From NCBI GenBank assembly GCA_000092065.1, contig CP000596.1: a DNA stretch of 64,000 nt; one strand, written 5' to 3'. The notes under the pieces were generated by a model, which did not search any database, was not told the DNA's origin, and saw nothing but the letters and a program-made list of their open reading frames with translations. The stretch is from Ostreococcus lucimarinus (lineage: Eukaryota). Below are positions 1 to 64,000 of the stretch, one piece after another. The stretch's first letter is position 1. The number at the start of each line of letters is the position of its first letter. The translations under genes were made by a program, and so were the position numbers.

Positions 1-183
1 CCCTAAACCCTAAACCCTAAACCCTAAACCCTAAACCCTAAACCCTAAACCCTAAACCCTAAACCCTAAACCCTAAACCCTAAACCCTAAACCCTAAACC
101 CTAAACCCTAAACCCTAAACCCTAAACCCTAAACCCTAAACCCTAAACCCTAAACCCTAAACCCTAAACCCTAAACCCTAAAA
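1..183. repeat. Telomere: (CCCTAAA)n, about 26 perfect tandem copies (C-rich strand of TTTAGGG plant-type telomere), at a left chromosome end
   Basis: Perfect 7-mer array starts at base 1. The C-rich strand reads 5' to 3' inward from the end, which is the orientation expected at a left telomere. Confidence 0.97.
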
Positions 184-530
184 ATCGAACCCTAGTCCTC
201 CAAACCCTAGTTTACCCCGCCCTAACTCCAGTAGTCCTCCACCCAAAGCCAGTATCACACATTTCCAAAAAACCCAAACCGCGGCCTACGCCCGCGACGA
301 CGTAAAGGTCCGGGTCGCCGCCGGCACCCAGAGTTCCGCGAAACGCGCGCGTACACAGATGCAAATGCGTGTTTCATGCGTGTACGCAAAATTCCAGCGT
401 CGTCGACCGCCAGTGTAGTGGTTTCGGTGACCCCTTTACTCGCGCAACTTTCAGGGCGGCAAAAGCGTCATGTTCCAGAGACACTGCTAACCCTAGTTTC
501 TAACCCTAGTTTCTAACCCTAGTTTCAGGG
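184..530. repeat. Subtelomeric telomere-associated sequence with degenerate telomere-like units
   Basis: aaccctag, ccctaa and ccctag variants at 190-260; three tandem copies of taaccctagtttc at about 488-527; no ORF with recognisable coding content before 1532. Confidence 0.7.
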
Positions 531-1531
531 AGGCGCGTGCGGGCGACGCGCGCTGGGAGACGACGCGGGACGACGACTGCGACGTGGGTCAATCGTTTTG
601 AATTCCTGTTTTTTCTATTTTTAGCCCGCGATCGTTCATTCGCGATCCCCGTGTGGTTCGCGCATGTGCATCTACACGCGCTCGCTCGCGAATGTCACAT
701 CGCGCAAACGAGAAAACGCCTAAAAAACGCTCGAGAAACGGCACTGTTCGGCGCGCGCGTCCCGGCGCGACGGGGCGTCGCGCGTGTCGTTTCGAGCACA
801 TATACTCTCGCGCGTGCGCCTTACACGTTTTCGCGTGCGTCGCTCGTGCGCGCGCGCTCACACGCGCGCGAAGCGGCGACATTTCGCGCGGTTCCGAGGT
901 GCGTTTCCGCCCGAGGGTGTCTCGGCGTCGCGACTGCGAGTCGCGAGGCGCCAGTGAGCACCGCGACGAGCTCGTGGTGAGCGTTCGACCTCGCAGGTCC
1001 GCGCGTGCGTTCGCGTGTACGCGTTCCGCGGCGCTCGCGGGCGGCGCCGGCGCGCGGCGCGCATGCACTCGCGACTGATTTCCCGAGGCGCGCGCGTTTC
1101 GCGAAGTCGAGGTTCTCGTGCCGACCTCACTGCACGGCGCGCGCTCCATTACGCAGGCGTAACCTGTGCGACGACACGCGCGATGAACTCAGCCGGACGC
1201 GGCATCCATCCACGCTCACGTGCGCCACCTCGTCGCAGTTTCACTCCGCGGCGCGGACGACGCGGGCGCCTCGGAGACGCCGCGCGTGTTCGACGCGTTG
1301 GATTGGATCCAACGCGCGGTGACGGGCCGGAAACGCGCGCGCGACGATGCGGATGCGAAAGATCTGGGAAGCGACAGAGACCAGCGACGGCGGCTGCACG
1401 ACGCGGACGGCGCGGATGTTGGGCGATTCGTCGCGCAGATTCCGGTAGTAGGTCACAGCGACGCGCGACCTCACAGCGACGCCCGTTGGCGTCCCCGTTC
1501 CCACGATCCAGCTCGCTCGGCGATTTTTCAT

Positions 1532-3061
1532 TCACTTGGTGTCCGCACCGACGGTGTTCCAAGGAATGGACACGTTCGCGAATACGTTTTTGGTGCACTC
1601 CGCGCGGCGGCGGCGGAGTTGACGTTCGACGCCGAGCGCGGTGGCCCAAAACGCGTCGCCGACGAGCGGTCGGCGACGGTAGAGAAACAACGGCAACACC
1701 ATCTGTAGTCGCATGTGCATCGCGTCCCAATCCGAATTCGCACGCTCCAACGCGTCTGGTATCGTTTGAAAGTCCCTCTCGGGTATCATCACCGAAAACG
1801 CCGACCAATCGACGAGCCAACTGAGCGGTAATTCATAGTCGTCGGCGAGAATCACCGGCACGCATCCAAAGAGCATGGACTCGATCAATCGCGGACTGTG
1901 CACGCGCGTCCCGCGCATGTACAGGCAGAATCTCGAGTTTTTCATCTTCGCGGTGTATTCTTTCGACGTGGAACAACTCGGACCCAAGTCATACATCTGG
2001 CCGCGCGTATTTTTGAGCAAGAAGTCCGCGATCTCGCGACGATTCGGAAACGAATTGATCGCCCCTCGAAACATTAATAGAGTCTCTCTCTCGGCGTTGG
2101 CGAACGCTCTCCGTCTCGCCGCGTGCAGCGGTATCACAAAACTCAAACTATTGATGGCGCTGACGTCCTTATCGGGATGAAACGGTGCTTGCGAAGTGTG
2201 CGGACGCGAGGGTGAGATTGTCTCGGACGACGCGACGACAAACGTCGTCGATAAGATGACATCCTTGTGTCGCAACAGAGACATCGTGCTCGAACCGTGA
2301 GTAATGACGGAAAAGCGACTGCAACTTTCACCGCTCCTCACCCACGCGTTCGGATCTTCGGCCGACGCGTAGTCTATCGCGTGTTTCACACCTCGAGCCA
2401 TCGCGCTTCGACCTTTTTCCGAAAAATGTCTCAACTTGTCCATGACGCGATCAAAGTACGGATTTAAAGGCAACAAGTAGGCGTCGTTGACGTCATCGAC
2501 GCTCGAAGCGCACGATGAAAACGGACCGTTTTGGAAGTTTCGATTCAGAAAGTCCTCCACGTCGAACGCACGATTCCAGTTCATCGCCACTCGTCGAATG
2601 AGAGCGTTGCGCACTCGCGTCCGCGTCGGTTGCCTGAACGATTTCACGCAGAGTCGTCGTGGTAAACTTTCCATGGATGCACACAGCCCGGTGAAACCAT
2701 CGTATCCCGAAGAGCGTCGTAAAGGAAAATCTTTACCATCACCGACGCCACCGTCCGAGCACATCGCGCGAAACGTTGGAAATCCGTACTCATCGAATCG
2801 CGTCGCCGCGTCTCGACGATATCCGCCGCCGCCGCGACGACCCACGAGATGCCTCATCAAAGACCACGCGTCGAGCAGCTGCCCCTCACTCGCCGACCGG
2901 AACTCCCGCACGTGCACACTTCGCACGCCCACCGACATCATCGCGAGGGACGTGATCGCGGAAAATAGAAACAACGCCATCAACACGACGCGCAGTGACC
3001 GCATGGTGACGCTCACGCGCGCGCCCAGCCGCTCGAACGCGCGCACCACACCCGGGCTCAT
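1532..3061 (-). CDS. Exostosin-family (GT47) glycosyltransferase, type II membrane protein
   Basis: 509 aa. N-terminal signal anchor (VVLMALFLFSAITSLAMM). C-terminal exostosin motif RFCLYMRGTRVHSPRLIESMLFGCVPVILADDYELP. ATG at 3059-3061 and TGA stop at 1532-1534. Confidence 0.8.
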   Translation of the reverse strand: MSPGVVRAFERLGARVSVTMRSLRVVLMALFLFSAITSLAMMSVGVRSVHVREFRSASEGQLLDAWSLMRHLVGRRGGGGYRRDAATRFDEYGFPTFRAMCSDGGVGDGKDFPLRRSSGYDGFTGLCASMESLPRRLCVKSFRQPTRTRVRNALIRRVAMNWNRAFDVEDFLNRNFQNGPFSSCASSVDDVNDAYLLPLNPYFDRVMDKLRHFSEKGRSAMARGVKHAIDYASAEDPNAWVRSGESCSRFSVITHGSSTMSLLRHKDVILSTTFVVASSETISPSRPHTSQAPFHPDKDVSAINSLSFVIPLHAARRRAFANAERETLLMFRGAINSFPNRREIADFLLKNTRGQMYDLGPSCSTSKEYTAKMKNSRFCLYMRGTRVHSPRLIESMLFGCVPVILADDYELPLSWLVDWSAFSVMIPERDFQTIPDALERANSDWDAMHMRLQMVLPLFLYRRRPLVGDAFWATALGVERQLRRRRAECTKNVFANVSIPWNTVGADTK

Positions 3062-3273
3062 CGCGCGGTGACCGCGGCATCACCAGGGGTGCGGTGACCC
3101 ACCGCACCCGCCGTCGAGCGACCCGGCGACGCGCGCGTCACCGCGACCCACGGCGCACGTCCAAGTGGCGGGCGTCTCCCACGATGTGCGGTGCGTGCGT
3201 GACGCGCGCCTCAAAGTGTCGTCACTCCTTTTGTTTGCCACGCGCCGATTGGATCTCCTATCAACTTTACAAC

Positions 3274-6200
3274 TCATTTCTTTCTACACGAAAGCGACCT
3301 TCGCGCCGATTTGAGTTGTTGATTCAGCGACGTCTGCACGTCGAAGGCGCCGAATATATCAAGATGGTATCTACCCGATTTTTCGAGCGACTCCACTTCG
3401 GCTCGACCGAGTATGTCATCGAGCGCGCCACGCACGGACGTCTCGATTCGCACGTCCCCGCATACGTACACGTGTCCGCCTCCTTTAATCAAATCGCGAA
3501 TCCCGTCGCCGTTCTCGCGCATCACGGCGTCGACGTACATTTTCGGCAAGTCTGGCTCGCGAGAATACCCGACGAGGTACGCTGTCAACGCGCCATTTTC
3601 GGCGGCGATTTCCATCTCGTCGCGATACAACTGATTTCCTCGCGTTCGACATCCCACAATAAGCCATGCGTCGCTCCTTTGTTCAGGCGCCATGCACGCG
3701 CGATGATCGACGAACCCCTTAAAGGGCGCTATCCCAGTCCCGCCAGCGATCATCAGAATCGGCACCTTCGGAGACCGCGGCAATCGAAACGCCGGCGCCG
3801 GGAGCATCTCGACCATGACGTTTGTGCGCAAGGGCAACGTCGCCAAGAAATCAGAACAGAAGCCGAGATGCATGTGCGAATTCACGCCGTCGCCATTCCT
3901 GTACGTCACACGTCCGACGGTTAAAGAAAACACGTTATTTCCGACGGCGCGCGGCGAGCTCGAGACGGAGTAATAACGCGCGCGAAGTTTTGGTATCTTG
4001 AGAAGAATGTCTCGCAGCATTTCGATGCCCACCGCCTTGTCACGGCGATGCGTCGCGCTCAACGTCGGAAATTGATCGAAGAGTGTAGATATCCGCGCGC
4101 CAGTCTGCGAAATCCACTCTCGCCGCGCGTCTTCATCGAGTGCCAAGTTTTCCATTTGTGCTTTGCACGTTTCGTCGTCGACGTAATGCGCGAGGGCTTG
4201 CAGCAACTCCGCCGATGGCTCTTTGTTGATATCCAGCACCGTAGTGAAAAGATAACCGGCACCGACTGGGTTCGGAATGCTCGAGTCGAGTGAATTCTCA
4301 AAGATTTCTGATTCGTCCAGAGGAACTAGTTCGATTTGATCGTCAAAGTCGATGCCAAAGTGCGCGACGAAATAGCGCGCGCGCGCTTCGCTCGTTCGAG
4401 GGTACACTGAAACATGATCGCCGGGTTTGTAAAACTCGGTGTCTCGATGCCCGCGCGGTAAGGTGAGTGTCACGGCGACAGTGTTCAATCTACTACCGTC
4501 GCCGAGCACGACTCGATCGGTTAACGTCGCCGGCACGCCTGCTCGATGGTCAGCCGTGTGGTCTCGTCCGTGCACGTCACGGCGACGCACGTTCAAGACA
4601 AACGACGGTTGAAGCCGCGCCCCGCTTACAAGCTGATTGGTCAAAAGATCGCGCAGCGACGCGGTAATGCGCTCGTGTTTGTGGAACCAATTGAACAGAC
4701 TCTTCGTGAACTCGTGCACGCTGGCGTCTTCACCCTCGAGCTGATCGGCGCAAACCATAGGAAACATCTCTTTCGCGTCGGCTTCGCGGAGTGCCATCGC
4801 GAACTGCTTGCCACCGCCGCAAAACTTTGGATAGGCGCGCGAGCCGAACGCGCACAACGCGAAATTTTTGTCTTTCAACGCCTCGCGCGCTCCGTCACTA
4901 CGGCACCACTCGATGAACCTTTCCGACCCCGTCGGAACTGCCCCCGACCCCGTGGTCGACGCGAGCACGATTACGAATTCAACGCGCTCGAGCGCTTTCA
5001 AAAGGTCGTCACTTCGCAGGTCAGGATTCGCGACGTTGATTGGCCGAATCATCGGAAATCTTTGCCTCAAGAACAACCACAGCCATGACGCGCGTGCTTG
5101 CGTGCGGCCTCCGTCCGAAGCGTACAGAATAAGCGCTCCCTTTACTCGCACCATGCGCTTGCGCCACTTCGCCGCCGCGACGGCGACGTGCATCGCCGCT
5201 TGAGACAGCCCAGAAGCGGTGAAGAAGTTGGCGCGCCGCGCGCGAATCACGAGTTGATTCAGACTCATACCGCCGACGAGCGCCGGTTTCAGCGTATACT
5301 CCGTCATCTTGTTCAAGCCGAGATAAATCGAAGACGTCGAAGCCGCGGTGGGGGGTACGATCCACTTCCAATTTCCAGGCGCATAGCCGCGATCTTTCAT
5401 CTCATCCGCGTACCACTGCGCAAAGGATTCGGCGCACGTGTGATGGTCAGCGATGCTCACACGCGCGCGCTTGAAAGAATACAGAACGGCGTAATTTATC
5501 GCAGCGAGCGCGTGATCTTTCCATAAAGTTTCGTTCGTAGACGTGTCGATGCCCATCGCTTTGGCAATTCGTGGCGCGAAATTATATCGCGACTCGTCGC
5601 AAAAGTTGCGCGTCGCTATCTCAGTCACCATGTACCAACCGTTGAAGGGCGCGGCCGTGTAATGCAAACCACCGAGATCGAGCGTGATGTTCGACACGGC
5701 TGGGATGCCATACCAGCGCAATCCGAGCTGCGAGATGCCAGGAATCGTAGGGTGGTGAATCGGTACCTCGAGCAAGCACTCGTCGGGAAGTTCGTAAATG
5801 CTCGGCGGCGTCGAAGGACTGATTTGCACCACAATCGGAAGCGGATCGAACGGAGTCTCCGCACCGCCTTTCGGTACCCAATCGAAATACTTCTTCACGG
5901 AGTCGGTGAAGTGCAACTCTGCGGGGTCGCCGATTGTGGTTTCGTTCGGTCCTCGATGGCCCGCGTATCGAATGAGTTGCGAATTCCAAACGCGCGGTCC
6001 GTCTTCGGTGTTCGGCGTCTGCGGTTTAAACACCGTCATGAGCACCGGAATGTGATCACCGCCTATTCCACGCCTTAAGTGTTCCTTAATAGCCTCAAAC
6101 ATCTCGTCGTTCGTCTCGGCGTCTCGAGCGTCGATGACGTCGAGCGTCGCCCAGAATTTTCTATTAATGCACTTCGGCGCGTTGCGCCACGCGATTCGCG

Positions 6201-6669
6201 CGCCCCAACGAATCTCGTCCAGCGTGTGCGCATACGTCCCCGTGGTGTCGATGGAGTCGAGTATGTGTTTTACTCGTGCATCCGTAATCTTTTCATCAAT
6301 CCCTCGTTCGTGACCGTACAACCGCGCGTACTCTTCGGCTTCTCTTCTCAGTTTGTTTCCCGCGCTCTCGCGCTTCGTCTTCGCCGCTTCCAACGGCTCG
6401 CACCCGCGCGGGCACACCGCGGGACGCTTTCCGTGCACGTATCCCGGGTACGGATCCACGGACACCTGCGTTCGAGCGTCAATCATCGCCAAATCGTCGT
6501 CAATCGCCGCGCTAACGGTTTCAACTCTGTTCTTCGTCGCGTCGCGTCGACGCACCGTGCCGTGCCCGAACGGACATCGTTGCACGGGTAATCGCGCATC
6601 GTCCGTCGCGCCGTCGTCGTCGTCGCCGTCGTCGTCGCCGCGTCGACCCCGCTTCGCGCGCGACGCCAT
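3274..6669 (-). CDS. NOS: Nitric oxide synthase: heme oxygenase domain, FMN/flavodoxin domain and FAD/NADPH reductase domain in one chain
   Basis: 1131 aa from ATG at 6669 (the track ORF begins with GTG at 6741). Oxygenase motifs WRNAPKCINRKFWATLDVIDARD (heme Cys) and GWYMVTEIATRNF; basic stretch KWRKRMVRVK between the domains; flavodoxin FGSRAYPKFCGG; FAD motif RYYSVSSSP; NADPH motifs GGTGIAPFKGF and YVCGD. Confidence 0.88.
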   Translation of the reverse strand: MASRAKRGRRGDDDGDDDDGATDDARLPVQRCPFGHGTVRRRDATKNRVETVSAAIDDDLAMIDARTQVSVDPYPGYVHGKRPAVCPRGCEPLEAAKTKRESAGNKLRREAEEYARLYGHERGIDEKITDARVKHILDSIDTTGTYAHTLDEIRWGARIAWRNAPKCINRKFWATLDVIDARDAETNDEMFEAIKEHLRRGIGGDHIPVLMTVFKPQTPNTEDGPRVWNSQLIRYAGHRGPNETTIGDPAELHFTDSVKKYFDWVPKGGAETPFDPLPIVVQISPSTPPSIYELPDECLLEVPIHHPTIPGISQLGLRWYGIPAVSNITLDLGGLHYTAAPFNGWYMVTEIATRNFCDESRYNFAPRIAKAMGIDTSTNETLWKDHALAAINYAVLYSFKRARVSIADHHTCAESFAQWYADEMKDRGYAPGNWKWIVPPTAASTSSIYLGLNKMTEYTLKPALVGGMSLNQLVIRARRANFFTASGLSQAAMHVAVAAAKWRKRMVRVKGALILYASDGGRTQARASWLWLFLRQRFPMIRPINVANPDLRSDDLLKALERVEFVIVLASTTGSGAVPTGSERFIEWCRSDGAREALKDKNFALCAFGSRAYPKFCGGGKQFAMALREADAKEMFPMVCADQLEGEDASVHEFTKSLFNWFHKHERITASLRDLLTNQLVSGARLQPSFVLNVRRRDVHGRDHTADHRAGVPATLTDRVVLGDGSRLNTVAVTLTLPRGHRDTEFYKPGDHVSVYPRTSEARARYFVAHFGIDFDDQIELVPLDESEIFENSLDSSIPNPVGAGYLFTTVLDINKEPSAELLQALAHYVDDETCKAQMENLALDEDARREWISQTGARISTLFDQFPTLSATHRRDKAVGIEMLRDILLKIPKLRARYYSVSSSPRAVGNNVFSLTVGRVTYRNGDGVNSHMHLGFCSDFLATLPLRTNVMVEMLPAPAFRLPRSPKVPILMIAGGTGIAPFKGFVDHRACMAPEQRSDAWLIVGCRTRGNQLYRDEMEIAAENGALTAYLVGYSREPDLPKMYVDAVMRENGDGIRDLIKGGGHVYVCGDVRIETSVRGALDDILGRAEVESLEKSGRYHLDIFGAFDVQTSLNQQLKSARRSLSCRKK

Positions 6670-6891
6670 CGCGACCGAGTGTGGGGCGGCAACGACCCGA
6701 CGACCGACTCGGCGCGCGGTCGGGCGTTTCGGTCCCGTCACTGCGCGTCGCGCGGACGCGTCGCGCGTCGCGTCGCGTCACCGCCGCGCGAGCGAATCGA
6801 GCGTCGGCGTCGCGGGGCGGGAGACGAAAGTCGCGACGAACGGTGGACCGCGTCCGCGACGGCGCGCGCGCGAACGGCGACGTCGCGCGCG

Positions 6892-8841
6892 ATGACGTCT
6901 TCGAAGGCGATGGCGGTGATGATGTGCGTCGCGATGCGTGTTTTTGACGCGCGCGGGGCGCTGGCGCAGACACCGACGTACGAGACGATCGCGACGAACG
7001 GCACGTTCACGTCGACCCGAACGCTGGCGCACGATGAGTACGCGTACTTTCAGTTTGCCATACCGGACGCCTCGAGCGACGCGGACGTCGCGTTGGAAGT
7101 CATCGACGGCGACGCCGATTTATACGTCAAACGACCGTGCACGTCGTCGACGTGCACGGCACCGAGTGAAAACTGGTGGAATTGGCGAAGTGTGCACAGC
7201 GCGGGCAGGGATGAAGTCTTCATACACGCAGAGGTATTGTCGTCGAACCAAATATCCGTCGGCGCGGACAAGTTTTTCCTAGTCGCCGTCCACGGATGGA
7301 CGATGCACGGGGCAACGTTCAAGTTGTCGGTCGAAATCGTGCCCGAGAATAGATTGTTGAATCCCGCGCAGACAGCCGCGCTCGAGGGCATTTTTACGAA
7401 ATGCTGCTCGTCGACGACGTCGTGCCCGGTTTGGAAAACTGCCAGAAGATACGGTTACGATCCCTGCCACTGGGGCTTGGCTGGATGCACGAAGGCGAAC
7501 GAGACGAAATGGTTGAATCTGCAGGGGCTGTACTTGGATTGCGAGCTCGGTTCATCCGACGTCAGCGCATTCGGGTCGTCGTTGCGTAGGCTGTATGTCG
7601 GACAAAACACGGCGCTGAAACTCGCCGACGAAGACGCGACGATTGGATTGTTGAAGGTGCTTCCGAATTTGGTAGAAATAGACGTCACCGGAATCGATCT
7701 ACAGGGGCGAACCGTGGATGGACTGTGTCACGCATCGGTGAGCGCGAACTTGACGCGTATCGGTTTGAACACGGCGAACGTGTCGGGTGCGTTGTCACAG
7801 TGCGTGGTGGATAAACCTCAGTTGATGGATCTCGCGATGCAGTACAATTACTTGACCGGAACGCTGCCATCACTACCATCGTCGTCCAACTTACGAACGT
7901 TGTATCTCCACGAGCAAAGGTCGGCAGACAGCATCAGCGGCGTTCTACCGCCGTCGTACGTCAGCTCGACGACGCTCGAGCACTTGTGGCTGACCAATCT
8001 GAAACTCTCGGGCGCGTTGCCCGACGTGTTTTCGCCGACAGGCGTGTGGCGAGAGATATACTTGAACAAAAATGCATTTAACGGTACGATTCCAGCGTCT
8101 CTGGGCTCGCAGCGATATCTGCCGGTGCTCGACTTGTCCTTCAACGCGTTCTCAGGAGCGGTTCCCGGCGGTATTTACGATCACCCGAACCGCACGCACG
8201 TTGGCATCAAGTCGAACAAATTGACGCAAGTGAGCGTGTCCTCAATCCACAGCCCGCCGGGCGCGTCGCTGATACGTCTCGATGCGTCCAAAAACGTAGT
8301 CAACGAGACGGGCGTGTCGACGATATTCACTCGAATGCCGAAGCTGCAGTATCTCTACTTGAACGACAATGAACTTCACGGCGTCATCTTGGACGACTCG
8401 ACGACGCCGGTTTGGGCGCTTCGGCAATTAGACGTGAGTACAAACTATCTCGAAGGCGAAATTCCTGGCGCCTCGTATTGGGGTAAAATCTTCACGTCGA
8501 GCGCGCCCGCGGGACGAAAGTTTGACATATCGCAAAACCTGTACACCAGAGCCCCATCCTGGTTCGGCGCTTACACCGGCGATTCTGGTCTGACGATCAC
8601 ACTGGGCAGCGGGTTGTACGATCCATCCTCCGATCCCGACGCCGCGCTCGCGTCTGCGAATGCAAAGCCTACGGTGTCGAAATTCATGCTAGCGCTGTTG
8701 CTCATAACGCTCTTCGCCATGAGTGGACTGGGCCTGTACTTGGGCATTTATATCTTGGTGCAACGGCGAAATCGGGCGCACGCGAATCGCTTTAGGCAGT
8801 TTCATGACTTTGACCAAGGTCAAGGCGTCGAGATGGCGTAA
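6892..8841 (+). CDS. Leucine-rich-repeat receptor-like membrane protein with an N-terminal PPC-like domain
   Basis: 649 aa from ATG at 6892. Signal-peptide-like N-terminus (MTSSKAMAVMMCVAMRVF). EVIDGDADLYV pre-peptidase-C-terminal-like motif. Plant-type LRRs (LTGTLPS, NAFNGTIPASLGS, LDLSFNAFSGAVPGGI). C-terminal TM helix LALLLITLFAMSGLGLYLGIYILV followed by a basic tail. Confidence 0.6.
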   Translation: MTSSKAMAVMMCVAMRVFDARGALAQTPTYETIATNGTFTSTRTLAHDEYAYFQFAIPDASSDADVALEVIDGDADLYVKRPCTSSTCTAPSENWWNWRSVHSAGRDEVFIHAEVLSSNQISVGADKFFLVAVHGWTMHGATFKLSVEIVPENRLLNPAQTAALEGIFTKCCSSTTSCPVWKTARRYGYDPCHWGLAGCTKANETKWLNLQGLYLDCELGSSDVSAFGSSLRRLYVGQNTALKLADEDATIGLLKVLPNLVEIDVTGIDLQGRTVDGLCHASVSANLTRIGLNTANVSGALSQCVVDKPQLMDLAMQYNYLTGTLPSLPSSSNLRTLYLHEQRSADSISGVLPPSYVSSTTLEHLWLTNLKLSGALPDVFSPTGVWREIYLNKNAFNGTIPASLGSQRYLPVLDLSFNAFSGAVPGGIYDHPNRTHVGIKSNKLTQVSVSSIHSPPGASLIRLDASKNVVNETGVSTIFTRMPKLQYLYLNDNELHGVILDDSTTPVWALRQLDVSTNYLEGEIPGASYWGKIFTSSAPAGRKFDISQNLYTRAPSWFGAYTGDSGLTITLGSGLYDPSSDPDAALASANAKPTVSKFMLALLLITLFAMSGLGLYLGIYILVQRRNRAHANRFRQFHDFDQGQGVEMA

Positions 8842-8870
8842 CGACGCGATCGAACATGTCCGCGCCGTGA

Positions 8871-8924
8871 ATTCCTTCATTCCTTCATTCCTTCATTCCT
8901 TCATTTCTTCATTTGTAACACATA
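8871..8924. repeat. Microsatellite (TTCATTCC)n, about 5 units, in the convergent 3' region between the LRR and LDAH genes
   Basis: attccttcattccttcattccttcattccttcatttcttcattt. Confidence 0.8.
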
Positions 8925-8936
8925 CTAGAGCTGCTG

Positions 8937-10022
8937 TTAAAATCTATGCGCGAGTTTCGCCGTTTGTTTCGCGACGAGCTCGGCCGCGGCGTCGTTGACG
9001 ACGAAATCGTGCTTGACGCTGAGATCATCGACTGTGAACACGCCCACGTCTAACGCTGCGAGAGCATCACGCTGGTGAAACGGTGCCCAGTGATCGTCGT
9101 GTGCGTACACCGCGACAAAGCGCCCGTTATCCGCGCCTCGGCGAACGAGCGCGCACTCGCTCACCGGCGTCGTCAATTGCGCGAACTCGGTCCGCCCCAT
9201 GAATACCATATTTATCAGACTTTGCCATCTCAGCCATGCGCTGGTGATGTCCGCGGCGGCGCTATCCATGGATTTTGTCACAGTATTCTTCAACAACGCC
9301 AATCGAACGCCCGGAGCGACGAATCGTAACGCGTCTAAAAATCGTCCAAGCGCGTGCACAACGACGGATAATCGAGTCACGAAACTCAGACTCGATTGCA
9401 GCGTGCTTTGCGTGTTGACGTGAAGAAACGGCATCAAGCCCACCACACCGCTCACCCTGTCAAATCCGAGCTCAGACATCGCGTGAAGCGCCAAGTGAGC
9501 TCCGATACTGTGACCGACGACGACGACGGGCTCTGGCCCTTCGTCGTCGCAACATCGGTCGATGTATTCGCATACGTGCGTCTTTTGCTCATCCAACGAG
9601 AACCACTCGCTACGTCCACGGCGTTCGGCCTCGGTGTGTCCCAAATAACCGACGACGTCGACCCTCACGGCGTCCAACTCGTCGCACAGCGTTTTCGCGA
9701 ACGTCGCGTAAAACGCCGCGCAACCGGGATTACCTGGCACCACGAAGACGCGCGGGCCTTTCCCGTCAGCGCGTCGCGCGCGAATGATTTCGTACTCACA
9801 CCCTGTGAGCGTGGACGACGACGTCGAAGCCGACGCGGACGACGCGGCGCGGTCGCGAACGATGTCGCGCGAGACTCTGGTGAAACTTTCCACAACCGTT
9901 AAAGACGGCGACGCCATCGTCGTCAGCGCGCGTCCACGACGTCGGGTCGGACGCGTGAACGACGATGACACCGATGGTGATCTCGTGTGCGACAGCGCGC
10001 GCGCGAGACGGCTCGAAACCAT
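8937..10022 (-). CDS. Alpha/beta hydrolase of the lipid-droplet-associated hydrolase (LDAH/UPF0554) type
   Basis: 361 aa. VFVVPGNPGCAAFY motif followed by the nucleophile elbow VVVVGHSIGAHLAL. Real ATG at 10020-10022. Confidence 0.6.
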   Translation of the reverse strand: MVSSRLARALSHTRSPSVSSSFTRPTRRRGRALTTMASPSLTVVESFTRVSRDIVRDRAASSASASTSSSTLTGCEYEIIRARRADGKGPRVFVVPGNPGCAAFYATFAKTLCDELDAVRVDVVGYLGHTEAERRGRSEWFSLDEQKTHVCEYIDRCCDDEGPEPVVVVGHSIGAHLALHAMSELGFDRVSGVVGLMPFLHVNTQSTLQSSLSFVTRLSVVVHALGRFLDALRFVAPGVRLALLKNTVTKSMDSAAADITSAWLRWQSLINMVFMGRTEFAQLTTPVSECALVRRGADNGRFVAVYAHDDHWAPFHQRDALAALDVGVFTVDDLSVKHDFVVNDAAAELVAKQTAKLAHRF

Positions 10023-10162
10023 GCGTCGCGGTGTGCGGGGACGGGCGCGCCGTTAACCCTAGTCGCGCGCGCGAAATCGCGAGGTGGATTTTCATAGAAC
10101 CCACCGGTGGGCTTTGCATCTACAATGTCTACGTCTACGCACGGTGAATGGCGCCGATTACG

Positions 10163-11629
10163 TTAGATTTTTATCCCCTTGGTCTGCTTGACGTCGCGGA
10201 CGTACTCCGTGAGCAACTTTTTCGCCTCAAATCCCAACACGCGTTTCGCCAAGCACGTCGACGCGAGCGTGCCTTTCAAGTCAGCTTCTCGAGCGTCGAC
10301 GAAACGATGCTTGGATGAAATCATCTTCGCCAAGTCGAGCACGGTAGTGCTCGTACCCGAACCTATGTTGAACGTTCTCCCGGTCGCGGCATCGTTCATC
10401 GCTGCGAGGATGAGGCCGCGCGCGGCGTCTTCGACAAAGATGAAATCCCGAAACTGCGTGCCGTCGCCTTCAATTTCGAGCGCCTCACCCGCGATCGCGG
10501 ATGCGAAAAATCGACCGGTGACCACGGCTTGTTCGCCCTCCGCGGGTTCGTCTGGGCCATACACCATAAATAAGCGCGTGATGACCGCCTCGACGCCGTA
10601 CATCGAATAGTACAGACGCGCCAAGTCCTCGCCTTGCGCCTTTGTCGTCGCGTACGGCGTCGTCGTCGTTCGTAGATGCGTCCTTTCCTCGTCGAAGGGT
10701 GTTGGTTGGTTGCCATAATACGTCGAAGATCCTGTGTACACGAACCGAACGCGTCGCTTCTTCGCCGCGAGGAGCTCGTCGTCTCTCTCGCGTGTCGCTC
10801 TGAGCACGTTCTCCGTGCCCTTGACGTTGGCCTCGACGCACGCGTAGACGATATCGTGCTTGGAAGCATCCAGCGTTGGTTTCACCTTACTCACGGCGGC
10901 GAGGTGAAAGACGTACGCCACGTTCGCCATCGCTGATTTCACATTCTTGTACTGTCGAATATCGCCCTCGACGAGCGCAAACTTCCCCTCCTTTTGCTTC
11001 TCCGCGGCGAACGCCAACCGCGCTCGAGATCCAGTGCTCAGATCGTCCAACACGCGTACGCGCAGACCGATCGCTAACAATTGCTTCACTAGTTCGCTCC
11101 CGATGAACCCCGCACCGCCGGTGACGAGCGCCCACTCGTCCTCGACGTAGCCGCCGCCCGCGCGCCTCTTCGCGTACGCGTCCGACGCCAATCCGCTCGC
11201 TCGAATGAACGTGTCCCGACACGGATCGTGTCGCTCTAACCCGACCGCCCGATTCCACGCCTCCTGCGTTAATCCACAATCCCTTCTCGGCGCGCTGCCA
11301 TCCATGATGACCTTGTCGCCGCCCTCGTCTTCGAAGAACCCAGCCGCGAGCGACGCCCTGAGCTCTTCAATCTTCCCGCTCGTCGACGCCGTCGTGATGA
11401 GCGCGAGCAAAGTGACGACGCTCGCGACGAGAAACGCCTTCAACGCCCTAGACGTCGGTCCGCTGTAGTTGTGCGAGTGCGGTCTCGGGCGTTTATTCGG
11501 CGTCGTCGACATCCCGGAGTGCGACGCGCTCGCGGCGCCGCTCGCGGTCTCGACGTACGCGGTGCGATCGCCGGCCTCGCAATCGGTGTGCGAGACGCCG
11601 ACGATGCGTTGGTTGAGCTCGCTCGTCAT
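10163..11629 (-). CDS. Membrane-anchored NAD-dependent nucleotide-sugar epimerase/dehydratase (extended SDR)
   Basis: 488 aa. TM anchor AFLVASVVTLLALITTAS. Rossmann motif LVTGGAGFIGSELV...VLDDLSTGS. Catalytic YATTK (YxxxK). Consistent with a Golgi type II protein. Confidence 0.7.
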   Translation of the reverse strand: MTSELNQRIVGVSHTDCEAGDRTAYVETASGAASASHSGMSTTPNKRPRPHSHNYSGPTSRALKAFLVASVVTLLALITTASTSGKIEELRASLAAGFFEDEGGDKVIMDGSAPRRDCGLTQEAWNRAVGLERHDPCRDTFIRASGLASDAYAKRRAGGGYVEDEWALVTGGAGFIGSELVKQLLAIGLRVRVLDDLSTGSRARLAFAAEKQKEGKFALVEGDIRQYKNVKSAMANVAYVFHLAAVSKVKPTLDASKHDIVYACVEANVKGTENVLRATRERDDELLAAKKRRVRFVYTGSSTYYGNQPTPFDEERTHLRTTTTPYATTKAQGEDLARLYYSMYGVEAVITRLFMVYGPDEPAEGEQAVVTGRFFASAIAGEALEIEGDGTQFRDFIFVEDAARGLILAAMNDAATGRTFNIGSGTSTTVLDLAKMISSKHRFVDAREADLKGTLASTCLAKRVLGFEAKKLLTEYVRDVKQTKGIKI

Positions 11630-11757
11630 CGCGCGCGACGGCGACCGATCGCGACGACGACAAGTGCGGGGCGCGCGGCGGATGATGTGACTCCACGCCG
11701 ACTGATTGATTTCAAGGCGCTATCTCGCCCACCGACGACCGGCGCGGCGATTATTTA

Positions 11758-12765
11758 CTACGCGCTGCCCGACTTCCACGGCTTTAACACGGGAAGGAGC
11801 ACGGATATTAATATGGTCATCAAGATGACGATCACGATGCACGTCCACTTGCGCGTGTTCTTCTGATACGCGCGCGCCTTTTTAAGCTCGACGTGCCCTT
11901 GCTGCACGTATTCCACGGATCTCGCCACGTGGCTTTCGACGTTGTCGATCATCTCTCCTTGCGCCTCGACGAGAACGGACATGTCTAAAAACACCTGGTT
12001 CAGCTCGAGTAGCTTACGTTCGAGCTCGAGAATGGCGTTGTGTCGCTCTTGAATCTCGTTTACGGTGTCTAAAATCTGTCCCCGACCTTGCTCGAGCAGG
12101 GCTGTTTGAAACATCGTCTCGCTCTCGCCGGTTTCGATCAACCGCTCGACGTCTTCCTCCTTCGCCTCCGTTCCAGTCACCGCGAAATATCGCCGCTCGA
12201 CGATTTCCTTATATTCCTCTCGTAAGCGTTCGCGCAAGTTTTGAAACTCACCCATCTGTTCCTTCAACTTCGTCTTCATCGAGCTCGTCAGCGCCGCGCG
12301 CGTGCGATGCTCGCTCGACCCTTGGGCGATTTTCCCACTCTTTAACGCCTTTTCGTTATCCTCGTCCAGGTTCTCCAGCCTTAACTTTGTCTCTCGCGCA
12401 ATCTTACTCACGCTTTCGATCGTCGCGTTCATGCGATCCTGCCTCTCGCGCGTTTCCTCCGCCGAAGTCGCGCGTTTCGACGCCTCGTGTTCGTCGTGCA
12501 GCGCGCGCAGCGCCGCGCGAATCTGCGTCATGTTCGATTTCACCGCTTGCACGTCGCCGAAGAAGGTCGACATGAGATCCTCGGACGTCGTCGACGTCGT
12601 CGCCACCGTCCCATCGCTCGCGGTCGTCGTCCCGCGCCCTCCCGCGTCTCGCGTCCCGAGCTCGACGTCCGCGACGTCGTTCGAACCGTTCGACGCGTTC
12701 GCGCGCGCGCGCGCGTCGCCGTCGTACACGTTCGTCGCGCCCACGGCGGCGAGTAAATCATTCAT
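11758..12765 (-). CDS. Syntaxin (Qa-SNARE) with C-terminal tail anchor
   Basis: 335 aa from the ATG (MNDLLAAV) at 12765; the track ORF extends spuriously upstream to 13812. SNARE motif ILELERKLLELNQVFLDMSVLVEAQGEMIDNVE. TM helix WTCIVIVILMTILISVLLPVL. Confidence 0.8.
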   Translation of the reverse strand: MNDLLAAVGATNVYDGDARARANASNGSNDVADVELGTRDAGGRGTTTASDGTVATTSTTSEDLMSTFFGDVQAVKSNMTQIRAALRALHDEHEASKRATSAEETRERQDRMNATIESVSKIARETKLRLENLDEDNEKALKSGKIAQGSSEHRTRAALTSSMKTKLKEQMGEFQNLRERLREEYKEIVERRYFAVTGTEAKEEDVERLIETGESETMFQTALLEQGRGQILDTVNEIQERHNAILELERKLLELNQVFLDMSVLVEAQGEMIDNVESHVARSVEYVQQGHVELKKARAYQKNTRKWTCIVIVILMTILISVLLPVLKPWKSGSA

Positions 12766-12891
12766 GCCGAGACACCGGCCGTCGCGCGCGGCGGGTCCGT
12801 CGTCGTCGCGCGCGGCGCCGCGCGCGGCGGGGTCGTCGCCGTCGCGTCGCGTCGTCGCGTCGTCGGACCGGCGAACGTCGCGCGCGGCCGA

Positions 12892-12935
12892 CCGATCGAT
12901 CCGATCGATCCGATCGATCCGATCCGATCGATCCC
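12892..12935. repeat. Tandem 9-mer (GATCGATCC)n, about 5 copies, in the divergent promoter between syntaxin and GRP94
   Basis: gatcgatccgatcgatccgatcgatccgatccgatcgatcc. Confidence 0.8.
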
Positions 12936-13141
12936 ACGCGCGCCCATCGATCGCGTCGATCGGTTTCCCCAGAATCACCCTCGCGCGTGGTTTTCGTTCG
13001 ACCCGCGCGCGCGACGGTCGCCGATGTCGCGCGTTCCCGAAATCGCGCGATTCGATTGGCTCGCGCGTGACGAATGACGATTGCCGCGCGACGACGCCGC
13101 GCGCGACGATCGGACGCACACCGCGACGCGACCGAGCGAAG

Positions 13142-15697
13142 ATGGCGCGCGCGCGAGGTCGCGCGACGCGATGGACGACGATCGCGCTCGCGTGCGTCGT
13201 GAGCGCGATGTGCGTGTTCGGAGGCGCGACGAACGGTGCGTGGACGGAAAGATGAGCGAACGATGCGCGAAAGAAAGATGTCGACGAAGCTCGACGAAGA
13301 TTTCCGACCGCGCGCGCGATCGAGTCGCGACGCGCGGGCGGCGCGGCGCGAGCGAGCGCGAGATGCGTGAACGATGACTGACCGAGCGCACACGTCGACG
13401 ACGCAGTGCGCGCGGAGGAAGACGCGACGACGGACGCCGGCGCGGCGAAAATCCCAGACTTCGCCCCGGGGGCGGAAAAGTTTGAGTTCCAGGCCGAGGT
13501 CTCGCGATTGATGGACATCATCATCAACTCGCTGTACTCGAACAAGGATATTTTCTTGCGCGAATTGATCTCGAACGGCTCGGATTCTTTGGACAAGATT
13601 CGATTCATGTCGCTCACCGACAAGGAGCAATTGGGAGGCGGCGAAAACGCCGATCTCGACATTCGCATCAAGGCTGACAAGGAGCGCAAGGTGCTCACGA
13701 TTCGCGACCGAGGCATCGGGATGACGAAGGACGACTTGATGAACAACCTCGGTACGATCGCCAAGTCCGGAACGTCCGCGTTTTTGGACCAAATGGCGTC
13801 TGGCGGCGACATGTCTTTGATCGGACAGTTCGGCGTCGGTTTCTACTCCGTCTACCTCGTCGCCGACTTTGTCGAAGTGCGCTCGAAACACAACGACGAC
13901 GACAAGCAATGGGTGTGGCAATCTAAGGCTGATGGCAACTTTGCCATCTCCGAGGACGAAGGCGAACCGCTCGGCCGCGGGGTGGAGATCAACATCTACC
14001 TCAAGGAAGAAGCGCAAGAGTACCTCGAAGAGACCAAGCTTCAAGCTCTCGTCGAGCGTTACTCCGAGTTCATCAACTTCCCCATCTACCTGTACAACTC
14101 CAAGGAAGTCTCTGAAGAAGTACCCGTCGAAGCCGGCGACGAGGATGAAGAAGCTGACGTCTCCGGTGACGACGCCGAAGACGACGAGGAAGGCGACGAT
14201 GAGGAAGGCGACGAAGACGAAGAGGACGACGAACCGAAGACGAAGACCGTGACCAAGACCGTTTGGGATTGGGAACGCCTGAACGACGTCAAGGCGATCT
14301 GGCTCCGAAGCACGAACGAAGTTGAAGAGGAAGAGTACACCAAGTTCTACCAAGCTCTCGCCAAGAACTCTGAAGAGCCGCTCGCGTATTCGCACTTCAA
14401 GGCGGAGGGCGACGTCGAATTCAAGGCCATTCTCTACATCCCCGAACGACCGTCGCCGGACTACTACGACAACTACTACAGCCGCGCGAGCGCGCTCAAG
14501 TTGTACGTCCGCCGTGTCTTCATCTCTGACGAGTTCGACGAGTTGTTGCCCAAGTATTTGAGCTTCATTAAGGGCATCGTCGACTCGGACACGCTCCCCT
14601 TGAACGTGTCTCGCGAAACTCTCCAGCAACACACGAGCTTGAAGACGATCAAGAAGAAGCTCGTTCGCAAGGCGCTCGACATGATTCGCAAGCTCGCGGA
14701 AGAAGGCGGCGATGCGGAAGATGACGATGCCAAGCCCGAAGGCGAAGATGACGCGGCGACGAAGGACGAGCCGAAGTATGAAAAGTTCTGGAAGTCGTTC
14801 GGCAAGGCGATCAAGCTCGGGATCATCGAAGACGCGAGCAACCGCGTGCGCCTCGCCAAGCTTCTTCGATTCCAAACCTCGAAGTCCGACGGCAAGCTCG
14901 TCTCTTTGGAGCAGTACGTCGAACGCATGAAGGAGGGCCAAAAGTCGATTTATTACATCACCGGAGAATCCATCGACGCGCTCAAAAACTCTCCGTTCCT
15001 CGAGAAGCTCATCTCCAAGGACTTCGAAGTCATCTACTTCACCGATCCCATCGATGAGTACACCATGCAAAACTTGACTGAATTCGATGATTTCAAGTTC
15101 TCCAACGCGAGCAAGGAAGACCTCAAGTTTGGCGACGCGGACGACGACGAAAAGGCTCGCTTTAAGAAGACGAAGGAGGCGTTCAAGTCTTTCACCACGT
15201 GGTGGAAGAGCAAGCTTCCGGACACCATGATTGAAGCGGTCAAGGTCTCCAACCGCCTCTCCACCACCCCGTGCGTCGTCGTGTCGTCCAAGTACGGCTG
15301 GTCCGCAAACATGGAACGCATCATGAAGGCGCAAGCCATGGGCGACGAATCCCGTCACGAGTACATGCGCGGCAAGAAGACGCTCGAAGTGAACCCGAGA
15401 CACCCGATGATCGCGGCGCTCAAGGAACGCGCGGCTACGGATCCGGACTCCGAAGAAACGGAAACGTTGGCCAAGCTCATGTTCGAAACCGCGATGTTGG
15501 AATCTGGTTTCTCGTTCGACAAGCCTCAAGAGTACACCTCTCGCGTTTTCGACTTGTTGAAGTCGAACATGGGCATCGAAAAGGATGCCGAACTCGTCGA
15601 CGAGACCCAGTTCCACTTGCCGGAAGAAGAAGACGAGGAAGATAAAAAGGAAGAAACCAAGGAAGAAACCAAGGAAGCTCCGAAAGACGAGCTCTAA
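13142..15697 (+). CDS. HSP90B: ER-type HSP90 (GRP94/endoplasmin); two exons: 13142..13235 and 13407..15697
   Basis: Exon 1 encodes MARARGRATRWTTIALACVVSAMCVFGGATNG (signal peptide) and is followed by an in-frame stop, so an intron is required. The join is phase 1, donor GTGCGT, giving ...TNG|VRAEEDATTDAG.... Exon 2 carries the HSP90 ATPase motifs (LRELISNGSDSLDKIR, GQFGVGFYS) and a C-terminal KDEL. 794 aa. Confidence 0.85.
13236..13406 (+). other. Spliceosomal intron of the GRP94 gene (171 nt)
   Basis: Donor GTGCGT. ACTGAC branch motif at 13377-13382, 23 nt upstream of the CAG acceptor. Confidence 0.8.
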
Positions 15698-15779
15698 ACG
15701 ATTTTAATATGAGATGACACGCGAATTTTGTGTTAAAAGCGAGAACAAAACAAACTCATCGGAAGGCATCGTAAGCTTT

Positions 15780-16622
15780 TCACCGACGACCGCTTAGCGA
15801 GCCTGGAAGCGTGACGAAGCTGCGTCGACCCGGTCCCGCTCGTGTAGTCATCTGAAGTCCCGCAAATGCTGGGCCGCGAACTGGCAGCATGCGTCGGCTC
15901 GATTTCGGTTCGCGCGCGGGAGCGGGAGAAGGCGCGGGCGCCGGGGAAAGGTCTTCGTCGAGTCCCTCGTCGTCGAGACGGATCAGTTCGAAATGGATTT
16001 CCACGTCTCCTGCGCGCGCATCGCCGACGCTTTCCGCATGTTCCTCGTAGCGTTCGAGTGATTCCGTCCCCGACATGAGCACGCCACCGTTGTCTTCCAC
16101 CGTTTCGTGCAACGCGACGAAGTCGCAAAAGTATCCGGTGCGATCTCGATCGACGTCGGACGCACCACACCTTCCGAATTCTTTCCCTGGAAACGGAATC
16201 TCGTTCGAGCATTCATCAGGAAACATGAAACCGCAAATGTGCATCGTGTGCATCGTGCCCTGCTCGCCGTTCGGGACGTATAACACGAAAGACATCGACG
16301 CGAAATCGTTCTCCGCCGTCGGCCATTTGACGGCGAGAAAGCTCGCGCCTACCTCCACAGCGGCGGTATCCGCCGCATCGACGGCTTCGCGCTCGACGAA
16401 AGGTTGAATCGTGACATCAGCGGCAAGAACTGAGTCATCGATGAACATTTCAAGTTCATCCATCGCCCTGTGAACGTCTTCGGCTATTTTCTCGGGTAGC
16501 TCGCGGAAGTACTCGCTCGCGTTCACAGTAGAAGTCGCTGAAGGGTCATCCGCCGCGACGACGCGCGAACAGAGACACGCCGAGACGAAAACGAGGAAGG
16601 TTGTAAAGATTTGGTTTCTCAT
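15780..16622 (-). CDS. Secreted protein of unknown function
   Basis: 280 aa from ATG at 16622. Signal peptide MRNQIFTTFLVFVSACLCSRVVA. Several Cys residues and a Pro/Ala-rich C-terminus. No family recognised. Its 3' end overlaps the GRP94 3' region. Confidence 0.4.
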   Translation of the reverse strand: MRNQIFTTFLVFVSACLCSRVVAADDPSATSTVNASEYFRELPEKIAEDVHRAMDELEMFIDDSVLAADVTIQPFVEREAVDAADTAAVEVGASFLAVKWPTAENDFASMSFVLYVPNGEQGTMHTMHICGFMFPDECSNEIPFPGKEFGRCGASDVDRDRTGYFCDFVALHETVEDNGGVLMSGTESLERYEEHAESVGDARAGDVEIHFELIRLDDEGLDEDLSPAPAPSPAPAREPKSSRRMLPVRGPAFAGLQMTTRAGPGRRSFVTLPGSLSGRR

Positions 16623-16779
16623 GTGCGCTTCCCTTGCGCGTGCGTCGGTTTGTGACGCGTGCGGTGGGCGCGCGTGCCCAGAGTCGACGAGAGTACACAC
16701 GCCGCCGAGATACGATGGATTGGTAATCAAACATAGTATGTTATCATTAACACCGAGCGTTTTCAAATCATCGTCGCGC

Positions 16780-18765
16780 TCACGCGGTGGCTATTCCGCA
16801 AAGCTCCTTCAACTCGCTTCCACTCAAGCTCTCGGAGTCCAGCAAGCGTCGCGCAATCGTGTGCAAATCGCCCTCGTGTTGAGTGAGTAAATCTTTCGCG
16901 CGTTTATACGCCGCGTCGAGCATCGCTTTCACCTCGATCTCGATCAGCTGTCGAGTTTCGCTCGACAACTCATCGGACGCGTAGTCTTGCGACGCCAAGC
17001 CGACTTTTTCGCTCATGCCGTAGCGCGTCACCATCTCTCGCGCCAGACGGGTGGCTTGCTGTAAATCGCTCGAAGCCCCGGTGGTGATCTCCTCGGAACC
17101 AAAGATGAGCTCCTCCGCCACACGACCGCCCATGGTGACGTCGAGCATGGCGAGCAGTTGTCTTCGCGTCATTTGCAATTCGTCCTTCTCGGGGAGTTGC
17201 ATCACCATCCCCAACGCTTGCCCTCGCGGAACGATGGTCGCCTTGTGCACCGGACGCGCGCCCTTCGTGCGAAGCGCCACCAACGCGTGCCCACCTTCGT
17301 GATACGCCGTCAACTTGCGATTTTCGGGCGTGATGATGGCTGATGTGCGCGCGGCGCCCATCAAGATGCGATCCTTGGCGAAATCGAGGTGCTTGGCGCC
17401 GACGCTCGCGACGCCGTCGAGCGCGGCTTTAAGCGCGGCGATGTTTATCAAGTTTGCCAAGTCAGCGCCGCTGAAACCGGGAGTGCCGCGCGCGACGACG
17501 TCGAAGTCGACATTATCCGCCATCTTCACGCCCTTGGCGTGCGCCTGTAAAATTTCGCGGCGGCCGCCGACGTCGGGATTGGGCACGGACACCGTGCGAT
17601 CGAATCGCCCTGGACGAATCAAAGCCTTGTCCAACATCCCCGGTGTGTTCGTGGCCGCGAGCACGATGACGCCCTCGCTCGCTTTAAAGCCATCGAGCTC
17701 GGTCAAGAGTTGGTTCAACGTCATGCGAGTGTTTTGTTGGTCCTTAGGGTTTCTCGCCGCCCCCACGGCGTCGATTTCGTCGATAAAAACGATGCACGGC
17801 GCGTTTTGCTTAGCCGCCTTGAAGAGATCTCGCACTCTCCGCGCGCCGACGCCGACGAACATCTCTTCGAACTCGCTACCGCTGCTGTAAAAGAATGGCA
17901 CGCCCGCTTCGCCCGCGACCGCCTTGGCGAGCATCGTCTTCCCCGTTCCCGGCGGGCCGACGAGAAGCAAGCCTTTGGGTAACTTACCGCCGAGTTTGGT
18001 GAACTTTTCCGGCGCCTTGAGGTACTCTACGATCTCCACCAACTCCGCCTTGGCCTCGTCCACGCCCTTGACGTCGTCGAAAGTCGTCGTCTGCGTGTTT
18101 TGATGCGGCTTGACGCTTTCGCCGCCTAAAATCGCCTTGCTCATCCCTCCGCGATCCTCCAAGAGCGCCCCGATCCCGCTCAGCACGATGAACGCCGTCC
18201 CCAGCGTGCGCACCGTGCGCCACAATTGCGCCTTGAAAGTCGGTTCGAGCTGTTGCGTGTACAACGGGTTCTTTTCGCTTCCGAGCGCCGCCACCGCGGG
18301 CGCCGCGTTCGCCGCGCTCGCCCCCGCGTTCGCGCCGAAGATCGACCCCAACGACGCCAACATCCCCTTCGGCGCCGCATCGCTCTCCGTCGCCGTCGCG
18401 CTCGCACCGATTGCGCCCGTCGTCGCCGCCGCCTCCGCCGTCGCGCCTCTGTGCACCGCGCGCGCCAACGCGCTCTCGTTCACTCGATCGAGCGCCACGA
18501 GCGCCTTCAGGTACTCCGCCGTGTTCGCCTCCGTGCGCACCGCGGCGCCGTTTTCATACGCCTCGATCACCTCCGCGTGTCGTCCTCGCGCGTTCGCGTC
18601 TCGCAGGGACGTCGTCAATCGCCTTCGCGGCGTCGTCGACGCCGGTGACGCGACGGCGCGCGACGATGACGACGACGCGGACGCGGACGACGTCGCGCGC
18701 GCGAGCTGCGTCGCGCATCGCGCGCCGCCGCGTTTGATCGCGCGTCTCGCGATCTCGCGCAGCAT
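16780..18765 (-). CDS. FTSH: ATP-dependent zinc metalloprotease FtsH, mitochondrial i-AAA (YME1-like) type
   Basis: 661 aa. One TM helix. Walker A GPPGTGKT, Walker B IVFIDEIDAV, second region of homology, HEGGHA zinc site. Presequence-like N-terminus. Confidence 0.9.
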   Translation of the reverse strand: MLREIARRAIKRGGARCATQLARATSSASASSSSSRAVASPASTTPRRRLTTSLRDANARGRHAEVIEAYENGAAVRTEANTAEYLKALVALDRVNESALARAVHRGATAEAAATTGAIGASATATESDAAPKGMLASLGSIFGANAGASAANAAPAVAALGSEKNPLYTQQLEPTFKAQLWRTVRTLGTAFIVLSGIGALLEDRGGMSKAILGGESVKPHQNTQTTTFDDVKGVDEAKAELVEIVEYLKAPEKFTKLGGKLPKGLLLVGPPGTGKTMLAKAVAGEAGVPFFYSSGSEFEEMFVGVGARRVRDLFKAAKQNAPCIVFIDEIDAVGAARNPKDQQNTRMTLNQLLTELDGFKASEGVIVLAATNTPGMLDKALIRPGRFDRTVSVPNPDVGGRREILQAHAKGVKMADNVDFDVVARGTPGFSGADLANLINIAALKAALDGVASVGAKHLDFAKDRILMGAARTSAIITPENRKLTAYHEGGHALVALRTKGARPVHKATIVPRGQALGMVMQLPEKDELQMTRRQLLAMLDVTMGGRVAEELIFGSEEITTGASSDLQQATRLAREMVTRYGMSEKVGLASQDYASDELSSETRQLIEIEVKAMLDAAYKRAKDLLTQHEGDLHTIARRLLDSESLSGSELKELCGIATA

Positions 18766-18944
18766 CGCGTCGCGAACGCGCGGACGCGCGCCGACGAATG
18801 GCGCGTCGTCGTCATCAATCTTCCACCGCGCCGCGTGATTTCTTCCACTTCTTCATTCGTCGAATCGCTCGTTGATTAAAATACTACACCTCCAACGGGA
18901 CGAAACCGAGGCGAAGACGCGCGTCTCGAGCTCGCGTCGCGCGT

Positions 18945-19928
18945 TCACTCGTCGTCGTCGTCGTCGTCGTCGTCGTCCATGAACTCGGCAAACTCGCCGA
19001 GATCCTCCGCGGGCGCGGCGGCGGGCGCGGGCGCCTCGACGCCGAAGGCGACGGCGTCGCGCGCGTCGGCGAGCGCGCTCGGCTCGATCGCCGTCTTGGG
19101 CGCGCGCGCGCGCGCACCGGCGGTCTTTCTCGCCTCGGCCGCGCGTTCGAGCTCGATCGAGCTCGCGTCGACCGCTTTCGGCGGTCCGATGTCCCAGTTA
19201 TCGTTCAACAAATTCATCTCCGTGGGCACGTGAATACCGGGGCGATTGGAGAGTTTGGGCAACGGATGCCTGTTCACCACCGCCGCCATCGCGTGCGCGT
19301 CCGCCAAACTCGGCGGTTCGATGAACTGCCGCATTAATATCGCCTTGGCTCCTATTTTCACATCCTCCGCGTCGATCGTTCCTCGCCCCGCGTGTCTCGC
19401 CGCGCACGCGCTCTCCTCCAGCGCCTCGCTCGCGTACCGGTGCATGAACTCCATCCCTTGCGAGATGACCTTACGATCGACGTCCGTCACGCCCTGCGCG
19501 GATCGAATCAGTTCGCGCGTCGTCGTCAGTCCTTCCTTCGCGCGTTCGTCGTCCTCGCGCGTCGCGTCGGTCGCGTCGCGCGTCTCTCGCACCATCTCTC
19601 GCAGGATCTCTCGCGCCGCCGCCGCGTCTCTCGGCGCGCGTCGTTTCCCTCGTCCCTCGTCCTCGTCCTCGTTCGTCTCCAACGCTCGCGCGTCGTCGTC
19701 TTCGCGCACGCGCGCGCCCTCTCGCGCGCTTTTCTCCTCGTCCTCGTCCTCGTCGTCGTCGCCCTCGAGCGTCTCGCGCGCCTCGCGTCGCTTCTTCGCC
19801 TCCGCGGCGAGTCGAATGGCTTTCTTTTGTTCGGGCGTCAGCCCGCTGTTCACCATCGCCGCGACCGAGGGGAGTCGATCGCGTCGTTTCTTCGCCGACG
19901 CGCTCGGCGCCTTGCGCTTCGGCGCCAT
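18945..19928 (-). CDS. TAF9: Histone-fold protein, TAF9-like (TFIID subunit)
   Basis: 327 aa. Histone fold RKVISQGMEFMHRYASEALEESACAARHAGRGTIDAEDVKIGAKAI aligns with TAF9 [42 protein letters not shown]. Conserved NRHPLPKL...RPGIHVP box. Poly-Asp C-terminus, as in TAF9. Confidence 0.55.
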   Translation of the reverse strand: MAPKRKAPSASAKKRRDRLPSVAAMVNSGLTPEQKKAIRLAAEAKKRREARETLEGDDDEDEDEEKSAREGARVREDDDARALETNEDEDEGRGKRRAPRDAAAAREILREMVRETRDATDATREDDERAKEGLTTTRELIRSAQGVTDVDRKVISQGMEFMHRYASEALEESACAARHAGRGTIDAEDVKIGAKAILMRQFIEPPSLADAHAMAAVVNRHPLPKLSNRPGIHVPTEMNLLNDNWDIGPPKAVDASSIELERAAEARKTAGARARAPKTAIEPSALADARDAVAFGVEAPAPAAAPAEDLGEFAEFMDDDDDDDDDE

Positions 19929-20062
19929 CGCGTTCGGCTCGAGGCGTCGTGTGCGGACGACCGTCGACGCGAATCCGCGTCCGTTCCATTCGTGTTTGAT
20001 TTGATGCGCGGCGATGCGTTCGCGATCGCGTCGTCAGACGTCGGACGTCGGACGCGCGCGCG

Positions 20063-20579
20063 ATGGCGCGCGAGGGTAAAGCGCGCGCGTCGCACGTCCT
20101 CGTCAAGCACGCGGATTCGCGACGACCGGCGAGCTGGCGCGATCCCGAGGGCGCGCACATCGCGAAAAAGGCGCGCGGCGCGCGCATCGCGAACGCATGA
20201 AAAATGAGTCGCGCGACGACGGACGGACGGATGGACGGACGGACGGACCGCGACGCGGCGTCGCGCGCGAAGACGATTCGCGTTAAACGCGATGACTGAC
20301 GAATCCGCGACGACGACGACGACGCAGACGAAAGAGGCGGCGATCGACGAGCTGCTGCGCTATCGCGACGCGGTGGCGAACGGCGAGGCGACGTTCGCGG
20401 ACGTCGCGAAAAAGGTGAGCGATTGCAGCAGCGCGAAGCGGGGAGGAGATTTAGGGGAATTTGGACCGGGACAGATGCAAAGGGCGTTCGAGGACGCGAC
20501 GTACGCGCTGAAGATTGGCGAGATGAGCGAGGCGGTGGAGACGGATTCGGGCGTGCACGTCATCTTGCGCACGGGGTGA
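20063..20579 (+). CDS. PIN1: Pin1-type parvulin peptidyl-prolyl isomerase (no WW domain, plant Pin1At-like); exons 20063..20170 and 20328..20579
   Basis: Exon 1 encodes MAREGKARASHVLVKHADSRRPASWRDPEGAHIAKK. Exon 2 encodes TKEAAIDELL...SDCSSAKRGGDLGEFGPGQMQRAFEDATYALKIGEMS...DSGVHVILRTG. The 120-aa product aligns end to end with Arabidopsis Pin1At (119 aa). No GT donor exists between the conserved HVLVKH codons and the in-frame stop at 20198, so the model needs a GC-AG intron. Confidence 0.6.
20171..20327 (+). other. Putative GC-AG intron of the Pin1 gene (157 nt)
   Basis: 5' end is GCGCGC (non-canonical). ACTGAC at 20296-20301 lies 25 nt upstream of the CAG acceptor at 20325-20327. Confidence 0.5.
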
Positions 20580-20666
20580 GCGACGCGCAAAATATCGATC
20601 GTGTAATCATGAAAAAGATACCGCGCGGTGTGCGCGAGTCGAAGAGTGTCGTCCCTCGCGCGTCCA

Positions 20667-21218
20667 CTACGCCGCCGCGAGCGTCGCGAGCGTCGCGAGC
20701 GTCGCCGCGAGCGTCGCCGCGAGCGTCGTCGGCGTCCCTCGCGCCGCCGCGCTCGGCGCCGCCGCGACGGTGTTGTCCCAATTATTGCACGCCATGTGCG
20801 ACGCGCCCGGCATGTACATCCCGTTCATCGCGTGATTCGCCGGTCCGCAATTCATCGCCACCGACTGTTGCGTCGCCGTCGCCGCGCTGCCCTGCATCAT
20901 GTGCGACGCGTTGAAGCAATCGAACGTCTTCCCGTACTTGCTCACCTGCACCGGCGCCATCGCCGCGTTCGACGCGGCGCACACGTCGTCGCACCGCTCC
21001 GCCGTGCACCCCTCGTACGTGTACGCCGCCGTCGTCGCGCCGCACCACGTGTTCGTCGCGTTCCCGATCCCGCACGCCGTCGCCGTCGTCGGCGTCGTCG
21101 TGTCGCAGTCGGCCGTGCACGCGTACGTTCGCGACGCCGGGACGTTCGCGACGACGGGCGTGACCGCGAGCGCGAGCGCGCAGAGCGCGCGCAGGACGAT
21201 CGCGCGCGCGACGCGCAT
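20667..21218 (-). CDS. Small secreted Cys-rich protein with hydrophobic (LAAT)n C-terminus, a possible GPI signal
   Basis: 183 aa. Signal peptide MRVARAIVLRALCALALAVTPVVA. About 12 Cys. Ends LAATLAATLATLATLAAA. Confidence 0.45.
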   Translation of the reverse strand: MRVARAIVLRALCALALAVTPVVANVPASRTYACTADCDTTTPTTATACGIGNATNTWCGATTAAYTYEGCTAERCDDVCAASNAAMAPVQVSKYGKTFDCFNASHMMQGSAATATQQSVAMNCGPANHAMNGMYMPGASHMACNNWDNTVAAAPSAAARGTPTTLAATLAATLATLATLAAA

Positions 21219-21452
21219 CGCGAGGACCGCCGACGAATGACGGTCGGTCGCCGACGAATGACGGTCGGTCGCGTGTCTTCCGCCGCAGCCGGCGTCGCGC
21301 GCGTCTCGATGGCGTCCGTCTCGACGACGCGCGCGGTGTCGACGACGCGCGCGCGCGCGGGACGGCGTCGCGCGACGCGCGGCGCGCGCGCGACGGCGGA
21401 CGACGACGGACGCGACGACGACGCGCGACGCGTCGGACGACGCGCGGCGACG

Positions 21453-22550
21453 ATGGGCGCGAGCGCGACGGTCGCGGCGCTGGCGGTGACGGCGACGCCG
21501 GCGTCGGCGCGCGCGGTGGGAACGATGTGCGGGTACTTTGATGAATTCAGCGCCGGGCTGGCGCCGGCGTACGCGTTCAGCACGCCGTGGAGCGAGGGCC
21601 TGGTCGCGGACGCGACGTGGGTTCGCGGCGTCGGTGATTATAAAAAGGCGAAGAAGGAAGCGAACGCGCCGGTTTTAGCCGTCAGCGACGGGCCGGGGGT
21701 GTCGCACGCGTACATGAGCGCGCTCGAAACGCTGAGCGGCGAGGTCGGCGGCGCGCGGGAAGTTTTCCTCTACGACCAAAGAGGCTGCGGCAAGTCAAAG
21801 TCGGCGACGGACGGCGAGGTTTACGATTTGGATTTATACCTGAACGAGTTGCGAACGGTGGTGAGAGAGTTGCGATTGGTCGAAGAGGGCGGTGCGCACG
21901 TGCTGGCGCACGGGTATTGGGGCGCTCGTCTCGCCACGGCGATGGCGCTCGAGCGACCGAATTTCGCGAAGACGCTGACGCTCGTGTCGCCGACGGCGTC
22001 GCGCGCGACGGAGGTCCGCGACTGGCGTCGAGCGCTGGACGACATATCGCCGGAATCGCGAAACGTGATTCTGGCGTATGAGGCTGATTTGGACGACTCG
22101 AAGCGCGACGCGTACGACGCCGGCATGCGCGAGTTTAGCTCGCGCTTCGTCTCCACGCGAGGCGCGGCGGGCGCGTGCTTTGACGTCGCGCTCGCACCGC
22201 GCACGAGTGATGCGCAACGGCTCGCGATCACGGGTGGTCGTTACTTCACGGCATCCGGTTCGCTCGCGTCTGACTCGATTCAACTCGATGACTTGGGCTC
22301 GCGTCTCGGCGCCAACGGCGTACGAGCCGTGCGCGTCGTCCGAGGGGCGAACGACGCGGTTTCGGAATCGAGCGCGAAGGAAATCGTGAATGCGATCAAC
22401 GCGAACGATGGCGAACCGTTTTGCGCGTACGACGAAGTCTCGAACGCGGGATCGTGCGTCTTTCTCGATCGTGGCGATTACTTTTACGAATCTTTGAACG
22501 TCTGCGTCGAGCTCGCCGAAGACGAAAGCGGAGGCGCTCGACGCTTGTAA
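21453..22550 (+). CDS. Alpha/beta hydrolase, proline-iminopeptidase-like (S33 fold), with the nucleophile Ser replaced by Tyr
   Basis: 365 aa from ATG at 21453; an upstream in-frame Ala/Arg/Ser-rich extension could be a transit peptide. Motifs SDGPGVSHAYM and LYDQRGCGKS. Nucleophile elbow reads AHGYWGA where GGSWG is expected. Confidence 0.6.
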   Translation: MGASATVAALAVTATPASARAVGTMCGYFDEFSAGLAPAYAFSTPWSEGLVADATWVRGVGDYKKAKKEANAPVLAVSDGPGVSHAYMSALETLSGEVGGAREVFLYDQRGCGKSKSATDGEVYDLDLYLNELRTVVRELRLVEEGGAHVLAHGYWGARLATAMALERPNFAKTLTLVSPTASRATEVRDWRRALDDISPESRNVILAYEADLDDSKRDAYDAGMREFSSRFVSTRGAAGACFDVALAPRTSDAQRLAITGGRYFTASGSLASDSIQLDDLGSRLGANGVRAVRVVRGANDAVSESSAKEIVNAINANDGEPFCAYDEVSNAGSCVFLDRGDYFYESLNVCVELAEDESGGARRL

Positions 22551-22757
22551 ACTATGGGATTGATGTAGCGACGCACGCCGCGGTCGGTGCGCTGGAGCTT
22601 CGACTCACTCTAACGCTCTAAATCGACTCGCGTCGCGCGCGCGCGCGCTCGTTCGGACGCGCGAGATTCAGCGCCGCCGCGTCTCGGTCTCGCGCGCGGG
22701 TCCCGTTCAACCAGCCGGTTCGCCATCGTCGTCACGCGCGCGCGCGCACCGCGCGTC

Positions 22758-23300
22758 ATGACGCCCGAGCGATGCGAGAGAGAGTTGCACGACATGGCGA
22801 CTCGCACGTCGCCCATCGTGCGATTCATGCTGCAGAAGCTCGCCGAGGCTGGGTGCGCGATCGACGCGAGATTTTTCAGCGTGGAGACGTGCGACAAGAG
22901 CGTCGTCGGAGGGTTTCGACCGCCCGATGGGGTGGTGATGTGCCACAATCAGATACACGATCGAACGACGATGGAAAACATGCTGGCGCACGAGCTGATA
23001 CACGCGTACGATCAGTGCCGGGGAGGGAAAAAGATGAACTGGCTCGACGTGCGACAGCACGCGTGCTCGGAGGTGCGCGCGGCGAATTTGAGCGGGGATT
23101 GTCACTGGATGAACGAGCTCATGCGAGGACGGGTGTTCTTTGACTTGAAGAAACATCATCAAAAGTGCGTGCGACGGCGCGCGGAGCTCTCGGTGGCGAT
23201 GAACCCGAATTGTACGAGCGACGCGCACGCGAAACAAGTCGTCGACGAGGTCTTCGAGCGATGCTTCAAAGATACGGCGCCGTACGACGACATCCCGTGA
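22758..23300 (+). CDS. ATP23: Mitochondrial inner-membrane metalloprotease ATP23 (M76)
   Basis: 180 aa. HELIHAYD zinc motif. Conserved Cys pattern of Atp23/XRCC6BP1. Confidence 0.8.
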   Translation: MTPERCERELHDMATRTSPIVRFMLQKLAEAGCAIDARFFSVETCDKSVVGGFRPPDGVVMCHNQIHDRTTMENMLAHELIHAYDQCRGGKKMNWLDVRQHACSEVRAANLSGDCHWMNELMRGRVFFDLKKHHQKCVRRRAELSVAMNPNCTSDAHAKQVVDEVFERCFKDTAPYDDIP

Positions 23301-23557
23301 CGCGTTCGCGATGAACGCACCACACTAGCTTAGCCGCACCGATGTACTATGTATAGTTGCCTTTGAAAGTTCTTTTCGCGCGCGCGCGTCGTCTCCCCGA
23401 GGCAATCGGATCCGCGCCGCGCGAAAACGACGGAAGAAGATTTTGGATGTATTGACACACACACTACTCTACGAGTGTACGGGACGTGAATTTTACGGGG
23501 TGATGCTGGGTATTAAATCCCCTTCGCGCGTAGAATCGCCCTGCCGATCTGGATCGA

Positions 23558-24542
23558 TTATTTAAGCAACTCTTGACCGAAGAGGACGACGAATTTGCCA
23601 AAGCGTCCGACGACGTCGATGGTCCCGCCGACGGTGGGCAACTCCAAGCGAACCGGGGTTTCCTTCGAGGCCGTGCCTTCGAAGAAAGAACCCTCGCTCG
23701 TGCGCGGAGGCAAACCAGGGCCGAACGCCGGGTGTTCGAGCAACGCCGCCAAAAGCTGCGTCCCTCGCAGCGCGTTGGTGAGAGGCATGTGTCCCGGCGC
23801 GGCGTCCGCTCGCCATTGAAATTCTTGCGGAAACTTGCGATAGTCTCCATTTTCCCCAGTCGTCCAGTCAATCTTCTTGAAGAACTTCGCCCACTGCTTC
23901 TTTTGAGAGATCCAAATCTTTCTTTGCACGCTGAATCCAAATCTGTTGTTACTGTAAAACTTCCACAACTCGTCGATTGTTCGCAAATCCGTCGCCGGCA
24001 TGTTATCCACCTCGGTGAAGTACACCCACTCGCGATCCTCCGCATCTTCGCCCGCCAGCACGCACATCAACCGGCGGTGCTCGTCGTCCGCCTTTTCCCA
24101 CTCACCGGCTTCGAGCAAGGCCTTGAACGGGGCGTAGTCAACCCCCATCTGTCGTCGAAGCGTTTCGTCTTCGTCAGTCTCGCGCGAGTGGATAGGGTCT
24201 CTCTCTCGCGCGCGCGATCTCCGCGCTTCCCGCGCGCGTTTTCGCGCGTCGCGCGACTTTACGACCGCGCGCGGTCGTGCGAAGCACCACCGCGTCGTCG
24301 CGCGCGTCGTCGCGCGCGCGCGTCGCTTCACGCGCGCGTCGAGCGCGTCGCGAACGACGCACCTCGGAATCGAGCGCCGGTGGCGCCGGACCTTCGGAGG
24401 CTTCTCCGGACGACGTCGCGCTGGATTCGCCCGTGCCGACCGCGCGGAGGGGGTGGGCGACTCTGGATCTATGCGTTTTCGCGACGCGCGCGACGGGGGC
24501 GTGCGCGACGCATCGACCGTTCGCGACGGCGGAGGCCAACAT
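23558..24542 (-). CDS. GUN4: GUN4 tetrapyrrole-binding Mg-chelatase regulator; exons 24363..24542 (transit peptide) and 23558..24148
   Basis: Exon 1 encodes MLASAVANGRCVAHAPVARVAK...PPALDSE (chloroplast-transit-like) and ends at a GTGCGT donor. ACTGAC then CAG sit immediately before ATGGGGGTTGAC, the start of exon 2. Exon 2 is the GUN4 core (VDYAPFKALLEAGEWEKADDEHRRLM, LWKFYSNNRFGFSVQRKIW). 256 aa, against 265 aa in Arabidopsis. Confidence 0.75.
24149..24362 (-). other. Intron of the GUN4 gene (214 nt)
   Basis: Donor GTGCGT. ACTGAC about 22 nt upstream of the CAG acceptor that directly abuts the internal ATG. Confidence 0.7.
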
Positions 24543-24658
24543 GACGATCGAGTCGCGTTGTGCGGGACAACGCCACAGGGGTTTGGGCGGAACGCGCGAG
24601 ATATTTTCACGCGCGCGGCGGCTTCGACGGCGCGGGCGAGCGCGAAAGGTGAGATCGA

Positions 24659-25837
24659 TCACAAAAACACCTCGGGACGACTGACGTCGTCGAAGGCGTG
24701 GTAGGCGTCGTACACGATCTCGTAACGGGAGAACGTGGGGTGATCGCGCACGCGGCCGTTTCGCAACAGAAACAACACGTGCGACGTGGCGACGAGGCAA
24801 AAGACGCCGAACACCCAATCGAGATTTTGGAGGGCGAAATAGAGGGTGATGGAGAAATGACCGGTCAGGCTGAGGTAGATGTACGCGATCGAGCACGCGT
24901 AACTGGTGACGACGACGACCCACGCCGCGGTTTCCACGCGCACGCGGCGCGTGAGGAGCAACACGCACGCCAAGACGCGACTACCGTCCATGGGGTAACA
25001 CGGAAGAAAGTGCCACACTAAGAGCGCAAAGTTCAGAAACGCCAAGTACCGACACAAGAATGAGACATCATCGAGCGCGACGAGGCTCAGGAGCCACCAA
25101 AGTGCAAGCATGGGCGCGTGAGAAATCGGTCCCGCGAGCGTCACCGCGAGCTCTTGCGACAGCGTCAACCCGTCCAAATGCAAAAAGGCCAGCGCCCCGA
25201 ACGGCCATAAAATGATCCCCTTGTCCTCATCGACTCTACCCCCGAATCGTCTGCACGCGTACACGTGGCTAAGCTCGTGCGCGATCATCGTCCCGTATCC
25301 GAACGCGAAAAAGCACGACAAGAAAATCGTCACAAAGAGCACCCAAAAGAAGAAACCCCCGCCGCCAACAAACGGTCCGAGCACGACCAACAGCGTCCAC
25401 ATCACCCCCCACACATAAATCGTCCACAGCGACACGAATATCTTCACGTCACCGAGCGTCATCCAAAACTTTGGTTGAAGGTACCGGTCGAACGCGTCCT
25501 CGGGCGCCGCGCGCTGCGATTCCTCATCTCCATCTCCGCTCGCTCCCGCGTCGTCGCGCCCGCCGTCCACGACCGCGTCGAGTTCACGCTCGAGATCGTC
25601 CTCCGCGCGCTCGCGCGTCGTCGTCGTCTTCGCGTCGCTCGTCGTCGTCGCCGCGTCGTTCGGTAACAACTTTCGCGTGGAAGTTTCGTCGTCGTCGCCA
25701 TCGTCGTCGCGCGCATCGGCGCCACCGCGCGCCGTCGGCGTCGCGCCCTCGCTCATCGCGTCGACGACGATGGCGTCGTTCGCGTCTCGCGGACTCTCGC
25801 GCGTCTCCGCGCCGTCGGCGTCGTCCAGGATCGCCAT
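24659..25837 (-). CDS. Site-2-protease family (M50) intramembrane metalloprotease
   Basis: 392 aa. Multiple TM helices. HELSHV (HExxH) within a TM helix and a downstream NFALLVWHFLPCYPMDGSRV (LDG-type) motif. Acidic N-terminal region. Confidence 0.7.
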   Translation of the reverse strand: MAILDDADGAETRESPRDANDAIVVDAMSEGATPTARGGADARDDDGDDDETSTRKLLPNDAATTTSDAKTTTTRERAEDDLERELDAVVDGGRDDAGASGDGDEESQRAAPEDAFDRYLQPKFWMTLGDVKIFVSLWTIYVWGVMWTLLVVLGPFVGGGGFFFWVLFVTIFLSCFFAFGYGTMIAHELSHVYACRRFGGRVDEDKGIILWPFGALAFLHLDGLTLSQELAVTLAGPISHAPMLALWWLLSLVALDDVSFLCRYLAFLNFALLVWHFLPCYPMDGSRVLACVLLLTRRVRVETAAWVVVVTSYACSIAYIYLSLTGHFSITLYFALQNLDWVFGVFCLVATSHVLFLLRNGRVRDHPTFSRYEIVYDAYHAFDDVSRPEVFL

Positions 25838-25918
25838 CGTCGTCGTCGCGCAGTGACGACGACAGAACGTCAGAGCGCGTCGCGGCGACGCGGTGCGCGG
25901 CCGCTGGACGCGCGTCGC

Positions 25919-26935
25919 ATGGAGGCGCGATTCGCGCGGCGCGTCGACGACGCGCTCGGCGCGCGGCTCGCGTCGCGCGGGTACGCGTGCGTCGATGACT
26001 TTCTCGAGCGGGACACCGCGGACGCGATGCGCCGCGAGCTCGAACGACTCGCGGACGCGCGCGATGCGAACGAGACGGGGCGGGGAGGCGGGCGAAAGTA
26101 TTTACGACCGAATCGCACCAAGTTCGGGGACGAACACTTGTTCGGGAAACCGAACATTTACGAGTGCGACATGCACGACGACGGGACGCTGGCGGAGACG
26201 AAGCGCGACGCGGCGTACGCGACGATTTGGGAATTCTTTCGCGCGACGGAGCGAGGCATGGCGGATGCGTTTCGAAGGGTGATTCCAGAGATCGCGCTGC
26301 GCGACGGTCCGGACTCGCGCACGGTGAAATTGCAAGTGAACGAAGGACGCGGCGCGTGCTTCCCGTGGCACTACGACAACCCGGGCGCGCCGTCGAATCG
26401 AGCGTTGACGTGTATATTATATCTCAATCCCGATTGGAAGCCGGGCGACGGGGGTGAATTACGTCTTCAACCGTTTTGCGGCGTCGCGGCGACGATTCAG
26501 CCGAAACATAACCGATTAGCCATATTTTTTAGCGACCGAACGCTGCATCGAGTGACGCCGTCGACGGCGGCGAAAAGGTACGCCGTCACGGTTTGGCTCG
26601 ACGCAGATTTCGTCGACCCGCGCACGGGGGCATCGACGAACGCGTCGGAGTTAAATCTGAACGCACGAGAGGCGCTGAGTGATATAGCGAAGACGGCGAA
26701 AGAGTTGGCGCGAGGGAACGCGCAGCGCGCCTTGTCTCGCGCCGTGTACGCAGACGAGTACGAAGCCTCGCTCGTGGAGTGCATGGGAAACGCGCGCGGG
26801 GCGGACGAGATGCTCCAGGCGCACTACGAACACTGTAGATCAGTGAAAAAGAACCACGCGTTGAAGACGCTCGTGGATGCGCTGCGCGATTATCGTCGAG
26901 AAGTCGAAGCGAGCGCCGCCGAAGTCGAGCTTTAG
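25919..26935 (+). CDS. 2-oxoglutarate/Fe(II)-dependent oxygenase, prolyl-hydroxylase-like
   Basis: 338 aa from the first ATG. The HxD...H triad is WHYDNP...NRLAIFFSDRTLHRV, with an RYAVTVW 2OG-binding Arg. Confidence 0.65.
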   Translation: MEARFARRVDDALGARLASRGYACVDDFLERDTADAMRRELERLADARDANETGRGGGRKYLRPNRTKFGDEHLFGKPNIYECDMHDDGTLAETKRDAAYATIWEFFRATERGMADAFRRVIPEIALRDGPDSRTVKLQVNEGRGACFPWHYDNPGAPSNRALTCILYLNPDWKPGDGGELRLQPFCGVAATIQPKHNRLAIFFSDRTLHRVTPSTAAKRYAVTVWLDADFVDPRTGASTNASELNLNAREALSDIAKTAKELARGNAQRALSRAVYADEYEASLVECMGNARGADEMLQAHYEHCRSVKKNHALKTLVDALRDYRREVEASAAEVEL

Positions 26936-26978
26936 CCGTCGATAGGAAATTTAGTCACAACAATAGCGCGTTAAAAAT

Positions 26979-28145
26979 CTAGTACGTGATCGTCTTAGAA
27001 ACGTCGAAGAAGTGCTTGACCGATTCCTCAGGCGTGCCCACGAGCACGCCGTGACCGAGGTTGAGGATGTGACCGGTCGGACCCGCCTTGCGGCACACGT
27101 CTCTGACAGCCTTTTCGATCGCGTCTTCTCCGGCGAAGAGGACGACGGGATCGACGTTACCTTGCACCGCCTTGTCCCCGACGCGGCGTCGACCATCCTC
27201 CATATCGATCGTCCAATCCAGCCCGATGGTGTCCACCGGCAACGTCGCCATGCGCTCCAAAAGACCGCCCGAACCGTTGGCGTACATAGTAATCGGCACT
27301 CCCGGGTGCGTCTGGTTCACCTTGCGAACGACGCGCTCGATGTACGGCTTGCTCCATTCCTCCCACATGTGCGGCGGCAATTGTCCACCCCAAGAGTCGA
27401 ACACTTGAATCACTTGCGCGCCGGCATCGATTTGGAATCCGACGTACACCGCCAACGCGTCCGCCACGGCGCTCAGCAACTTGTGCAACACCTCGGGATT
27501 GTTGAAGCACATCGACTTGATGGTTTTGTACGTCGACGTCGATTGCCCTTCGACGATGTACGTGCACAGCGTCCACGGCGCGCCGACGAAACCGAGCACG
27601 GCCGCTTCATCACCAACCTCTTGTCGCAAAATCTTCAACGAATCCGCCACGAACTCAACCTTACTCAAATCAACTTCGTGCAACATCTTCAAATCCTCCG
27701 CGCTTCGAATCGTCTTCTCCAACATCGGTCCCTTGTAATCGTCAATCTCGAAATCGATCCCGAACGCCGGAAACGGGGTCAAGATGTCGCTGAACAGAAT
27801 CACCCCATCCGGTTGAAACGCGCGAAACGGTTGCAGCGTGATCTCGCAGATCAGATCCGTCGTCTCGCTTCGCTCGCGAAAGCTCGGATGTTTCACCGCC
27901 ACGTCCCGGTACTCCTTCATGTACCGTCCCGCTTGTCGCATCATCCACGCCGGCGCGCGTTCGACCTTTTCTTTCCTCGCCGCTCGCACCATGAGCGGAT
28001 CGTTCGCGCTCGCGCTCGCGCTCGCGTCGCACGCGCGCGTCTTCCGCATCTTTCGCAGCGCGCGCGACGCCGCGCCGCGCGTCGCATCGTTTCGCGATCT
28101 CGAGCGCAGCGCGCGCGCGTCGCGCGCGGTGCGCGCCGCGAACAT
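26979..28145 (-). CDS. HEME: Uroporphyrinogen decarboxylase with plastid transit peptide
   Basis: 388 aa. [15 protein letters not shown] and ILFSDILTP signatures. Real ATG at 28145. Confidence 0.9.
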
Positions 28146-28393
28146 GTCGCGCCCGAGCGTCGTGTGTGAGTCTCTAAAACCGACGCCTTAGCCGAAGCCG
28201 TCTCGCGCGTAGCGTCGACGCGTCGACGAGTGCGACGACGATCGCGCGAAAGATTGATTGATGCATCATTCACATCGCCGAGGCGCGCGTCGTGGATAGG
28301 GCGAGACGTCGCCGAGACGCGCGTCGTGGATAGGGCGAGATTTACAAAGTCGGCGACGCGTCGTTTCCAGTCGAAGCGCGACAGTCGGTGACG

Positions 28394-29200
28394 TCACCAA
28401 TCCACCTTGGTGGGCGCGGCGCCGAGCGACATCACCCCGTGCGCCTGGTGTAAGACCATGCGCCACGAACCGTCGAGCTGACGCTCGAAGACGTTCGTCG
28501 CGGCGAGCGAGGCGCCGCCGGAGACGCGCTCGACGCACGTGGCGAACCCCCAACCGTCGCCCGCGTGCACGCGAACGTCGGCGCACTGCACGTCCGCACC
28601 GCCGTCGGGCATGCTCGCGAAGATGATTTCCCACGATTCCAACACGTCGCGCGCGCCGGAGACGACGGCGGAACCGGGATGGAGACACTGCACGTGCGCG
28701 CCCTCGGCCCAAACCGCGCGCATCGCCGAGACGCTGGCGTCGCGAAACGCTCTGTAAAAACCCTCGTTCGCGTCTTGCACCGCGCGCGCGGCGTCTCGGG
28801 ATATGCTATCGATCAAATCTCTCAGTCTCGCCGCTTCTTCGTAATCCTCATCGCGTATCGCCGTTCGCAGGGCGAATTCGTAATCCGTCTTCGTCGGCGC
28901 CGACGCCGCGCGGTACGCCAAGCCGTCCCCGTCGCCGTCCGCGCTCGCGTCCGCGTCCGCGCCGGTCTCGCGTCCTCGCGCCGCGCTTTCGACGTCGCGC
29001 GCGCGCGACGACGACGCGTCGTTCGCGTCGTCGTTCGGCGTCGCGCGCGTTCGCGTCGCCGGCGTCGCGCGGTGTACGCGCCGCGCGATCGCGCGAATTT
29101 CCCGGCGCGCGTCCGCGCGCGCGACCGTCGCGCGCGTCGCGCGCGTCACCGGCGTCGGCATCGCGAAGTGCGGCGTCGACGGCACGCCTCGACGCGCCAT
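28394..29200 (-). CDS. UVR-motif plus NTF2/SnoaL-like domain protein with transit-peptide-like N-terminus
   Basis: 268 aa from ATG at 29200. DYEFALRTAIRDEDYEEAARLRDLID (UvrB/C-type helix) followed by an NTF2-like fold (FYRAFRDA...WEIIFAS). This ATG overlaps the FKBP ATG on a CATG palindrome. Confidence 0.5.
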   Translation of the reverse strand: MARRGVPSTPHFAMPTPVTRATRATVARADARREIRAIARRVHRATPATRTRATPNDDANDASSSRARDVESAARGRETGADADASADGDGDGLAYRAASAPTKTDYEFALRTAIRDEDYEEAARLRDLIDSISRDAARAVQDANEGFYRAFRDASVSAMRAVWAEGAHVQCLHPGSAVVSGARDVLESWEIIFASMPDGGADVQCADVRVHAGDGWGFATCVERVSGGASLAATNVFERQLDGSWRMVLHQAHGVMSLGAAPTKVDW

Positions 29201-29969
29201 GTCGACGCGAATCGCGATCGCGACGCGCGCGACGCGCGCTGGTGCGCGACACCGCGCGAGACCGCGTCGTCGCGCGCGCGTCGCGATCGCGCGGCGCGTC
29301 GTCGCGCGCGCGACGACGACGAACGACGACGACGACGACGACGACGCGAGTGACGACGCGAACGACGCGCTGAAACGCGTCGCGGCGACGACGCGCGGGA
29401 AAAGGCGACGGGCGGAGTCCACGGACGCGGTGGCGACGTTCATGACGCGCAGATTCGGGCTCAAGGGCGGCCTGGCGTGGTTGGGGGCGCTGACGTTCGG
29501 CGTGCTGAGCGAACAGCTCAAGACGAGACGCGAGACGCGCGAGGCGATCGAGAACACCGAGGACGTGCGGAGGGAGGATTTGAAGACGGTCGAACTGCCG
29601 AGCGGAGTGACGTACGTGGAGTACACGCGGGGGGGGGGGGAGCGCGTGCGAAAGCAGTACCTGTGCGCGGCGAAACTGCGCGCGCGCGCGGTTTCGGCGG
29701 AGGAGGCCGAGGCGTACGCGTACGACACGGAGTCGGCGGGAAGGGAAATCGTGTGGTCGTTCGGCGGGAAGCTCGGACCGCCGTTGTGTCGAGGGTTAGA
29801 GGAAGGCGTCGCCGGGATGCGACAGGGCGGGCGACGCGTCGTGCGCGTGCCGGCGCGATTGGCGTTCGGGAGCGACGGCGCGGATTTTCCGCGAGGCGGT
29901 AAAATCGACCCCGACCGCGACGTAGAGTTCGACGTCACGCTGACGCGCGTGAGCGTTCCACCGAGTTGA
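29199..29969 (+). CDS. FKBP-type peptidyl-prolyl isomerase, thylakoid-lumen type (transit peptide plus twin-arginine signal)
   Basis: 256 aa. TRRFGLKGGLAWLGALTFGV Tat-like signal. FKBP domain GVTYVEY...GREIVWSFGG...LEEGVAGMRQGGRRVVRVPARLAFG...EFDVTL. Confidence 0.75.
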   Translation: MSTRIAIATRATRAGARHRARPRRRARVAIARRVVARATTTNDDDDDDDASDDANDALKRVAATTRGKRRRAESTDAVATFMTRRFGLKGGLAWLGALTFGVLSEQLKTRRETREAIENTEDVRREDLKTVELPSGVTYVEYTRGGGERVRKQYLCAAKLRARAVSAEEAEAYAYDTESAGREIVWSFGGKLGPPLCRGLEEGVAGMRQGGRRVVRVPARLAFGSDGADFPRGGKIDPDRDVEFDVTLTRVSVPPS

Positions 29970-29976
29970 AGTGAGA

Positions 29977-30570
29977 TTAAATGTCGTTATTCATCGCCGA
30001 GCCCGCGCCTTTCGCTCTCAACGCCTCGCCCTCGAACGTCAATCCGTCGTATCCGTTTTCCATGAAGGCTCGAATGTTCGCGTGCGAGTCCCCGCTCGGC
30101 GCGTTCGCCACGTCCTCGTAGTGCTCGCAAAACAACCGCAGCGCCGCGCCCTCGCTCAATCCTCGCATTTTCGCGAAATAAAACGTCTTGCACGATCCAC
30201 TGTTCGTCCCCGCCGCGTTCCTCGTCTCTCGCGACGTCCCGACGCCGCTCGCGTACGCCGTCGGCTCGAAATCAAAGCACTCGTCCATCTTCGCCATCAC
30301 CTCCTGAAACTTCACGTTCGCCAGCCCGAACTCCTGCTCCGCGAGCTCCGCGAGCGTGTCCACGATCGCTTTCACGCTCGGGTTCGCGTTCGTCGCCAGC
30401 GCCTGCGCCCGCATCGCGCGCACCATCTCGCCTTCGTCGCGCGTCGACGCCCGCGCGCGCGTCGCGTCGCGCCTCGACGTCGCGCTCGCGCGACGCGCGC
30501 ATGAGCGCACGCGCGCGACGCGCGCGCGCGCGCCCGCGCGCGCGACGGACGTCCCGGACGTTTGCGACAT
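29977..30570 (-). CDS. HopJ-family protein (homologue of a bacterial type III effector)
   Basis: 197 aa from ATG at 30570. Motifs AGTNSGSCKTFYFA, LFCEHYEDV and NIRAFMENGYDGLTFEG. Transit-peptide-like N-terminus. Its stop lies 7 bp from the FKBP stop. Confidence 0.6.
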   Translation of the reverse strand: MSQTSGTSVARAGARARVARVRSCARRASATSRRDATRARASTRDEGEMVRAMRAQALATNANPSVKAIVDTLAELAEQEFGLANVKFQEVMAKMDECFDFEPTAYASGVGTSRETRNAAGTNSGSCKTFYFAKMRGLSEGAALRLFCEHYEDVANAPSGDSHANIRAFMENGYDGLTFEGEALRAKGAGSAMNNDI

Positions 30571-30621
30571 TCGAATCTTTCGCGACGTTCGCGTCGACGT
30601 GTGCGGCACTCATCGACGACG

Positions 30622-31860
30622 ATGCGAGCGACGTCGACGTCGCGCGCGCGAGCGCGAGCGCCGCGCGCGCGTCGCGCGTCGTCCGCGATCGCGCGGCGCG
30701 GTCGTCGAGCGACGCGCGCGCGCGCGTCGTCCGCGAACGGCGACGATGAGTCGACGAGGAAGGATTCGAAATCGTCGAGCGACGAGGCGAATGAACCGGC
30801 GTGGGCGCGCGCGGGGCGGGACGGGGCGAACGGACGACCGATATGGGAGATGGACATCGACGCCGAGTTCGATCGCGTGGAACGGGCGCGACGGGAGCGG
30901 GAGATGAAGAGCGAGGCGCGCGCGAACGCGGGGTTGGGGTTCGGACGGGCGAGAATGTTGGACGACTTGAACGTCGATTTGTCGGCGGCGTTGAGAAAGC
31001 GCGAGGACGAGGACGATGAGGAGGACGATGAGGAGGACGATGAGGAGGACGAGGATGACGACGACGCGGAGGGCGAGCGACGAAGACGGCGACGCGATGC
31101 GGAGGGACCGCGATTATTGAGCGACGGCGCGTCGGCGTTGTTCGCGGACGCGACGCGAGATCCGGCGCTGCGATACGTCGATAAGAATGGACGCGTCAAG
31201 GGCGAACCGACGGCGTTGGATCTGGCGACGACGAAGAAGGGAGACAGTAAGTATAACCTGCGCGGTTGGAATTACGCGCCGACGCGAGCGGAGAAAGGGC
31301 GGTGGCAAAGAGAGTGGGAAAAGGCGGAACGCGCCAAGGCGCTCAAGACGCCCGGGTACAGACCGCAGAGCGGAATCGCGATTAAATCGAAAATTAAGGA
31401 CGCGACGTTCATGCCGGTCAAGGCGTTCGCGGATTTAACGGATGAAGAGAAAGCCGCGCGACGGGCGGCGGATCAGGTCAAGTACGCGAAGATTAAGGAG
31501 GACTTATTGCTCACCACGGCGGGCATGGCGGGCTCGGGCGCCGTCGCCGCCTTCGCCGTCGGCGGCGCGAACATGGGTTACTCTTGGCTTCTCGGCGCCG
31601 CGGGTGCGATCGTGTACGTCCGCTTACTCAGCGGCAAAGCGGAATCCGAGAGCGTTCAGGGCGGTCCACCGAGTATTTTAGTACCCGTCATTCTCTTCAT
31701 GGCGCTCAACCGGTGGAACACGCTCTTCGCCCCCGACGTCGGCGTCGCGTTGACGCCCATCCCGATGCTCCTCGCGTTTTTCACGTACAAGCCCGCCAGC
31801 GTGCTTCAGGCGTTCAAAGACGTCTTAGCGAACCCCGAAGACGCGGACGACGCGGAATAG
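30622..31860 (+). CDS. Chloroplast membrane protein, CGL160/AtpI-like (tentative)
   Basis: 412 aa. Basic transit-like N-terminus, acidic DE-rich linker. C-terminal hydrophobic segments (AGMAGSGAVAAFAVGG, ILVPVILFMAL, LTPIPMLLAFF). Family assignment from memory only. Confidence 0.4.
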   Translation: MRATSTSRARARAPRARRASSAIARRGRRATRARASSANGDDESTRKDSKSSSDEANEPAWARAGRDGANGRPIWEMDIDAEFDRVERARREREMKSEARANAGLGFGRARMLDDLNVDLSAALRKREDEDDEEDDEEDDEEDEDDDDAEGERRRRRRDAEGPRLLSDGASALFADATRDPALRYVDKNGRVKGEPTALDLATTKKGDSKYNLRGWNYAPTRAEKGRWQREWEKAERAKALKTPGYRPQSGIAIKSKIKDATFMPVKAFADLTDEEKAARRAADQVKYAKIKEDLLLTTAGMAGSGAVAAFAVGGANMGYSWLLGAAGAIVYVRLLSGKAESESVQGGPPSILVPVILFMALNRWNTLFAPDVGVALTPIPMLLAFFTYKPASVLQAFKDVLANPEDADDAE

Positions 31861-31963
31861 ACGGACAACGCATGTAAAGTCACCGCCCGCGCGCGCGCTC
31901 GCCGACGGCGCCCCCTCCTCGCTCGCGTCGCGCGCGCGTCACGTCGCGACGCGTCACCGCGCG

Positions 31964-33421
31964 ATGCCGCCCGATGAATCGCTCGAGGCGCGCGACGCGA
32001 CGAAAGACGTCGCGGACGACGCCCGCGCGTCGTGGTGGCGCGAGGAACTGCGCGCGGTGGCGCACATTTGTCCACCAATCATGACGCAGTTCGGGTCGCA
32101 GCAGTTGTTGATGGCCACGCAGCTCGTGTACTGCGGAAACGAATCGCGCGAGGCGCTCACGACGATGACGATAGCGGCGACGATGTGGAACATGCTCTGG
32201 ATGGCGATCACGGGCGCCGGAGGGACGATGGACACGCTGGGAAGCCAGGCGCACGGCGCGGGGGACGCGCGCGCCGTCAAGTCGTGGGCGCTGCTCACGA
32301 CGTGCGCCATCACCGCGTTTTGCGTGCCCGCGAACGCGATTTTAGCGGCGGGGAAAGAGATCGCGATCGGGGTGTTCAAGGCTGATAAATCTAGGGCTGG
32401 AGAGATTCGCGACTGCGCGCTCATCATGTGCGGGAGTTTTTATCCACTCGCGGCGACTCTGGGTTTACAGAAATACTTGAGCGTTCGGCGGAAAGTCGGA
32501 GCCGTGGGGCTGACTTCGGTGGCGACGCTGTTCGTAAACATCGCGTTTCATCACGCCCTCGTCAAGCAGCACAAAATGGGAGTCATCGGTAGCTCGATCG
32601 CCATGGTCGCGGCTCGGGCGATGAACCTCGCGATGTTGCTCGCGTACGTCTGCGTGGACGAGCGATGGTGGGCGACGGGTGCGCTTGACGAATGGCGCTC
32701 GGCGAAGGCGGCGATAACCAGGGACATGGTCGCACGCGTCGCGCACTTGTCGACTCAAGGCGTCATCATGGTGTTCGGCGAGGCTTTCTCGTTTGAAGTC
32801 ACCGTCGTTTTGGCTGCGCAACTGGGCGAAGTATCCCTCGGCGCGCACATGGTGATGCTCAATATTTGTACGATGACCTTCATGATGGGACCGATGTCGT
32901 TCGGCACCGCGGCATCGATTAGAGTTGGAAATTTATTAGGTATGCGAGACCCGCGCGGAGCGAAGCGTTCGGCGTGGTTAATAACGTCGATGTCTCTCAC
33001 GTTTATGGCGGGGTGCGCGTTTATGATACTCTTCGCGATTAAACCTATCGCGAGGCTGTACACTGGAAACGACCCCGAGATCACGGCTACCCTCATCAAG
33101 ATCGCCCCTTACGCCGCCGCTTTCCAGATATTCGACGCCTCGCTCGGATGCTGTAACGGCATCCTTCGCGCGTGCGGGAAACAGGCGTTCATCGCGAAGA
33201 GCAATCTCGCCTCTCTGTGGTTGTGCGGTTTGACCTCGGGCGCTTTAATCACCTTCGTCGGCGACGAAGGGGTGAAGGGTTTATGGGTGGGACTCATGAT
33301 CGGCGTCGGGATGGCGGGTTCGTTTCTCGCATCGGTGGTGTACCGTTTAGACTGGCAACACGAATCATTTTTAGCCACCCGCGCGGCGACCAACGTCTTT
33401 CGCGGCGGCGCGGCGCTGTAG
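31964..33421 (+). CDS. MATE (multidrug and toxic compound extrusion) family transporter
   Basis: 485 aa. 12 predicted TM helices. N-terminal WWREELRAVAHICPPIMTQFGSQQLLMATQLV is typical of the MATE/DTX family. Confidence 0.85.
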   Translation: MPPDESLEARDATKDVADDARASWWREELRAVAHICPPIMTQFGSQQLLMATQLVYCGNESREALTTMTIAATMWNMLWMAITGAGGTMDTLGSQAHGAGDARAVKSWALLTTCAITAFCVPANAILAAGKEIAIGVFKADKSRAGEIRDCALIMCGSFYPLAATLGLQKYLSVRRKVGAVGLTSVATLFVNIAFHHALVKQHKMGVIGSSIAMVAARAMNLAMLLAYVCVDERWWATGALDEWRSAKAAITRDMVARVAHLSTQGVIMVFGEAFSFEVTVVLAAQLGEVSLGAHMVMLNICTMTFMMGPMSFGTAASIRVGNLLGMRDPRGAKRSAWLITSMSLTFMAGCAFMILFAIKPIARLYTGNDPEITATLIKIAPYAAAFQIFDASLGCCNGILRACGKQAFIAKSNLASLWLCGLTSGALITFVGDEGVKGLWVGLMIGVGMAGSFLASVVYRLDWQHESFLATRAATNVFRGGAAL

Positions 33422-33497
33422 ACGAATTAGCACAACAACAACGGCTGGGAACTAGTGGCTCGCAAGTTTTTCATGTATTTCACATCCTTCATTCATC

Positions 33498-33872
33498 TCA
33501 CCCGGCGAACGGAGGCAGCCCGTTACTCCAAAGAAACGCCGCGAACAACCCGGCCAACACGACGGCGCTCCTCGTCACCAAATTAATCGTCGGCGTCCAG
33601 ATGTCGCGCTCCTCCAGATCCACCGCCACGGGTTCGGTGACGAATCCTTTGTAATACTCCGCGTCTCGCCCGTCGACGGCGCCCCGCTCGCCGTCGTTCG
33701 CGTCGTTCGCGCCGTTCGCGCCGTCGCTATCCACGCTCTCCGCGCGCGCGAGGACCTCGACTCTGTCGACGCGCGCGCGCGCGCGCCGCGTCGTCGTCGC
33801 GCGCGGCGCGGTGTTTCTCGTCGTCGTCGCGCGCGCGGCGCCGAGCGCGCGCGTCGACGTCGCCGTCGACAT
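33498..33872 (-). CDS. Small single-pass membrane protein with plastid-transit-like N-terminus (hypothetical)
   Basis: 124 aa. Ala/Arg/Thr-rich N-terminus. C-terminal TM helix SAVVLAGLFAAFLW. The ATG is 58 bp from the divergent MoaE ATG. Confidence 0.35.
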   Translation of the reverse strand: MSTATSTRALGAARATTTRNTAPRATTTRRARARVDRVEVLARAESVDSDGANGANDANDGERGAVDGRDAEYYKGFVTEPVAVDLEERDIWTPTINLVTRSAVVLAGLFAAFLWSNGLPPFAG

Positions 33873-33930
33873 CGCCGCGACGTCCGTCGCGTCACTGCGT
33901 GACGTCCCGAGCGACCGCCTGGGACTTTAA

Positions 33931-34461
33931 ATGTCGAAAGACGACGTCCCCGAAGCGCGCGTGCGCGTCGCCATCGCGCCGAACGCCATCGATGAGCGCG
34001 CACACATAGAATACGTCCGCGACGCGCGCGCGGGGGCGATCTCCGTGTTCGTGGGGACGACGCGAGACACGTTTCGAGGCGAAAAAGTGCAAAAGTTGAG
34101 CTACGAGTGCTACGAACCGATGGCGCTGCGAGAACTGCGCGCGATCGCGGACGAACTGGTGGTGAAATACGCGGGAGACGGTGACGAGGGAAACGCCTTG
34201 GACGGACGCGGCGGGCACGGGATCAGGGCGATCGATATCGCGCACAGGGTCGGGGACGTCGGCGCGGGCGAGACGTCCGTCGTCGTCGCCGTGGCGAGCG
34301 CGCACAGGAAAGACGCGCAGGACGCGTGCGCGGAGGCGATGGAGGCGCTCAAGGCGCGCGTACCGATTTGGAAAAAGGAAATATTTGAGGGCGCGAGCGC
34401 GGAAGGGGTCTGGAAAGCGAACGGATTGGGCGCGTTCGCGGCGTCCGAGGCGGCGTCGTAG
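33931..34461 (+). CDS. MOCS2B: Molybdopterin synthase catalytic subunit (MoaE/MOCS2B)
   Basis: 176 aa. MoaE signatures ISVFVGTTRD, LSYECYEPMAL and HRVGDVGAGETSVVVAVASAHR. C-terminal PIWKKEIF. Confidence 0.85.
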   Translation: MSKDDVPEARVRVAIAPNAIDERAHIEYVRDARAGAISVFVGTTRDTFRGEKVQKLSYECYEPMALRELRAIADELVVKYAGDGDEGNALDGRGGHGIRAIDIAHRVGDVGAGETSVVVAVASAHRKDAQDACAEAMEALKARVPIWKKEIFEGASAEGVWKANGLGAFAASEAAS

Positions 34462-34521
34462 CCGAGAGCCGGCGTCCCGAGAGCCGGGACGTCATCGCGC
34501 GACGCGCGCGGCCGCGACGAG

Positions 34522-35727
34522 ATGGCGACGACGTGCGTCGGTGCGTTGCGCGTCGCGGCGCGCGCGAGCGGTCGTGGGCGCGGACGCGGCGCGGGCCGTG
34601 GGCGCTCGAGCGCCGGCGGCCGCCGCGACGGCGCGGCGAGCCGTCGAGGTCGTCGGTCCCCCGACGTCGCGCGCGCGCCGTCGACGACGCCCGCGCCGAC
34701 AATCGACGAAGGCGTCGTCGCGCGTAATCTCGATGCCGTCGGCGCGCTCGTGAGGACGCTCGTGAAGCACACCGAGGGCGCGGACGGCGCGGGCGGCGGC
34801 TCGAGCGGCGGTTACGAGGGCGACGGGTTTCGCCTCGTGCGGTGCATGCCGCACCTGAAACGTCGCGAAGCCGACGCCGCGGTGAGCGCGGGGCGTGTAC
34901 TCGTGAACGGTGAGCTCGTGCGTCCGTCGCAGCGCGTCAAGGCGGGAGACGTGGTGACTCTGGACGGCAAGGTGATGCTCTGGGAGGCGTACGCGAGACG
35001 CGTCGAAGAGGAAATCGCGAACGACGCGACGTCGTCGTTCGTGTATTTGTTGTATAATAAACCTCGTGGCGTCGTGTGCACGATGGAACCGCATCAACGA
35101 ACGTCGTTGCATTTCGCGCTCGAACGCGAGCGCGCTCGCATGAAAAAGATACGAATATTTCCAGTCGGTAGGCTCGACAAGGATTCGAGCGGGTTGGTGC
35201 TGTTGACGAACGACGGACGCGTGAGCGATGCTTTGCTCGATCCGAGCAGGAAGGCGGAGAAAGAGTACGACGTAGATGTCGATCGTGACGTGAGCGCGGC
35301 CGACGTCGAGCGTCTGGCCGCGGGGGTCGTCATCACGACGCTTCAACAGCGAACGATGACGGAGACGACGGCGCCGACGCAGCCGTGCGAGGTGAGAAAG
35401 ATCGGACCTAGGACGCTGCGTTTCGTTTTGAAGGAAGGAAGAAATCGACAGATTCGAAAGATGTGCGAAGCTTTGTCGTACGACGTTACGCGATTGCATC
35501 GAACGCGCATCGCCGAGCTCGAGCTCGGCGACTTGGAAATCGGCGGCTTGCGTCCGCTCGACGTCGACGAGCTGCGCGTCGTGTCTGATCGCGTTCGCGA
35601 GAGAGCGAAGGCATCGACGCAATCGACGCAGAAGCAATCTTCCGAGAGTCGCCGTCGCAAGGCGGCGATCGACGCCAACCCGAGCGGATGGGGGTCAAAG
35701 ATTTACAAAGATTCGCACACGACGTGA
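34522..35727 (+). CDS. RsuA/RluB-family pseudouridine synthase with S4 domain, organelle-targeted
   Basis: 401 aa. S4 domain RVLVNGELVRPSQRVKAGDVVTL. Catalytic FPVGRLDKDSSGLVLLTNDG. The start is 60 bp downstream of the MoaE stop. Confidence 0.8.
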   Translation: MATTCVGALRVAARASGRGRGRGAGRGRSSAGGRRDGAASRRGRRSPDVARAPSTTPAPTIDEGVVARNLDAVGALVRTLVKHTEGADGAGGGSSGGYEGDGFRLVRCMPHLKRREADAAVSAGRVLVNGELVRPSQRVKAGDVVTLDGKVMLWEAYARRVEEEIANDATSSFVYLLYNKPRGVVCTMEPHQRTSLHFALERERARMKKIRIFPVGRLDKDSSGLVLLTNDGRVSDALLDPSRKAEKEYDVDVDRDVSAADVERLAAGVVITTLQQRTMTETTAPTQPCEVRKIGPRTLRFVLKEGRNRQIRKMCEALSYDVTRLHRTRIAELELGDLEIGGLRPLDVDELRVVSDRVRERAKASTQSTQKQSSESRRRKAAIDANPSGWGSKIYKDSHTT

Positions 35728-35766
35728 TTTTCTACAAATTACGTACTAGAACAGCTAGCTATGATG

Positions 35767-37307
35767 TCATATCGCGAAAAACTTACCTCGCCCACCTCGC
35801 CCATCGGCGCCGTGCTTGATGAACGTGCCGTTTGAGTTAGACGGCGCTCGCGGCGAAGACTTCAAAAATGACCCGGCGCGTCTCGTCTTGTTCGTCGCCG
35901 CCGACCCGCTCGCCGCCATCTTTTGTCGCTTGCGCTCCACGCGCGCGTCGACGTCGTTTAAAATATTCGCCAAAACGTCGTCTTCGACGCCATCGTCGTC
36001 GTCGTCGCTCACCAAGTTGATTTCGTCGCGGTTTGACGTACGCTTCGGCGGCGGCGGCGCCAACTTTTTCATCAATTCGTCGTCGCCTCGACGCAACGAC
36101 TTCTTCACGACGCGCTTCTTGTCCGCGACGCGTTGCGTTGGCGGATACGCGAACTCGCTCGGATCATCCACTCCCCACGCGTGCCTGCTATTGGCGCGAC
36201 CGCCGAGCTGGAAATCGCCCGTCGACGTCGGCGGCGCGGGCGCCGCCGGCTTTGGTTTCGCCGCCGTTTGCGTCTTCGCGACGTCGCGAAACGCGTCCAA
36301 TTTCGCCTCCAGCGCCTTGACGTCTTTTTCCTTTTCGCGAACTTTGCGCGCGAGCGCGTCGTATTGCTCTTGCTGCGACGCGATTTGTTTATTCTTCGCG
36401 CACAAGTTTCGCACGAGCGTCGTCATCGCCAAGCGCGGATCGCTCCCCTCCAGCCTCTTCAACATCTCCCTCTCTCCGAGCGACGACGCGCTCGCCGCGA
36501 CTTCTCTCTCGATGCGCTCCTTGTCTTCGAACTTTGACAAACTCCGCGTCAACTCGTCGTTCTTCTCTCGCAACGTCTTCATCTCCCTGGCGTCCCGGCG
36601 AACCTTTGACGCGAGCGTGTCTTGCGCCAACCGAATCGCGCTCAACTCATTCTTCGCCTTTTCCAACGCCCGTCGCGCGTCATCGCTCTCCGTCGCGCGT
36701 CGCCCGATCGCATCCTTTTCCCGCTTTAACGTCTCTATCGCGTCCAGCGCCTCCCGCATCCGCTCTCGCTCTCGCCTCAGCTCTCGCGCGCACTCGGCGT
36801 ACCGCTCGTCCGCGCCTCGCGCGCCGTCCTCCCCCCCCCTCGACCGCCGCCTGCCCGGCGTCGGTTGACTCCGCCCCCCGTGCGCGTCGTCAACGCCGTC
36901 ATCCATCGTTTTATGATCCAGGTATATCGTCACGCAATCGTCGTACGCGAATTCGCGTTTACACGTCGGACACGTCGCCTCGCCGCAATCGTCGCGTCGT
37001 CCTCGTCCTCCCCTTTCCTCCCTCGCCCGTCGCCGCGTCTCCACGTCGTGCCACTTCGAGATGCATCGCACGTGATACACGTGTCCGCATCCTCGCAGCG
37101 CCTGTCGCGCGACGCCCGTCGCCCGCGTCGCTCGTCGTCAGTCGTTCGTTCGCGTCGCATCCGTCAAACGTTCGTTTCAAATCGCGCCTTCGTCTGTTCG
37201 TCATCGGCGTCGTTCGTCGCGTCGCGTCGCGTCGTTCGGTTCGTCGCGCGCGCACGCACCACACACTTCCCCGCGCACGTCTCCAGGCACACCGCGCACC
37301 GCGACAT
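35767..37307 (-). CDS. RING-H2 finger plus long coiled-coil protein; exons 37260..37307 and 35767..37101
   Basis: Exon 1 encodes MSRCAVCLETCAGKCV (C1-x2-C2). It joins phase 0 at a GTGCGT donor to ALRGCGHVYHVRCISKWHD...CPTC (C3-H-H-C...C-x2-C). The join restores a complete RING-H2, which the track ORF otherwise truncates. This is followed by about 300 aa of heptad-rich coiled coil. 460 aa. Confidence 0.65.
37102..37259 (-). other. Intron of the RING-H2 gene (158 nt)
   Basis: Donor GTGCGT. gACTGAC about 35 nt upstream of the CAG acceptor. Confidence 0.65.
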
Positions 37308-37439
37308 CGCGCCGCGCCGCGACCTGCCGTCCCGGTCGCCCGGGCATCCATCCATCCATCCATCCGTCCGCGCCCGTCGCGAAGAAACGTGCACGTGGAT
37401 TCGACGCGTCGCGCGCGCCGGCGTCGCGCGATCCACCGC

Positions 37440-38200
37440 ACCGCGCTTTAACTCCCGCGTCGTCGATATTTTTTTTTTCTAGCGCGACGTCGACGGCGGC
37501 GACGCGACGATCGCCGCCGACGCGTCGCGCGCGCGGACGCGCGTCGACGCGACCGCGATCGATCGCGTGCGGCGTAAAAATCGCGATGACGTCGCGGTCG
37601 CGCGCGCGCGAACGACGACGCGCGCGCGCTCGAGCGCGGCGAGTCGCGGTTATTTTTCGCGCGCGTCGTCGTCGCGCGTCCGCGCGCGCGTCGTCGTTCG
37701 CGCGCGCGTCGTTCGCGACGCGCGCGAATCGAATCGTCGCGCGGCACATCGCGCCGATGCCGATGATGACGTGTCCGACGACGACGACGCGTCCGACGAC
37801 GACGCGGGCGAGCGCGCGACGCGCGACGCGGGCGAACGCGCGACGCGCGACGACGACGACGACGACGCGCGCCGTCGCGCGCGACGACGACGACGCGCGC
37901 GAGGAACGGTCGACGCGACGCGCGATCGTGATGATGACGGCGACGATGCTGGCGACGGCGGCGACGACGCGCGACGACGCGCTGGCGTACGGCACGGGCG
38001 GGTGGAAGGATTGCGAACCGATATGCGATTCGCTGAAGAACGGACGCGCGGAGCAGTTGGCGATGCAGGAGGAGATGATGCGGTCGATGGGGCGGGACGC
38101 GAGCGCGAGCGCGAGCGAGGGCGAGAGCAAGCGAGAGCGCGAGCGGCGGGCGGAGCGCGAACGCGCGAGGGGAGGGAAGTGAGCGCGAGCGCGGGTGAGA
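37440..38200. repeat. GC-rich low-complexity tract ((GACGAC)n-like and GCG-rich), unusually long for this locus; includes a T12 tract at 37465-37476
   Basis: Runs of gacgacgacgacg, cgcgcgcg and gcgagcgcgagcgcgagcg. Only Arg-, Asp- or Ala-rich ORFs on both strands. Confidence 0.5.
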
Positions 38201-38286
38201 GAGGTGGATTCGACGCTTCGATTCGATCGATTTTGTAACGACATGGACGCTTTGGTTTCGCGCGCGCGCGATTCGTCATTCGTCGT

Positions 38287-39624
38287 CTACGCGAGCACCG
38301 CGACGACGGGGGCGGTGGCCGGGGCGGTGGATGGTTTCAGACGCACGACGCGATCGCGAAGGACGCGCGCGCGGACGCCGACGCCGTCGGTGCCCGCGCG
38401 GGCGATTTCGGTTTCGGCGAGGACGCGCAACGCGCGGGTGACGCATCGCGACAGCACGATGGCAACCTCTTTGCCGCCTTCGATGGCGTACTCGCCCTCG
38501 AACTCGACCTCGTTCACGAGGGCTTCGAGCACGCGGTCGTCCCACTCCAATCGCGCGAGCTCGCGGCGCGCTTTTTTCGTCTCACCGCGTCGCTCGAGCT
38601 GCGCGTGCACGATGGCTTTCACCGCCGCGCGATCGAGCGGGACGAAGGGCACGAATATATCGATCGCGCCGACCACCTTGAGCGTGTCCTCGCGATCTTC
38701 GCAACCATCGCTCGTCCACTTTTCGAACAACCCATCCTTCAGCTTGCGCTGCAACGCCGTGAGCTCGTCGCCCGTGGGCGCGCCGCCGCCCGCCGCCGAA
38801 GCGTCGTGCACGTCCATGAATCCCATATTCGCCTCCAACACGAATATCGATCGCCCAAACGTCACGTTTCGATCGAACGGGTTCGCCCCCGTCCCCGCGC
38901 TGCCGTGTTCGAGCATCTGCTTCAACATTCCGCGCGCCGGACACCCTAACTTATCGTACTCCTCGACGACGACGACGGATTCGGGATACTTTTCCAAGTG
39001 TCGCGTCACCGCGTCTCGCAACATCCTCGCCTGCGTCTCGCGTTCGCGCACCACGTAGTCCGTACCGAATATCACCTTATACCCCGGGCATCCCGCCCCC
39101 GGGCACGCCTCGTTTCGTCGTCCTCGTCGTCCCGAGTCGAAATCGCTCTCTCGCGTCGCGTTGTACGCCGCGCGCGCCAATATCCTATGAAACAACGACT
39201 TCCCCACCCCCGGACTCCCGTGCAGCGACATCACCAGCGGTTTCTCTCGATCACGCGACGATTTCTCCGCGTGATCGCACACCGCGTCGACGACGAGCGC
39301 CGCGCCGACGTCTTGCCCCAGCAACTCTCGCGTCGTCAGCGCTCGCGTCCGCGCGCACAGCGCCTCTTCGCAAAACCATCCATCGCGTCCGCACCCCCTC
39401 GCGCGTCGATCGAGCGCGTCCCGCGCGTCGCGCGCGTATCGCACCGCGGCGTCCGCGCCTCGGCGCGCGACGTCGAGCGCGCGTCGCCACGTCTCGACGG
39501 TTTTCTCGCGCTCGCGCGCGAACGCCAACTGAAATCCACAAAGAATCGCCAGCGCGACGCACGCGCGCGCGATGACGCGCCGATCGCGCGCGCCGGTCGC
39601 GCGCGCGCGCTGACCGCGCGCCAT
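38287..39624 (-). CDS. Torsin-family AAA+ ATPase (ER-lumenal type) with signal anchor
   Basis: 445 aa from ATG at 39624. Hydrophobic VIARACVALAILCGFQLAFA. Torsin Walker A EKPLVMSLHGSPGVGKS, against KPLVLSLHGWTGTGKN in Torsins. Confidence 0.7.
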   Translation of the reverse strand: MARGQRARATGARDRRVIARACVALAILCGFQLAFAREREKTVETWRRALDVARRGADAAVRYARDARDALDRRARGCGRDGWFCEEALCARTRALTTRELLGQDVGAALVVDAVCDHAEKSSRDREKPLVMSLHGSPGVGKSLFHRILARAAYNATRESDFDSGRRGRRNEACPGAGCPGYKVIFGTDYVVRERETQARMLRDAVTRHLEKYPESVVVVEEYDKLGCPARGMLKQMLEHGSAGTGANPFDRNVTFGRSIFVLEANMGFMDVHDASAAGGGAPTGDELTALQRKLKDGLFEKWTSDGCEDREDTLKVVGAIDIFVPFVPLDRAAVKAIVHAQLERRGETKKARRELARLEWDDRVLEALVNEVEFEGEYAIEGGKEVAIVLSRCVTRALRVLAETEIARAGTDGVGVRARVLRDRVVRLKPSTAPATAPVVAVLA

Positions 39625-42600
39625 GTCGCGACGCGTCGCGGACGCGCGGCCGGCGCGCGGCGTCGAGCGCGACGAAATGCCGCCGCCGCCATTTCGCGAC
39701 GCATCGTCGACGCGCGCGATGGCGCTCTTCGCGCCGTATCGCGCGCTCGGCCTCGTGAACGCGCAGCGAGGATGCGCGCTCGTCGTCAAGCGGCGCGGGA
39801 CGGAGACGTTCGTCACGGTGAGCGCGGAGGACGCGTTCGCGGTGTACGACGCGCGAAAACTCACATTGGTCTTTCGAAGCGCGCGGTTCGCGACGAGCGA
39901 CGCGCGAGGGATCGGGGCGATGGCGGTGAGGAAGGATTACACGTTTTGCGCGATCGGACGGGAGATAAGGTGCGCGAAACGATTGGCGGAGTGCTGCGAA
40001 GGACTGGGGCGGGACGACGGCTCGGGACACGACGCGCGGGTGACGACGCTGCACGCGTTCGGACGACACTTGGCGAGCGTGGACGAAAATGGGGCGGTGA
40101 AGATGTGGGACATCGATGATGACGCCATGCGGGCGCGCGAGCGGGCGTGGGCGGTGGGACGAGGAGAACCGACGGGGCCGGAGGGCGAGAGCGACTCGGA
40201 GCTCGAGCTCGGCGCGCGAGCGATGGAGATGCCTCGGACGTTCGCGGCGACGACGGTGTGTCATCCCGATGGATACGTGGATAAGTTACTGTTTGGCTCG
40301 AGCGATGGGCGATTGGCGCTGATGAACGTGCGAGCGGGTAAATTGGTGCACGAATTTGCGGGCTGGGGGTCGGCGGTGACGGCGCTGGAGAACTCGCCGG
40401 CGACGGATGTCGTCGCCGTCGGTTTGGCGGATGGGCGCGTGCTTTTGGTGAACGTATTAGAAGATAAAGTTTTGTTTACGCTCACGCCCGAGCGTGGGGT
40501 AAAGGTGACGGCGCTGGCGTTTAGAACGGATGATCAGGACGACGTGCTGTGCGTCGGCGACGAAACGGGACGCGTGACGGTTTGGGATTTGGAAAAGCGC
40601 TCGTTGCGCACGCTCATCGTGCAATGTCACGAAGGTCCGGTGGTTTCGTTGAAATTTCTCGATGGACAACCGGTGATGGTGTCGAGTGGGTTCGATAACA
40701 CGTTGAAGGAGTGGATTTTTGATAGAGAAGACGGCGACGCTCGACTCTTGCGCTTTCGCGCCGGACACTCCAAGCCGCCGACGAGCGTGTCGTTCTACGG
40801 TGAAGGCAAGAAACTTTTAGCGGCTGGGAGCGATCGAACGTTGCGATTTTTTCACGCGTTTCGTGATCAGCAAAACATCGAGTTGAGCCAAAAGAATGTC
40901 AGCAAGCGCGCGAAGAAAATCGGCGTCGCGGAGGAAGAGTTGAAACTTTCTCCGGTTACGAAGATGGCGTGGGGCGAGCTTCGCGAGCGCGATTGGGCAA
41001 ACGTCGTCACCGCGCACGAAGGTTCAAACAAGGCGTACACGTGGCGTATTTCCAAAGGTGCGCTCGGTGAACACATTTTGCAATGTCCGAAGGACGACGG
41101 CAAGTGCGAAGTCAAGTCGGTTGCGATTAGCGCGTGCGGCAACTTTGCCTTTCTCGGTGCCGCAAACGGGGCGATCCATCGATTCAACTTGCAATCGGGC
41201 GCGCATCGTGGCGCGTTCGAGCGCGTCCTCGACGCTGATGAGGTGATGCGCACAAAGAAGAAGAAGAACGGAAACGAAGGGTACAATTTCCCCGGCGGCA
41301 AGCGTTCGTTTTGGGCTCTCGCGAATCAAACCGGTGGAAACGCAGAGGGAAAATTGCGCGTTGCCGCGCACGACGGTGAAGTGACGTGCATACAAGCACA
41401 CTGCGCGAATAGAAGCGTCGTCACCGCGGGTGTCGACGGGATGATTCGCGTGTGGAAATTTAGCGAGTTGAAGATTGACTTGGAAATCGACGTCGGGTGC
41501 GGCGTGCGGTGCGGTCACTTGCACGAGGACTCATTGCTCGTCGTTGGATGCGCTGATAAGCACGTGCGCGTATACGATACCATGACGGGTAAACGTGTTC
41601 GCACGTTCAAGCCACGCGGTCAGGAAAATGAGGCTGGAGATATCACGAGCGTGCAAATCAGTGAAAACGGTAAATGGATCTTCGTCCTCGACACCACCGG
41701 AACGATACGAGTGTACGATATTCCCGCCGCGAGATTGATTCAACACATGATTCTCGGTGCGGATAAAGTCACCGCCATGAGCTTTTCACCGCGAATGGAC
41801 TTTTTAGCCACCGTGCACGAGAACAGGGTCGGGTTGTATTTGTGGGTGAACATGCCGATGTTTGATTACGACACCAAATTGGCGTACGGGCGCAAAGTTT
41901 CCATCGCACTTCCGAGAAAACACGCGGAATCCGACGCAGACGGCGGCGTGCGCGATGCGTCTGAGGAGACGAACAAGGAGTCCAACGATACCGACGTGTA
42001 CATTCACCCGTTCGAAGAAGACGAAGAAGAAGAGCATCGCAATTTGCAAGAGTTGGAAGAATATTTCAAAGAAATGGCCACCGGCCCGAAACAAATAGCC
42101 CCTGGCATGATTACTCTGGCGATGATGCCTCAGACGCAAATCGAAATGCTACTGAATCTGGAGACGGTGCAAGCGAAGAGTAAGGTGAAGACCGATGACA
42201 AAGAACCGGAATTGGCGCCGTTCTTTCTGCCCACAGCCGCCGCGAGCGACGACGTGCGTCGATCTGTCTTCGATCCCGCGCGAGAATCCGAGCTCAACGC
42301 CAAAGACGACACCGGCGATGATGATTCCAAAGCACCGAAGAGTCGAATTTTGCGTCAAGGCGCGGATCTCGCCGGCGCGTCCGCGACGCCGCTCTTGACG
42401 TTGATTCTTCGAGGAGAACGATCGGAGGACTACACCGAAGCGCTCGAATTCTTGAAGAATGCGTCGATACACGTCGTCGACGCCGAGCTGCGATCGCTCG
42501 GACCTTGGGATCACAAGTTCATGTCCGAGGACGACGTGAAAACTTTGCGGAGCGCCATCAAATTTTTCACCGCCGCAATCGCGAGCGGCATGTACTACGA

Positions 42601-42787
42601 GATGGTCAACGCCCAACTCAACGTGTTTCTCAACGTGCACACCACCGCGATCATGCAATCCAGCGCGCTCGTCGACGAGTGTCACGCCCTGCGAGAGGCC
42701 ATGCACAAATCCTACAGCAGGATCGACGATTTGTTCAACGAAATTCGGTGCACGCTCAGTTTCCACATCGGCGACGCCGGCGTCTAG
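39623..42787 (+). CDS. UTP21: UTP21/WDR36 WD-repeat U3 snoRNP (SSU processome) protein
   Basis: 1054 aa. N-terminal ALFAPYRALGLV box typical of WDR36/Utp21. Multiple WD40 repeats. C-terminal Utp21 domain. The ATG at 39623 overlaps the Torsin ATG (CATG); the true start could be Met18 or Met33. Confidence 0.85.
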   Translation: MSRRVADARPARGVERDEMPPPPFRDASSTRAMALFAPYRALGLVNAQRGCALVVKRRGTETFVTVSAEDAFAVYDARKLTLVFRSARFATSDARGIGAMAVRKDYTFCAIGREIRCAKRLAECCEGLGRDDGSGHDARVTTLHAFGRHLASVDENGAVKMWDIDDDAMRARERAWAVGRGEPTGPEGESDSELELGARAMEMPRTFAATTVCHPDGYVDKLLFGSSDGRLALMNVRAGKLVHEFAGWGSAVTALENSPATDVVAVGLADGRVLLVNVLEDKVLFTLTPERGVKVTALAFRTDDQDDVLCVGDETGRVTVWDLEKRSLRTLIVQCHEGPVVSLKFLDGQPVMVSSGFDNTLKEWIFDREDGDARLLRFRAGHSKPPTSVSFYGEGKKLLAAGSDRTLRFFHAFRDQQNIELSQKNVSKRAKKIGVAEEELKLSPVTKMAWGELRERDWANVVTAHEGSNKAYTWRISKGALGEHILQCPKDDGKCEVKSVAISACGNFAFLGAANGAIHRFNLQSGAHRGAFERVLDADEVMRTKKKKNGNEGYNFPGGKRSFWALANQTGGNAEGKLRVAAHDGEVTCIQAHCANRSVVTAGVDGMIRVWKFSELKIDLEIDVGCGVRCGHLHEDSLLVVGCADKHVRVYDTMTGKRVRTFKPRGQENEAGDITSVQISENGKWIFVLDTTGTIRVYDIPAARLIQHMILGADKVTAMSFSPRMDFLATVHENRVGLYLWVNMPMFDYDTKLAYGRKVSIALPRKHAESDADGGVRDASEETNKESNDTDVYIHPFEEDEEEEHRNLQELEEYFKEMATGPKQIAPGMITLAMMPQTQIEMLLNLETVQAKSKVKTDDKEPELAPFFLPTAAASDDVRRSVFDPARESELNAKDDTGDDDSKAPKSRILRQGADLAGASATPLLTLILRGERSEDYTEALEFLKNASIHVVDAELRSLGPWDHKFMSEDDVKTLRSAIKFFTAAIASGMYYEMVNAQLNVFLNVHTTAIMQSSALVDECHALREAMHKSYSRIDDLFNEIRCTLSFHIGDAGV

Positions 42788-42934
42788 TCCCGCGGCGACC
42801 CCACCGGCGCCGATCGCGCCACCGCGAACGTGTAAATCAAAACAAGCGTTTCAACGCCATCTCACGCGCTTCGCGTTCGTCCACCATCCGTCCCGCGTCG
42901 TCGTCTTCGCTCGCCGCACTCCCCGCCGCGTCCC

Positions 42935-43411
42935 ATGTCCGCCTTCGTCCCCGTTCCCGGCTGCGCCACGCGCTTCCGCGTCCTCAACCAGGCGCCGCCG
43001 TCCGCCCCCGTCGTCGAGCGCGGCGACGTCGTCGTCGTCCACGCCAAGGGCGTCGTCAAGGAGACGCAAAAGACGTTCTGGTCCACCAAGGACCCGGGAC
43101 AGAAACCGTTCGAGTACACCGCCGGCGTCGGCGGCGTCATCACCGGTGCGTCGCGCGCGTCGTCGTCGCTCGAGAACCGAGCGCTCGCGCGCCCGCGACG
43201 CGCGACGCCGCGCGACTGACGATGAACGATCGCGAATCGAATCGCCGCAGGCTGGGACCGCGGCTGCCTCGGCGCGCGCGTCGGCGAGACGCGCGAGCTC
43301 GACATTCCCGCGAGCGAGGGCTACGGCGCCGGAGGATTCCCGGCGTGGGGGATCCCGCCGAACGGCGCGCTCGTGTTCGAGATCGAGGTGCTCAGCGTGC
43401 GCGGAAAGTAG
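42935..43411 (+). CDS. FKBP12: FKBP12-type peptidyl-prolyl isomerase; exons 42935..43145 and 43251..43411
   Basis: Exon 1 encodes ...GDVVVVHAKGVVKETQKTFWSTKDPGQKPFEYTAGVGGVITG. Phase-1 GTGCGT donor. Exon 2 encodes WDRGCLGARVGETRELDIPASEGYGAGGFPAWGIPPNGALVFEIEVLSVRGK. The product aligns with the full FKBP12 domain, 123 aa. It is hidden inside the spurious N-terminal extension of the DDX11 track ORF. Confidence 0.8.
43146..43250 (+). other. Intron of the FKBP12 gene (105 nt)
   Basis: Donor GTGCGT. ACTGAC at 43215-43220, about 28 nt before the CAG acceptor at 43248-43250. Confidence 0.8.
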
Positions 43412-43536
43412 AGCGACGAGCGACGAGTAATCCGACGACGCGCCGAATGAATCAAACCGAACGAACGTCACCGCGCGACGCGCGCGATGCGGTGAGGCGC
43501 GGCGCGAGCCCGAACGAACGCGCGCGCACGCCGACG

Positions 43537-46209
43537 ATGCGCCGGGACGCGTTCCCGGCGTTCCCGTACGCGACGGCGTACGGAATACAAAAAGATCTCA
43601 TGCGACACATCTACGACGCGTGCGAGCGACGCGCGACGTTCGGCGCGTTCGAGAGCCCGACGGGCACGGGGAAGACGCTGAGCGTGTTGATCGCGGCGAT
43701 GTCGTGGATCGACGATCGACGACGGGCGCGGCTGGCGGGGACGAAGTTGGACGACGAGGACGACGGGCGGGACGGCGCGGGGGAGACGACGAAGAGCGCG
43801 GAGGACGACGAACCGGATTGGTTGCGAGAGTACGACGCGAAGCGAAGGAAAACAGACGCGGATGAGGTCGAACGAAGACGAGGGGAGATACGGCGGGAGA
43901 TGCGAGCGAGGGCGAAGACGGCGGAGACGCGCGCGCGGTTGCGGCGAGACGCGGAGACGCGGTTGAGAGAAAAGATTCGCGGCGGCGACGCGAGGGACTC
44001 CGCGGTGAAGAACGATGAGATCGATAAGCATACCGCGGAAGAGCGCGAGTTTTTAGCGGATGAGTACGACTCTGGGGCGGAAAATGCGAAGGAGGATTTG
44101 CGAACGTTGCTGCGAGACGGCGACGACGAGAGCGACGACGACGACGCGCACGCGGCGAAGGAGGAAGACGATGCGTTGCGTCCGGCACAGCAGGTAATTT
44201 TGTGCTCGCGGACGCACTCTCAGCTCACACAAGTGATTGGTGAGCTTAAGAGGACGGTATTCGGTGGGAGCGTGGCGAATGCGGAGGAACAAGTCGCCGT
44301 CGCCGCCGTCGCCGGTCGAGCGCAACTGTGCGTCAACCCGGCGGTGAAAAGCTTAGGCTCGGCGGCGCGAATCAACGAGCGTTGCTTGGACATGAGCAAA
44401 GGCAAGGCGAAGCCAGGGGAGAAGACGAAAATCAAGGCGTGTCCGTACTTGTCTAAGCGTCGAAAGGCGATGCTCGAGCTTAAAGAAGCGGCGTTGGCCA
44501 AGCCGATGGACATTGAAGATTTAGCCAAGCTCGGCGAGTCGAGTCGGGCGTGTCCGTATTACGCCGCTCGCTCGGCGTTACCGGAAGCGGACTTGGTGTT
44601 GATGCCCTACGCATCTTTGTTGCACGCGGACACGCGCGAGATTTTAGGCGTCAAGTTGGAGAATGCGGTGGTGGTTTTCGACGAGGCGCACAACTTGGTG
44701 GACGCCGTGCACAATTCATACGGCGCCGCGGTGACGCTCAACCAATTAAGCGACGTTAACGACATGCTCACCGAGTACGTCGAGCGATTCAAGACTCGTT
44801 TGAGCGCGAATAACTTGCGTTATCTGCGTACGTTGACCAACATAACGCGCGCGTTCGTGAAAGTCCTCGCGAAAGAGACGGAAGACGAGAGCAAACCTCA
44901 AAAACGATTGACGACGTTGAATGATTTCTTGTTTGAGTGCGGACAAGACACTGTGAATATGTTTAGCTTGCGAAGATACTTGAAGGAGAGTAAGGTAGCG
45001 CATAAGATCGCGTCGTATGGCGAGCGTGTGCGCTCGGGGGAGAACATGAGCGTCGACGGCGTCAAGATGGAAACCATCGGACGTACGAAAGTCGCCGTCG
45101 CGCCGGATCCAAATGCTGCCCCGCGCGTGGGCGCGGTGCACGCGTTGACGTCACTCATCGATGCGTTAGCGAGCGCGGATAGTGATGGTCGAATGATTTA
45201 CGAACGCGCCACGCCTGAAGGTGATCCCGCAACGCTTCGTTTTGTCCTGCTTGACGCCGCCAGCCGGTTCAAGCGCGTCGTCGAACAAGCGCGTTCGGTG
45301 ATTCTCGTCGGCGGAACGCTCGCGCCGATTCCCGAGCTCGTCGCCCAGCTCTTCCCAGATTTACAGTCGCAAACGGCTCCAGCACCGGGTGCTCGACAGC
45401 TCAAGACGTTCACGTGTGGGCACATCATACCCCGCGACAACTTGTTACCCATCGCCCTCTCCGCGGGTCCCACTGGCGTGGCGTTGGATTTCACGCACGG
45501 CGCTCGCGCTGACGTTTCCGTTATTGATGAACTCGGGAGAATCCTTCTCAACGCGTGCAGAGTCTCTCCTGGCGGAGCGTGTGTCTTCTTTCCGTCGTTC
45601 AAATACGCCGACGAAGTGTACGCGAGATGGGAGTCCACGGGCGCCATGGCGTCCATTCGCGGCGTCAAGGACGTGTATCGCGAACCGCGCGACGCGAGCA
45701 CTCTGGAGCAATGCTTGAGAGATTACGCGGCGTCAGTGAGCCGAGGCGCGAGTACGCGAAACGGCGGCGCGGTGTTGTTATGCGTCGTCGGAGGTAAGTT
45801 GAGCGAAGGCATCAACTTCAAGGATGAACTCGGTCGACTCGTCGTCATGGTCGGCTTGCCCTACGCCAACGTCGCCGACGCCGAGCTCAAGGCGCGCATG
45901 GACCATCTCGATACCGGTCCTGGGAACCAAGGACGCGGTCGCGCGTATTACGAAGCGTTGTGCATGCGAGGCGTCAATCAAAGCATCGGGCGCGCGATTC
46001 GTCACGTCGGCGATTACGCGTGCATTTTGCTCTGCGACAAGCGATGGGGCGCGTTTGGGAGCGCGACGAACGGCTCGCGCACCAAGGCGGCCAAAGCACT
46101 TCCAGAATGGATAGAACAACGACTTGTGGTGCCGCAGCGTAATTACGGTGAAGCGCACGGTCGCGTGGCACAATTCTTTCGCGCGCGCGAGGCGAAACAA
46201 GGACACTAG
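43537..46209 (+). CDS. DDX11: DDX11/ChlR1 (Chl1) Fe-S DNA helicase of the XPD/Rad3 superfamily
   Basis: 890 aa from ATG at 43537. N-terminal FPAFPYATAYGIQKDLM...ESPTGTGKTLS. DEAH box VVFDEAHNLVDAV. C-terminal helicase motifs LLCVVGGKLSEGINF and YYEALCMRGVNQSIGRAIRH. Confidence 0.85.
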   Translation: MRRDAFPAFPYATAYGIQKDLMRHIYDACERRATFGAFESPTGTGKTLSVLIAAMSWIDDRRRARLAGTKLDDEDDGRDGAGETTKSAEDDEPDWLREYDAKRRKTDADEVERRRGEIRREMRARAKTAETRARLRRDAETRLREKIRGGDARDSAVKNDEIDKHTAEEREFLADEYDSGAENAKEDLRTLLRDGDDESDDDDAHAAKEEDDALRPAQQVILCSRTHSQLTQVIGELKRTVFGGSVANAEEQVAVAAVAGRAQLCVNPAVKSLGSAARINERCLDMSKGKAKPGEKTKIKACPYLSKRRKAMLELKEAALAKPMDIEDLAKLGESSRACPYYAARSALPEADLVLMPYASLLHADTREILGVKLENAVVVFDEAHNLVDAVHNSYGAAVTLNQLSDVNDMLTEYVERFKTRLSANNLRYLRTLTNITRAFVKVLAKETEDESKPQKRLTTLNDFLFECGQDTVNMFSLRRYLKESKVAHKIASYGERVRSGENMSVDGVKMETIGRTKVAVAPDPNAAPRVGAVHALTSLIDALASADSDGRMIYERATPEGDPATLRFVLLDAASRFKRVVEQARSVILVGGTLAPIPELVAQLFPDLQSQTAPAPGARQLKTFTCGHIIPRDNLLPIALSAGPTGVALDFTHGARADVSVIDELGRILLNACRVSPGGACVFFPSFKYADEVYARWESTGAMASIRGVKDVYREPRDASTLEQCLRDYAASVSRGASTRNGGAVLLCVVGGKLSEGINFKDELGRLVVMVGLPYANVADAELKARMDHLDTGPGNQGRGRAYYEALCMRGVNQSIGRAIRHVGDYACILLCDKRWGAFGSATNGSRTKAAKALPEWIEQRLVVPQRNYGEAHGRVAQFFRAREAKQGH

Positions 46210-46282
46210 CGTTCGGGGCGCGGCGCTCCGTAGCATTTTTTAGGAATGATGATAGATTAGTGCGTATGCTTCGCGGTGCGTC

Positions 46283-47266
46283 TTATTCGTCGCTGTCGTC
46301 GTCGTCGTCGTTCGCGTCGCTCGTCCACAGCGTGAGATTGTCGCGCAAAAGCTGCATGATCAAGGTGGAATCCTTGTAAGATTCGTCCGTCAGCGTGTCC
46401 AAATCGGCGATGGCTTCCTCGAACGCCGTCTTGGCGAGTTCGCACGCCTTGGTCGAATCGTTGCCGATTTCGTAATGGAACACCGAGTGGTTGAGCGCCA
46501 AACCGAGTCGCACGGGGTGCGTCGGCGGTAATCCATCGGTCGAACCCTTCCCGTTCGCCATCGTCGTCGCCTCCGCGTACGCCTCGTCCGCGTTTTTACT
46601 CGCCTCTTCGCGTTCATCACCGCTCGAAACCTCGGCGAGGTAGCGATAGTAATCCGCCTTCATCTTCAGGTAAAACACCACGCTCTCCCCATCCCCCGAC
46701 GCCTTGCTCAACAATCGCCCGTCGAGCACCTCCAACACGTCGGCGCAAATATCCTTCAACTCCTTCTCCACGCGCGTTCGATACCCCCTCACCTTTTCCG
46801 CCTGCGCCTCGTGTCCCTTCCCTCGCTCCTTCTCCTCGATCGAGTTCAAGATTCTCCACGACCCGCGTCGCGCGCCGATCACGTTCTTGTACCCCACGCT
46901 CAGCATGTTTCGCTCATCCGTCGTGAGCGCGTCGACGCCCTCGAGCGCGCACAGCGCCCGCATCGCCTTCACTTGTTCTGCGTCCGCGTCGCGCGCCGCG
47001 TCGCGTCGATCCGTCAGTCGCCTCGTCCCGACGCGTCATCGCGCCCGCGCCGTTCGCACGCGTCGATCGCGTCGCGCGCGCGACGCGTCGATCCGCGACG
47101 CGCCGCGCGCGCCCGCGCGCGCCTCGACGCGATCGATCCTTCGTTCGTCCGTCGCGCCGTCGATCGCGCCGTCGATCGCGTCGGACGTCGACGCACCGTC
47201 GTGTCGCTCCGCCTGCTCGGCGAGTTTCGCCTCGAACACGCATCGCTGGCGCGCGTCGAGCGACAT
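46283..47266 (-). CDS. 14-3-3 protein; exons 47197..47266 and 46283..46977
   Basis: Exon 1 encodes [23 protein letters not shown], ending at a phase-1 GTGCGT donor. Exon 2 encodes (E)[13 protein letters not shown]...[23 protein letters not shown]...[19 protein letters not shown]. 254 aa with an acidic C-terminus. Confidence 0.9.
46978..47196 (-). other. Intron of the 14-3-3 gene (219 nt)
   Basis: Donor GTGCGT. gACTGAC about 35 nt upstream of the CAG acceptor. Confidence 0.85.
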
Positions 47267-47399
47267 GGCGCTTCGCTTCGCGACGCGACGCGACGCGCGA
47301 TGGCGCGCGACGCGGCGTCGCGACGCGCGTGTTTTTATCGATGACGGTCGGTCGTCGCGTGTGTACACGGCGTGAAAAACGCCGATCGCGAGACGCGCG

Positions 47400-50111
47400 A
47401 TGGTGGAAAAGGCGGGCGCGCGAAACGGCGTCCGCGTCAGCGCCGATGATCGAATGATGCGTCGCGACGCGACGACGCGACGCGGCGACTCGGCGCGCGC
47501 GATGGCGACGGACGCGCGCGCGAGGGCGACGCGCGCGGTGTATCTGCGCGAAACGGTGATCTCGAAGCTGCGATTGGCGCGGACGCTGAGCGATACCGCG
47601 GTGTATAAATCGTACGCGCGGCGGTCGGCATTGGCGATGAAGTACACGCTGACGATTTATGAGCAGCGGAAGATGCTGTTCTTGGCGGTGGCGCACGCGA
47701 TGGCGACGATGGTGGTGTGGTCGCACTTTTTCTTGGTCAAGTATCGCGCGACGGCGAAGGTGCCGCGCGGGGCGAATTTGTATTGGTGGAAGCGACTGAC
47801 GCCGCCGTTTGAGTTCGGGGCGATGCACGCGATTTTGTTTCAGATGGCGCTGCTGCCGCTGACGATGGCGCGACAGAGCGTGGCGGCGCTGTCGACGACG
47901 TCTTTCGGAAGGAAGTTTGTCCCGCTGCACAAAGTCGTGGCGATGCACATTCACCTCGGGTACGTCATGGTTTCTTTCGTGTTCGCGTCGACTATTTTGT
48001 TCTTCGTGTTCTTCGGACAAGGTTGCGCGCAGCAAAAGTCGGGTAAAGAGCCGACGCCGGGCGGGCAGCACACGTTTTGTCACAAGATGACGAGCGAAAT
48101 CATGGCCACCGGGTTGGCGATTATGGGATGCTTGCTGCTCGTCGCGGTGACGTCGTACGCGAGAAATCGAATCAAGTACGAGATCTTTTACTACGTTCAC
48201 CACTTCGTATTCATCATGTTTGCGCTCGCAATCGCGCACACGCTGGATGATAAGGCCCGACGCGGACAGGTGCGCTCGCAAAACTTTAAGTGGTTCTCCG
48301 CATCGCTCGTATGGTACTTGACGGACCGATTGCAAGCGTCGTTCAACATACGAGATTGTGACGTCGTGGAGTGCGTCGCGCTCGGTGACGACGAGCCGGA
48401 GTCACGTAAAGTGGTGCACTTGCGCATTGTGCGCCCGGAGACGTTCATTTTTCGTCCAGGTCAATATGTCTTTATCAACGATCGCAACATCGATTACACG
48501 TGGCATCCGTACTCGATTGCGTCGTCACCGCACGAGGATACGATTGACTTTTACATCGAAGTCATGTCGACGAGCAGAGTCGATGGCGCAAATAGCTGGA
48601 CGAATAAGCTCTGGCGCGACGCCCGGGATGGGTTTGTATCCAAAATGCGCATTAATGGACCGTATGGCACCGGATTTAACGACATCGACGACAAGACGGA
48701 AATCGTGGCCATCGGCGCCGGGACGGGCATCGTTCCGATGCTTTCCTTGGCGAAAGCCAAGGTGAACGAGTTCGTACGAATGAATGCTCAAGCGCGGTTG
48801 TCTGACTTGGCCGCCAGAGACGCCAAAAATCGCAAGTTCGCGGACAATTATTTCAAAGAGTCTTACACGCTGAAGGACTTCGTCTATAAACAGCTCGGCC
48901 TCGCGAAGAAGGAATCGAAGGCCAGCGAAATGTGGGCGAGTCGAAGCGTTCAAGACATATTTTTGCATAAGCAGTGCGCTTGGCGCGAAGCGAAGTTGCG
49001 AGAAGAAGGTGATAACGCCACGAAACGTCATTACGAGAGACTTCTCACGAAGAATGTCTTGCACGAAGTCGTGGACCTCACGCAAATCGGGTTCCCGCTG
49101 CTCGACTTAACCTCCATCGCGTTACTCCTTTCTTTCTCGAAAAACTTTGCAATCGCCACGCAAGCCATGCGAGAAGTCCCACTGTGGGCTTTCTTCGTAT
49201 GCCACTGCTATTTCTTCGTTCACTGGGTGTTCACCAGAATGAACGCCCCTATTTGGTGGATAGATCTCATCTTCAACGCCACGTCAACCGTGGCGTTCAC
49301 CGCCTGGTACAACTTGATTCGTGAAGATCGTAAGGAATGGAATGTCTACATGATTTGGGCGTTCGCCGCACTCTCGGTGTACCGAATCGCTCGAATCTCC
49401 AGTGACGTTCTCTTAACAGGCACTCCTGGCTCGCGCGCCGTCAACGCGTATCTCGAAAAAACGGGCGACGCGACGAGCGTGACTGAAAAGTTCACGCTCA
49501 TCTTCATGACGCCGCAGGTTGACTTCTGCCAAATCCTCTGGCGTGACTTGGACTCTCTTCATCAATCGATTACAAAGAATTATGGCGAGCAAGCTTCGCG
49601 TGTTTTCGACATTCAAGTCTATTGCACGTCGAGAGACTCGGCGGAAAACGAAGAATTGAAGAAGCGCGTCAAGGGCACTTCGCTCGGCGCCGCCGGCGCG
49701 CTTCATATGGAGCGCCCTGACTTGGACGAGATCACGTCTCGCCCCGTTCTTCAACAAGTGCTAAAGGATCAATTTACCGGAGAGGACAGACCATCGTTCA
49801 CGGCCAGCCTCGTCGCCTTTTGCGGCAGCACGCAGCTCGGTTCAAAAATTGCGCTCGCCGTCGTTCGCTCGAGAGCTCGCGTGAAAGCCTTCACCGAAAA
49901 TCACTCCATCGAGTTTCTTCAAGAAAACTACGGCCAAGCGACGCCCGCGAAAGATCGCGGTCGCGCCTCTTTCAAACAGGTCAGAGTCGAGCCTGCACCA
50001 ACTGTATCCGGCGTCGTCGGCAACATCGTAAACGTCGGCCGCGCCGCGGCCAACGTCGCCGCCGTCGCGCTCAAGACCGTCGGACCGAAGACGACGAAAA
50101 CGTCCAATTGA
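47400..50111 (+). CDS. NADPH oxidase / ferric-reductase (NOX/FRE) family flavocytochrome with an extra 4-TM insert inside the NADPH-binding domain
   Basis: 903 aa. Ferric-reductase TM domain with paired His (HKVVAMHIHLGY, YYVHHFVFIMFALAIAH). FAD motif HPYSIASSP. NADPH P-loop AIGAGTGIVPM. Then about 250 aa with four hydrophobic helices, before the C-terminal LVAFCGSTQLG (CGP-like) motif. Confidence 0.8.
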   Translation: MVEKAGARNGVRVSADDRMMRRDATTRRGDSARAMATDARARATRAVYLRETVISKLRLARTLSDTAVYKSYARRSALAMKYTLTIYEQRKMLFLAVAHAMATMVVWSHFFLVKYRATAKVPRGANLYWWKRLTPPFEFGAMHAILFQMALLPLTMARQSVAALSTTSFGRKFVPLHKVVAMHIHLGYVMVSFVFASTILFFVFFGQGCAQQKSGKEPTPGGQHTFCHKMTSEIMATGLAIMGCLLLVAVTSYARNRIKYEIFYYVHHFVFIMFALAIAHTLDDKARRGQVRSQNFKWFSASLVWYLTDRLQASFNIRDCDVVECVALGDDEPESRKVVHLRIVRPETFIFRPGQYVFINDRNIDYTWHPYSIASSPHEDTIDFYIEVMSTSRVDGANSWTNKLWRDARDGFVSKMRINGPYGTGFNDIDDKTEIVAIGAGTGIVPMLSLAKAKVNEFVRMNAQARLSDLAARDAKNRKFADNYFKESYTLKDFVYKQLGLAKKESKASEMWASRSVQDIFLHKQCAWREAKLREEGDNATKRHYERLLTKNVLHEVVDLTQIGFPLLDLTSIALLLSFSKNFAIATQAMREVPLWAFFVCHCYFFVHWVFTRMNAPIWWIDLIFNATSTVAFTAWYNLIREDRKEWNVYMIWAFAALSVYRIARISSDVLLTGTPGSRAVNAYLEKTGDATSVTEKFTLIFMTPQVDFCQILWRDLDSLHQSITKNYGEQASRVFDIQVYCTSRDSAENEELKKRVKGTSLGAAGALHMERPDLDEITSRPVLQQVLKDQFTGEDRPSFTASLVAFCGSTQLGSKIALAVVRSRARVKAFTENHSIEFLQENYGQATPAKDRGRASFKQVRVEPAPTVSGVVGNIVNVGRAAANVAAVALKTVGPKTTKTSN

Positions 50112-50408
50112 ACGGCCACCGCGCCGTGATCCCAAACGTCATTGTAAATTAATCATCTTGTAATTTTGCCATCTGCCCGCGCCCGCCCGCCGCTCTTCGC
50201 TCGACGCTCGACGCTCTTCGCCGCTCTTCGCTCTTCGCTCTTCGCGCCGCGAGTCGAGTCACCGACGTTCCGCGACGCGCGACGTCAAAACGCTCGATCG
50301 CATCGAAGCGCTCGATCGTCGCGAGGGCGTCGCGACGCGCGCGCGGCGTCGCATCGCGCCGACGCGAAATCCAACGGAATCCAACGGTGCGCGCTTAAAT
50401 CTCGTCGC

Positions 50409-51275
50409 ATGGCGCCCGCGGACGCGATGGACGCCGACGCGCTCGCGCGCGAGTTGCGCGAAGAAAACGCATCGCTCAGGCGCGAGATCGAAGCGCTGCG
50501 GGAGCGTTCGGCGACGCGCGAGATTGAATTCAGGCAAGAGCTGCGCGCGTTGGCGGCGCAGTGCGCGAGCCTCGCGGCGGCGGCGGCGGTGACGAGCGCG
50601 AGCGCTGCGGCGACGACGGAAGCGACGCAAACGGAAGCGACGGTGAGCGCGGACGCGCACGGGGGTGAATGGCGCGTCGGAGGAGGGCACGGGGTCGGCG
50701 GGCGGCCGCGGCGAAGCGCGCGCGCGCCGCCGACGGCGTGGGAGGTGCCGAACGCGTGGCCGATGGGGGCCGAGAACGCGGATCGGGCGTCGGCGAGGTC
50801 CGGAGAGGTGAGCGATCGCGTTCGAGACGCGGTCGAGGAAGAGGCGAGGCGGCGCGGGCGAGGACGCCGCGGCGTCGACGCCGACGCGTTCGTCGGCGAC
50901 TTGAGTTCGTTCTTCTTCAAAACGGCCAAGCACGAAGCGCCGGTGTGGGAGTCGAAGAAAAGCACGAAAAGTAACGATATCGACGCGACGTCGATATTGC
51001 GAAGCGCGCGCGACGGTGCGAGCGAGGACGACGTCGACGCGGACGCCTTCGGCGCGTCTTCGCGTCCCGCCCGCGAAACCGACCCGTTCGACCGGAGCCG
51101 CGGACGTCCCGCGTCGTCCCTCGACGTCGAAGACGAGCGCGAGGCCGATCTCACCGATAGTTTACGCGACGACGACGACCTCGTCGACGCCCTGCTCCGC
51201 GGCGGCCGCGACGGCGAGCGCGCCGCCGAGACCCTCGCGTCTCGGCTTCGCGCCGTCGGCTTCGCCGATTCCTAG
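50409..51275 (+). CDS. Hypothetical coiled-coil, acidic protein
   Basis: 288 aa from the first ATG. N-terminal heptad region LARELREENASLRREIEALRER. No recognisable domain. Low-complexity Ala/Asp/Arg-rich. Confidence 0.3.
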   Translation: MAPADAMDADALARELREENASLRREIEALRERSATREIEFRQELRALAAQCASLAAAAAVTSASAAATTEATQTEATVSADAHGGEWRVGGGHGVGGRPRRSARAPPTAWEVPNAWPMGAENADRASARSGEVSDRVRDAVEEEARRRGRGRRGVDADAFVGDLSSFFFKTAKHEAPVWESKKSTKSNDIDATSILRSARDGASEDDVDADAFGASSRPARETDPFDRSRGRPASSLDVEDEREADLTDSLRDDDDLVDALLRGGRDGERAAETLASRLRAVGFADS

Positions 51276-51591
51276 TCCACCGGCTTCGCGCGCGTCTTCG
51301 CGTCCATCTTTTAGCGATCACTCGCGCCGCGTCGACGCCGTTCGATCGAACGCGAGACCTCCGCGGCGACGCGCGTCGCGTCTCTCCCCCGCGCGAGCGT
51401 CTTTTTTCGCGACCGTTCGGTAAAAATCACACCTCACACCCTGTTTGCACTGTTTGCCCATACGCATCGCGAAACGAACACTAAGCGTCGAAACGCCATT
51501 GATCGGCGTCCCTTGACGCGTCGCGGCGCGGCGCGTCTCGGCGCGCGTCGCGGCGCGACGACCGGTGCGCGCGCCCTGGACGACGCGGTCG

Positions 51592-52749
51592 ATGCGCGCG
51601 GAACCGCTCGACGCGACGGCGTCGAACGCGTCGGCGTCGTCGCCGCGGGAGACGAGGAAACGCGCGAGGGAGGCGATTTTCGCGCGCTTCGACGCGCTCG
51701 CCACCGCGCGCGGGGCGAAGCTGGCGAAGAGGCGAGGAAAAAGGAACTGCGTCGAGCTGGAGTTAGAGGCGTTGGGAGGCGTGAGCGACGAGACGCTCGC
51801 GAAGTTTGCGACGTACGGGGACAAAGTGCAGAAAATGATGCAAAAAGCGACGCCGCGAGGGGCGACGCCCGGGCTCGCGCCGATTCGGTACGCGGCGCGA
51901 GGGACGCTTTTTAACGAGCCGTATCGCGTGTCGGTGGACGAGCAAGGCGTGCATCGCGTGGTTTGGGGGAAGGAAGGCGAGTCGCGCAGGGTCGTGCGGT
52001 CGAAAGATGGGGCGCGTACCCCGCAAGAGGCGGTGGAATGCGTGCACGTCGAAATTCTGAGGCGAATGAATGAAAACATTGCCTCAGTCAGCGACGAATC
52101 GCATGATGGTACATTCGAAGCCCGCATATGCAGAAATTGTCTATGCGACTGCTCGAAGACGCCACTGATGCGTCGTGGTCCCGATGGGATCGGTACGCTT
52201 TGCAACGCTTGTGGGCTGTGGTGGAGTCGACATCAAACGATGCGCGAGTATCCGTCGGTGGTGCCAGAAGAAACGCCGCACAAGGCGATATTTATCCGAA
52301 ATCCAGTCAAAAGCCGAAGAGCACTGAAAACGTTAGACGTTTTTGGATACTATTCATCGAGCGTGCAAGCGACGCTCGCCAAGGCTTGCGCCGCCGTGCT
52401 CCAAGAAGAACGGCGTTCACTTCGGCTTCCGCGCGTCAAGTCGAAACCAGACGTACGATACGACTTCAAGCGAGCTATCCACGACGTGTTCGATCGGTGC
52501 GACTGTGTCTTCGCGGACTCCCCTTCTCATTCAGATGATTTAGGATGGGAACATTACCCCCCATCGATCACAGACTTCGCAGCTGAACAACTCGAAGAAC
52601 TCGAAGGAGTCAAACTCGAAGGAGTCAAACTCGAAGGAGTCAAACTCGAAGGAGTCGAACTCGAAGGAGTCGAACTCGAAGAACTCGAACTCGAAGAACT
52701 CGAAGCTTTCGCGTTCGGTTTCGAGCCCCCGCGGTTGGATCCAGTCTGA
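51592..52749 (+). CDS. GATA-type zinc-finger transcription factor with C-terminal (LEGVK/LEELE)n repeat
   Basis: GATA finger CRNCLCDCSKTPLMRRGPDGIGTLCNACGLWW. C-terminus encoded by a 15-bp tandem repeat. Confidence 0.65.
   Translation: MRAEPLDATASNASASSPRETRKRAREAIFARFDALATARGAKLAKRRGKRNCVELELEALGGVSDETLAKFATYGDKVQKMMQKATPRGATPGLAPIRYAARGTLFNEPYRVSVDEQGVHRVVWGKEGESRRVVRSKDGARTPQEAVECVHVEILRRMNENIASVSDESHDGTFEARICRNCLCDCSKTPLMRRGPDGIGTLCNACGLWWSRHQTMREYPSVVPEETPHKAIFIRNPVKSRRALKTLDVFGYYSSSVQATLAKACAAVLQEERRSLRLPRVKSKPDVRYDFKRAIHDVFDRCDCVFADSPSHSDDLGWEHYPPSITDFAAEQLEELEGVKLEGVKLEGVKLEGVELEGVELEELELEELEAFAFGFEPPRLDPV
52591..52710 (+). repeat. 15-bp coding minisatellite (ctcgaaggagtcaaa and variants, about 8 copies) encoding LEGVKLEGVKLEGVELEGVELEELELEELE
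   Basis: Perfect and near-perfect tandem 15-mers inside the GATA gene's C-terminal codons. Confidence 0.85.
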
Positions 52750-52988
52750 TAGACGTCGGCGTCTTGTATTGTGAAAAAGTTGAAAAGTTGGCCTAGCTTT
52801 TGTAACACCGGCGCGTTGGCAAGACGAACGCGCGGTGCGCCGCACTTCGCGCCGCTCGCGCGCGCTCGAGGTCGCGTCGCGCGTGCGCACGCGATCACTT
52901 CGACCGCTCGCGCGCCGCGGAGCCGGCGCGAAACGCTTCAGGGCGCGTTCGTCGAGTTCACCTCGACCGATCCAGTCTGTCCCGGTCG

Positions 52989-54557
52989 ATGGAAACTTTC
53001 GCGTCGCACGCCCCGCCCGCCGCGCACGAGGACGCGATCGCGAGATGCGAGATCTTAGAGCGTGAACTTCGAGCGTTACAAGCGGCGGAGCGGGCGTCGC
53101 GCGCGCGAGAGACGGCGCTGGCGTGCGAACTGGAGACGCGGCGGCGACGCGCTCGAGCGGGACGGCGAGCGACGGAGACGGATGACGACGATGAGAGCGA
53201 ATACGGCGGACGTCGCGCGATCGGTGCGTCAGCGAGCGTGCCGTTGAGAGAGTACGAGGGTCTACGCGAGCGGTGTGAGGCGGCGGAGGCGCGGGCGAGG
53301 CGGGCGACGGAGACGCTCGCGCAAGTCGCCGCCGAACGCGGGGAGATGCGAGAGAAAGCGGCGAGCGAAGCGGTTGAAAACGCGGTGAGAGAGGCCGAGG
53401 AGAAGTGGCGAGCAGAAATGGAAGAGTTGAGTCGAGCGGCGCGGGCTGACGCGAGGGCACTGAGTTCGTCGCGAAATAGAGCGGGCGAACTCGCGGCGGA
53501 GCTGCGCGAGGCGAAGGCGCTGCGAGACGAGTGGCAGAAGCGAGCAGAGGCGGCAATGGAAACGAGCGAAGCGACGTCTGATGCGCTTGAGCGCATGCGT
53601 AAGGCGATCATAGAGAGTGAGAATATGGGTTTAAGCGAGCGAAGTGTCAAAGACGCGGAGAGGATTCAAAAATTGGTCAAGCAGTTGGCGACGACGCAAG
53701 AGCAGCTCGCGATTGCGCAAAGGGAGGTCCACAAACGCGATTCAGCGCGGGATAGGCTCGTGTTCGATGCTCAAAAAGCGCAAGAACGCGTCAAGGAGAT
53801 TTCGTCGCGTTTGGCCGAGGTGCAAGCGGAACGCGAACACGCGAAGGAAACCGTTTCTGTCGAACGCGCTGAGAAGGAACGCCTGAACGGTGAGGTGGTA
53901 TATTTAAGAGGCGAGTTGGACCGAATTCGCTCGGAAAACGAAAATGAAATGAGCGATTTCACAGATTGGCGCACGCAGACGGAAAAAACGTACAATCGTG
54001 AGCTCAATCAGGCGCGCAAAGACGCGGCGCGCCACGCGATGACTGTACGTAAACTTCAGCAAAAATTGGCGCAAGGCAAGGACGCGAGCGACGCCCGTAA
54101 AATCGCGCAGTTGGAGCGCGAGTGCGCCACCGTTCGTGAGACAGTGCGTGAGTTGGTCACCGAGCGCGACGCGTTGGCGCGACGCGTCCAGGATTTGACA
54201 TCATTCCGAAGCGACGCTCGGCATCAAAAGGGCTCTGCGAACGCGCGTCGAGCCGTCGTCGCGCACGACGACGACGAGGTCGACGACAATATCGACCCAG
54301 GCGCGTTTGGCGTCGACGACGACTTAGATATCTCCGGCGAAGACGACGAAGACGACGACATCTTCAACGAGGCGACCGAAAATCTCTTCAAAGAAACCGT
54401 CGACGATTTCTTCGAAGACGACGACGCCGAAGACGCCCGCCTCGAAGCCGCGCACGCGCACGCGCACGCCCTCGCCAAGCGCCTACAGTCCATAGAATCC
54501 CGCGCCGTGGCATTCCTAGGCGCCCGCGACGATTTCTTCGAAGACGACGATTTGTAA
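52989..54557 (+). CDS. Long coiled-coil protein with two C-terminal acidic FF motifs (DDFFEDDD)
   Basis: 522 aa. Real ATG. About 400 aa of predicted coiled coil. Ends ...DDFFEDDDAEDARLEAAHAHAHALAKRLQSIESRAVAFLGARDDFFEDDDL. Confidence 0.45.
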   Translation: METFASHAPPAAHEDAIARCEILERELRALQAAERASRARETALACELETRRRRARAGRRATETDDDDESEYGGRRAIGASASVPLREYEGLRERCEAAEARARRATETLAQVAAERGEMREKAASEAVENAVREAEEKWRAEMEELSRAARADARALSSSRNRAGELAAELREAKALRDEWQKRAEAAMETSEATSDALERMRKAIIESENMGLSERSVKDAERIQKLVKQLATTQEQLAIAQREVHKRDSARDRLVFDAQKAQERVKEISSRLAEVQAEREHAKETVSVERAEKERLNGEVVYLRGELDRIRSENENEMSDFTDWRTQTEKTYNRELNQARKDAARHAMTVRKLQQKLAQGKDASDARKIAQLERECATVRETVRELVTERDALARRVQDLTSFRSDARHQKGSANARRAVVAHDDDEVDDNIDPGAFGVDDDLDISGEDDEDDDIFNEATENLFKETVDDFFEDDDAEDARLEAAHAHAHALAKRLQSIESRAVAFLGARDDFFEDDDL

Positions 54558-54625
54558 CCTCGCCGCGCTTCCACATCCAAACCGCGGCGCTCGCGCCGGC
54601 CGCACTCGTCGCCTCCCCGAAACCC

Positions 54626-55624
54626 ATGGGTCGCAAGAAATCCTCCTCCGTCGCCGCCGACGCCTCCAGGGACGTCCCCGCGCACTTAGTCACGACCGAG
54701 ATCGACGTCACGGCGCTCACGTACGAAGAAATCCAAGCGCGACATCGCGAGCAGCTCGAAGAAATCGAATCGCTCGTGACGAAACTTTACGGCGCGACGC
54801 CGGGGAAGAAAGACAAGGAAAAGGCCATGCGCGCCGTCGGTGTGGTGAGCGATAGACATTATCAAGAGATGATGGCGTGGGAAGACGCGAACGAGGCGTC
54901 GGAGGCGAACGAGACGAGCGATGGGGAAGCGGACGCGAACGCGGCGGCGGCGGCGCTGCGCGACCAGGCGACGCTGACGAACGACGACGACGATGACGAG
55001 AAGGAGGCGAAGGAAAGCGATGAAAGCGAGAAGCAAAAGAAGCCGTCCAAGGCGATGGCGCGCAAAGCGAAGCGTGCGGCGGAGGAAGCGGCGAGAGAGG
55101 CGAGGATCGCGGCGGAAAAGGCGGCGCTGGGACCGAGCGCTCAGGCGATGGAGAGCGAAGTCTTGAGGTCGAGATTAGCCCCGCTCGGGTTGCGCGTGAA
55201 AGAAATACGCGCTGATGGCCACTGCTTGTATCGCTCGATCGATGATCAGCTGGTCAAGGTGACGGGGTCGGGGCACGAGGGCGGATACGAGGGGTTGCGC
55301 GCGACGTGCGCGGCGACGATGAGAGACGACGAGGATTCGTTTCGACCATTCATCGGCGATTGCGCCGAACAAACGCCCGAGGCGGACGAACGGTGGCGAG
55401 CGTACGTGCGCGAAGTCGAGAGTACGGCGACTTGGGGAGGTCAGTTGGAGATCATGGCGCTTTCGAAAGCGTTGCGGCGGCGGATCCAGGTGTTTAGCGC
55501 GACGATGCCCGTCGTAGTCATGGGCGAAGACTTTGACGAGGACGGCGCGCTGCGCGTGGCGTACCATCGGCACGCGTTCGGTTTGGGCGAGCACTACAAT
55601 AGCGTGGAAGACGACAAGAAATAA
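54626..55624 (+). CDS. OTUD6B: OTU-domain deubiquitinase (OTUD6B-like) with N-terminal coiled coil
   Basis: 332 aa. Catalytic Cys box IRADGHCLYRSIDDQL. His box RVAYHRHAFGLGEHYNSV. Confidence 0.8.
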   Translation: MGRKKSSSVAADASRDVPAHLVTTEIDVTALTYEEIQARHREQLEEIESLVTKLYGATPGKKDKEKAMRAVGVVSDRHYQEMMAWEDANEASEANETSDGEADANAAAAALRDQATLTNDDDDDEKEAKESDESEKQKKPSKAMARKAKRAAEEAAREARIAAEKAALGPSAQAMESEVLRSRLAPLGLRVKEIRADGHCLYRSIDDQLVKVTGSGHEGGYEGLRATCAATMRDDEDSFRPFIGDCAEQTPEADERWRAYVREVESTATWGGQLEIMALSKALRRRIQVFSATMPVVVMGEDFDEDGALRVAYHRHAFGLGEHYNSVEDDKK

Positions 55625-55669
55625 TGTGATATTGCAAGAAAGAATATGCTAGAGATGGAAAGGAAAGAC

Positions 55670-57100
55670 TCAGTTCATGCCCGTCCCGTGCGCGATCAGC
55701 CCTAGGAGTCCGCCGAGGACGACGACCAACGGGGCCTGGATCAGCGTCCACGTTCCCCTTGGCAACTTGACGACGTGCACGCAAAACGTGCAAATCATTC
55801 CGATGCACACGGTAGCGTTCGGAAACGGACTCAGAGATTTGACCTTGAACGCGATGTTGAACGCGGCGGCGACGACGAGTCCGACGGCTGACGCATTCAG
55901 TCCGGGCAGAGCGCGTCTGTAGACGCGCCATTTTCGAAATTTCCCCCAGAACGGAAGCACGGCGAAGATGAGAATCACGCCCGGACCGAACAACCCGAAC
56001 CACGCGCACATGATGCCGACGACGACGTTCACGCCCGCGCGTCGCGCGGCGACGGCGCCGAGGTACGCGCTGAGATTAAACAACGGCCCCGGCATGGCTT
56101 GCGCCATGGCTAAACCGGCGAAAAACTGTTCTTCGGTGACCCAAGACGTGAGCGACTCGCTTCTGACGCAACTCGTCGCGCCACTCGCGATCGAGCACGT
56201 CGTTTCGTACTGCACGACGTCGTTCAACAACAGCGGAAGCACGACTTGACCGCCGCCGAAGATGATCGAACCCGTGCGCCAAAACGCCTCGAACCAATGC
56301 AACTCCTTATTCGACGCGTAATCCGTCTTCGACACCGCGATCCCGAGCGCGACGAGCGCGACGATCCACCCCACGATCAAGCACCCCCCGACCGCGGGCG
56401 TGAGACCGAGATGCGCCACCTCCTCCGCGTCTTCGTCTCCGCTCGCGTCCTCCCTCGCGCCGCGCGTCTCGCCGTCCTCCTTTTTCGCCCACCTCTCCCG
56501 CGCGCGCGCCTCGCACGTCGTCGCGCATCCCCCGAACGCGATCAACGCCGGAAACAACCACGCCGTCTGACGATAACACGCCACCACCGCGCTCGTCGCG
56601 CACAAAACCTTCGTCGTCGCCGTCTTCGCCCGCGACCGCGTCAGCGACGCCGCCGCCGACGCGATCAACCCCGCGCCCGCCGCCGACAGCCCCCCCGCGA
56701 GCGCTCGAAGCGTTTGTCCTGGATTCACCAGCGTTTCCGCCGCGCCCGCGCCCGCGAGCGACATCAGCAGCAGTCCCGGATACTGAAACAGCGTCCCGCT
56801 CAGCGCGCCCCCCGCGACGCCGCCCCTCGCGATCCCGATCGCGAACGACATCTGCGTCGACGTCGGTCCCGGCAGGCACTGCCCGAGCGCCAGCAGCTCC
56901 GCGAACGTCCCGCTCGTCATCCACGGCCGCGGAGCGCGCTTCACGAAGGTTTCGTTGAAGAGCGCGACGTGCGCGGCGGGACCGCCGAACGCGGTCCAGC
57001 CGAGCAAAGCGAACGACGACGCGATCTCGCGACGCGGCGACGGCGCGACGTAAGACGCGCGCTCCTCGTCGCCGTCTCGCGCGATCTCGCGGTGCGCCAT
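55670..57100 (-). CDS. Chromate-ion transporter (CHR/ChrA) family, duplicated-domain type
   Basis: 476 aa from ATG at 57100; the track ORF runs spuriously to 57745. ChrA signatures LGWTAFGGPAAHVALFNETFVKR and SIIFGGGQVVLPLL. About 10-12 TM helices. Confidence 0.8.
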   Translation of the reverse strand: MAHREIARDGDEERASYVAPSPRREIASSFALLGWTAFGGPAAHVALFNETFVKRAPRPWMTSGTFAELLALGQCLPGPTSTQMSFAIGIARGGVAGGALSGTLFQYPGLLLMSLAGAGAAETLVNPGQTLRALAGGLSAAGAGLIASAAASLTRSRAKTATTKVLCATSAVVACYRQTAWLFPALIAFGGCATTCEARARERWAKKEDGETRGAREDASGDEDAEEVAHLGLTPAVGGCLIVGWIVALVALGIAVSKTDYASNKELHWFEAFWRTGSIIFGGGQVVLPLLLNDVVQYETTCSIASGATSCVRSESLTSWVTEEQFFAGLAMAQAMPGPLFNLSAYLGAVAARRAGVNVVVGIMCAWFGLFGPGVILIFAVLPFWGKFRKWRVYRRALPGLNASAVGLVVAAAFNIAFKVKSLSPFPNATVCIGMICTFCVHVVKLPRGTWTLIQAPLVVVLGGLLGLIAHGTGMN

Positions 57101-57246
57101 CGCGCGCGCGCAGGTGCGCGACGCGCGACGCGCGGCGCGCGAGGGCGACGAGGACGCGGCGCGCGCATCGAGGGTGAAAAAAAAACGCTCGAGGAGACGA
57201 AAAAACGGCACACGACGACGCGCGAGCGACGCGCGAGCGACGCGCG

Positions 57247-58906
57247 ATGACGCGCGATGACGCCGACGGGGGCGCGCGGGATGATTTATACGACGCGCTC
57301 GGCGTCGCGCGGGACGCGACGAAGACGGAGGTGCGCGCGAGACGACGCGAGGACGACGCGACGAGGACGATGGATGCGTTTCGATGACGACCGCGTGGAT
57401 AGGGGAGGGGCGACGACGACGACTGACGGCGAGGCGCGACGACGGCGCGACGACGGCGCGGCGTAGGTGCGACGGGCGTATCGAAATTTGATCACGCGCG
57501 CGCATCCCGATAAGGGCGGAGACGCGGTGACGTTCGCGAGGATCCAACGCGCGTACGACGTGCTGAGCGACGACGCGAAGCGCGCGTCGTACGACGAGAC
57601 TGGGACGTTTGAAAAGACGGTCGAAGAAGAATTGCTCGATGAATTCGGTGGAGGGGTGTTTCGCGATAAGATGAAGGAGGAGGAAGCGCGCAAGGAGTCT
57701 CTGGCCGAGGCGCTCGTGAAGACGGAGAAGGAGAAGGGGTCGCACACCGCCGGATTCGAAGCGTGGCTCCGAGCGCGCGGACCGGATTCGAACAAGACGA
57801 TCGGGGTCGAAGACATGATCGATCGATTCGGGGTGAACAAAGGTTCGTACGACGAAGTGGTGCTACCGAAGATTCGTGCGTACCAGGCGAGCGTCACAGC
57901 GGCGAACGCGATTAAATTGGGATCGGCGGCGATTCCTCCCACGCTCGAGTGGGGCGAGGTGCTCGTCAACGTGCGCGTCGCGCCGATTAATCCCGCCGAT
58001 ATCGACGCCAAGACGCTCGCTTCGCGCGCGAAATTCCCTTTCGTCGCTGGATCCGATGGTGTCGCCACCGTGGTGAAAGTCGGCGCGGGCGTGAAATCTC
58101 TCAACGAAGGCGATTGGGTGCTGCCGTACAAAGCCGAGATGGGCACGTGGCGCTCGCTCGCGGTGTGGAAGGAGAAGGACCTAATCAAGCTTCCTTCGGA
58201 CATTTTACCCATGGAATACGCGGCGATGATGCGTGAAATGTGCGTCGCGTACCGTTTACTGGAAGACTTCGGAAGCTTGAAACCGGGAGACGCCGTGGTG
58301 CTCAACGCCGCGACGTCCACCGTCGGTCAGTGCGTCGTGCAACTGTGCGCCATGCTCAAGCTTCGCGCCGTCGCCGTCGTGCGCTCGCGGAAAGATTTCG
58401 ACAAGACGGCGGCGTGGTTGAAATCACTCGGCGCTTCGGAGGTGTTGAAAGATGAAGGCTCGATCGCGACCGAGCTCACGTCGCGAAACTTGTTCGCCAA
58501 GCCGAGACTGGCGCTCGACGCCGTCGGCGGCGCCTCGGCGGTGCGTCTCGCCGAATCCCTCCAACCCGGTTGTCCGCTCATCGTCTACGGCAACATGAGC
58601 GGTCGCGCGGCGACGTTCCCATGGCACGCCTGGACGCAATCCGCACTCATCGTTCGCGGGTTCTCGTTGCGCCAATGGATGACTGAAAACAAGAAAAAGG
58701 TGCCCAAGATGATGGAGACGCTCGGCAAGCTCGCGCGCGCCGACAAACTCGCGATTCAGTACACCGACTACGAACTCTCGAGCGAGTTCGAGGAGGCGCT
58801 CGAACACGCGCGCGAGGACGATCGATGCACCAAAGTACTGTTACGCGTGAACGATATCGGGACGACGTACGACAGCGCCGAAAACGCCGCCTCGCCGACG
58901 GCGTGA
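57247..58906 (+). CDS. J-domain fused to a mitochondrial-type trans-2-enoyl-CoA reductase (MECR/ETR1, MDR superfamily); exons 57247..57330 and 57467..58906
   Basis: Exon 1 encodes MTRDDADGGARDDLYDALGVARDATKTE. Phase-0 GTGCGC donor. Exon 2 continues the J-domain (VRRAYRNLITRAHPDKGGD...YDETG), has an acidic linker of about 75 aa, then a MECR-like enoyl reductase (VNVRVAPINPADID, GDWVLPYKAEMGTWRSLAV, LNAATSTVGQCVVQLCAMLKLRAVAVVRSR). 507 aa. Confidence 0.75.
57331..57466 (+). other. Intron in the J-domain region of the DnaJ-MECR gene (136 nt)
   Basis: Donor GTGCGC. ACTGAC at 57422-57427, 39 nt upstream of the TAG acceptor. Confidence 0.7.
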
Positions 58907-59131
58907 GCGGTCCCGCGACGGGCGTCTCGACTCGGGCGACGGCGACCGCGCGGGCGAGACGAGACGAGACTATTCAGGGACGAAGACTACACGAATAAAT
59001 GCACGAAACTGTAATGATAATATTTCATCCTCAGTTCCTAAACTGCGGCGACCTATCGCGTCGCCTCTTCAAAGCGCGTACGTACCGAGCGTCGACGCTC
59101 GATGGCGTCGTCCTCGCTTCGCGGCGCGCGT

Positions 59132-59857
59132 TTAGTAGAGTTCTTCCTCCATGTGCGTCTTGACCGTGCAGTCCGACGTCGGGTACGCGACGCACGTGAG
59201 CACGAAGCCGTTACCCATTTGGTCGTCGTCCAAGAAAGATTGGTCGGATTGGTCGATGGAACCAGCCTGCGCGCGATCGTCTCGTCAGTCTCGTCATCCA
59301 GAAACGTCCCATCGTCGGTTCGCGACTCGTCGAGAGTCCCTCGCGGGCGAGTGACGTCAACGTACCGTGACCTTACCCGCGCACGACGAGCATGCGCCCG
59401 CGCGGCACGAGTACGGCAAGTCGATGCCGGCTTCCTGCGCGCGTCGCAAAAGAAATCACCCCTCCGTCAGTCTCGCGCCCTCGCGACGCCCGCGCGTTCG
59501 CGCGCGACGCGCCCGACGCGCATCGCGTCGATCGCCCGATCGTTGGGCGGCGCCGCGTCAGCGTCGCGCGACGCGATTCGCCCCCGTTCCCGCGCGCGCG
59601 ACGCCGCGCGCGACGCCGCGCGCGTCGCGACCCGACGATTAAAAATTCGCTCGAGCGTTTCGCGCACTCACCTCAGCGGCGTCGAGGATGTACGTGTCGT
59701 CCGCGCACTCGATCGCTTGCGCCCCCTCCGGGGTTTCGAGCGTGACCTGGAAGCGCGCGATCGTCGATCGGCGCGCGACGGCGGCGGAGGATCGGCGCGC
59801 GCCCGCGAAGGACGCGACGGGGGCGGCGGTGACGGACATCTTCGTGACGGCGGACAT
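59132..59857 (-). CDS. PETF: Plant-type [2Fe-2S] ferredoxin with transit peptide; three exons: 59672..59857, 59366..59434 and 59132..59266
   Basis: Exon 1 encodes [62 protein letters not shown], donor GTGAGT. Exon 2 encodes [23 protein letters not shown], donor GTACGT. Exon 3 encodes [44 protein letters not shown], then a stop. 129 aa. All four Fe-S cysteines are present. Confidence 0.85.
59267..59365 (-). other. Ferredoxin intron 2 (99 nt)
   Basis: GTACGT donor. gACTGAC about 17 nt upstream of the CAG acceptor. Confidence 0.8.
59435..59671 (-). other. Ferredoxin intron 1 (237 nt)
   Basis: GTGAGT donor. agACTGAC 34 nt upstream of the CAG acceptor. Confidence 0.8.
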
Positions 59858-60139
59858 TGTGTCTGTGTGTTACTGCGTGGAGTAGTGTCGACGCGTCGTC
59901 GGCGAACGAGCGATCGACGCGACGCGATCGATCGAGGTCGGTCGATCCCCCTAACCTGTTGATTCGTCGAGTCAGCACTCGTCGACGCGCGCCGATCGAA
60001 AAAACCGTCCTCGCGTCGATCGACCGCGCGCGCATCGTCGGTCGCCGTCGAACCTCGCGCCGTCGATCGCGCGCGCGCGCGTCGATCGATCGATCGATCG
60101 ATCGATCGCGCGCGCCCGCACTTCGCGCCGACGGCGACC

Positions 60140-60562
60140 ATGCGCGCGATGTCGACGACGACGACGACGACGACGCGCGCGATGACGTCGCGCGCGTCGC
60201 GACGCCGACCGACGACGCGACGTCCGACGCGCGCGTACGCGCCGCGCGCGCGATCGAGCGACGACGACGACGACGCGACGGCGAACGAATCGTCGACGTC
60301 GGCGACCGAGCCCAAGCTCGACCCGTTCGGGTTCGGGGCGCGACGGCAGGACGCGCCGGACGAGATCCGCCCGGGATTCGACACCGCGGAGGGGGGGAAG
60401 GTGGGACCGGTGGGGACGTTTTTCATCTCCGCGCTGCTGATCGCGCTGTTCGGGGGGTCGTTTTTCTTCACGAGCGTGCCGCGGGGGAGCGTGGAGGAGC
60501 TCGCGGCGAGGCAGTTGGCGGACGATCCGAACGCGCCGACGCAGAGCTTCGCGAGACGGTGA
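60140..60562 (+). CDS. Hypothetical small single-pass membrane protein with plastid-transit-like N-terminus
   Basis: 140 aa. Real ATG. poly-Thr/Arg N-terminus. TM helix GPVGTFFISALLIALFGGSFFF. No family recognised. Confidence 0.35.
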   Translation: MRAMSTTTTTTTRAMTSRASRRRPTTRRPTRAYAPRARSSDDDDDATANESSTSATEPKLDPFGFGARRQDAPDEIRPGFDTAEGGKVGPVGTFFISALLIALFGGSFFFTSVPRGSVEELAARQLADDPNAPTQSFARR

Positions 60563-60708
60563 GGCGGTGGGGGGTGTGAGGGTGTTGGTATTTTTACGGT
60601 GGGCGTCGCGCGGGGAAGGGTAGATTGGTTGGTTGTCAAAACACGCGCGCTCGCGCTAAACTACGTAAATCTCTACGACGCGACGCGACGCGACGCTTCT
60701 AACTAAGA

Positions 60709-63700
60709 CTAGATTCCGATCCGATCGACGACGGCGCGGGAATCGAAGAATGATGCCAAGGCGGTGGAGAGCGGTGCGCGGTGCGCGCTTCGGATGGCGT
60801 CGATGGCGTGGGGGGCGATTTGGGCGACGACGTCGGCGTCGGCGAAATCGACGAGGGACGCCAACGCGCGCGCGGCGAGACGCTCTCGCGTCGGCGTGAG
60901 GGCGTTGGAGCGTAAACACGCATCACCGTCGCGCGTGTTTTCTTTGTCGCTCTCGCGCGCTTCTCGGTGGATGACTAAGCATCGCGACGCGTGTTCCACG
61001 AGGCGCTCTCTCGCGTCGACGTCGCCTCGCAACGCTCGTAAAAGCGCGTCGCCGGCGGCAAACTCGAGACGAGACAACGTCCCGAGAGATCCTTCGGCGT
61101 CGTTTTCTTCTCTCGCGAACGCGTAGGCGTCGGTGATGATGTCCACGAGTTCCGAGCGCGCGCTCTCCGGAACGCCGACGACGCCTCGCAAATCGGCGCA
61201 CGCAGCGACGCACGCGAGCGAGCGACTCACGACATCGCTCGCGTTCGGTAAGTCGAGCATGACGACGTCTACGACGACGCCGTACCGCAGAACTTTGCAA
61301 ATCGCACGCCAAGTGTCCACAGAAGAGTCACCGCGAGCTATGACGACGTCCATCGCCGAGCGCGTCGCCGCGAGCGCGTCGGGAATCGCTCGAGGCGCGG
61401 CGGCGCGCAAGACGTTCGTCACGAAGGACCAAATCGCCGGTAGCAACGCGTCGTAGGCTGATTTTTTGTCGCGCACGAGCGCGATCAGGCGTGGAAGAAT
61501 GAGATCCAACGCCCGCGTGGCGTCGAGCTTGGTCTCCAATAAGCCCTCGACCGCTCCAGCGCGCGCCACCCCCCACGCCTCGGCGCTCAGTCGCTCGACG
61601 TCGTCGTCTTCGAGAACGCGGAACAACGCGTCGAGAGCGCGATCGTCTTCGCGCGCGAGCGCGCCGATAGTTTCGCACGTTGCCGCCCAAGTCGTCTTCA
61701 ACCACGCGTTCGCGTCCTCGTCGCCCATGGCGAGTCCTCGGCGGCACGCCGCGGCGATCGTCGCAACGGCGCGTCGCGGCGGCGAATCCTCGTCGTCCGA
61801 GCCAGCGCTCGCGCGTCGTCGGCGTCGCGCGAACGTCCCGAGCAAGCACATCGCTCGTGGGACGCACGCAAGCGGTAGGCCGAGGTAGTCGTCGTCGTCC
61901 TCCGTCGCCACCTTCGACGCGCTGTCGCCATTTTTTTCCAACGCCGCGGCCAGCGCCTTCTCCAACGCCTCGCACGCCGCGGCTTCCGCATCTCCCAAAG
62001 CGACATCGCTCGACGAACCGTCACCGTACACGTGTTCGAGCACTTCTAACGCTGGATCCCAACCCAAATCCAGCGAGTCCCCGAATCGCTGGAGCGCTTG
62101 AGCGACGCACGACGAAATCAAATCTCTCGCGTGCGCGTTTGGGGCGTTTTCGATCGCCGCGACGAATGGCTTCATCGCGTCCACCTGCGTGGCCGAACGC
62201 GTCGCGCGCGCGCGTAAAAGCAACCTATTCGCCACTTGTCGTAGCGAATCTGTGGCGTGTAACACGACTTTATCGTCGGGGTGCTTCACGCTCTCCACCA
62301 GGTGTTCGGCGACGACGTTCCAAAGCTTGGACCACACCAGGCGCACGCGCGTCATATTCGTCGCCGCGACTTCGGTGAGACGTAGTAACGCCGACACGTT
62401 ACCGCCCGCACCGTCCCAGAGTTCATGACGAGATACTGTGGCGATGGCGGAGGCGTAGGCGATGATCTCATCGGAATCGAATCGAGTGCTCAACGCGAAT
62501 ACGCGCTCGATGGCTTCGCCGCCCGCGGTGGACAACCACTGCGTCACCGAAAGCTCCGCCGGGGTGAGCGCGTCGGGGCTAACATCGCCGCCCGATTGCG
62601 TCGCCGATTTCGATGACGCCACTAGTTCTTGCATGCGAAGCGGTGCACAAAAAATATCTTTCGCGCGCGCGGTATCGAAGGATACGCCGGCGCCGACGAC
62701 GGCGCGCAAGTTTTCCAACCGCGTCACCATTTCCAACACGCTCGCCCACGCCTGGACGCCGCCTAGATTGGATTCGCTCGCCGCGAGCTCGAGGAGCGTG
62801 CTCAAAGCTTCTTTACTCTGAGTTGCGATGCCTTCGCGGCGTCCAAACCCAGGAGCAGAGACTAAGAAGGTGCAGATATCGTCGCGCAACATCGGGAGTT
62901 GCAGTCGCGCCGCGAGCGACAGCATCGCTCTCGCGCCTTCGAGCGGCATCGCTGCGTGCGCTTCATCCGGGGCGGAGTCAAACGCGCTGGATAACGCGAT
63001 TAACATGCATTTCCCCGCCGCCTCGAGCATCGGTCGCGCCAAGCCTGGTTCGGAGGCTCGGACGAAGAGCGCGCTCGCGGCTTCGTCGCTCTCCTCGGCG
63101 TGCTTGAACATCGCCTTCGTGGACTTGAGTAACTCTACCGTTTCGTCGCTCGCCTCTTTGAGCGTAGATCGGTTCTTCCAGGGAGCTGCAAAGTTTAGTA
63201 CTTGCGCCATCGTCTTCTTCGCCCGCGCGTTATCGCCACCGTTCGCTTTGGTCGCCGTCGATGGCTCCGCGGCGTGCATTTTGATTTCCTCGGCAGTGAC
63301 GCGCGCGTAAATCGCGGCGACGGCTTCCACATCCAAATCTTTTGTCGCCTCGGCTGCGGTGGCCATGAGCACGAAATCACCTTCGCTCATCTTCATCGCG
63401 GCGTCTGTGAGGGGGTTGTGCGCATCCGTGTTCAACATGACGATCGCGAAGGCTAAGATGTACGCGGCGTCCGCGGACGGGTACGCCCCCGGATTGCACG
63501 CGCAAAACCTCGCCGCGAACGCCTCGACCAATCGATCAATCTTTTGTGCCTCCCCTGGGAGCTTGAACCCACCCAAAAACAAGCGCATGGCATCATCGAT
63601 GCTCATCGACGCAAAGTCGAATCTGTGGACGTACGCGCGCATGACGACGAGCGCGTCGGCGTCGGGCGAGCCGAGTAACTCGCCGATGGCGGCGGGCGCG

Positions 63701-64000
63701 ACGCGCGCGCTCGTCTTGCGCAAAAACTCCGCACACACATTTGGATCCTCCGAGCGCGCCGCGACTCTGAGCGTCTGCGTCGAAGGATCGACGTTGAAGG
63801 CTTCGACAGCCTTTTCCATGGAGGCCTTCGTCTTTTTCGCCTTTTGAAATCGTTCGGCTTCGGATTCCACCGCGGCGGACGGGGAATTTACACACGACGG
63901 CGACGACGGGGAGTCTGACGGCGACGTCGGAGCTGTCGCGATTTTTTCTTCGCGATGCGTCGGCGACGTGGGCGTGGAAGGTCCATCATCGCCGGCGACG
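60709..64000 (-). CDS. Sec7-domain ARF guanine-nucleotide exchange factor (BIG/GBF class), 5'-partial: continues beyond the window end
   Basis: Sec7 catalytic region KLPGEAQKIDRLVEAFAARFCACNPGAYPSADAAYILAFAIVMLNTDAHNP with the glutamate finger. About 950 aa of downstream HDS-like helical repeats. The frame stays open, with no in-frame ATG, from 63870 to base 64000. Confidence 0.8.
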   Translation of the reverse strand, partial: VAGDDGPSTPTSPTHREEKIATAPTSPSDSPSSPSCVNSPSAAVESEAERFQKAKKTKASMEKAVEAFNVDPSTQTLRVAARSEDPNVCAEFLRKTSARVAPAAIGELLGSPDADALVVMRAYVHRFDFASMSIDDAMRLFLGGFKLPGEAQKIDRLVEAFAARFCACNPGAYPSADAAYILAFAIVMLNTDAHNPLTDAAMKMSEGDFVLMATAAEATKDLDVEAVAAIYARVTAEEIKMHAAEPSTATKANGGDNARAKKTMAQVLNFAAPWKNRSTLKEASDETVELLKSTKAMFKHAEESDEAASALFVRASEPGLARPMLEAAGKCMLIALSSAFDSAPDEAHAAMPLEGARAMLSLAARLQLPMLRDDICTFLVSAPGFGRREGIATQSKEALSTLLELAASESNLGGVQAWASVLEMVTRLENLRAVVGAGVSFDTARAKDIFCAPLRMQELVASSKSATQSGGDVSPDALTPAELSVTQWLSTAGGEAIERVFALSTRFDSDEIIAYASAIATVSRHELWDGAGGNVSALLRLTEVAATNMTRVRLVWSKLWNVVAEHLVESVKHPDDKVVLHATDSLRQVANRLLLRARATRSATQVDAMKPFVAAIENAPNAHARDLISSCVAQALQRFGDSLDLGWDPALEVLEHVYGDGSSSDVALGDAEAAACEALEKALAAALEKNGDSASKVATEDDDDYLGLPLACVPRAMCLLGTFARRRRRASAGSDDEDSPPRRAVATIAAACRRGLAMGDEDANAWLKTTWAATCETIGALAREDDRALDALFRVLEDDDVERLSAEAWGVARAGAVEGLLETKLDATRALDLILPRLIALVRDKKSAYDALLPAIWSFVTNVLRAAAPRAIPDALAATRSAMDVVIARGDSSVDTWRAICKVLRYGVVVDVVMLDLPNASDVVSRSLACVAACADLRGVVGVPESARSELVDIITDAYAFAREENDAEGSLGTLSRLEFAAGDALLRALRGDVDARERLVEHASRCLVIHREARESDKENTRDGDACLRSNALTPTRERLAARALASLVDFADADVVAQIAPHAIDAIRSAHRAPLSTALASFFDSRAVVDRIGI

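What the first reader, a model, noticed from the sequence alone, without database searches (positions are those of the whole stretch)
3274..6669. Subtelomeric animal-type nitric oxide synthase
A complete NOS (heme oxygenase + FMN + FAD/NADPH in one 1131-aa chain, heme-Cys motif WRNAPKC, basic stretch KWRKRMVRVK between the oxygenase and FMN domains) lies 3.3 kb from the telomere. Full-length NOS is absent from land plants and known in only a few green algae (Ostreococcus and Bathycoccus species). Subtelomeres are hotspots for acquisition and turnover, so the position bears on where this gene came from.
Basis: partly seen in the sequence, partly recalled or inferred. Interest (0 to 1): 0.55.

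Follow-up and report, generated by a model that had tools for sequence, protein, structure and literature searches.

The report
Known Ostreococcus lucimarinus nitric oxide synthase
This is the already catalogued nitric oxide synthase gene of the tiny marine green alga Ostreococcus lucimarinus; it does lie next to a chromosome end, but it is an old resident of that end and not a recent arrival, so the finding is ordinary.

Summary
An uninterrupted ORF at 3274-6669 (- strand) encodes a complete NOS: oxygenase, FMN, FAD and NADPH domains. Its 3' end is 3.09 kb from a 26-copy CCCTAAA telomere tract. The window is the start of a 428-kb chromosome record of Ostreococcus lucimarinus CCE9901, and the gene is published as XP_001421937.1.

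One correction: 30 of the 1131 codons (6466-6555) are almost certainly an in-frame, stop-free 90-nt intron. It is homologous to the annotated O. tauri intron, so the protein is about 1101 aa.

The idea that the subtelomeric position says something about origin is not supported.
- The O. tauri orthologue is also about 5 kb from a telomere, in the same terminal gene block, whose order is scrambled between species.
- NOS divergence between species (58-68 %) matches its neighbours, and codon usage is unremarkable.
- Wild alleles show purifying selection.
- All Mamiellales NOSs form one clade (100 %) inside an all-algal NOS clade (100 %) that excludes animals.

"Animal-type" therefore describes the architecture and not the ancestry. 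The rarity claim is out of date, because NOS is now known in many algae.

Verdict: a real feature that is already known, of low interest.

The parts
1..182 (.). Telomere tract, 26 x CCCTAAA
183..1531 (.). Subtelomeric spacer with no convincing gene. It contains a 13-bp x3 telomere-like repeat at 487-526 and is length-polymorphic among natural alleles.
   Evidence: L002-L005 lack parts of 372-1278
1532..3061 (-). Exostosin/GT47 glycosyltransferase gene (509-aa ORF; RefSeq model XP_001421936.1 is 490 aa). It is the only gene between NOS and the telomere, and it has no orthologue in the corresponding block of O. tauri, L008 or L013.
3274..6465 (-). NOS exon 2, including the stop codon at 3274-3276. 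It encodes everything from VSVDPYPGYVHG to the C-terminus.
6466..6555 (-). Probable 90-nt phase-0 intron (GTGCGTCGAC...CAG). It is in frame and stop-free, so an ORF reading runs through it.
6556..6669 (-). NOS exon 1 (MASRAK...RCPFGHGT, 38 codons)
5278..6357 (-). Oxygenase (heme) domain, ORF aa 105-464: heme Cys167, Val325, Trp345, Glu350, Arg354, Trp434 and Trp436. Just upstream lies Cys86-X3-Cys90.
5140..5217 (-). Oxygenase-FMN linker at the position of the animal calmodulin-binding helix (aa 485-510, includes KWRKRMVRVK). It is only partly conserved.
   Evidence: PMC3701330
4723..5130 (-). FMN (flavodoxin) domain, aa 514-649, without the roughly 40-aa autoinhibitory insert of nNOS/eNOS
3847..4434 (-). 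FAD-binding domain, aa 746-941 (RYYSVSS at 898-904)
3430..3753 (-). NADPH-binding domain, aa 973-1080 (GTGIAPF 977-983, CGD 1070-1072)
6892..8841 (+). LRR-protein gene, head-to-head with NOS across a 222-bp intergenic region (the ORF is open from 6679). The pair is conserved in O. tauri and L008.

Best explanation
The feature is the nitric oxide synthase gene of Ostreococcus lucimarinus CCE9901 (published as XP_001421937.1). It is the orthologue of the biochemically characterised O. tauri NOS.

Inferred mechanism, from conserved residues and from homology to solved NOS structures and to OtNOS:
- A homodimeric flavo-haem enzyme passes electrons from NADPH to FAD, then FMN, then a Cys167-ligated haem.
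- The haem oxidises L-arginine, held by Glu350 and Trp345, to citrulline plus NO.
- A pterin or folate cofactor stacks on Trp436.

Its regulation should resemble iNOS more than nNOS or eNOS. There is no autoinhibitory insert, the calmodulin site is only partly conserved, and the zinc motif is Cys-X3-Cys instead of Cys-X4-Cys.

The gene has two exons with a 90-nt in-frame intron, giving a protein of about 1101 aa. It lies 3.1 kb from the telomere because it belongs to a terminal block of about 17 kb (NOS, LRR, LIDHydrolase, epimerase, syntaxin, HSP90, an unknown ~280-aa gene, FtsH). Ostreococcus species share the content of this block and have repeatedly inverted its order. The gene is an old, vertically inherited resident of that chromosome end and not a recent subtelomeric acquisition.
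For: Identity of the organism and gene:
- Two window proteins are verbatim O. lucimarinus CCE9901 RefSeq entries on a 428,333-bp record. The neighbouring gene is XP_001421936.1.
- XP_001421937.1 is cited as the O. lucimarinus NOS in PMC4648414.

Enzyme:
- All four Pfam domains are present, and the protein matches full-length nNOS at E 1.8e-136.
- Cys167 aligns with rat nNOS Cys415, Glu350 with Glu592, Trp345 with Trp587, Arg354 with Arg596, Trp436 with Trp678 and Val325 with Val567 (ungapped blocks).
- The FAD and NADPH motifs are intact, and the autoinhibitory insert is absent.
- OtNOS is a functional NO producer with Km(Arg) 12 uM (PMC6409986; PMC8728061).

Selection: five wild alleles are 99.8 % identical. 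They differ by 4 third-position changes, 1 non-synonymous change and 1 codon indel.

Position:
- Four of five independent metagenome contigs end in telomere repeats at the same place.
- The O. tauri orthologue is about 5.1 kb from its telomere, with the same LRR, HSP90, LIDH and syntaxin neighbours.
- L008 and L013 share the block NOS, u280, FtsH, TFIID, M76, GUN4, M50, 2OG.

Age:
- NOS identity between species (65/68/58 %) lies within the range of its flanking orthologues (41-87 %).
- Its codon-usage distance to the other window genes is among the smallest.
- The Mamiellales clade has 100 % support, and the all-algal clade excluding animals also has 100 %.
- The N-terminal motif RCP(F/L)xHG...PYPGYVHG...C-x3-C is shared with ulvophyte NOSs.

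Intron.
Against: - No experiment here or in the papers I could read tests the O. lucimarinus enzyme itself. Activity is inferred from 65 % identity to OtNOS.
- GC3 of NOS (0.668) is the lowest of 26 window genes (z = -1.8). However, other long genes and the adjacent GT47 and LIDH genes are similar, and GC3 falls with gene length (rho -0.45).
- The intron is in frame and stop-free, and I had no transcript data, so retention cannot be excluded.
- The trees are neighbour-joining on 336-961 columns. The deep algal relationships are not resolved, and published trees report incongruence with the species tree (PMC8728061).
- For L008 and L013 the distance to a telomere is unknown, because the contigs break in simple repeats.
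Confidence: 0.9

Rival explanations
1. NOS was recently acquired or shuffled into this subtelomere in the O. lucimarinus lineage, by horizontal transfer or ectopic subtelomeric exchange.
For: - The gene is 3.1 kb from the telomere.
- It has the lowest GC3 in the window.
- The gene between NOS and the telomere (GT47) is lineage-specific at this site.
- The terminal spacer is polymorphic.
- One ENA contig continues past GT47 into other genes.
Against: - Orthologues sit in the same gene block in O. tauri, L008 and L013.
- NOS divergence equals that of its neighbours.
- Codon usage is ordinary.
- The Mamiellales form a monophyletic clade with 100 % support, and the three closest species group at 96-99 %.
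- An intron is shared at the same position with O. tauri and L008.
Confidence: 0.03
2. The gene is old within the Mamiellales but entered their ancestor by ancient lateral transfer from another eukaryote, not by vertical descent from the green-algal ancestor.
For: - In the trees the Mamiellales clade is a long branch, sister to the other algal NOSs and not nested among chlorophytes. Diatom and dinoflagellate sequences mix with the green algae.
- The literature notes incongruence between NOS trees and species trees and invokes HGT or losses (PMC8728061).
Against: - The all-algal clade has 100 % support.
- N-terminal hook motifs and indel states are shared specifically with ulvophyte NOSs.
- The best hits outside the Mamiellales are green algae.
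- The present subtelomeric position carries no information about an event that old.
Confidence: 0.2
3. The telomere-proximal position is functionally selected, for example for chromatin-based or telomere-position control of an enzyme whose product is toxic. That would explain why two species keep NOS within 3-5 kb of the telomere despite different gene orders.
For: - NOS is 3.1 kb from the telomere in O. lucimarinus and about 5.1 kb in O. tauri, with different genes in between.
- In Bathycoccus it is 21 kb from a record end.
- Contigs of the L008 and L013 types break close to NOS on the telomere side.
Against: - In two other Mamiellales-like lineages NOS is at least 19-33 kb from any contig end and has unrelated neighbours.
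- The whole block is terminal, so proximity can be a passive result of inversions within it.
- There are no expression or chromatin data.
Confidence: 0.08
4. The protein is a NOS homologue whose main chemistry or regulation differs from animal NOS. It could use tetrahydrofolate instead of BH4, be independent of calmodulin, or have a different dimer interface because of Cys-X3-Cys.
For: - Cys-X3-Cys replaces Cys-X4-Cys, and the calmodulin helix keeps only three of its four hydrophobic anchors.
- Reviews state that Ostreococcus lacks BH4 synthesis and that its cofactor is unknown (PMC3701330).
Against: All residues that contact substrate, haem or pterin are conserved. OtNOS makes NO from arginine. 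This rival refines the main explanation and does not replace it.
Confidence: 0.3

Closest known systems
Ostreococcus tauri NOS (OtNOS; CEG00478.1 / OUS45267.1; Foresi et al. 2010)
   Same: - It is the orthologue: 65 % identity over 1067 aa.
- It has the same four domains, the same Cys-X3-Cys, no autoinhibitory insert and the same C-terminal tail.
- Its intron is at the same position.
- It has the same LRR head-to-head partner and the same terminal chromosome block, and it is also telomere-adjacent.
   Different: - The order of genes in the block differs. u280, epimerase and FtsH lie between NOS and the telomere in O. tauri, whereas GT47 does so here.
- The intron is 155 nt and shifts the frame in O. 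tauri, but is 90 nt and in frame here.
- The N-terminal acidic run is longer here.
Mammalian inducible NOS (NOS2)
   Same: - Single-chain oxygenase-FMN-FAD/NADPH architecture.
- The haem Cys, the Arg-binding Glu and Trp, the pterin Trp and the distal Val are all conserved.
- There is no autoinhibitory insert in the FMN domain.
   Different: - About 31-33 % identity.
- Cys-X3-Cys in place of Cys-X4-Cys.
- A different N-terminal hook (DPYPGYVHG).
- Only a partial calmodulin 1-5-8-14 motif.
- It lacks a roughly 10-aa insert near the C-terminus.
- It falls outside the animal clade.
Other algal NOSs (Bryopsis, Ostreobium, Klebsormidium KnNOS1, Chlorokybus, Mesostigma, centric diatoms)
   Same: - They share a 100 %-supported clade with it.
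- They share the motifs RCPxxHG, PYPGYVHG, C-x3-C, WRNAPKCxNR and GNWKWI.
- About 33-35 % identity.
   Different: Many of them carry extra ankyrin or globin modules, which are absent here. The Mamiellales form their own long branch.
Cyanobacterial syNOS (Synechococcus PCC 7335; PDB 9q05)
   Same: An oxygenase plus reductase in one chain, matching at E 1.4e-134.
   Different: syNOS has an N-terminal globin and other extensions (1468 aa). It groups with the cyanobacteria, outside the eukaryotic clades.

Membership tests
Nitric oxide synthase (EC 1.14.13.39), full-length eukaryotic type | NOS oxygenase domain (PF02898) above the curated threshold | tested here: met
   419.8 bits against a cut-off of 22.7, aa 105-464
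Nitric oxide synthase, full-length eukaryotic type | Proximal haem-thiolate cysteine in WRNAxxC, aligned to rat nNOS Cys415 | tested here: met
   Cys167 aligns with nNOS residue 415 in an ungapped block and is conserved in all relatives
Nitric oxide synthase, full-length eukaryotic type | Arginine-binding Glu and Trp (nNOS Glu592, Trp587) and pterin-stacking Trp (nNOS Trp678) | tested here: met
   Glu350, Trp345 and Trp436
Nitric oxide synthase, full-length eukaryotic type | Fused C-terminal diflavin reductase (FMN, FAD, NADPH modules) | tested here: met
   PF00258, PF00667 and PF00175; RYYSVSS, GTGIAPF and CGD
Nitric oxide synthase, full-length eukaryotic type | Makes NO and citrulline from L-arginine | not testable with these tools
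   Shown for the O. tauri orthologue only (cited in PMC6409986 and PMC8728061)
Animal (metazoan) NOS specifically | Zinc-tetrathiolate Cys-X4-Cys motif | tested here: not met
   Cys86-Pro-Arg-Gly-Cys90, which is Cys-X3-Cys, as in all Mamiellales and ulvophyte sequences. This agrees with PMC3701330.
Animal (metazoan) NOS specifically | Canonical 1-5-8-14 calmodulin-binding helix between the oxygenase and FMN domains | tested here: inconclusive
   The aligned segment keeps Leu, Ala and Val at positions 1, 5 and 8, but has Lys at position 14 (with Trp next to it) and lacks the N-terminal basic cluster
Animal (metazoan) NOS specifically | Phylogenetic placement within the metazoan NOS clade | tested here: not met
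   A rooted NJ tree places it in an all-algal clade (100 %) that excludes animals
Constitutive Ca2+-regulated NOS (nNOS/eNOS type) | Autoinhibitory insert of about 40-45 aa in the FMN domain | tested here: not met
   There are no residues in the insert columns, as in iNOS. In the region where nNOS has 52 residues, the query has 12.
Recently acquired subtelomeric / horizontally transferred gene | Absent from, or not syntenic in, close relatives | tested here: not met
   Orthologues lie in the same block in O. tauri, L008 and L013
Recently acquired subtelomeric / horizontally transferred gene | Composition or codon usage deviating from resident genes | tested here: not met
   Codon-usage distance is 0.099, among the smallest of 26 genes. 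GC3 is low but shared with other long and neighbouring genes.
Recently acquired subtelomeric / horizontally transferred gene | Phylogeny nests the gene in a foreign donor clade | tested here: not met
   The Mamiellales are monophyletic at 100 % and lie within the algal clade at 100 %

The most novel reading that the evidence does not exclude
The terminal block of about 17 kb on this small chromosome is a conserved 'end module' in Ostreococcus, and its internal order is repeatedly inverted. NOS, travelling as a head-to-head pair with a fast-evolving LRR gene, is kept within a few kb of the telomere. The reason would be that telomere-proximal chromatin contributes to the light- and growth-phase-dependent control of NO production.
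Probability: 0.08. Interest if true: 0.45.

Novelty: already known. Interest (0 to 1): 0.14.

Why it matters
It matters little beyond bookkeeping. The gene has been a catalogued member of the Ostreococcus NOS family since 2010. It is relevant to the long debate over whether the plant lineage has a NOS.

This check adds three small things:
- The subtelomeric location is real and is shared with O. tauri, but it does not inform on the gene's origin.
- A plain ORF reading overstates the protein by 30 residues, because a conserved intron happens to be in frame.
- The Mamiellales NOSs root with other algal NOSs and not with animal ones, so 'animal-type' should be read as an architectural label only.

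Tried and rejected
- GC3 as a sign of foreign origin. NOS has the lowest GC3 of 26 genes. I rejected this as a signal because GT47, LIDH and other long genes are similar, GC3 correlates with gene length, and a codon-usage distance test is unremarkable.
- The first, unrooted NJ tree seemed to give an 87 % 'Mamiellales + animals' split. I rejected that reading because, with three clans meeting at one node, the split only says that the other algae form a clan. I re-did the tree with bacterial outgroups.
- Testing whether L008 and L013 are also telomere-adjacent. Their contig starts are simple repeats with no telomere sequence. The alternative contigs L014 and L015 break even closer to NOS. This stays unresolved.
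- An exact look-up of the spliced 1101-aa product, to confirm the RefSeq model.
- Using allele differences to test the intron. No polymorphism falls inside it, so the test is uninformative.
- The interstitial CCCTAAACCCTAAA in O. tauri L006. It lies in a promoter-like gap. From general knowledge it looks like a plant-type 'telo-box' and not a relic chromosome end. I did not pursue it.
- Foresi 2010 (PMC3015112) is not held in the library, so I took its content second-hand from papers that cite it.
Full report
**1. Observation**

The window opens with 26 perfect CCCTAAA repeats at 1-182. Shuffled sequence gives no chance matches. On the minus strand an ORF runs from 6741 to 3274. Its first ATG is at 6669, which gives 1131 codons.

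Pfam finds NO_synthase (aa 105-464, E 1e-125), Flavodoxin_1 (514-649), FAD_binding_1 (746-941) and NAD_binding_1 (973-1080). Against solved structures the best matches are full-length rat nNOS (8t1j, E 1.8e-136) and the cyanobacterial syNOS (9q05). WRNAPKC lies at aa 161-167 and KWRKRMVRVK at aa 501-510. The stop codon is 3,091 bp from the telomere tract.

**2. Whose gene it is**

Exact-sequence look-ups identify two window proteins as RefSeq entries of Ostreococcus lucimarinus CCE9901, on a 428,333-bp record. They are XP_001421938.1 (hydrolase, 8940-10022) and XP_001421816.1 (MATE transporter, 31964-33418). The GT47 gene next to NOS is XP_001421936.1.

The NOS of this species is cited as XP_001421937.1 in Di Dato et al. 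2015 (PMC4648414). Foresi et al. 2010 reported NOS genes in both O. tauri and O. lucimarinus (as summarised in PMC6409986). The gene is therefore already known. The verbatim 1131-aa translation is held only by metagenome sources, among the 40 of 146 cluster members that were read. That fits a deposited model that is spliced differently.

**3. A correction to the gene model**

Every relative, including the ulvophytes Bryopsis and Ostreobium, has the contiguous motif RCP(F/L)xHG(T/S)-VxxDPYPGYVHG. The window ORF has 30 extra residues between the two halves.
- The extra 90 nt (6466-6555) begin with GTGCGTCGAC and end with CAG.
- The O. tauri gene has the identical exon end and 5' splice site (CACGGCACG|GTGCGTCGAC). 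It then has a 155-nt frame-shifting intron that its annotated 1094-aa model removes.
- The unnamed relative L008 has a 166-nt frame-shifting intron at the same point. L009 and L011 show ...CAG| or stop codons immediately upstream of the same exon-2 start. L013 has no intron there.

The O. lucimarinus intron happens to be a stop-free multiple of three, so an ORF reading runs through it.

**4. What the protein does (inferred)**

Ungapped alignment blocks with rat nNOS give the following equivalences. All are conserved across the Mamiellales sequences.

| This protein | Rat nNOS | Role |
|---|---|---|
| Cys167 | Cys415 | haem thiolate |
| Val325 | Val567 | distal pocket |
| Trp345, Glu350, Arg354 | Trp587, Glu592, Arg596 | substrate and haem pocket |
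| Trp434, Trp436 | Trp676, Trp678 | pterin site |

The FAD (RYYSVSS) and NADPH (GTGIAPF, CGD) motifs are intact. The FMN domain lacks the roughly 40-aa autoinhibitory insert of nNOS and eNOS, so in this respect it resembles iNOS.

The segment aligned to the calmodulin helix keeps hydrophobic residues at positions 1, 5 and 8 but has Lys at position 14. The zinc motif is Cys-X3-Cys (Cys86 to Cys90) and not the animal Cys-X4-Cys. These peculiarities match what reviews describe for Ostreococcus NOS: a partially conserved CaM site, Cys-X3-Cys, and no BH4 pathway so the cofactor is uncertain (PMC3701330).

The most likely mechanism is the canonical one: electrons pass from NADPH to FAD to FMN to haem, and arginine is oxidised to NO and citrulline. 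Regulation would be weakly CaM-dependent or CaM-independent. Activity has been demonstrated only for the O. tauri orthologue.

Five wild alleles recovered from metagenomes are 99.8 % identical. They differ by four third-position changes, one non-synonymous change and one Asp-codon indel. That pattern is expected for a functional gene.

**5. Does the subtelomeric position bear on origin?**

*Synteny.* Reading from the telomere, the window has GT47, NOS, LRR, LIDHydrolase, epimerase, syntaxin, HSP90, an unknown ~280-aa gene (u280), FtsH, TFIID9, then GUN4, M50, 2OG oxygenase and URO-D.
- In O. tauri (CAID01000017.2) the order from the telomere is FtsH, epimerase, u280, NOS, LRR, HSP90, LIDH, syntaxin, TFIID9, then M76. 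Genuine telomere repeats lie about 5.1 kb beyond NOS.
- Two unnamed Ostreococcus-like lineages carry NOS, u280, FtsH, TFIID, M76, GUN4, M50, 2OG and URO-D in a row. They are L008 (NOS 68 % identical) and L013 (58 %).
- In all four lineages the FtsH-to-URO-D run points away from the telomere or the contig start. The same genes therefore occupy the terminal block, in scrambled order.
- The LRR-NOS head-to-head pair (222-286 bp apart) moves as a unit in three of them.
- Whether L008 and L013 are also telomere-adjacent cannot be told, because their contigs break in simple repeats.
- Further away, Bathycoccus has NOS 21 kb from the end of an 888-kb record, with other neighbours.
- Two more Mamiellales-like lineages have it at least 19-33 kb from any contig end, with unrelated neighbours.

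*Rate.* NOS identity between O. lucimarinus and O. tauri, L008 and L013 is 65, 68 and 58 %. That lies inside the spread of the flanking orthologues: LRR 41-45, u280 44-52, LIDH 50-63, epimerase 66-70, FtsH 76-86 and HSP90 86-87 %.

*Composition.* GC3 of NOS is 0.668, the lowest of 26 genes (mean 0.751, z = -1.8). However, GT47 (0.680), LIDH (0.690) and another long gene (0.671) are similar, and GC3 falls with gene length (rho -0.45, p = 0.02). The codon-usage distance to the pooled other genes is among the smallest.

*Phylogeny.*
- All nine Mamiellales-like NOSs form one clade (100 %), and O. lucimarinus, O. tauri and L008 group together (96-99 %).
- I rooted the tree with twelve bacterial and archaeal NOS oxygenases fetched for the purpose, plus syNOS. 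In that tree the Mamiellales clade sits in an all-algal clade with 100 % support. That clade holds green algae, streptophyte algae, diatoms and a dinoflagellate, and the animals are separate.
- Shared motifs and indel states with ulvophyte NOSs agree with this placement.
- These are NJ trees. The branching inside the algal clade is not resolved, and the literature reports incongruence there. An ancient transfer at the base of the Mamiellales therefore cannot be excluded, but the present chromosomal position says nothing about it.

*Conclusion on position.* The gene is an old resident of a conserved chromosome-end block. The parts of this end that really turn over are the GT47 gene and the 1.3-kb spacer. 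GT47 has no orthologue in the corresponding blocks of the relatives. The spacer has indels among wild alleles.

**6. Comparison with what is known, and novelty**

The closest known entity is OtNOS, of which this is the orthologue. Architecturally it resembles mammalian iNOS. It fails two animal-specific criteria, Cys-X4-Cys and placement in the metazoan clade. The calmodulin motif is inconclusive.

The statement that full-length NOS is known in only a few green algae is out of date. The homology search alone returns Bryopsis, Ostreobium, Apatococcus, Micractinium, Chlorella, Chlorokybus and Mesostigma. Reviews list NOS in chlorophytes, streptophyte algae, red algae, diatoms and dinoflagellates.

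No paper in the searchable library combines Ostreococcus, NOS and 'subtelomeric'. The positional observation may therefore be unreported, but it turns out to carry no information about origin.

**7. Verdict**

This is a real feature, correctly recognised, and already known. The interpretive lead (position tells us about origin) is not supported. Interest is low.

Noticed in passing
window 6466-6555 (- strand): A 90-nt in-frame, stop-free intron in the NOS gene (GTGCGTCGAC...CAG). It is homologous to the annotated O. tauri intron and to a 166-nt intron in L008. ORF-based and metagenome gene callers read through it and add 30 spurious residues.
   Followed up: yes
window 1532-3061 (- strand): An exostosin/GT47 glycosyltransferase is the only gene between NOS and the telomere. 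It has no orthologue in the corresponding terminal blocks of O. tauri, L008 or L013. It, and not NOS, is the lineage-specific subtelomeric gene here.
   Followed up: partly
window 183-1531; L002-L005: The spacer between GT47 and the telomere differs by indels of several hundred bp among natural O. lucimarinus alleles, while GT47 and NOS are 99.7-99.8 % identical. It also contains a 13-bp x3 telomere-like repeat (CTAACCCTAGTTT) at 487-526.
   Followed up: partly
ENA sample ERZ4113076, 55.6-kb contig (no DNA available): One contig carrying the same NOS and GT47 continues past the point where the telomere starts in the window. It runs into a 1407-aa AMP-binding/PP-binding/reductase gene and a GT25 gene. 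This is either a strain with an extended chromosome end or a chimeric assembly.
   Followed up: no
window 6670-6891; L006 9715-10000; L008 9101-9342: NOS and a fast-evolving LRR-protein gene (41-45 % identity between species) are head-to-head across 222-286 bp in three species. They stay together through the rearrangements of the block, so they may share a promoter.
   Followed up: partly
L016 (CAZXGO010000191.1, labelled 'uncultured Chitinophagales bacterium' MAG): This 3.9-kb contig encodes a NOS oxygenase 78 % identical to the window protein. It is evidently a Mamiellales (L008-type) contig mis-binned into a bacterial MAG.
   Followed up: partly
L007 (Bathycoccus prasinos OZ117168.1), protein P0162 / CAL6445273.1: The deposited 1065-aa model lacks the 15-residue segment WYMVTEIATRNFGDE, which contains the catalytic Glu and is present in all other sequences. 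This is probably a mis-modelled small 'intron' or a sequence error.
   Followed up: no
L006 268-306 (O. tauri, between the Peptidase_M76 gene and a 149-aa gene): AAACCCTAAACCCTAAAA plus a further CCCTAAAA lie in an intergenic region 18 kb from the chromosome end. From general knowledge this looks like a plant-type telo-box promoter element and not a relic telomere.
   Followed up: no
L014 1-316 and L015 1-191: Independent metagenome contigs of the L013-type and L008-type lineages both break within about 200-300 bp upstream of NOS. This suggests population-level structural variation at that boundary.
   Followed up: no
window 13406-15697 (+ strand): The HSP90 gene has by far the most biased codon usage in the window (z = 13.7 against sampling), consistent with very high expression.
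   Followed up: no

What the first reader, a model, noticed from the sequence alone, without database searches (positions are those of the whole stretch)
13236..59671. Highly constrained intron grammar (GTGCGT ... gACTGAC ... CAG) recurring across the window
Nine introns were resolved independently from protein homology: GRP94, Pin1, GUN4, RING-H2, FKBP12, 14-3-3, DnaJ-MECR and two in ferredoxin. Five use exactly GTGCGT as donor; the others use GTGAGT, GTACGT, GTGCGC and one apparent GCGCGC. All nine carry ACTGAC (usually gACTGAC) 17-40 nt upstream of a (C/T)AG acceptor, and lengths fall between 99 and 237 nt. Such yeast-like rigidity of the branch site is unusual for a green-lineage nuclear genome. 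It is strong enough to use as a gene-finding rule, and is how the hidden ferredoxin and the transit-peptide exons were found.
Basis: seen in the sequence. Interest (0 to 1): 0.6.

Follow-up and report, generated by a model that had tools for sequence, protein, structure and literature searches.

The report
Rigid Ostreococcus intron splice signals
The window comes from the tiny marine green alga Ostreococcus lucimarinus, and its few short introns do carry almost invariant splice signals (GTGCGT ... GACTGACG ... CAG), but this was already described genome-wide in 2008.

Summary
All nine introns exist at the stated places, with the stated donors, lengths of 99-237 nt, and GACTGAC 18-40 nt upstream of a YAG acceptor. 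I found a tenth intron of the same type, in TAF9. Six of the ten are missing from public transcript assemblies. Two more (TAF9, Pin1) keep their signals in related Ostreococcus lineages while the intron interior diverges. The last two (RING-H2, DnaJ-MECR) rest only on protein domains that read straight across the junction.

Ten of the window's 15 ACTGAC copies lie in 1,595 nt of intron, which is 1.25% of the sequence on both strands (binomial P about 3e-16). I found no intron lacking the motif.

The odd GCGCGC donor of Pin1 is a real, strain-conserved GC-AG donor.

The source is Ostreococcus lucimarinus CCE9901. Irimia and Roy (PLoS Genet 2008) reported exactly this grammar for EST-confirmed introns outside chromosome 2: 87% ACTGAC, 66.5% GACTGACG, 5' consensus GTGCGTG. 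A 2022 preprint describes GYGCGY donors across Mamiellales, with an unchanged U1 snRNA.

The feature is real and works as a gene-finding rule, but it is already known. The by-products are corrections to the 2007 annotation: Pin1 exon 1, the GUN4 transit-peptide exon, and a ferredoxin gene.

The parts
13236..13406 (+). Intron A, GRP94/ER-HSP90. 171 nt, phase 1. Donor ACG|GTGCGTG, branch TGACTGACC (ACTGAC at 13377-13382), 25 nt after the branch A, acceptor GCAG|TGC.
   Evidence: JGI metatranscriptome contig L010 encodes the uninterrupted 794-aa protein and aligns to the window with this gap. The exact spliced protein is NCBI XP_001421809.1.
19494..19592 (-). 99 nt, phase 0, in frame and free of stops in this strain. 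Donor ATG|GTGCGAG at 19592, branch GGACTGACG (ACTGAC at 19530-19525), 32 nt after the branch A, acceptor GCAG|GGC.
   Evidence: Pfam TFIID-31kDa covers 2-120 of 122 at 90 bits when spliced, against 75 bits read through and 71 bits with the alternative 216-nt removal. The orthologous intron is 101 nt in an 88%-identity lineage, which would shift the frame. In 76% and 73% lineages it is roughly 130-165 nt and contains stops. All have GTGCGC, ACTGAC and CAG at the same position. No spliced transcript was found.
20171..20327 (+). Intron C, Pin1-type parvulin. 157 nt, phase 0, GC-AG. Donor AAG|GCGCGCG, branch TGACTGACG (ACTGAC at 20295-20300), 28 nt after the branch A, acceptor GCAG|ACG.
   Evidence: No GT is available before the in-frame TGA. 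Pfam Rotamase covers 1-95 of 97 in one stretch across the junction. Seven related contigs keep GCGCG[C/T], GACTGACG and CAG with 100%-identical exon anchors, while the intron is 156-172 nt with similarity down to 0.44. A 73-77% lineage has GTGCGA and TACTGAC at the same site, and other relatives have no intron there. The junction search in JGI contigs found nothing.
24149..24362 (-). Intron D, GUN4. 214 nt, phase 0, between the transit-peptide exon and the GUN4 domain exon. Donor GAG|GTGCGTC at 24362, branch AGACTGACG (ACTGAC at 24178-24173), 25 nt after the branch A, acceptor ACAG|ATG.
   Evidence: Three Logan contigs (L007-L009) encode the 256-aa spliced protein and align with exactly this gap. 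The ortholog in the 76% lineage (L026) has a same-position intron GTGCGC...TGACTGACT...CAG.
37102..37259 (-). Intron E, RING-H2 protein. 158 nt, phase 0, after codon 16. Donor GTG|GTGCGTG at 37259, branch CGACTGACG (ACTGAC at 37142-37137), 36 nt after the branch A, acceptor ACAG|GCG.
   Evidence: Splicing joins the CxxC pair of exon 1 to the CxHxxHxxC...CxxC of exon 2. Pfam zf-RING_2 matches residues 3-35 in one stretch (26.6 bits, just under the 27.3 cut-off). The exon-2 reading frame has no ATG for 77 codons. No transcript was found, so this is the weakest of the ten together with H.
43146..43250 (+). Intron F, FKBP12. 105 nt, phase 1. Donor CCG|GTGCGTC, branch CGACTGACG (ACTGAC at 43215-43220), 31 nt after the branch A, acceptor GCAG|GCT.
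   Evidence: Four Logan RNA contigs (L091-L094) align to the window with exactly this gap. The spliced protein is NCBI XP_001421821.1. FKBP_C covers 5-94 of 94.
46978..47196 (-). Intron G, 14-3-3. 219 nt, phase 1, after codon 23. Donor ACG|GTGCGTC at 47196, branch CGACTGACG (ACTGAC at 47018-47013), 36 nt after the branch A, acceptor GCAG|AAC.
   Evidence: Logan contig L095 reads ...GGCGGAGCGACACGACG|AACAAGTGAAGG, which is exon 1 joined to exon 2. The spliced protein is NCBI XP_001421953.1. Intron length varies between strains (218/219/220 nt).
57331..57466 (+). Intron H, DnaJ-MECR fusion protein. 136 nt, phase 0, inside the J domain. Donor GAG|GTGCGCG, branch CGACTGACG (ACTGAC at 57422-57427), 40 nt after the branch A, acceptor GTAG|GTG.
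   Evidence: Pfam DnaJ covers 1-63 of 63 in one stretch over residues 13-71. The sequence is colinear with the Pleodorina and Volvox DnaJ-enoyl-reductase fusions. Other strains read AAQ|VRRAY, so their acceptor is CAG. No transcript was found.
59435..59671 (-). Intron I, plant-type ferredoxin, first intron. 237 nt, phase 0. Donor GAG|GTGAGTG at 59671, branch AGACTGACG (ACTGAC at 59471-59466), 32 nt after the branch A, acceptor GCAG|GAA.
   Evidence: ENA metatranscriptome contigs L005 and L006 (586 and 530 nt) encode the 129-aa protein and align as three blocks that skip this segment. Fer2 covers 6-77 of 77.
59267..59365 (-). Intron J, ferredoxin, second intron. 99 nt, phase 0. Donor ACG|GTACGTT at 59365, branch AGACTGACG (ACTGAC at 59289-59284), 18 nt after the branch A, acceptor GCAG|GCT.
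   Evidence: The same contigs, L005 and L006, skip this segment.

Best explanation
These are ordinary U2-type spliceosomal introns of Ostreococcus lucimarinus, of the class found on all its normal chromosomes. This alga has very few introns (about 10 in about 41 genes here), and its splicing information is concentrated in two near-invariant core motifs.

The 5' splice site is G|GYGCGY. The branch site is GACTGACG, placed 18-40 nt before a YAG acceptor. There is no polypyrimidine tract.

Inferred mechanism, from general spliceosome knowledge: U1 and U6 read the donor. SF1/BBP and then the U2 snRNA GUAGUA box pair with ACUGAC, with a G.U wobble at the R position and the second A bulged as the branch nucleophile. 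The first YAG downstream is used as the acceptor.

What is shown: removal from transcripts for six introns, and conservation of the three motifs against a diverging interior. What is inferred: that the bulged A is the actual branch point, and why the motifs are so rigid. Published work attributes the rigidity to the convergent strengthening of core signals seen in intron-poor eukaryotes, not to a compensating change in U1 snRNA.
For: Organism: the exact spliced FKBP12, 14-3-3 and GRP94 proteins are NCBI O. lucimarinus CCE9901 entries on a 428,333-nt record.

Splicing: transcript contigs lack introns A, D, F, G, I and J.

Reading frame: single-stretch Pfam hits cross the junctions of Pin1, RING, FKBP12, 14-3-3, DnaJ, ferredoxin and TAF9.

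Constraint: orthologous TAF9, Pin1 and GUN4 introns in lineages of 88%, 76% and 73% identity keep GYGCG, ACTGAC and CAG, while their length and interior sequence change.

Statistics: 10 of 15 ACTGAC copies lie in 1.25% of the sequence (P = 2.6e-16). The composite pattern occurs 10 times against 1.55 expected.

Literature: Irimia and Roy 2008 report 87.2% ACTGAC, 66.5% GACTGACG and a GTGCGTG consensus for EST-confirmed non-chromosome-2 introns. A 2022 preprint reports GYGCGY donors in Mamiellales with a standard U1 pairing region.
Against: No spliced transcript was recovered for TAF9, Pin1, RING-H2 or DnaJ-MECR. The exact Pin1 junction was absent from the JGI contigs.

The TAF9 intron is in frame and free of stops in this strain, so some retention cannot be excluded.

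My search for introns lacking ACTGAC was indirect (coding potential, missing start codons, Pfam completeness). It would miss introns in untranslated regions and in very small genes.

Branch-point usage was not measured. The G that precedes ACTGAC would not pair with a standard U2 GUAGUA box, so part of the extended motif has no explanation here.
Confidence: 0.95

Rival explanations
1. Ascertainment artefact. The reader used ACTGAC to locate introns, so 'all nine carry it' is circular and the true intron set is much less uniform.
For: The finding itself says the rule was used to find the ferredoxin and the transit-peptide exons. Neither hexamer is enriched in the window as a whole. The published figure is 87%, not 100%.
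Against: Intron positions are supported without reference to the motif: transcripts for six, cross-lineage comparison for two, domain continuity for two. Motif-blind searches found no further intron. A frame-and-coding-potential scan produced no candidate with any CTRAY branch other than the ACTGAC ones. The test for genes with no start codon near the onset of coding potential flagged the known intron genes; of the further hits, I examined the three strongest and all resolved to ordinary signal-peptide starts. No Pfam domain is split. Only 5 ACTGAC copies remain outside introns.
Confidence: 0.04
2. The introns are copies of a mobile 'introner' element, as in Micromonas pusilla, and the shared motifs are inherited from a common element.
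For: Local alignment scores between some intron interiors (G-I 54, D-I 47) exceed those of mononucleotide shuffles (mean 11, maximum 28).
Against: With dinucleotide-preserving shuffles the scores are unremarkable (z = 1.7, 1.5, 0.0, 0.0). The multiple alignment shows only CpG-rich low complexity. Orthologous introns occupy the same positions in lineages as far as 73-76% identity, so they are old rather than recent insertions.
Confidence: 0.02
3. The signals are rigid because the snRNAs have co-evolved with them. On this view a modified U1 (or U2) pairs perfectly with GUGCGU (or GACUGACG), so the grammar reflects a changed machine rather than stronger selection on the core motifs.
For: C at position +4 mismatches the standard U1 5' end. 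The G before ACUGAC mismatches the standard U2 box (general knowledge of the snRNA pairing registers). Such a U1 change has been described for Entamoeba and Mastigamoeba.
Against: The same preprint searched five Mamiellales genomes, and each single strong U1 candidate had the standard pairing region. Irimia and Roy found no sign of a second machinery, although chromosome 2 introns use very different signals (discussion). No snRNA gene lies in this window, so I could not test this directly.
Confidence: 0.07
4. One or more of the four introns without transcript support (TAF9, Pin1, RING-H2, DnaJ-MECR) is not spliced as modelled, for example through retention or different boundaries.
For: No spliced form was found among the cluster members listed or in the JGI contigs. 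The TAF9 segment is translatable. One strain has a translatable Pin1 intron (P0325).
Against: Domain scores are best for the spliced models. TAF9 and Pin1 introns have indels that are not multiples of three and stops in other lineages. The exon-2 frames of RING and DnaJ lack a start codon where their coding potential begins. The DnaJ junction is colinear with the Volvox and Pleodorina proteins.
Confidence: 0.1

Closest known systems
Non-chromosome-2 intron class of Ostreococcus lucimarinus (Irimia and Roy, PLoS Genet 2008, PMC2483917)
   Same: Same organism. Same branch motif (ACTGAC, extended GACTGACG). Same atypical donor consensus GTGCGTG. Same low intron density. The paper's 87% ACTGAC and 66.5% GACTGACG compare with 10/10 and 9/10 here.
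   Different: Nothing of substance. This window adds individual cases, including a conserved GC-AG donor and an in-frame intron without stops, plus cross-lineage conservation within the genus.
GYGCGY donor preference of Mamiellales (bioRxiv 10.1101/2022.06.08.495308)
   Same: The ten donors here are GTGCGT x5, GTGCGC, GCGCGC, GTGCGA, GTGAGT and GTACGT. Seven fit GYGCGY exactly, including the GC donor.
   Different: Three donors depart at one position (A at +6, A at +4, A at +3). The preprint's point is that the U1 snRNA is unchanged, which I could not test.
Hemiascomycete yeast introns (GTATGT ... TACTAAC ... YAG)
   Same: An intron-poor genome, a near-invariant branch hexamer at a constrained distance from the 3' splice site, introns biased towards the 5' end of genes, and a weak or absent polypyrimidine tract.
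   Different: The branch motif has G rather than A at the R position and is flanked by G...G rather than T. The donor is GTGCGT rather than GTATGT. The similarity is a published case of convergence, not shared ancestry.
Introner elements of Micromonas pusilla CCMP1545
   Same: A related picoalga (Mamiellales) with introns that look alike.
   Different: Introners share sequence along their whole length and are recent insertions. These introns share only the three signals, and their positions are conserved between Ostreococcus lineages.
Chromosome 2 introns of Ostreococcus
   Same: Same genome, and apparently the same spliceosome.
   Different: Those introns are 40-65 nt, numerous, and have weak signals (GTRNGT, about 5% sharing any one hexamer). 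The introns here are 99-237 nt, sparse, and have strong signals.

Membership tests
U2-type spliceosomal introns | Segment absent from mature transcripts | tested here: met
   Met for A, D, F, G, I and J: contigs L010, L007-9, L091-94, L095 and L005-6 align to the window with exactly these gaps. No transcripts were found for B', C, E or H.
U2-type spliceosomal introns | GT (or GC) at the 5' end and AG at the 3' end | tested here: met
   Nine GT-AG and one GC-AG.
U2-type spliceosomal introns | CTRAY-type branch sequence 10-50 nt upstream of the acceptor | tested here: met
   ACTGAC in 10/10, with 18-40 nt after the branch A.
U2-type spliceosomal introns | Removal restores a continuous reading frame and conserved domain | tested here: met
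   Single-stretch Pfam matches cross the junctions. GUN4 is the exception: its domain starts at the junction, and it is covered by transcripts instead.
U2-type spliceosomal introns | Lariat formed at the bulged A of the branch motif | not testable with these tools
   Needs lariat sequencing or primer extension.
O. lucimarinus non-chromosome-2 intron class (Irimia and Roy 2008) | Source organism is O. lucimarinus | tested here: met
   Exact matches to XP_001421821.1, XP_001421953.1 and XP_001421809.1 of strain CCE9901.
O. lucimarinus non-chromosome-2 intron class (Irimia and Roy 2008) | Lies outside the low-GC, intron-dense part of chromosome 2 | tested here: met
   The record is 428,333 nt. 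Window GC is 0.59-0.68. There are about 10 introns in about 41 genes, and the introns are 99-237 nt rather than 40-65 nt. The chromosome number itself was not determined.
O. lucimarinus non-chromosome-2 intron class (Irimia and Roy 2008) | ACTGAC / GACTGACG branch motif | tested here: met
   10/10 and 9/10, against the published 87.2% and 66.5%.
O. lucimarinus non-chromosome-2 intron class (Irimia and Roy 2008) | 5' splice-site consensus GTGCGTG | tested here: met
   The consensus of the ten is G|GTGCGT(g). Five are exactly GTGCGT and eight have GYGCG.
GC-AG intron subclass (Pin1 intron only) | C at +2 with the rest of the donor close to the species consensus, conserved in relatives | tested here: met
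   GCGCGC or GCGCGT in eight O. lucimarinus-group sequences. A more distant lineage has GTGCGA at the same site.
GC-AG intron subclass (Pin1 intron only) | Exact junction seen in RNA | tested here: inconclusive
   The 30-nt junction gave no match in the JGI contigs, and no spliced protein appears in the collection. This may simply reflect low expression.
Introner elements | Introns share sequence along their whole length | tested here: not met
   Interior similarity is no better than dinucleotide shuffles (z <= 1.7).
Yeast-type branch site | TACTAAC heptamer | tested here: not met
   The motif is GACTGAC in 10/10. It resembles the yeast case in rigidity only.
U12-type (minor) introns | RTATCCTT donor and TCCTTAAC branch close to the 3' end | tested here: not met
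   None of the ten donors or branch regions matches.

The most novel reading that the evidence does not exclude
The grammar itself is published. What may be new is what it exposes in the 2007 reference annotation of O. lucimarinus CCE9901.
- The spliced form of a plant-type ferredoxin gene (59000-59889, minus strand) is absent from the NCBI and UniRef entries in the collection.
- The Pin1 model (XP_001421810.1, 95 aa) starts at an ATG inside the intron and so lacks the N-terminal part of the PPIase domain. The real gene uses a strain-conserved GC-AG intron.
- The GUN4 model is partial and lacks its transit-peptide exon.
- TAF9 has an unnoticed 99-nt intron that is in frame in this strain. If retained, it would insert 33 residues into the histone fold.

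Systematic re-annotation with this rule might recover a meaningful number of short 5' exons and small genes.
Probability: 0.5. Interest if true: 0.15.

Novelty: already known. Interest (0 to 1): 0.12.

Why it matters
It matters mainly for annotation. In Ostreococcus and its relatives, G|GYGCGY...GACTGACG...YAG is specific enough to locate short first exons, transit-peptide exons and small genes that homology-based or prokaryote-style gene callers miss. This window holds three such cases. Marine metagenome pipelines call these genomes as if they had no introns.

The feature is also a clean example of a published phenomenon: intron-poor eukaryotes converge on strong core splice signals. It opens no new question beyond those already raised, namely why C at +4 and the flanking G's are tolerated or preferred by an apparently standard U1 and U2.

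Tried and rejected
1. My first TAF9 model removed 216 nt from the GTGCGC at 19709. It deletes the first helix of the histone fold (APRDAAAAREILREM) and scores lower in Pfam (71 against 90 bits). I replaced it with the 99-nt model.

2. The ACTGAC at 47795 (+) looks like an intron end (TTTTGTTTCAG|ATG). It lies in continuously coding ferric-reductase sequence, so I rejected it.

3. The ACTGAC at 24680 (+) is intergenic, with no plus-strand gene to serve. Those at 58331, 55445 and 45737 (-) are antisense to genes and lack a donor or an acceptor. I treated all four as chance.

4. A chimeric query made of six junction peptides was swamped by 14-3-3 homologues and returned no spliced forms.

5. The exact Pin1 junction search in the JGI contigs returned nothing.

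6. The exact look-up of the 14-3-3 protein in the contig index returned nothing. L095 was found through another cluster member.

7. A GT/GC...AG scan based on coding potential was too noisy with GC donors and missed short first exons. I supplemented it with the missing-start-codon test.

8. The three strongest extra hits from that test (genes at 6814+, 15951-, and Torsin 38290-) turned out to have ordinary signal-peptide starts. The weaker extra hits were not examined individually.

9. The Rfam scan found no snRNA or any other RNA family in the window.

10. A literature search on the bare hexamers returned only primer sequences.

12. The apparent similarity between intron interiors disappeared with dinucleotide-preserving shuffles.

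Full report
**Source and setting**

The window is GC-rich (0.59-0.68) and densely packed with genes. A codon-usage map gives about 41 genes.

Exact look-ups identify the organism. The spliced FKBP12, 14-3-3 and GRP94 proteins I built from the window are identical to XP_001421821.1, XP_001421953.1 and XP_001421809.1 of Ostreococcus lucimarinus CCE9901, on a 428,333-nt record. The same DNA, at 98.6-99.8% identity, is common in marine metagenome assemblies, where prokaryote-style gene callers ignore the introns.

**Checking the observation**

ACTGAC occurs only 15 times on both strands, against 20.0 +/- 4.3 in dinucleotide shuffles. GTGCGT occurs 63 times against 69.5. Neither word is enriched on its own.

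Ten of the 15 ACTGAC sites, however, have a YAG 20-42 nt downstream of the start of the motif and a GTGCG-type donor 60-200 nt upstream.

| Intron | Gene | Coordinates | Strand | Length | Donor |
|---|---|---|---|---|---|
| A | GRP94 | 13236-13406 | + | 171 | GTGCGT |
| C | Pin1 | 20171-20327 | + | 157 | GCGCGC |
| D | GUN4 | 24362-24149 | - | 214 | GTGCGT |
| E | RING-H2 | 37259-37102 | - | 158 | GTGCGT |
| F | FKBP12 | 43146-43250 | + | 105 | GTGCGT |
| G | 14-3-3 | 47196-46978 | - | 219 | GTGCGT |
| H | DnaJ-MECR | 57331-57466 | + | 136 | GTGCGC |
| I | ferredoxin | 59671-59435 | - | 237 | GTGAGT |
| J | ferredoxin | 59365-59267 | - | 99 | GTACGT |

Further regularities:
- All ten introns have GACTGAC and nine have GACTGACG.
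- The last exon base is G in all ten.
- The branch A is followed by 18-40 nt.
- The stretch between branch and acceptor is not pyrimidine-rich (Y fraction 0.33-0.46).

**A tenth intron**

I first tried a 216-nt intron from the GTGCGC at 19709. That model removes the sequence APRDAAAAREILREM, which corresponds to the first helix of the TAF9 histone fold.

The better model is a 99-nt intron, 19592..19494, with donor ATG|GTGCGAG. With it, Pfam TFIID-31kDa matches 2-120 of 122 at 90 bits. Read-through gives 75 bits and the 216-nt model 71 bits. This intron is in frame and has no stop in this strain, which is why every metagenome gene call reads through it.

**Independent evidence that the segments are spliced**

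Transcript assemblies lack six of the ten.
- Ferredoxin: two ENA metatranscriptome contigs of 586 and 530 nt carry the 129-aa reading frame and align to the window in three blocks that skip introns I and J.
- GUN4: three Logan contigs skip intron D.
- GRP94: a JGI metatranscriptome contig carries the uninterrupted 794-aa frame.
- FKBP12: four Logan contigs of 2-6 kb skip intron F exactly.
- 14-3-3: one Logan contig reads ...GAGCGACACGACG|AACAAGTGAAGG, exon 1 joined to exon 2, behind a leftover Nextera adapter.

For the other four I found no spliced transcript or protein. All four give single-stretch Pfam matches across the junction: Rotamase 1-95/97, zf-RING_2 2-35/44 (26.6 bits, just under its cut-off), DnaJ 1-63/63, and TFIID-31kDa 2-120/122. 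The DnaJ junction is also colinear with the DnaJ-enoyl-reductase fusion proteins of Pleodorina and Volvox.

**Comparative evidence**

A search with the Pin1 protein returned Ostreococcus contigs at about 98%, 97%, 92%, 88%, 76% and 73% identity to the window.

*Pin1.* In the O. lucimarinus group the flanking exon anchors are 100% identical. The intron ranges from 156 to 172 nt, with similarity as low as 0.44. Even so, GCGCG[C/T], GACTGACG and CAG are kept in every copy.

The 76% lineage has an intron at the same codon, with GTGCGA and TACTGAC. Other relatives have no intron there.

No GT is available before the in-frame stop.

*TAF9.* The intron is 101 nt in the 88% lineage, which would shift the frame if translated. 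In the 76% and 73% lineages it is roughly 130-165 nt and contains stops. In all of them it follows ...IL(R/K/H)(E/S)M and has GTGCGC, ACTGAC and CAG.

*GUN4 and 14-3-3.* The GUN4 ortholog in the 76% lineage has a same-position intron, GTGCGC...TGACTGACT...CAG. The 14-3-3 intron varies by one nucleotide in length between strains.

**Is it more than chance, and is it biased by how it was found?**

Ten of 15 ACTGAC copies lie in 1,595 nt of sense-strand intron, 1.25% of both strands. That gives a binomial P of 2.6e-16. The composite GTGCG[TC]-N40-220-ACTGAC-N8-40-YAG occurs 10 times, against 1.55 +/- 1.25 (maximum 7) in 300 Markov simulations.

- A scan for GT/GC...AG pairs joining two stretches of coding potential gave no candidate with any CTRAY branch other than the ACTGAC ones.
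- A test for genes whose coding potential begins well upstream of their first ATG flagged GRP94, RING, 14-3-3 and DnaJ. Of the seven other genes it flagged, I examined the three strongest, and all begin with ordinary signal peptides. The other four were marginal or explained by antisense overlap.
- No Pfam domain is truncated at an ORF edge in the ten least certain ORFs.

These tests are indirect. They would miss introns in untranslated regions.

The five ACTGAC copies outside introns are one in coding ferric-reductase sequence, one intergenic, and three antisense to genes.

**Rival: mobile introns**

Interior similarity between some introns exceeded mononucleotide shuffles. It did not exceed dinucleotide-preserving shuffles (z <= 1.7), and the alignment shows only CpG-rich low complexity. 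Together with the conserved positions across lineages, this rules out an introner family.

**Comparison with what is known**

Irimia and Roy (PLoS Genet 2008, PMC2483917) have a section titled 'The peculiar case of Ostreococcus'. For 319 EST-confirmed O. lucimarinus introns outside chromosome 2, they report:
- 87.2% contain ACTGAC and 66.5% contain GACTGACG;
- the 5' splice site is strong (4.8 bits), with the atypical consensus GTGCGTG;
- chromosome 2 introns, by contrast, have weak signals.

They interpret this as one more case of convergent strengthening of core signals in intron-poor eukaryotes.

A 2022 preprint (10.1101/2022.06.08.495308) describes the Mamiellales donor as GYGCGY, which covers the GC donor seen here. 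It reports that the U1 snRNA candidates of five Mamiellales genomes have the standard pairing region.

The finding is therefore a correct rediscovery from raw sequence of a published genome-wide property.

**Mechanism**

*Shown.* The segments are removed from RNA, and the three motifs are under constraint.

*Inferred from general spliceosome knowledge.* ACUGAC pairs with the U2 GUAGUA box, with a G.U wobble and the second A bulged as the branch nucleophile. SF1/BBP binds the motif first, and the first YAG 18-40 nt downstream is the acceptor. With no polypyrimidine tract, recognition probably depends on the branch site rather than on U2AF65.

*Not explained here.* The preference for C at +4 and for the G's flanking ACTGAC, which would not pair with standard U1 and U2 boxes. 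No snRNA gene lies in the window.

**By-products**

- The NCBI Pin1 model (XP_001421810.1, 95 aa) starts at the ATG of ATGACTGAC inside the intron. It lacks exon 1, which encodes HVLVKHADSRRPASWRDPEG.
- The NCBI GUN4 model is a 146-aa partial. The 256-aa spliced form exists only in Logan transcript assemblies.
- The spliced ferredoxin is held only by ENA metatranscriptome contigs.

**Verdict**

The feature is already known, so interest is low apart from its practical value for annotating Mamiellales genomes and metagenome bins.

Noticed in passing
It is 99 nt, in frame and free of stops in this strain, so every prokaryote-style gene call reads through it. If retained, it would insert 33 residues after the first helix of the histone fold. 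It is 101 nt in an 88%-identity lineage.
   Followed up: yes
20062-20576 (+), Pin1: The NCBI model XP_001421810.1 (95 aa) begins at the ATG of ATGACTGAC, inside the intron and overlapping the branch site. It lacks exon 1 and therefore the N-terminal part of the PPIase domain.
   Followed up: yes
59000-59889 (-), ferredoxin; 23567-24540 (-), GUN4: The spliced 129-aa ferredoxin is held only by ENA metatranscriptome contigs, with no NCBI or UniRef entry in its cluster. The NCBI GUN4 entry XP_001421945.1 is a 146-aa partial, while transcripts give 256 aa with a transit-peptide exon.
   Followed up: partly
whole window, both strands: Outside introns, ACTGAC is depleted: 5 copies against about 20 expected from dinucleotide shuffles. 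A likely cause is coding constraint. The word contains TGA in one frame, and in the other frames it needs ACT or A-ending codons, which are rare at GC3 of about 0.8. This depletion is part of why the motif marks introns so specifically.
   Followed up: partly
the ten introns, branch site to acceptor: There is no polypyrimidine tract (pyrimidine fraction 0.33-0.46 between the branch motif and the YAG). The last exon base is G in all ten. All ten introns lie in the 5' part of the coding sequence, after codons 16-111.
   Followed up: partly
57464-57466 (+), acceptor of the DnaJ-MECR intron: The acceptor is TAG in this strain. Proteins called on other strains read ...GAAQ|VRRAY, so their acceptor is CAG. 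The acceptor pyrimidine is polymorphic.
   Followed up: partly
L021-L029, L026, L031, L018, L030 versus window 20171-20327: The Pin1 intron is present or absent across lineages. The O. lucimarinus group has a GC donor, a 76% lineage has a GT donor at the same codon, and a 73% lineage and more distant green algae have no intron there.
   Followed up: partly
39623-39716: The start codons of Torsin (minus strand, ATG at 39624) and of the 1054-aa Utp21 ORF (plus strand, ATG at 39623) overlap. The conserved Utp21 N-terminus (MALFAPYRALG) begins at a second Met about 90 nt downstream. The real genes are probably head to head across a gap of about 90 nt.
   Followed up: no
L091-L093 (window 41205-46411 and beyond): Logan RNA assemblies of 4-6 kb run through Utp21, FKBP12 (spliced), the DEAD_2 helicase and into the antisense of 14-3-3. 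This suggests overlapping or read-through transcription in this compact genome.
   Followed up: no
57247-58906 (+): A J domain fused to a trans-2-enoyl reductase (MECR-like) domain. The same architecture occurs in Volvox and Pleodorina proteins (P0085, P0150).
   Followed up: no
L095, bases 1-19: The Logan contig begins with the Nextera transposase adapter AGATGTGTATAAGAGACAG. This also creates an artificial start for the 237-aa protein P0007.
   Followed up: no

What the first reader, a model, noticed from the sequence alone, without database searches (positions are those of the whole stretch)
20063..20579. Pin1-type parvulin requires a non-canonical (GC-AG) intron
The conserved N-terminal strand (ASHVLVKHADSRRPASWRDPEG) and the rest of the PPIase domain (TKEAAIDEL...SDCSSAKRGGDLG...) are in different frames, separated by an in-frame TGA at 20198. 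No GT dinucleotide exists between the essential HVLVKH codons and that stop. Splicing AAG|GCGCGC (20171) to the ACTGAC-CAG acceptor (20325-20327) yields a 120-aa protein colinear with Arabidopsis Pin1At (119 aa), with the same 6-residue loop. Either a rare GC-AG intron is used or there is a T-to-C sequencing error in the donor.
Basis: seen in the sequence. Interest (0 to 1): 0.5.

Follow-up and report, generated by a model that had tools for sequence, protein, structure and literature searches.

The report
GC-AG intron in algal Pin1 gene
A small Pin1-type prolyl isomerase gene of the green alga Ostreococcus lucimarinus is split by an ordinary but rare GC-AG intron, which is real rather than a sequencing error and explains why the public gene model lacks its first exon.

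Summary
Exon 1 (20063-20170) and exon 2 (20328-20579) of a Pin1-type parvulin lie in different frames, with an in-frame TGA at 20198. No GT lies between 20103 and 20207. The only join colinear with intronless homologues is AAG|GCGCGCG...GACTGACG...CAG|ACG. It gives 119 aa, not 120.

The window is Ostreococcus lucimarinus CCE9901. Eight independent metagenome contigs, including two diverged sister lineages, all keep AAG|GCGCG(C/T). Their intron interior drifts to 62-94% identity, with lengths of 155-172 nt in all three mod-3 classes, while the exons have no indels. A T-to-C sequencing error is therefore excluded.

Apart from C at +2, the intron matches the species consensus (GTGCGTG donor, GACTGACG branch point). 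It also matches the eight GT introns I mapped in this window. This is a normal U2-type GC-AG intron.

The practical result is an annotation fix. XP_001421810.1 / A4S8S8 (95 aa) starts at an ATG inside the intron. It lacks the exon carrying the first catalytic His and the phosphate-binding Lys/Arg-Arg.

The intron position is not shared by six other sampled lineages, which suggests a lineage-specific gain. No transcript evidence could be obtained. Interest is low.

The parts
20063..20170 (+). Exon 1 of the Pin1-type parvulin gene: 36 codons, MAREGKARASHVLVKHADSRRPASWRDPEGAHIAKK. It carries the first catalytic His (H11) and the phosphate-binding K15/R20/R21. The public model lacks it.
   Evidence: From codon 6 it is 95-100% identical, with no indels, in 8 related contigs.
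20171..20327 (+). 157-nt U2-type GC-AG intron, phase 0.
   Evidence: It is the only join colinear with intronless homologues. Length varies 155-172 nt in all mod-3 classes, and identity to the window falls to 62-94% while the exons stay fixed.
20171..20177 (+). 5' splice site GCGCGCG, preceded by AAG. The species consensus is GTGCGTG. C at +2 is the non-canonical base; C at +6 is also seen in a GT intron of this window.
   Evidence: Consensus from PMC2483917. GCGCG is invariant in all 9 sequences.
20198..20200 (+). In-frame TGA that ends the exon-1 reading frame if the intron is retained.
20218..20248 (+). (GACG)n microsatellite inside the intron, polymorphic in length and sequence among strains.
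20292..20294 (+). Intronic ATG used as the start codon by the public 95-aa model XP_001421810.1 / A4S8S8.
   Evidence: This ATG is absent in sister lineage L003.
20294..20301 (+). Branch-point motif GACTGACG. The branch A is at 20299, 28 nt from the 3' splice site.
   Evidence: The motif equals the O. lucimarinus consensus. CTGAC is conserved in all 9 sequences.
20325..20327 (+). 3' splice site CAG, the first AG after the branch point.
   Evidence: CGACGCAG invariant.
20328..20579 (+). Exon 2: 83 codons plus the TGA stop, TKEAAIDEL...SDCSSAKRGGDLG...SGVHVILRTG. It holds the catalytic Cys, Ser and second His.
18945..19928 (-). Divergently transcribed TAF9 (TFIID-31kDa) gene. It leaves a 134-bp shared upstream region and no room for a WW-domain exon.
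   Evidence: This synteny is conserved in O. tauri and in the metagenome relatives. In M. commoda TAF9 is also the upstream neighbour but on the same strand.

Best explanation
The locus is a two-exon gene for a single-domain, plant-type Pin1 parvulin in Ostreococcus lucimarinus. It encodes a phospho-Ser/Thr-Pro specific peptidyl-prolyl isomerase of 119 aa.

The exons are joined by removal of a 157-nt intron (20171-20327). The major (U2-type) spliceosome removes it using a GC instead of a GT at the 5' splice site. Every other signal is the species' normal one:
- AAG before the donor.
- GCGCG at +3 to +7 (consensus GCGTG).
- The branch-point motif GACTGACG, 28 nt upstream of the first AG (CAG).

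Shown here:
- The frame break and the absence of any GT donor.
- The unique colinear join.
- Evolutionary conservation of the GC donor, branch point and acceptor against a freely drifting intron interior.
- Truncation of the public gene model.

Inferred, not shown: that the junction is actually used in RNA, and how efficiently.
For: 1. Sequence facts: frame shift, TGA at 20198, no GT between 20103 and 20207.

2. Enumeration of joins: 0 GT-AG and 33 GC-AG in-frame joins. Only 20171/20327 gives ...HIAKK|TKEAAIDEL, matching the intronless genomic ORFs P0001/P0002 (...HISKR-TKEAAIDEL) and the O. mediterraneus transcriptome protein P0003 (...FITKK-TKEAAIDEL).

3. The spliced product aligns without gaps to Pin1At 1J6Y (3.6e-44) and matches Pfam Rotamase over residues 11-117.

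4. Conservation: 8 independent contigs from at least 7 samples keep AAG|GCGCG[C/T], CTGAC and CGACGCAG|ACG.
   - Exons are 95-100% identical with no indels.
   - The intron is 62-94% identical, 155-172 nt long, in all three mod-3 classes.
   - A Ser codon in exon 1 switches TCG to AGT while keeping Ser.

5. Comparison set: 8 other introns in the same window are 99-237 nt long. They have donors GTGCGTG, GTGCGTC (four), GTGAGTG, GTACGTT and GTGCGCG, a GACTGAC[GC] branch point 18-40 nt from the 3' splice site, and YAG acceptors. This intron sits inside all those ranges.

6. Published O. lucimarinus consensus for non-chromosome-2 introns: GTGCGTG and GACTGACG (PMC2483917).

7. GC donors are a known minor class in relatives: 1.5% in Micromonas commoda and 25.6% in M. 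pusilla. Gene predictors that require GT miss them (PMC4815162).
Against: There is no transcript evidence.
- The spliced 119-aa protein is absent from a 15-billion-protein collection that includes transcriptome-derived proteins.
- Two scans of the JGI metagenome contig collection for the spliced junction found nothing. That collection may hold few or no Ostreococcus transcripts, so this is weak negative evidence.

In the reference strain the donor deviates from consensus at two positions (+2 and +6), so splicing could be inefficient.
Confidence: 0.9

Rival explanations
1. The donor is really GT, and the C at 20172 is a sequencing or assembly error in the reference genome.
For: GC differs from GT by one transition. 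The rest of the site matches the GT consensus.
Against: Eight independently assembled metagenome contigs (L001, L002, L003, L007-L011) from at least seven ENA/JGI samples carry the same C. They include two lineages diverged by about 4-5% in the exons and about 35% in the intron.
Confidence: 0.01
2. The public single-exon model is right. The gene starts at ATG 20292 and makes a 95-aa protein, and the upstream Pin1-like 36 codons are a dead remnant.
For: This is the deposited annotation (XP_001421810.1 / A4S8S8). No spliced transcript was found.
Against: - The 12 residues before TKEAA are not conserved. The ATG is missing in L003, L002 uses a different frame and start, and strain variants shift frame there.
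- Exon 1 is under clear purifying selection.
- The 95-aa product would lack the equivalents of human Pin1 H59, K63 and R68/R69 and the first beta strand.
- Donor, branch point and acceptor are conserved as splice signals.
Confidence: 0.04
3. A different splicing solution is used: another in-frame GC donor (20180, 20189, 20195), another acceptor (20334, 20336), or a two-step or otherwise non-canonical event.
For: 33 GC-AG in-frame combinations exist in the reference sequence.
Against: - The alternative donors are not conserved. In L001 the only in-phase GC before the stop is AAG|GCGCGT.
- The alternatives add or delete residues relative to every homologue.
- They lack the AAG|G.GCG context.
- The acceptors at 20334 and 20336 lie beyond the first AG after the branch point.
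- The GT at +5 of GCGCGT in sister strains would shift the frame.
Confidence: 0.03
4. The gene is a decaying pseudogene that is no longer spliced productively.
For: It has a non-consensus donor (+2 C and +6 C in the reference). There is no transcript-derived protein in the databases. L009 has a 1-nt insertion in codon 3.
Against: - Both exons are intact and nearly invariant across strains, while the intron and flanks drift.
- No second Pin1-type parvulin is present in this window or was seen among the close hits.
- The L009 indel sits in a contig whose name (contig_N) suggests a long-read assembly; that reading is my inference. The other close contigs do not share the indel.
Confidence: 0.02

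Closest known systems
U2-type GC-AG introns, the main non-canonical class (about 0.5-1.5% of introns in most eukaryotes)
   Same: GC at +1/+2, AG at the 3' end, a good match to consensus at the remaining donor positions and in the -3 to -1 exon context (AAG), and a normal branch point and spacing.
   Different: Nothing mechanistic. It occurs in an intron-poor genome whose non-chromosome-2 introns have unusually rigid signals (4.8 bits at +3 to +6). In the reference strain it carries a second deviation, +6 C.
GC splice donors of Micromonas (van Baren et al. 2016, PMC4815162)
   Same: Same algal order (Mamiellales). GC donors were missed by GT-only gene predictors, just as here.
   Different: In M. 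pusilla most GC donors belong to repeated introner elements. This intron has no repeated copies in the window beyond low-complexity matches. It resembles the sporadic 1.5% class of M. commoda.
Arabidopsis Pin1At (PDB 1J6Y), a single-domain plant Pin1
   Same: 119 aa, no WW domain, ungapped alignment over residues 1-118, the same 4-residue longer beta1-alpha1 loop relative to human Pin1, and the catalytic and phosphate-binding residues present.
   Different: About 60% identity read from the alignment, not computed (65% to the Amaranthus homologue P0016). Gene structure differs among green lineages.
Public model XP_001421810.1 / ABP00104.1 / UniProt A4S8S8 (O. lucimarinus CCE9901, 95 aa)
   Same: Identical to exon 2 over its last 83 residues.
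   Different: It starts at an intronic ATG (20292), adds 12 non-conserved residues (MTDESATTTTTQ) and omits the 36 residues of exon 1.

Membership tests
U2-type GC-AG intron | GC at intron positions +1/+2 and AG at the 3' end | tested here: met
   GCGCGCG...CGACGCAG at 20171-20327. Conserved in 9 of 9 sequences.
U2-type GC-AG intron | The remaining donor positions and exon context fit the species' U2-type consensus | tested here: met
   AAG|G-C-GCGCG against consensus GTGCGTG. Sister strains have GCGCGT, so only +2 differs. GTGCGCG is used by a GT intron at 57331.
U2-type GC-AG intron | Branch-point motif at the normal distance from the 3' splice site | tested here: met
   GACTGACG, with the A 28 nt from the 3' splice site. 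The window's eight GT introns range 18-40 nt. The motif matches the published consensus.
U2-type GC-AG intron | Removal restores a reading frame colinear with homologues | tested here: met
   It is the unique colinear solution among 33. Ungapped alignment to Pin1At and match to intronless relatives.
U2-type GC-AG intron | The junction is observed in RNA | tested here: inconclusive
   No spliced junction in the JGI metagenome contigs. The spliced protein is not in the protein collection. O. lucimarinus ESTs and RNA-seq could not be reached with these tools.
U12-type (minor spliceosome) intron | Donor [AG]TATCCTT and branch point TCCTTAAC | tested here: not met
   The donor is GCGCGCG and the branch point is GACTGACG.
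Introner element (repeated intron family, as in Micromonas) | Many near-identical copies in other introns of the genome | tested here: not met
   blastn of the intron against the 64-kb window gives only short low-complexity matches (at best 75% over 69 nt). None of the 8 other introns is alignable to it over its length. This tests the window only; the whole genome was not searched.
Pin1-type parvulin (phospho-specific PPIase) | PPIC-type rotamase domain | tested here: met
   Pfam PF00639, 8.9e-23, residues 11-117.
Pin1-type parvulin (phospho-specific PPIase) | Catalytic His/Cys/Ser/His and the basic phosphate-binding cluster (human Pin1 H59, C113, S154, H157; K63, R68, R69) | tested here: met
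   The alignment to human Pin1 and Pin1At shows H11, K15 and R20/R21 in exon 1, and C68, S109 and H112 in exon 2. The human residue numbers come from my knowledge of Pin1; the aligned motifs HxLVKH, SRR, SDCSSAK and SGVH are seen directly.
Pin1-type parvulin (phospho-specific PPIase) | N-terminal WW domain (animal and fungal Pin1/Ess1) | tested here: not met
   The protein starts 10 residues before the first catalytic His. TAF9 on the opposite strand lies 134 bp upstream. This is the plant/algal single-domain subtype, like Pin1At.
Pin1-type parvulin (phospho-specific PPIase) | Isomerase activity on pSer/pThr-Pro | not testable with these tools
   Needs a biochemical assay.

The most novel reading that the evidence does not exclude
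The intron is a recent, lineage-specific gain in the O. lucimarinus clade, and it has carried a GC donor since before that clade diversified.

The phase-0 site between K36 and T37 is empty in:
- O. tauri.
- Two intronless Ostreococcus-like lineages.
- Micromonas commoda.
- Coccomyxa viridis.
- Klebsormidium nitens.

Four of these (O. tauri, M. commoda, C. viridis, K. nitens) have introns at other positions in the same gene; the two Ostreococcus-like lineages have none.

If true, this is a datable intron gain in one of the most intron-poor and signal-rigid green genomes, maintained with a suboptimal donor.
Probability: 0.5. Interest if true: 0.35.

Novelty: new member of a known kind. Interest (0 to 1): 0.18.

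Why it matters
The main value is annotation hygiene. The reference protein for O. lucimarinus Pin1 (XP_001421810.1 / A4S8S8) is truncated and would be predicted inactive, whereas the real gene encodes a complete 119-aa enzyme.

It also shows concretely that GT-only gene prediction loses exons in Ostreococcus, as was shown for Micromonas. The genome may therefore hold more such cases.

A secondary point is that a GC donor can persist across diverged lineages even where 5' splice sites are unusually uniform. The position-specific presence of the intron also gives a small data point on intron turnover in Mamiellales.

Tried and rejected
- **Spliced junction in metagenome contigs.** I searched the JGI metagenome contig collection twice: once with the exact 26-mer and once with a gapped pattern allowing any donor within 30 nt. 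Both gave 0 hits. This is uninformative, because transcripts may not be in that collection.
- **Exact look-up of the spliced protein.** The 119-aa sequence is not in the protein collection.
- **NCBI gene table for the chromosome.** I tried to reach it through the MATE transporter, to read off annotated introns. Only short metagenome contigs came back. I mapped the window's introns by hand instead.
- **Automatic frame choice.** My script picked wrong frames for the FKBP and ferredoxin introns, because all frames are open in this GC-rich DNA. I fixed those by reading the translations.
- **Rfam.** A gathering-threshold scan of the whole window found no snRNA or any other family.
- **Literature.** Searches for GC-AG statistics in Ostreococcus, or for this parvulin, found nothing specific.
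- **Naming the intronless lineages P0001/P0002.** Their clusters carry no organism names.
- **Readings considered and rejected.**
  - U12-type intron: wrong donor and branch point.
  - Introner element: no copies in the window.
  - Use of the GT at +5 of GCGCGT in sister strains: it shifts the frame.
  - Read-through by frameshift: this would insert about 50 non-conserved residues into a fixed-length loop.

Full report
**1. What is in the sequence**

- On the + strand, an ATG at 20063 opens a 45-codon ORF that ends at TGA 20198-20200.
- Its first 36 codons read MAREGKARASHVLVKHADSRRPASWRDPEGAHIAKK.
- The remainder of a parvulin domain (TKEAAIDELLRYRD...SDCSSAKRGGDLGEFG...SGVHVILRTG*) runs in frame +1 from 20328 to 20579.
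- GT dinucleotides occur at 20076, 20089, 20096 and 20102, and then not again until 20208. No canonical donor can therefore follow the HVLV codons and precede the stop.
- I enumerated every G[TC]...AG join that leaves an open frame from 20063 to 20579. There were no GT-AG solutions and 33 GC-AG solutions.
- Only the join 20170/20328 (intron 20171-20327, 157 nt, phase 0) gives ...DPEGAHIAKK|TKEAAIDEL.
- The product is 119 aa.

**2. The product is a complete plant-type Pin1**

- The spliced protein matches Pfam Rotamase over residues 11-117 (E = 8.9e-23).
- It aligns without a single gap, residues 1-118, to Arabidopsis Pin1At (PDB 1J6Y, E = 3.6e-44).
- Relative to human Pin1 it has the same four extra loop residues as Pin1At.
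- Exon 1 alone matches a plant Pin1 N-terminus at E = 8e-14.
- Exon 1 supplies the first catalytic His and the Lys/Arg-Arg cluster (HVLVKH..SRR). In Pin1 that cluster binds the substrate phosphate. This functional assignment is established knowledge of the family; the aligned motifs are seen.
- There is no WW domain and no room for one. TAF9 is transcribed divergently only 134 bp upstream.

**3. Organism and public annotation**

- An ORF in the window (31964-33421) is identical to XP_001421816.1 of Ostreococcus lucimarinus CCE9901, on a 428,333-bp record.
- The public model of this parvulin, XP_001421810.1 / ABP00104.1 / UniProt A4S8S8, is the 95-aa single-exon ORF that starts at ATG 20292. 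That ATG lies inside the intron.
- The 119-aa spliced sequence is not present in the 15-billion-protein collection.

**4. It is not a sequencing error**

- The homology search returned many metagenome gene calls identical in exon 2 but with variable N-termini. It also returned two sister lineages at 86-87% identity.
- I fetched eight such contigs from at least seven ENA/JGI samples: L001, L002, L003 and L007-L011.
- All of them read GAAAAAG|GCGCG(C/T). All have CTGAC 28-34 nt before an invariant CGACGCAG|ACGAAAGAGG.
- From codon 6 on, the exons are 95-100% identical to the window and have no indels.
- The intron is 62-94% identical. Its length is 155, 156, 157, 159, 160, 161 or 172 nt, covering all three residues mod 3. 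This is the signature of non-coding sequence between two constrained exons.
- Within exon 1, a Ser codon changes from TCG to AGT while still encoding Ser.
- In the strains with GCGCGT, the GT at +5 cannot serve as donor, because the frame would be lost.

**5. The junction is the expected one**

- Two related lineages carry the gene as an uninterrupted genomic ORF. One of them, P0001, lies on a 19-kb scaffold that keeps the TAF9 neighbour.
- Those ORFs read ...DPDGEHISKR-TKEAAIDEL.
- The O. mediterraneus protein, whose listed sources include the MMETSP transcriptomes, reads ...DPEGAFITKK-TKEAAIDEL.
- The proposed join reproduces exactly this spacing.

**6. It looks like every other intron here except at +2**

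- Irimia and Roy (PMC2483917) report that EST-confirmed O. lucimarinus introns outside chromosome 2 have the atypical, highly uniform donor GTGCGTG (4.8 bits).
- They also report the branch point ACTGAC in 87% of these introns, extended to GACTGACG in 66.5%.
- I mapped eight further introns in the window:

| Gene | Strand | Intron coordinates |
|---|---|---|
| GRP94-like Hsp90 | + | 13236-13406 |
| FKBP | + | 43146-43250 |
| Ferredoxin (two introns) | - | 59435-59671 and 59267-59365 |
| 14-3-3 | - | 46978-47196 |
| RING protein | - | 37102-37259 |
| Unnamed gene | - | 24149-24362 |
| DnaJ | + | 57331-57466 |

- Their donors are GTGCGTG, GTGCGTC (four times), GTGAGTG, GTACGTT and GTGCGCG.
- All eight have GACTGAC[GC] 18-40 nt before a YAG, and lengths of 99-237 nt.
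- The parvulin intron has AAG|GCGCGCG, GACTGACG at 28 nt, CAG and a length of 157 nt. It falls inside every range.
- Its +3 to +7 bases are identical to those of the DnaJ intron.
- It is not U12-type, since the donor and branch point are wrong.
- It has no repeated copies in the window, so it is not an introner.

**7. Context in the literature**

- GC donors make up 1.5% of Micromonas commoda introns and 25.6% of M. pusilla introns.
- They were largely absent from initial gene predictions, because most predictors require GT (PMC4815162). The truncated O. lucimarinus model fits that pattern.
- I found no paper giving GC-donor statistics for Ostreococcus or discussing this gene.

**8. Intron position**

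The phase-0 site between K36 and T37 is unoccupied in six other lineages.

| Lineage | Introns in this gene |
|---|---|
| O. tauri | One canonical intron after SSGK\|RGGD (AAG\|GTGCGTG...GACTGACG...CAG) |
| P0001 and P0002 lineages | None |
| M. commoda | One, after KAFE\|DGAF |
| Klebsormidium nitens | Two: phase 1 in G28 and phase 1 in G77 |
| Coccomyxa viridis | Three: after VKHR, within RRGG\|DLG, after ALKV |

Parsimony favours a gain in the O. lucimarinus clade. Without the species tree placement of the intronless lineages and the structure in clade B and D genomes, this remains an inference.

**9. What is missing**

- No RNA evidence could be obtained. Two scans of the JGI metagenome contigs for the spliced junction returned nothing.
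- The O. lucimarinus ESTs and RNA-seq are outside these tools.
- Actual use and efficiency of the junction are therefore inferred from conservation and colinearity.

**10. Verdict**

This is a genuine, evolutionarily maintained U2-type GC-AG intron, an ordinary member of a well-known minor class.
- The sequencing-error alternative is excluded.
- The concrete new information is that the reference gene model is N-terminally truncated and should be replaced by the two-exon, 119-aa model.
- Interest is low. The only mildly novel angle is the probable lineage-specific origin of the intron in an intron-poor genome with rigid splice signals.

Noticed in passing
window 20292-20579 (+): The public O. 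lucimarinus protein XP_001421810.1 / A4S8S8 (95 aa) begins at an ATG inside the intron. It lacks the 36-residue first exon, and its first 12 residues (MTDESATTTTTQ) are translated intron.
   Followed up: yes
L012 1501-1964 (O. tauri), L015 501-1004 (M. commoda), L017 501-1522 (K. nitens), L018 301-1247 (C. viridis), L004 3001-3432: The same small Pin1 gene has introns at entirely different positions in each green lineage sampled, and none at all in two Ostreococcus-like metagenome lineages. This indicates high intron turnover in a 119-codon gene.
   Followed up: partly
window 20218-20248; L001/L007/L010 equivalents; L003 about 2890-2935: A (GACG)n / (GGAT)n-type microsatellite sits in the intron and varies between strains. 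Similar GGATGGATGG runs occur just upstream of the start codon of the RING gene, about 100-130 nt upstream of its intron at 37102-37259 (-).
   Followed up: no
window 20302-20324: [quoted passage not shown] Several other introns of the window look the same.
   Followed up: no
L011 (ERZ27313181 k141_35944) 55-620: This contig combines an exon 1 of the L002/L003 type (MSSEG..., GGCAGT) with an intron and exon 2 of the L010 type. It is either a natural recombinant haplotype or a chimeric metagenome assembly.
   Followed up: no
L009 (ERZ10646569 contig_21986), about 1368: A 1-nt insertion (ATGGCGCAGCG versus ATGGCGCGCG) puts the start codon out of frame in the contig otherwise closest to the window. 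It is probably an assembly indel.
   Followed up: no
window 57331-57466 (+) and 24149-24362 (-): The DnaJ-domain gene uses donor GTGCGCG and acceptor TAG. The intron at 24149-24362 ends immediately before an ATG (CAG|ATGGGG), so it may lie in a 5' UTR or join an upstream coding exon.
   Followed up: partly
window 20667-21218 (-), 20628-22550 (+): Downstream of the parvulin gene is a repeat-rich, very GC-rich stretch with overlapping long ORFs on both strands. The minus-strand ORF (183 aa, signal-peptide-like N-terminus, Cys-rich) varies in length among strains (186-219 aa calls) and has no Pfam hit on record.
   Followed up: no
L016 (Logan SRR17220663_3858) 501-851: The M. commoda Pin1 occurs as an uninterrupted ORF on this contig, next to spliced-looking neighbours. 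It is probably an assembled transcript, which shows that Logan assemblies can provide junction evidence for Mamiellales where the run is RNA-seq.
   Followed up: no
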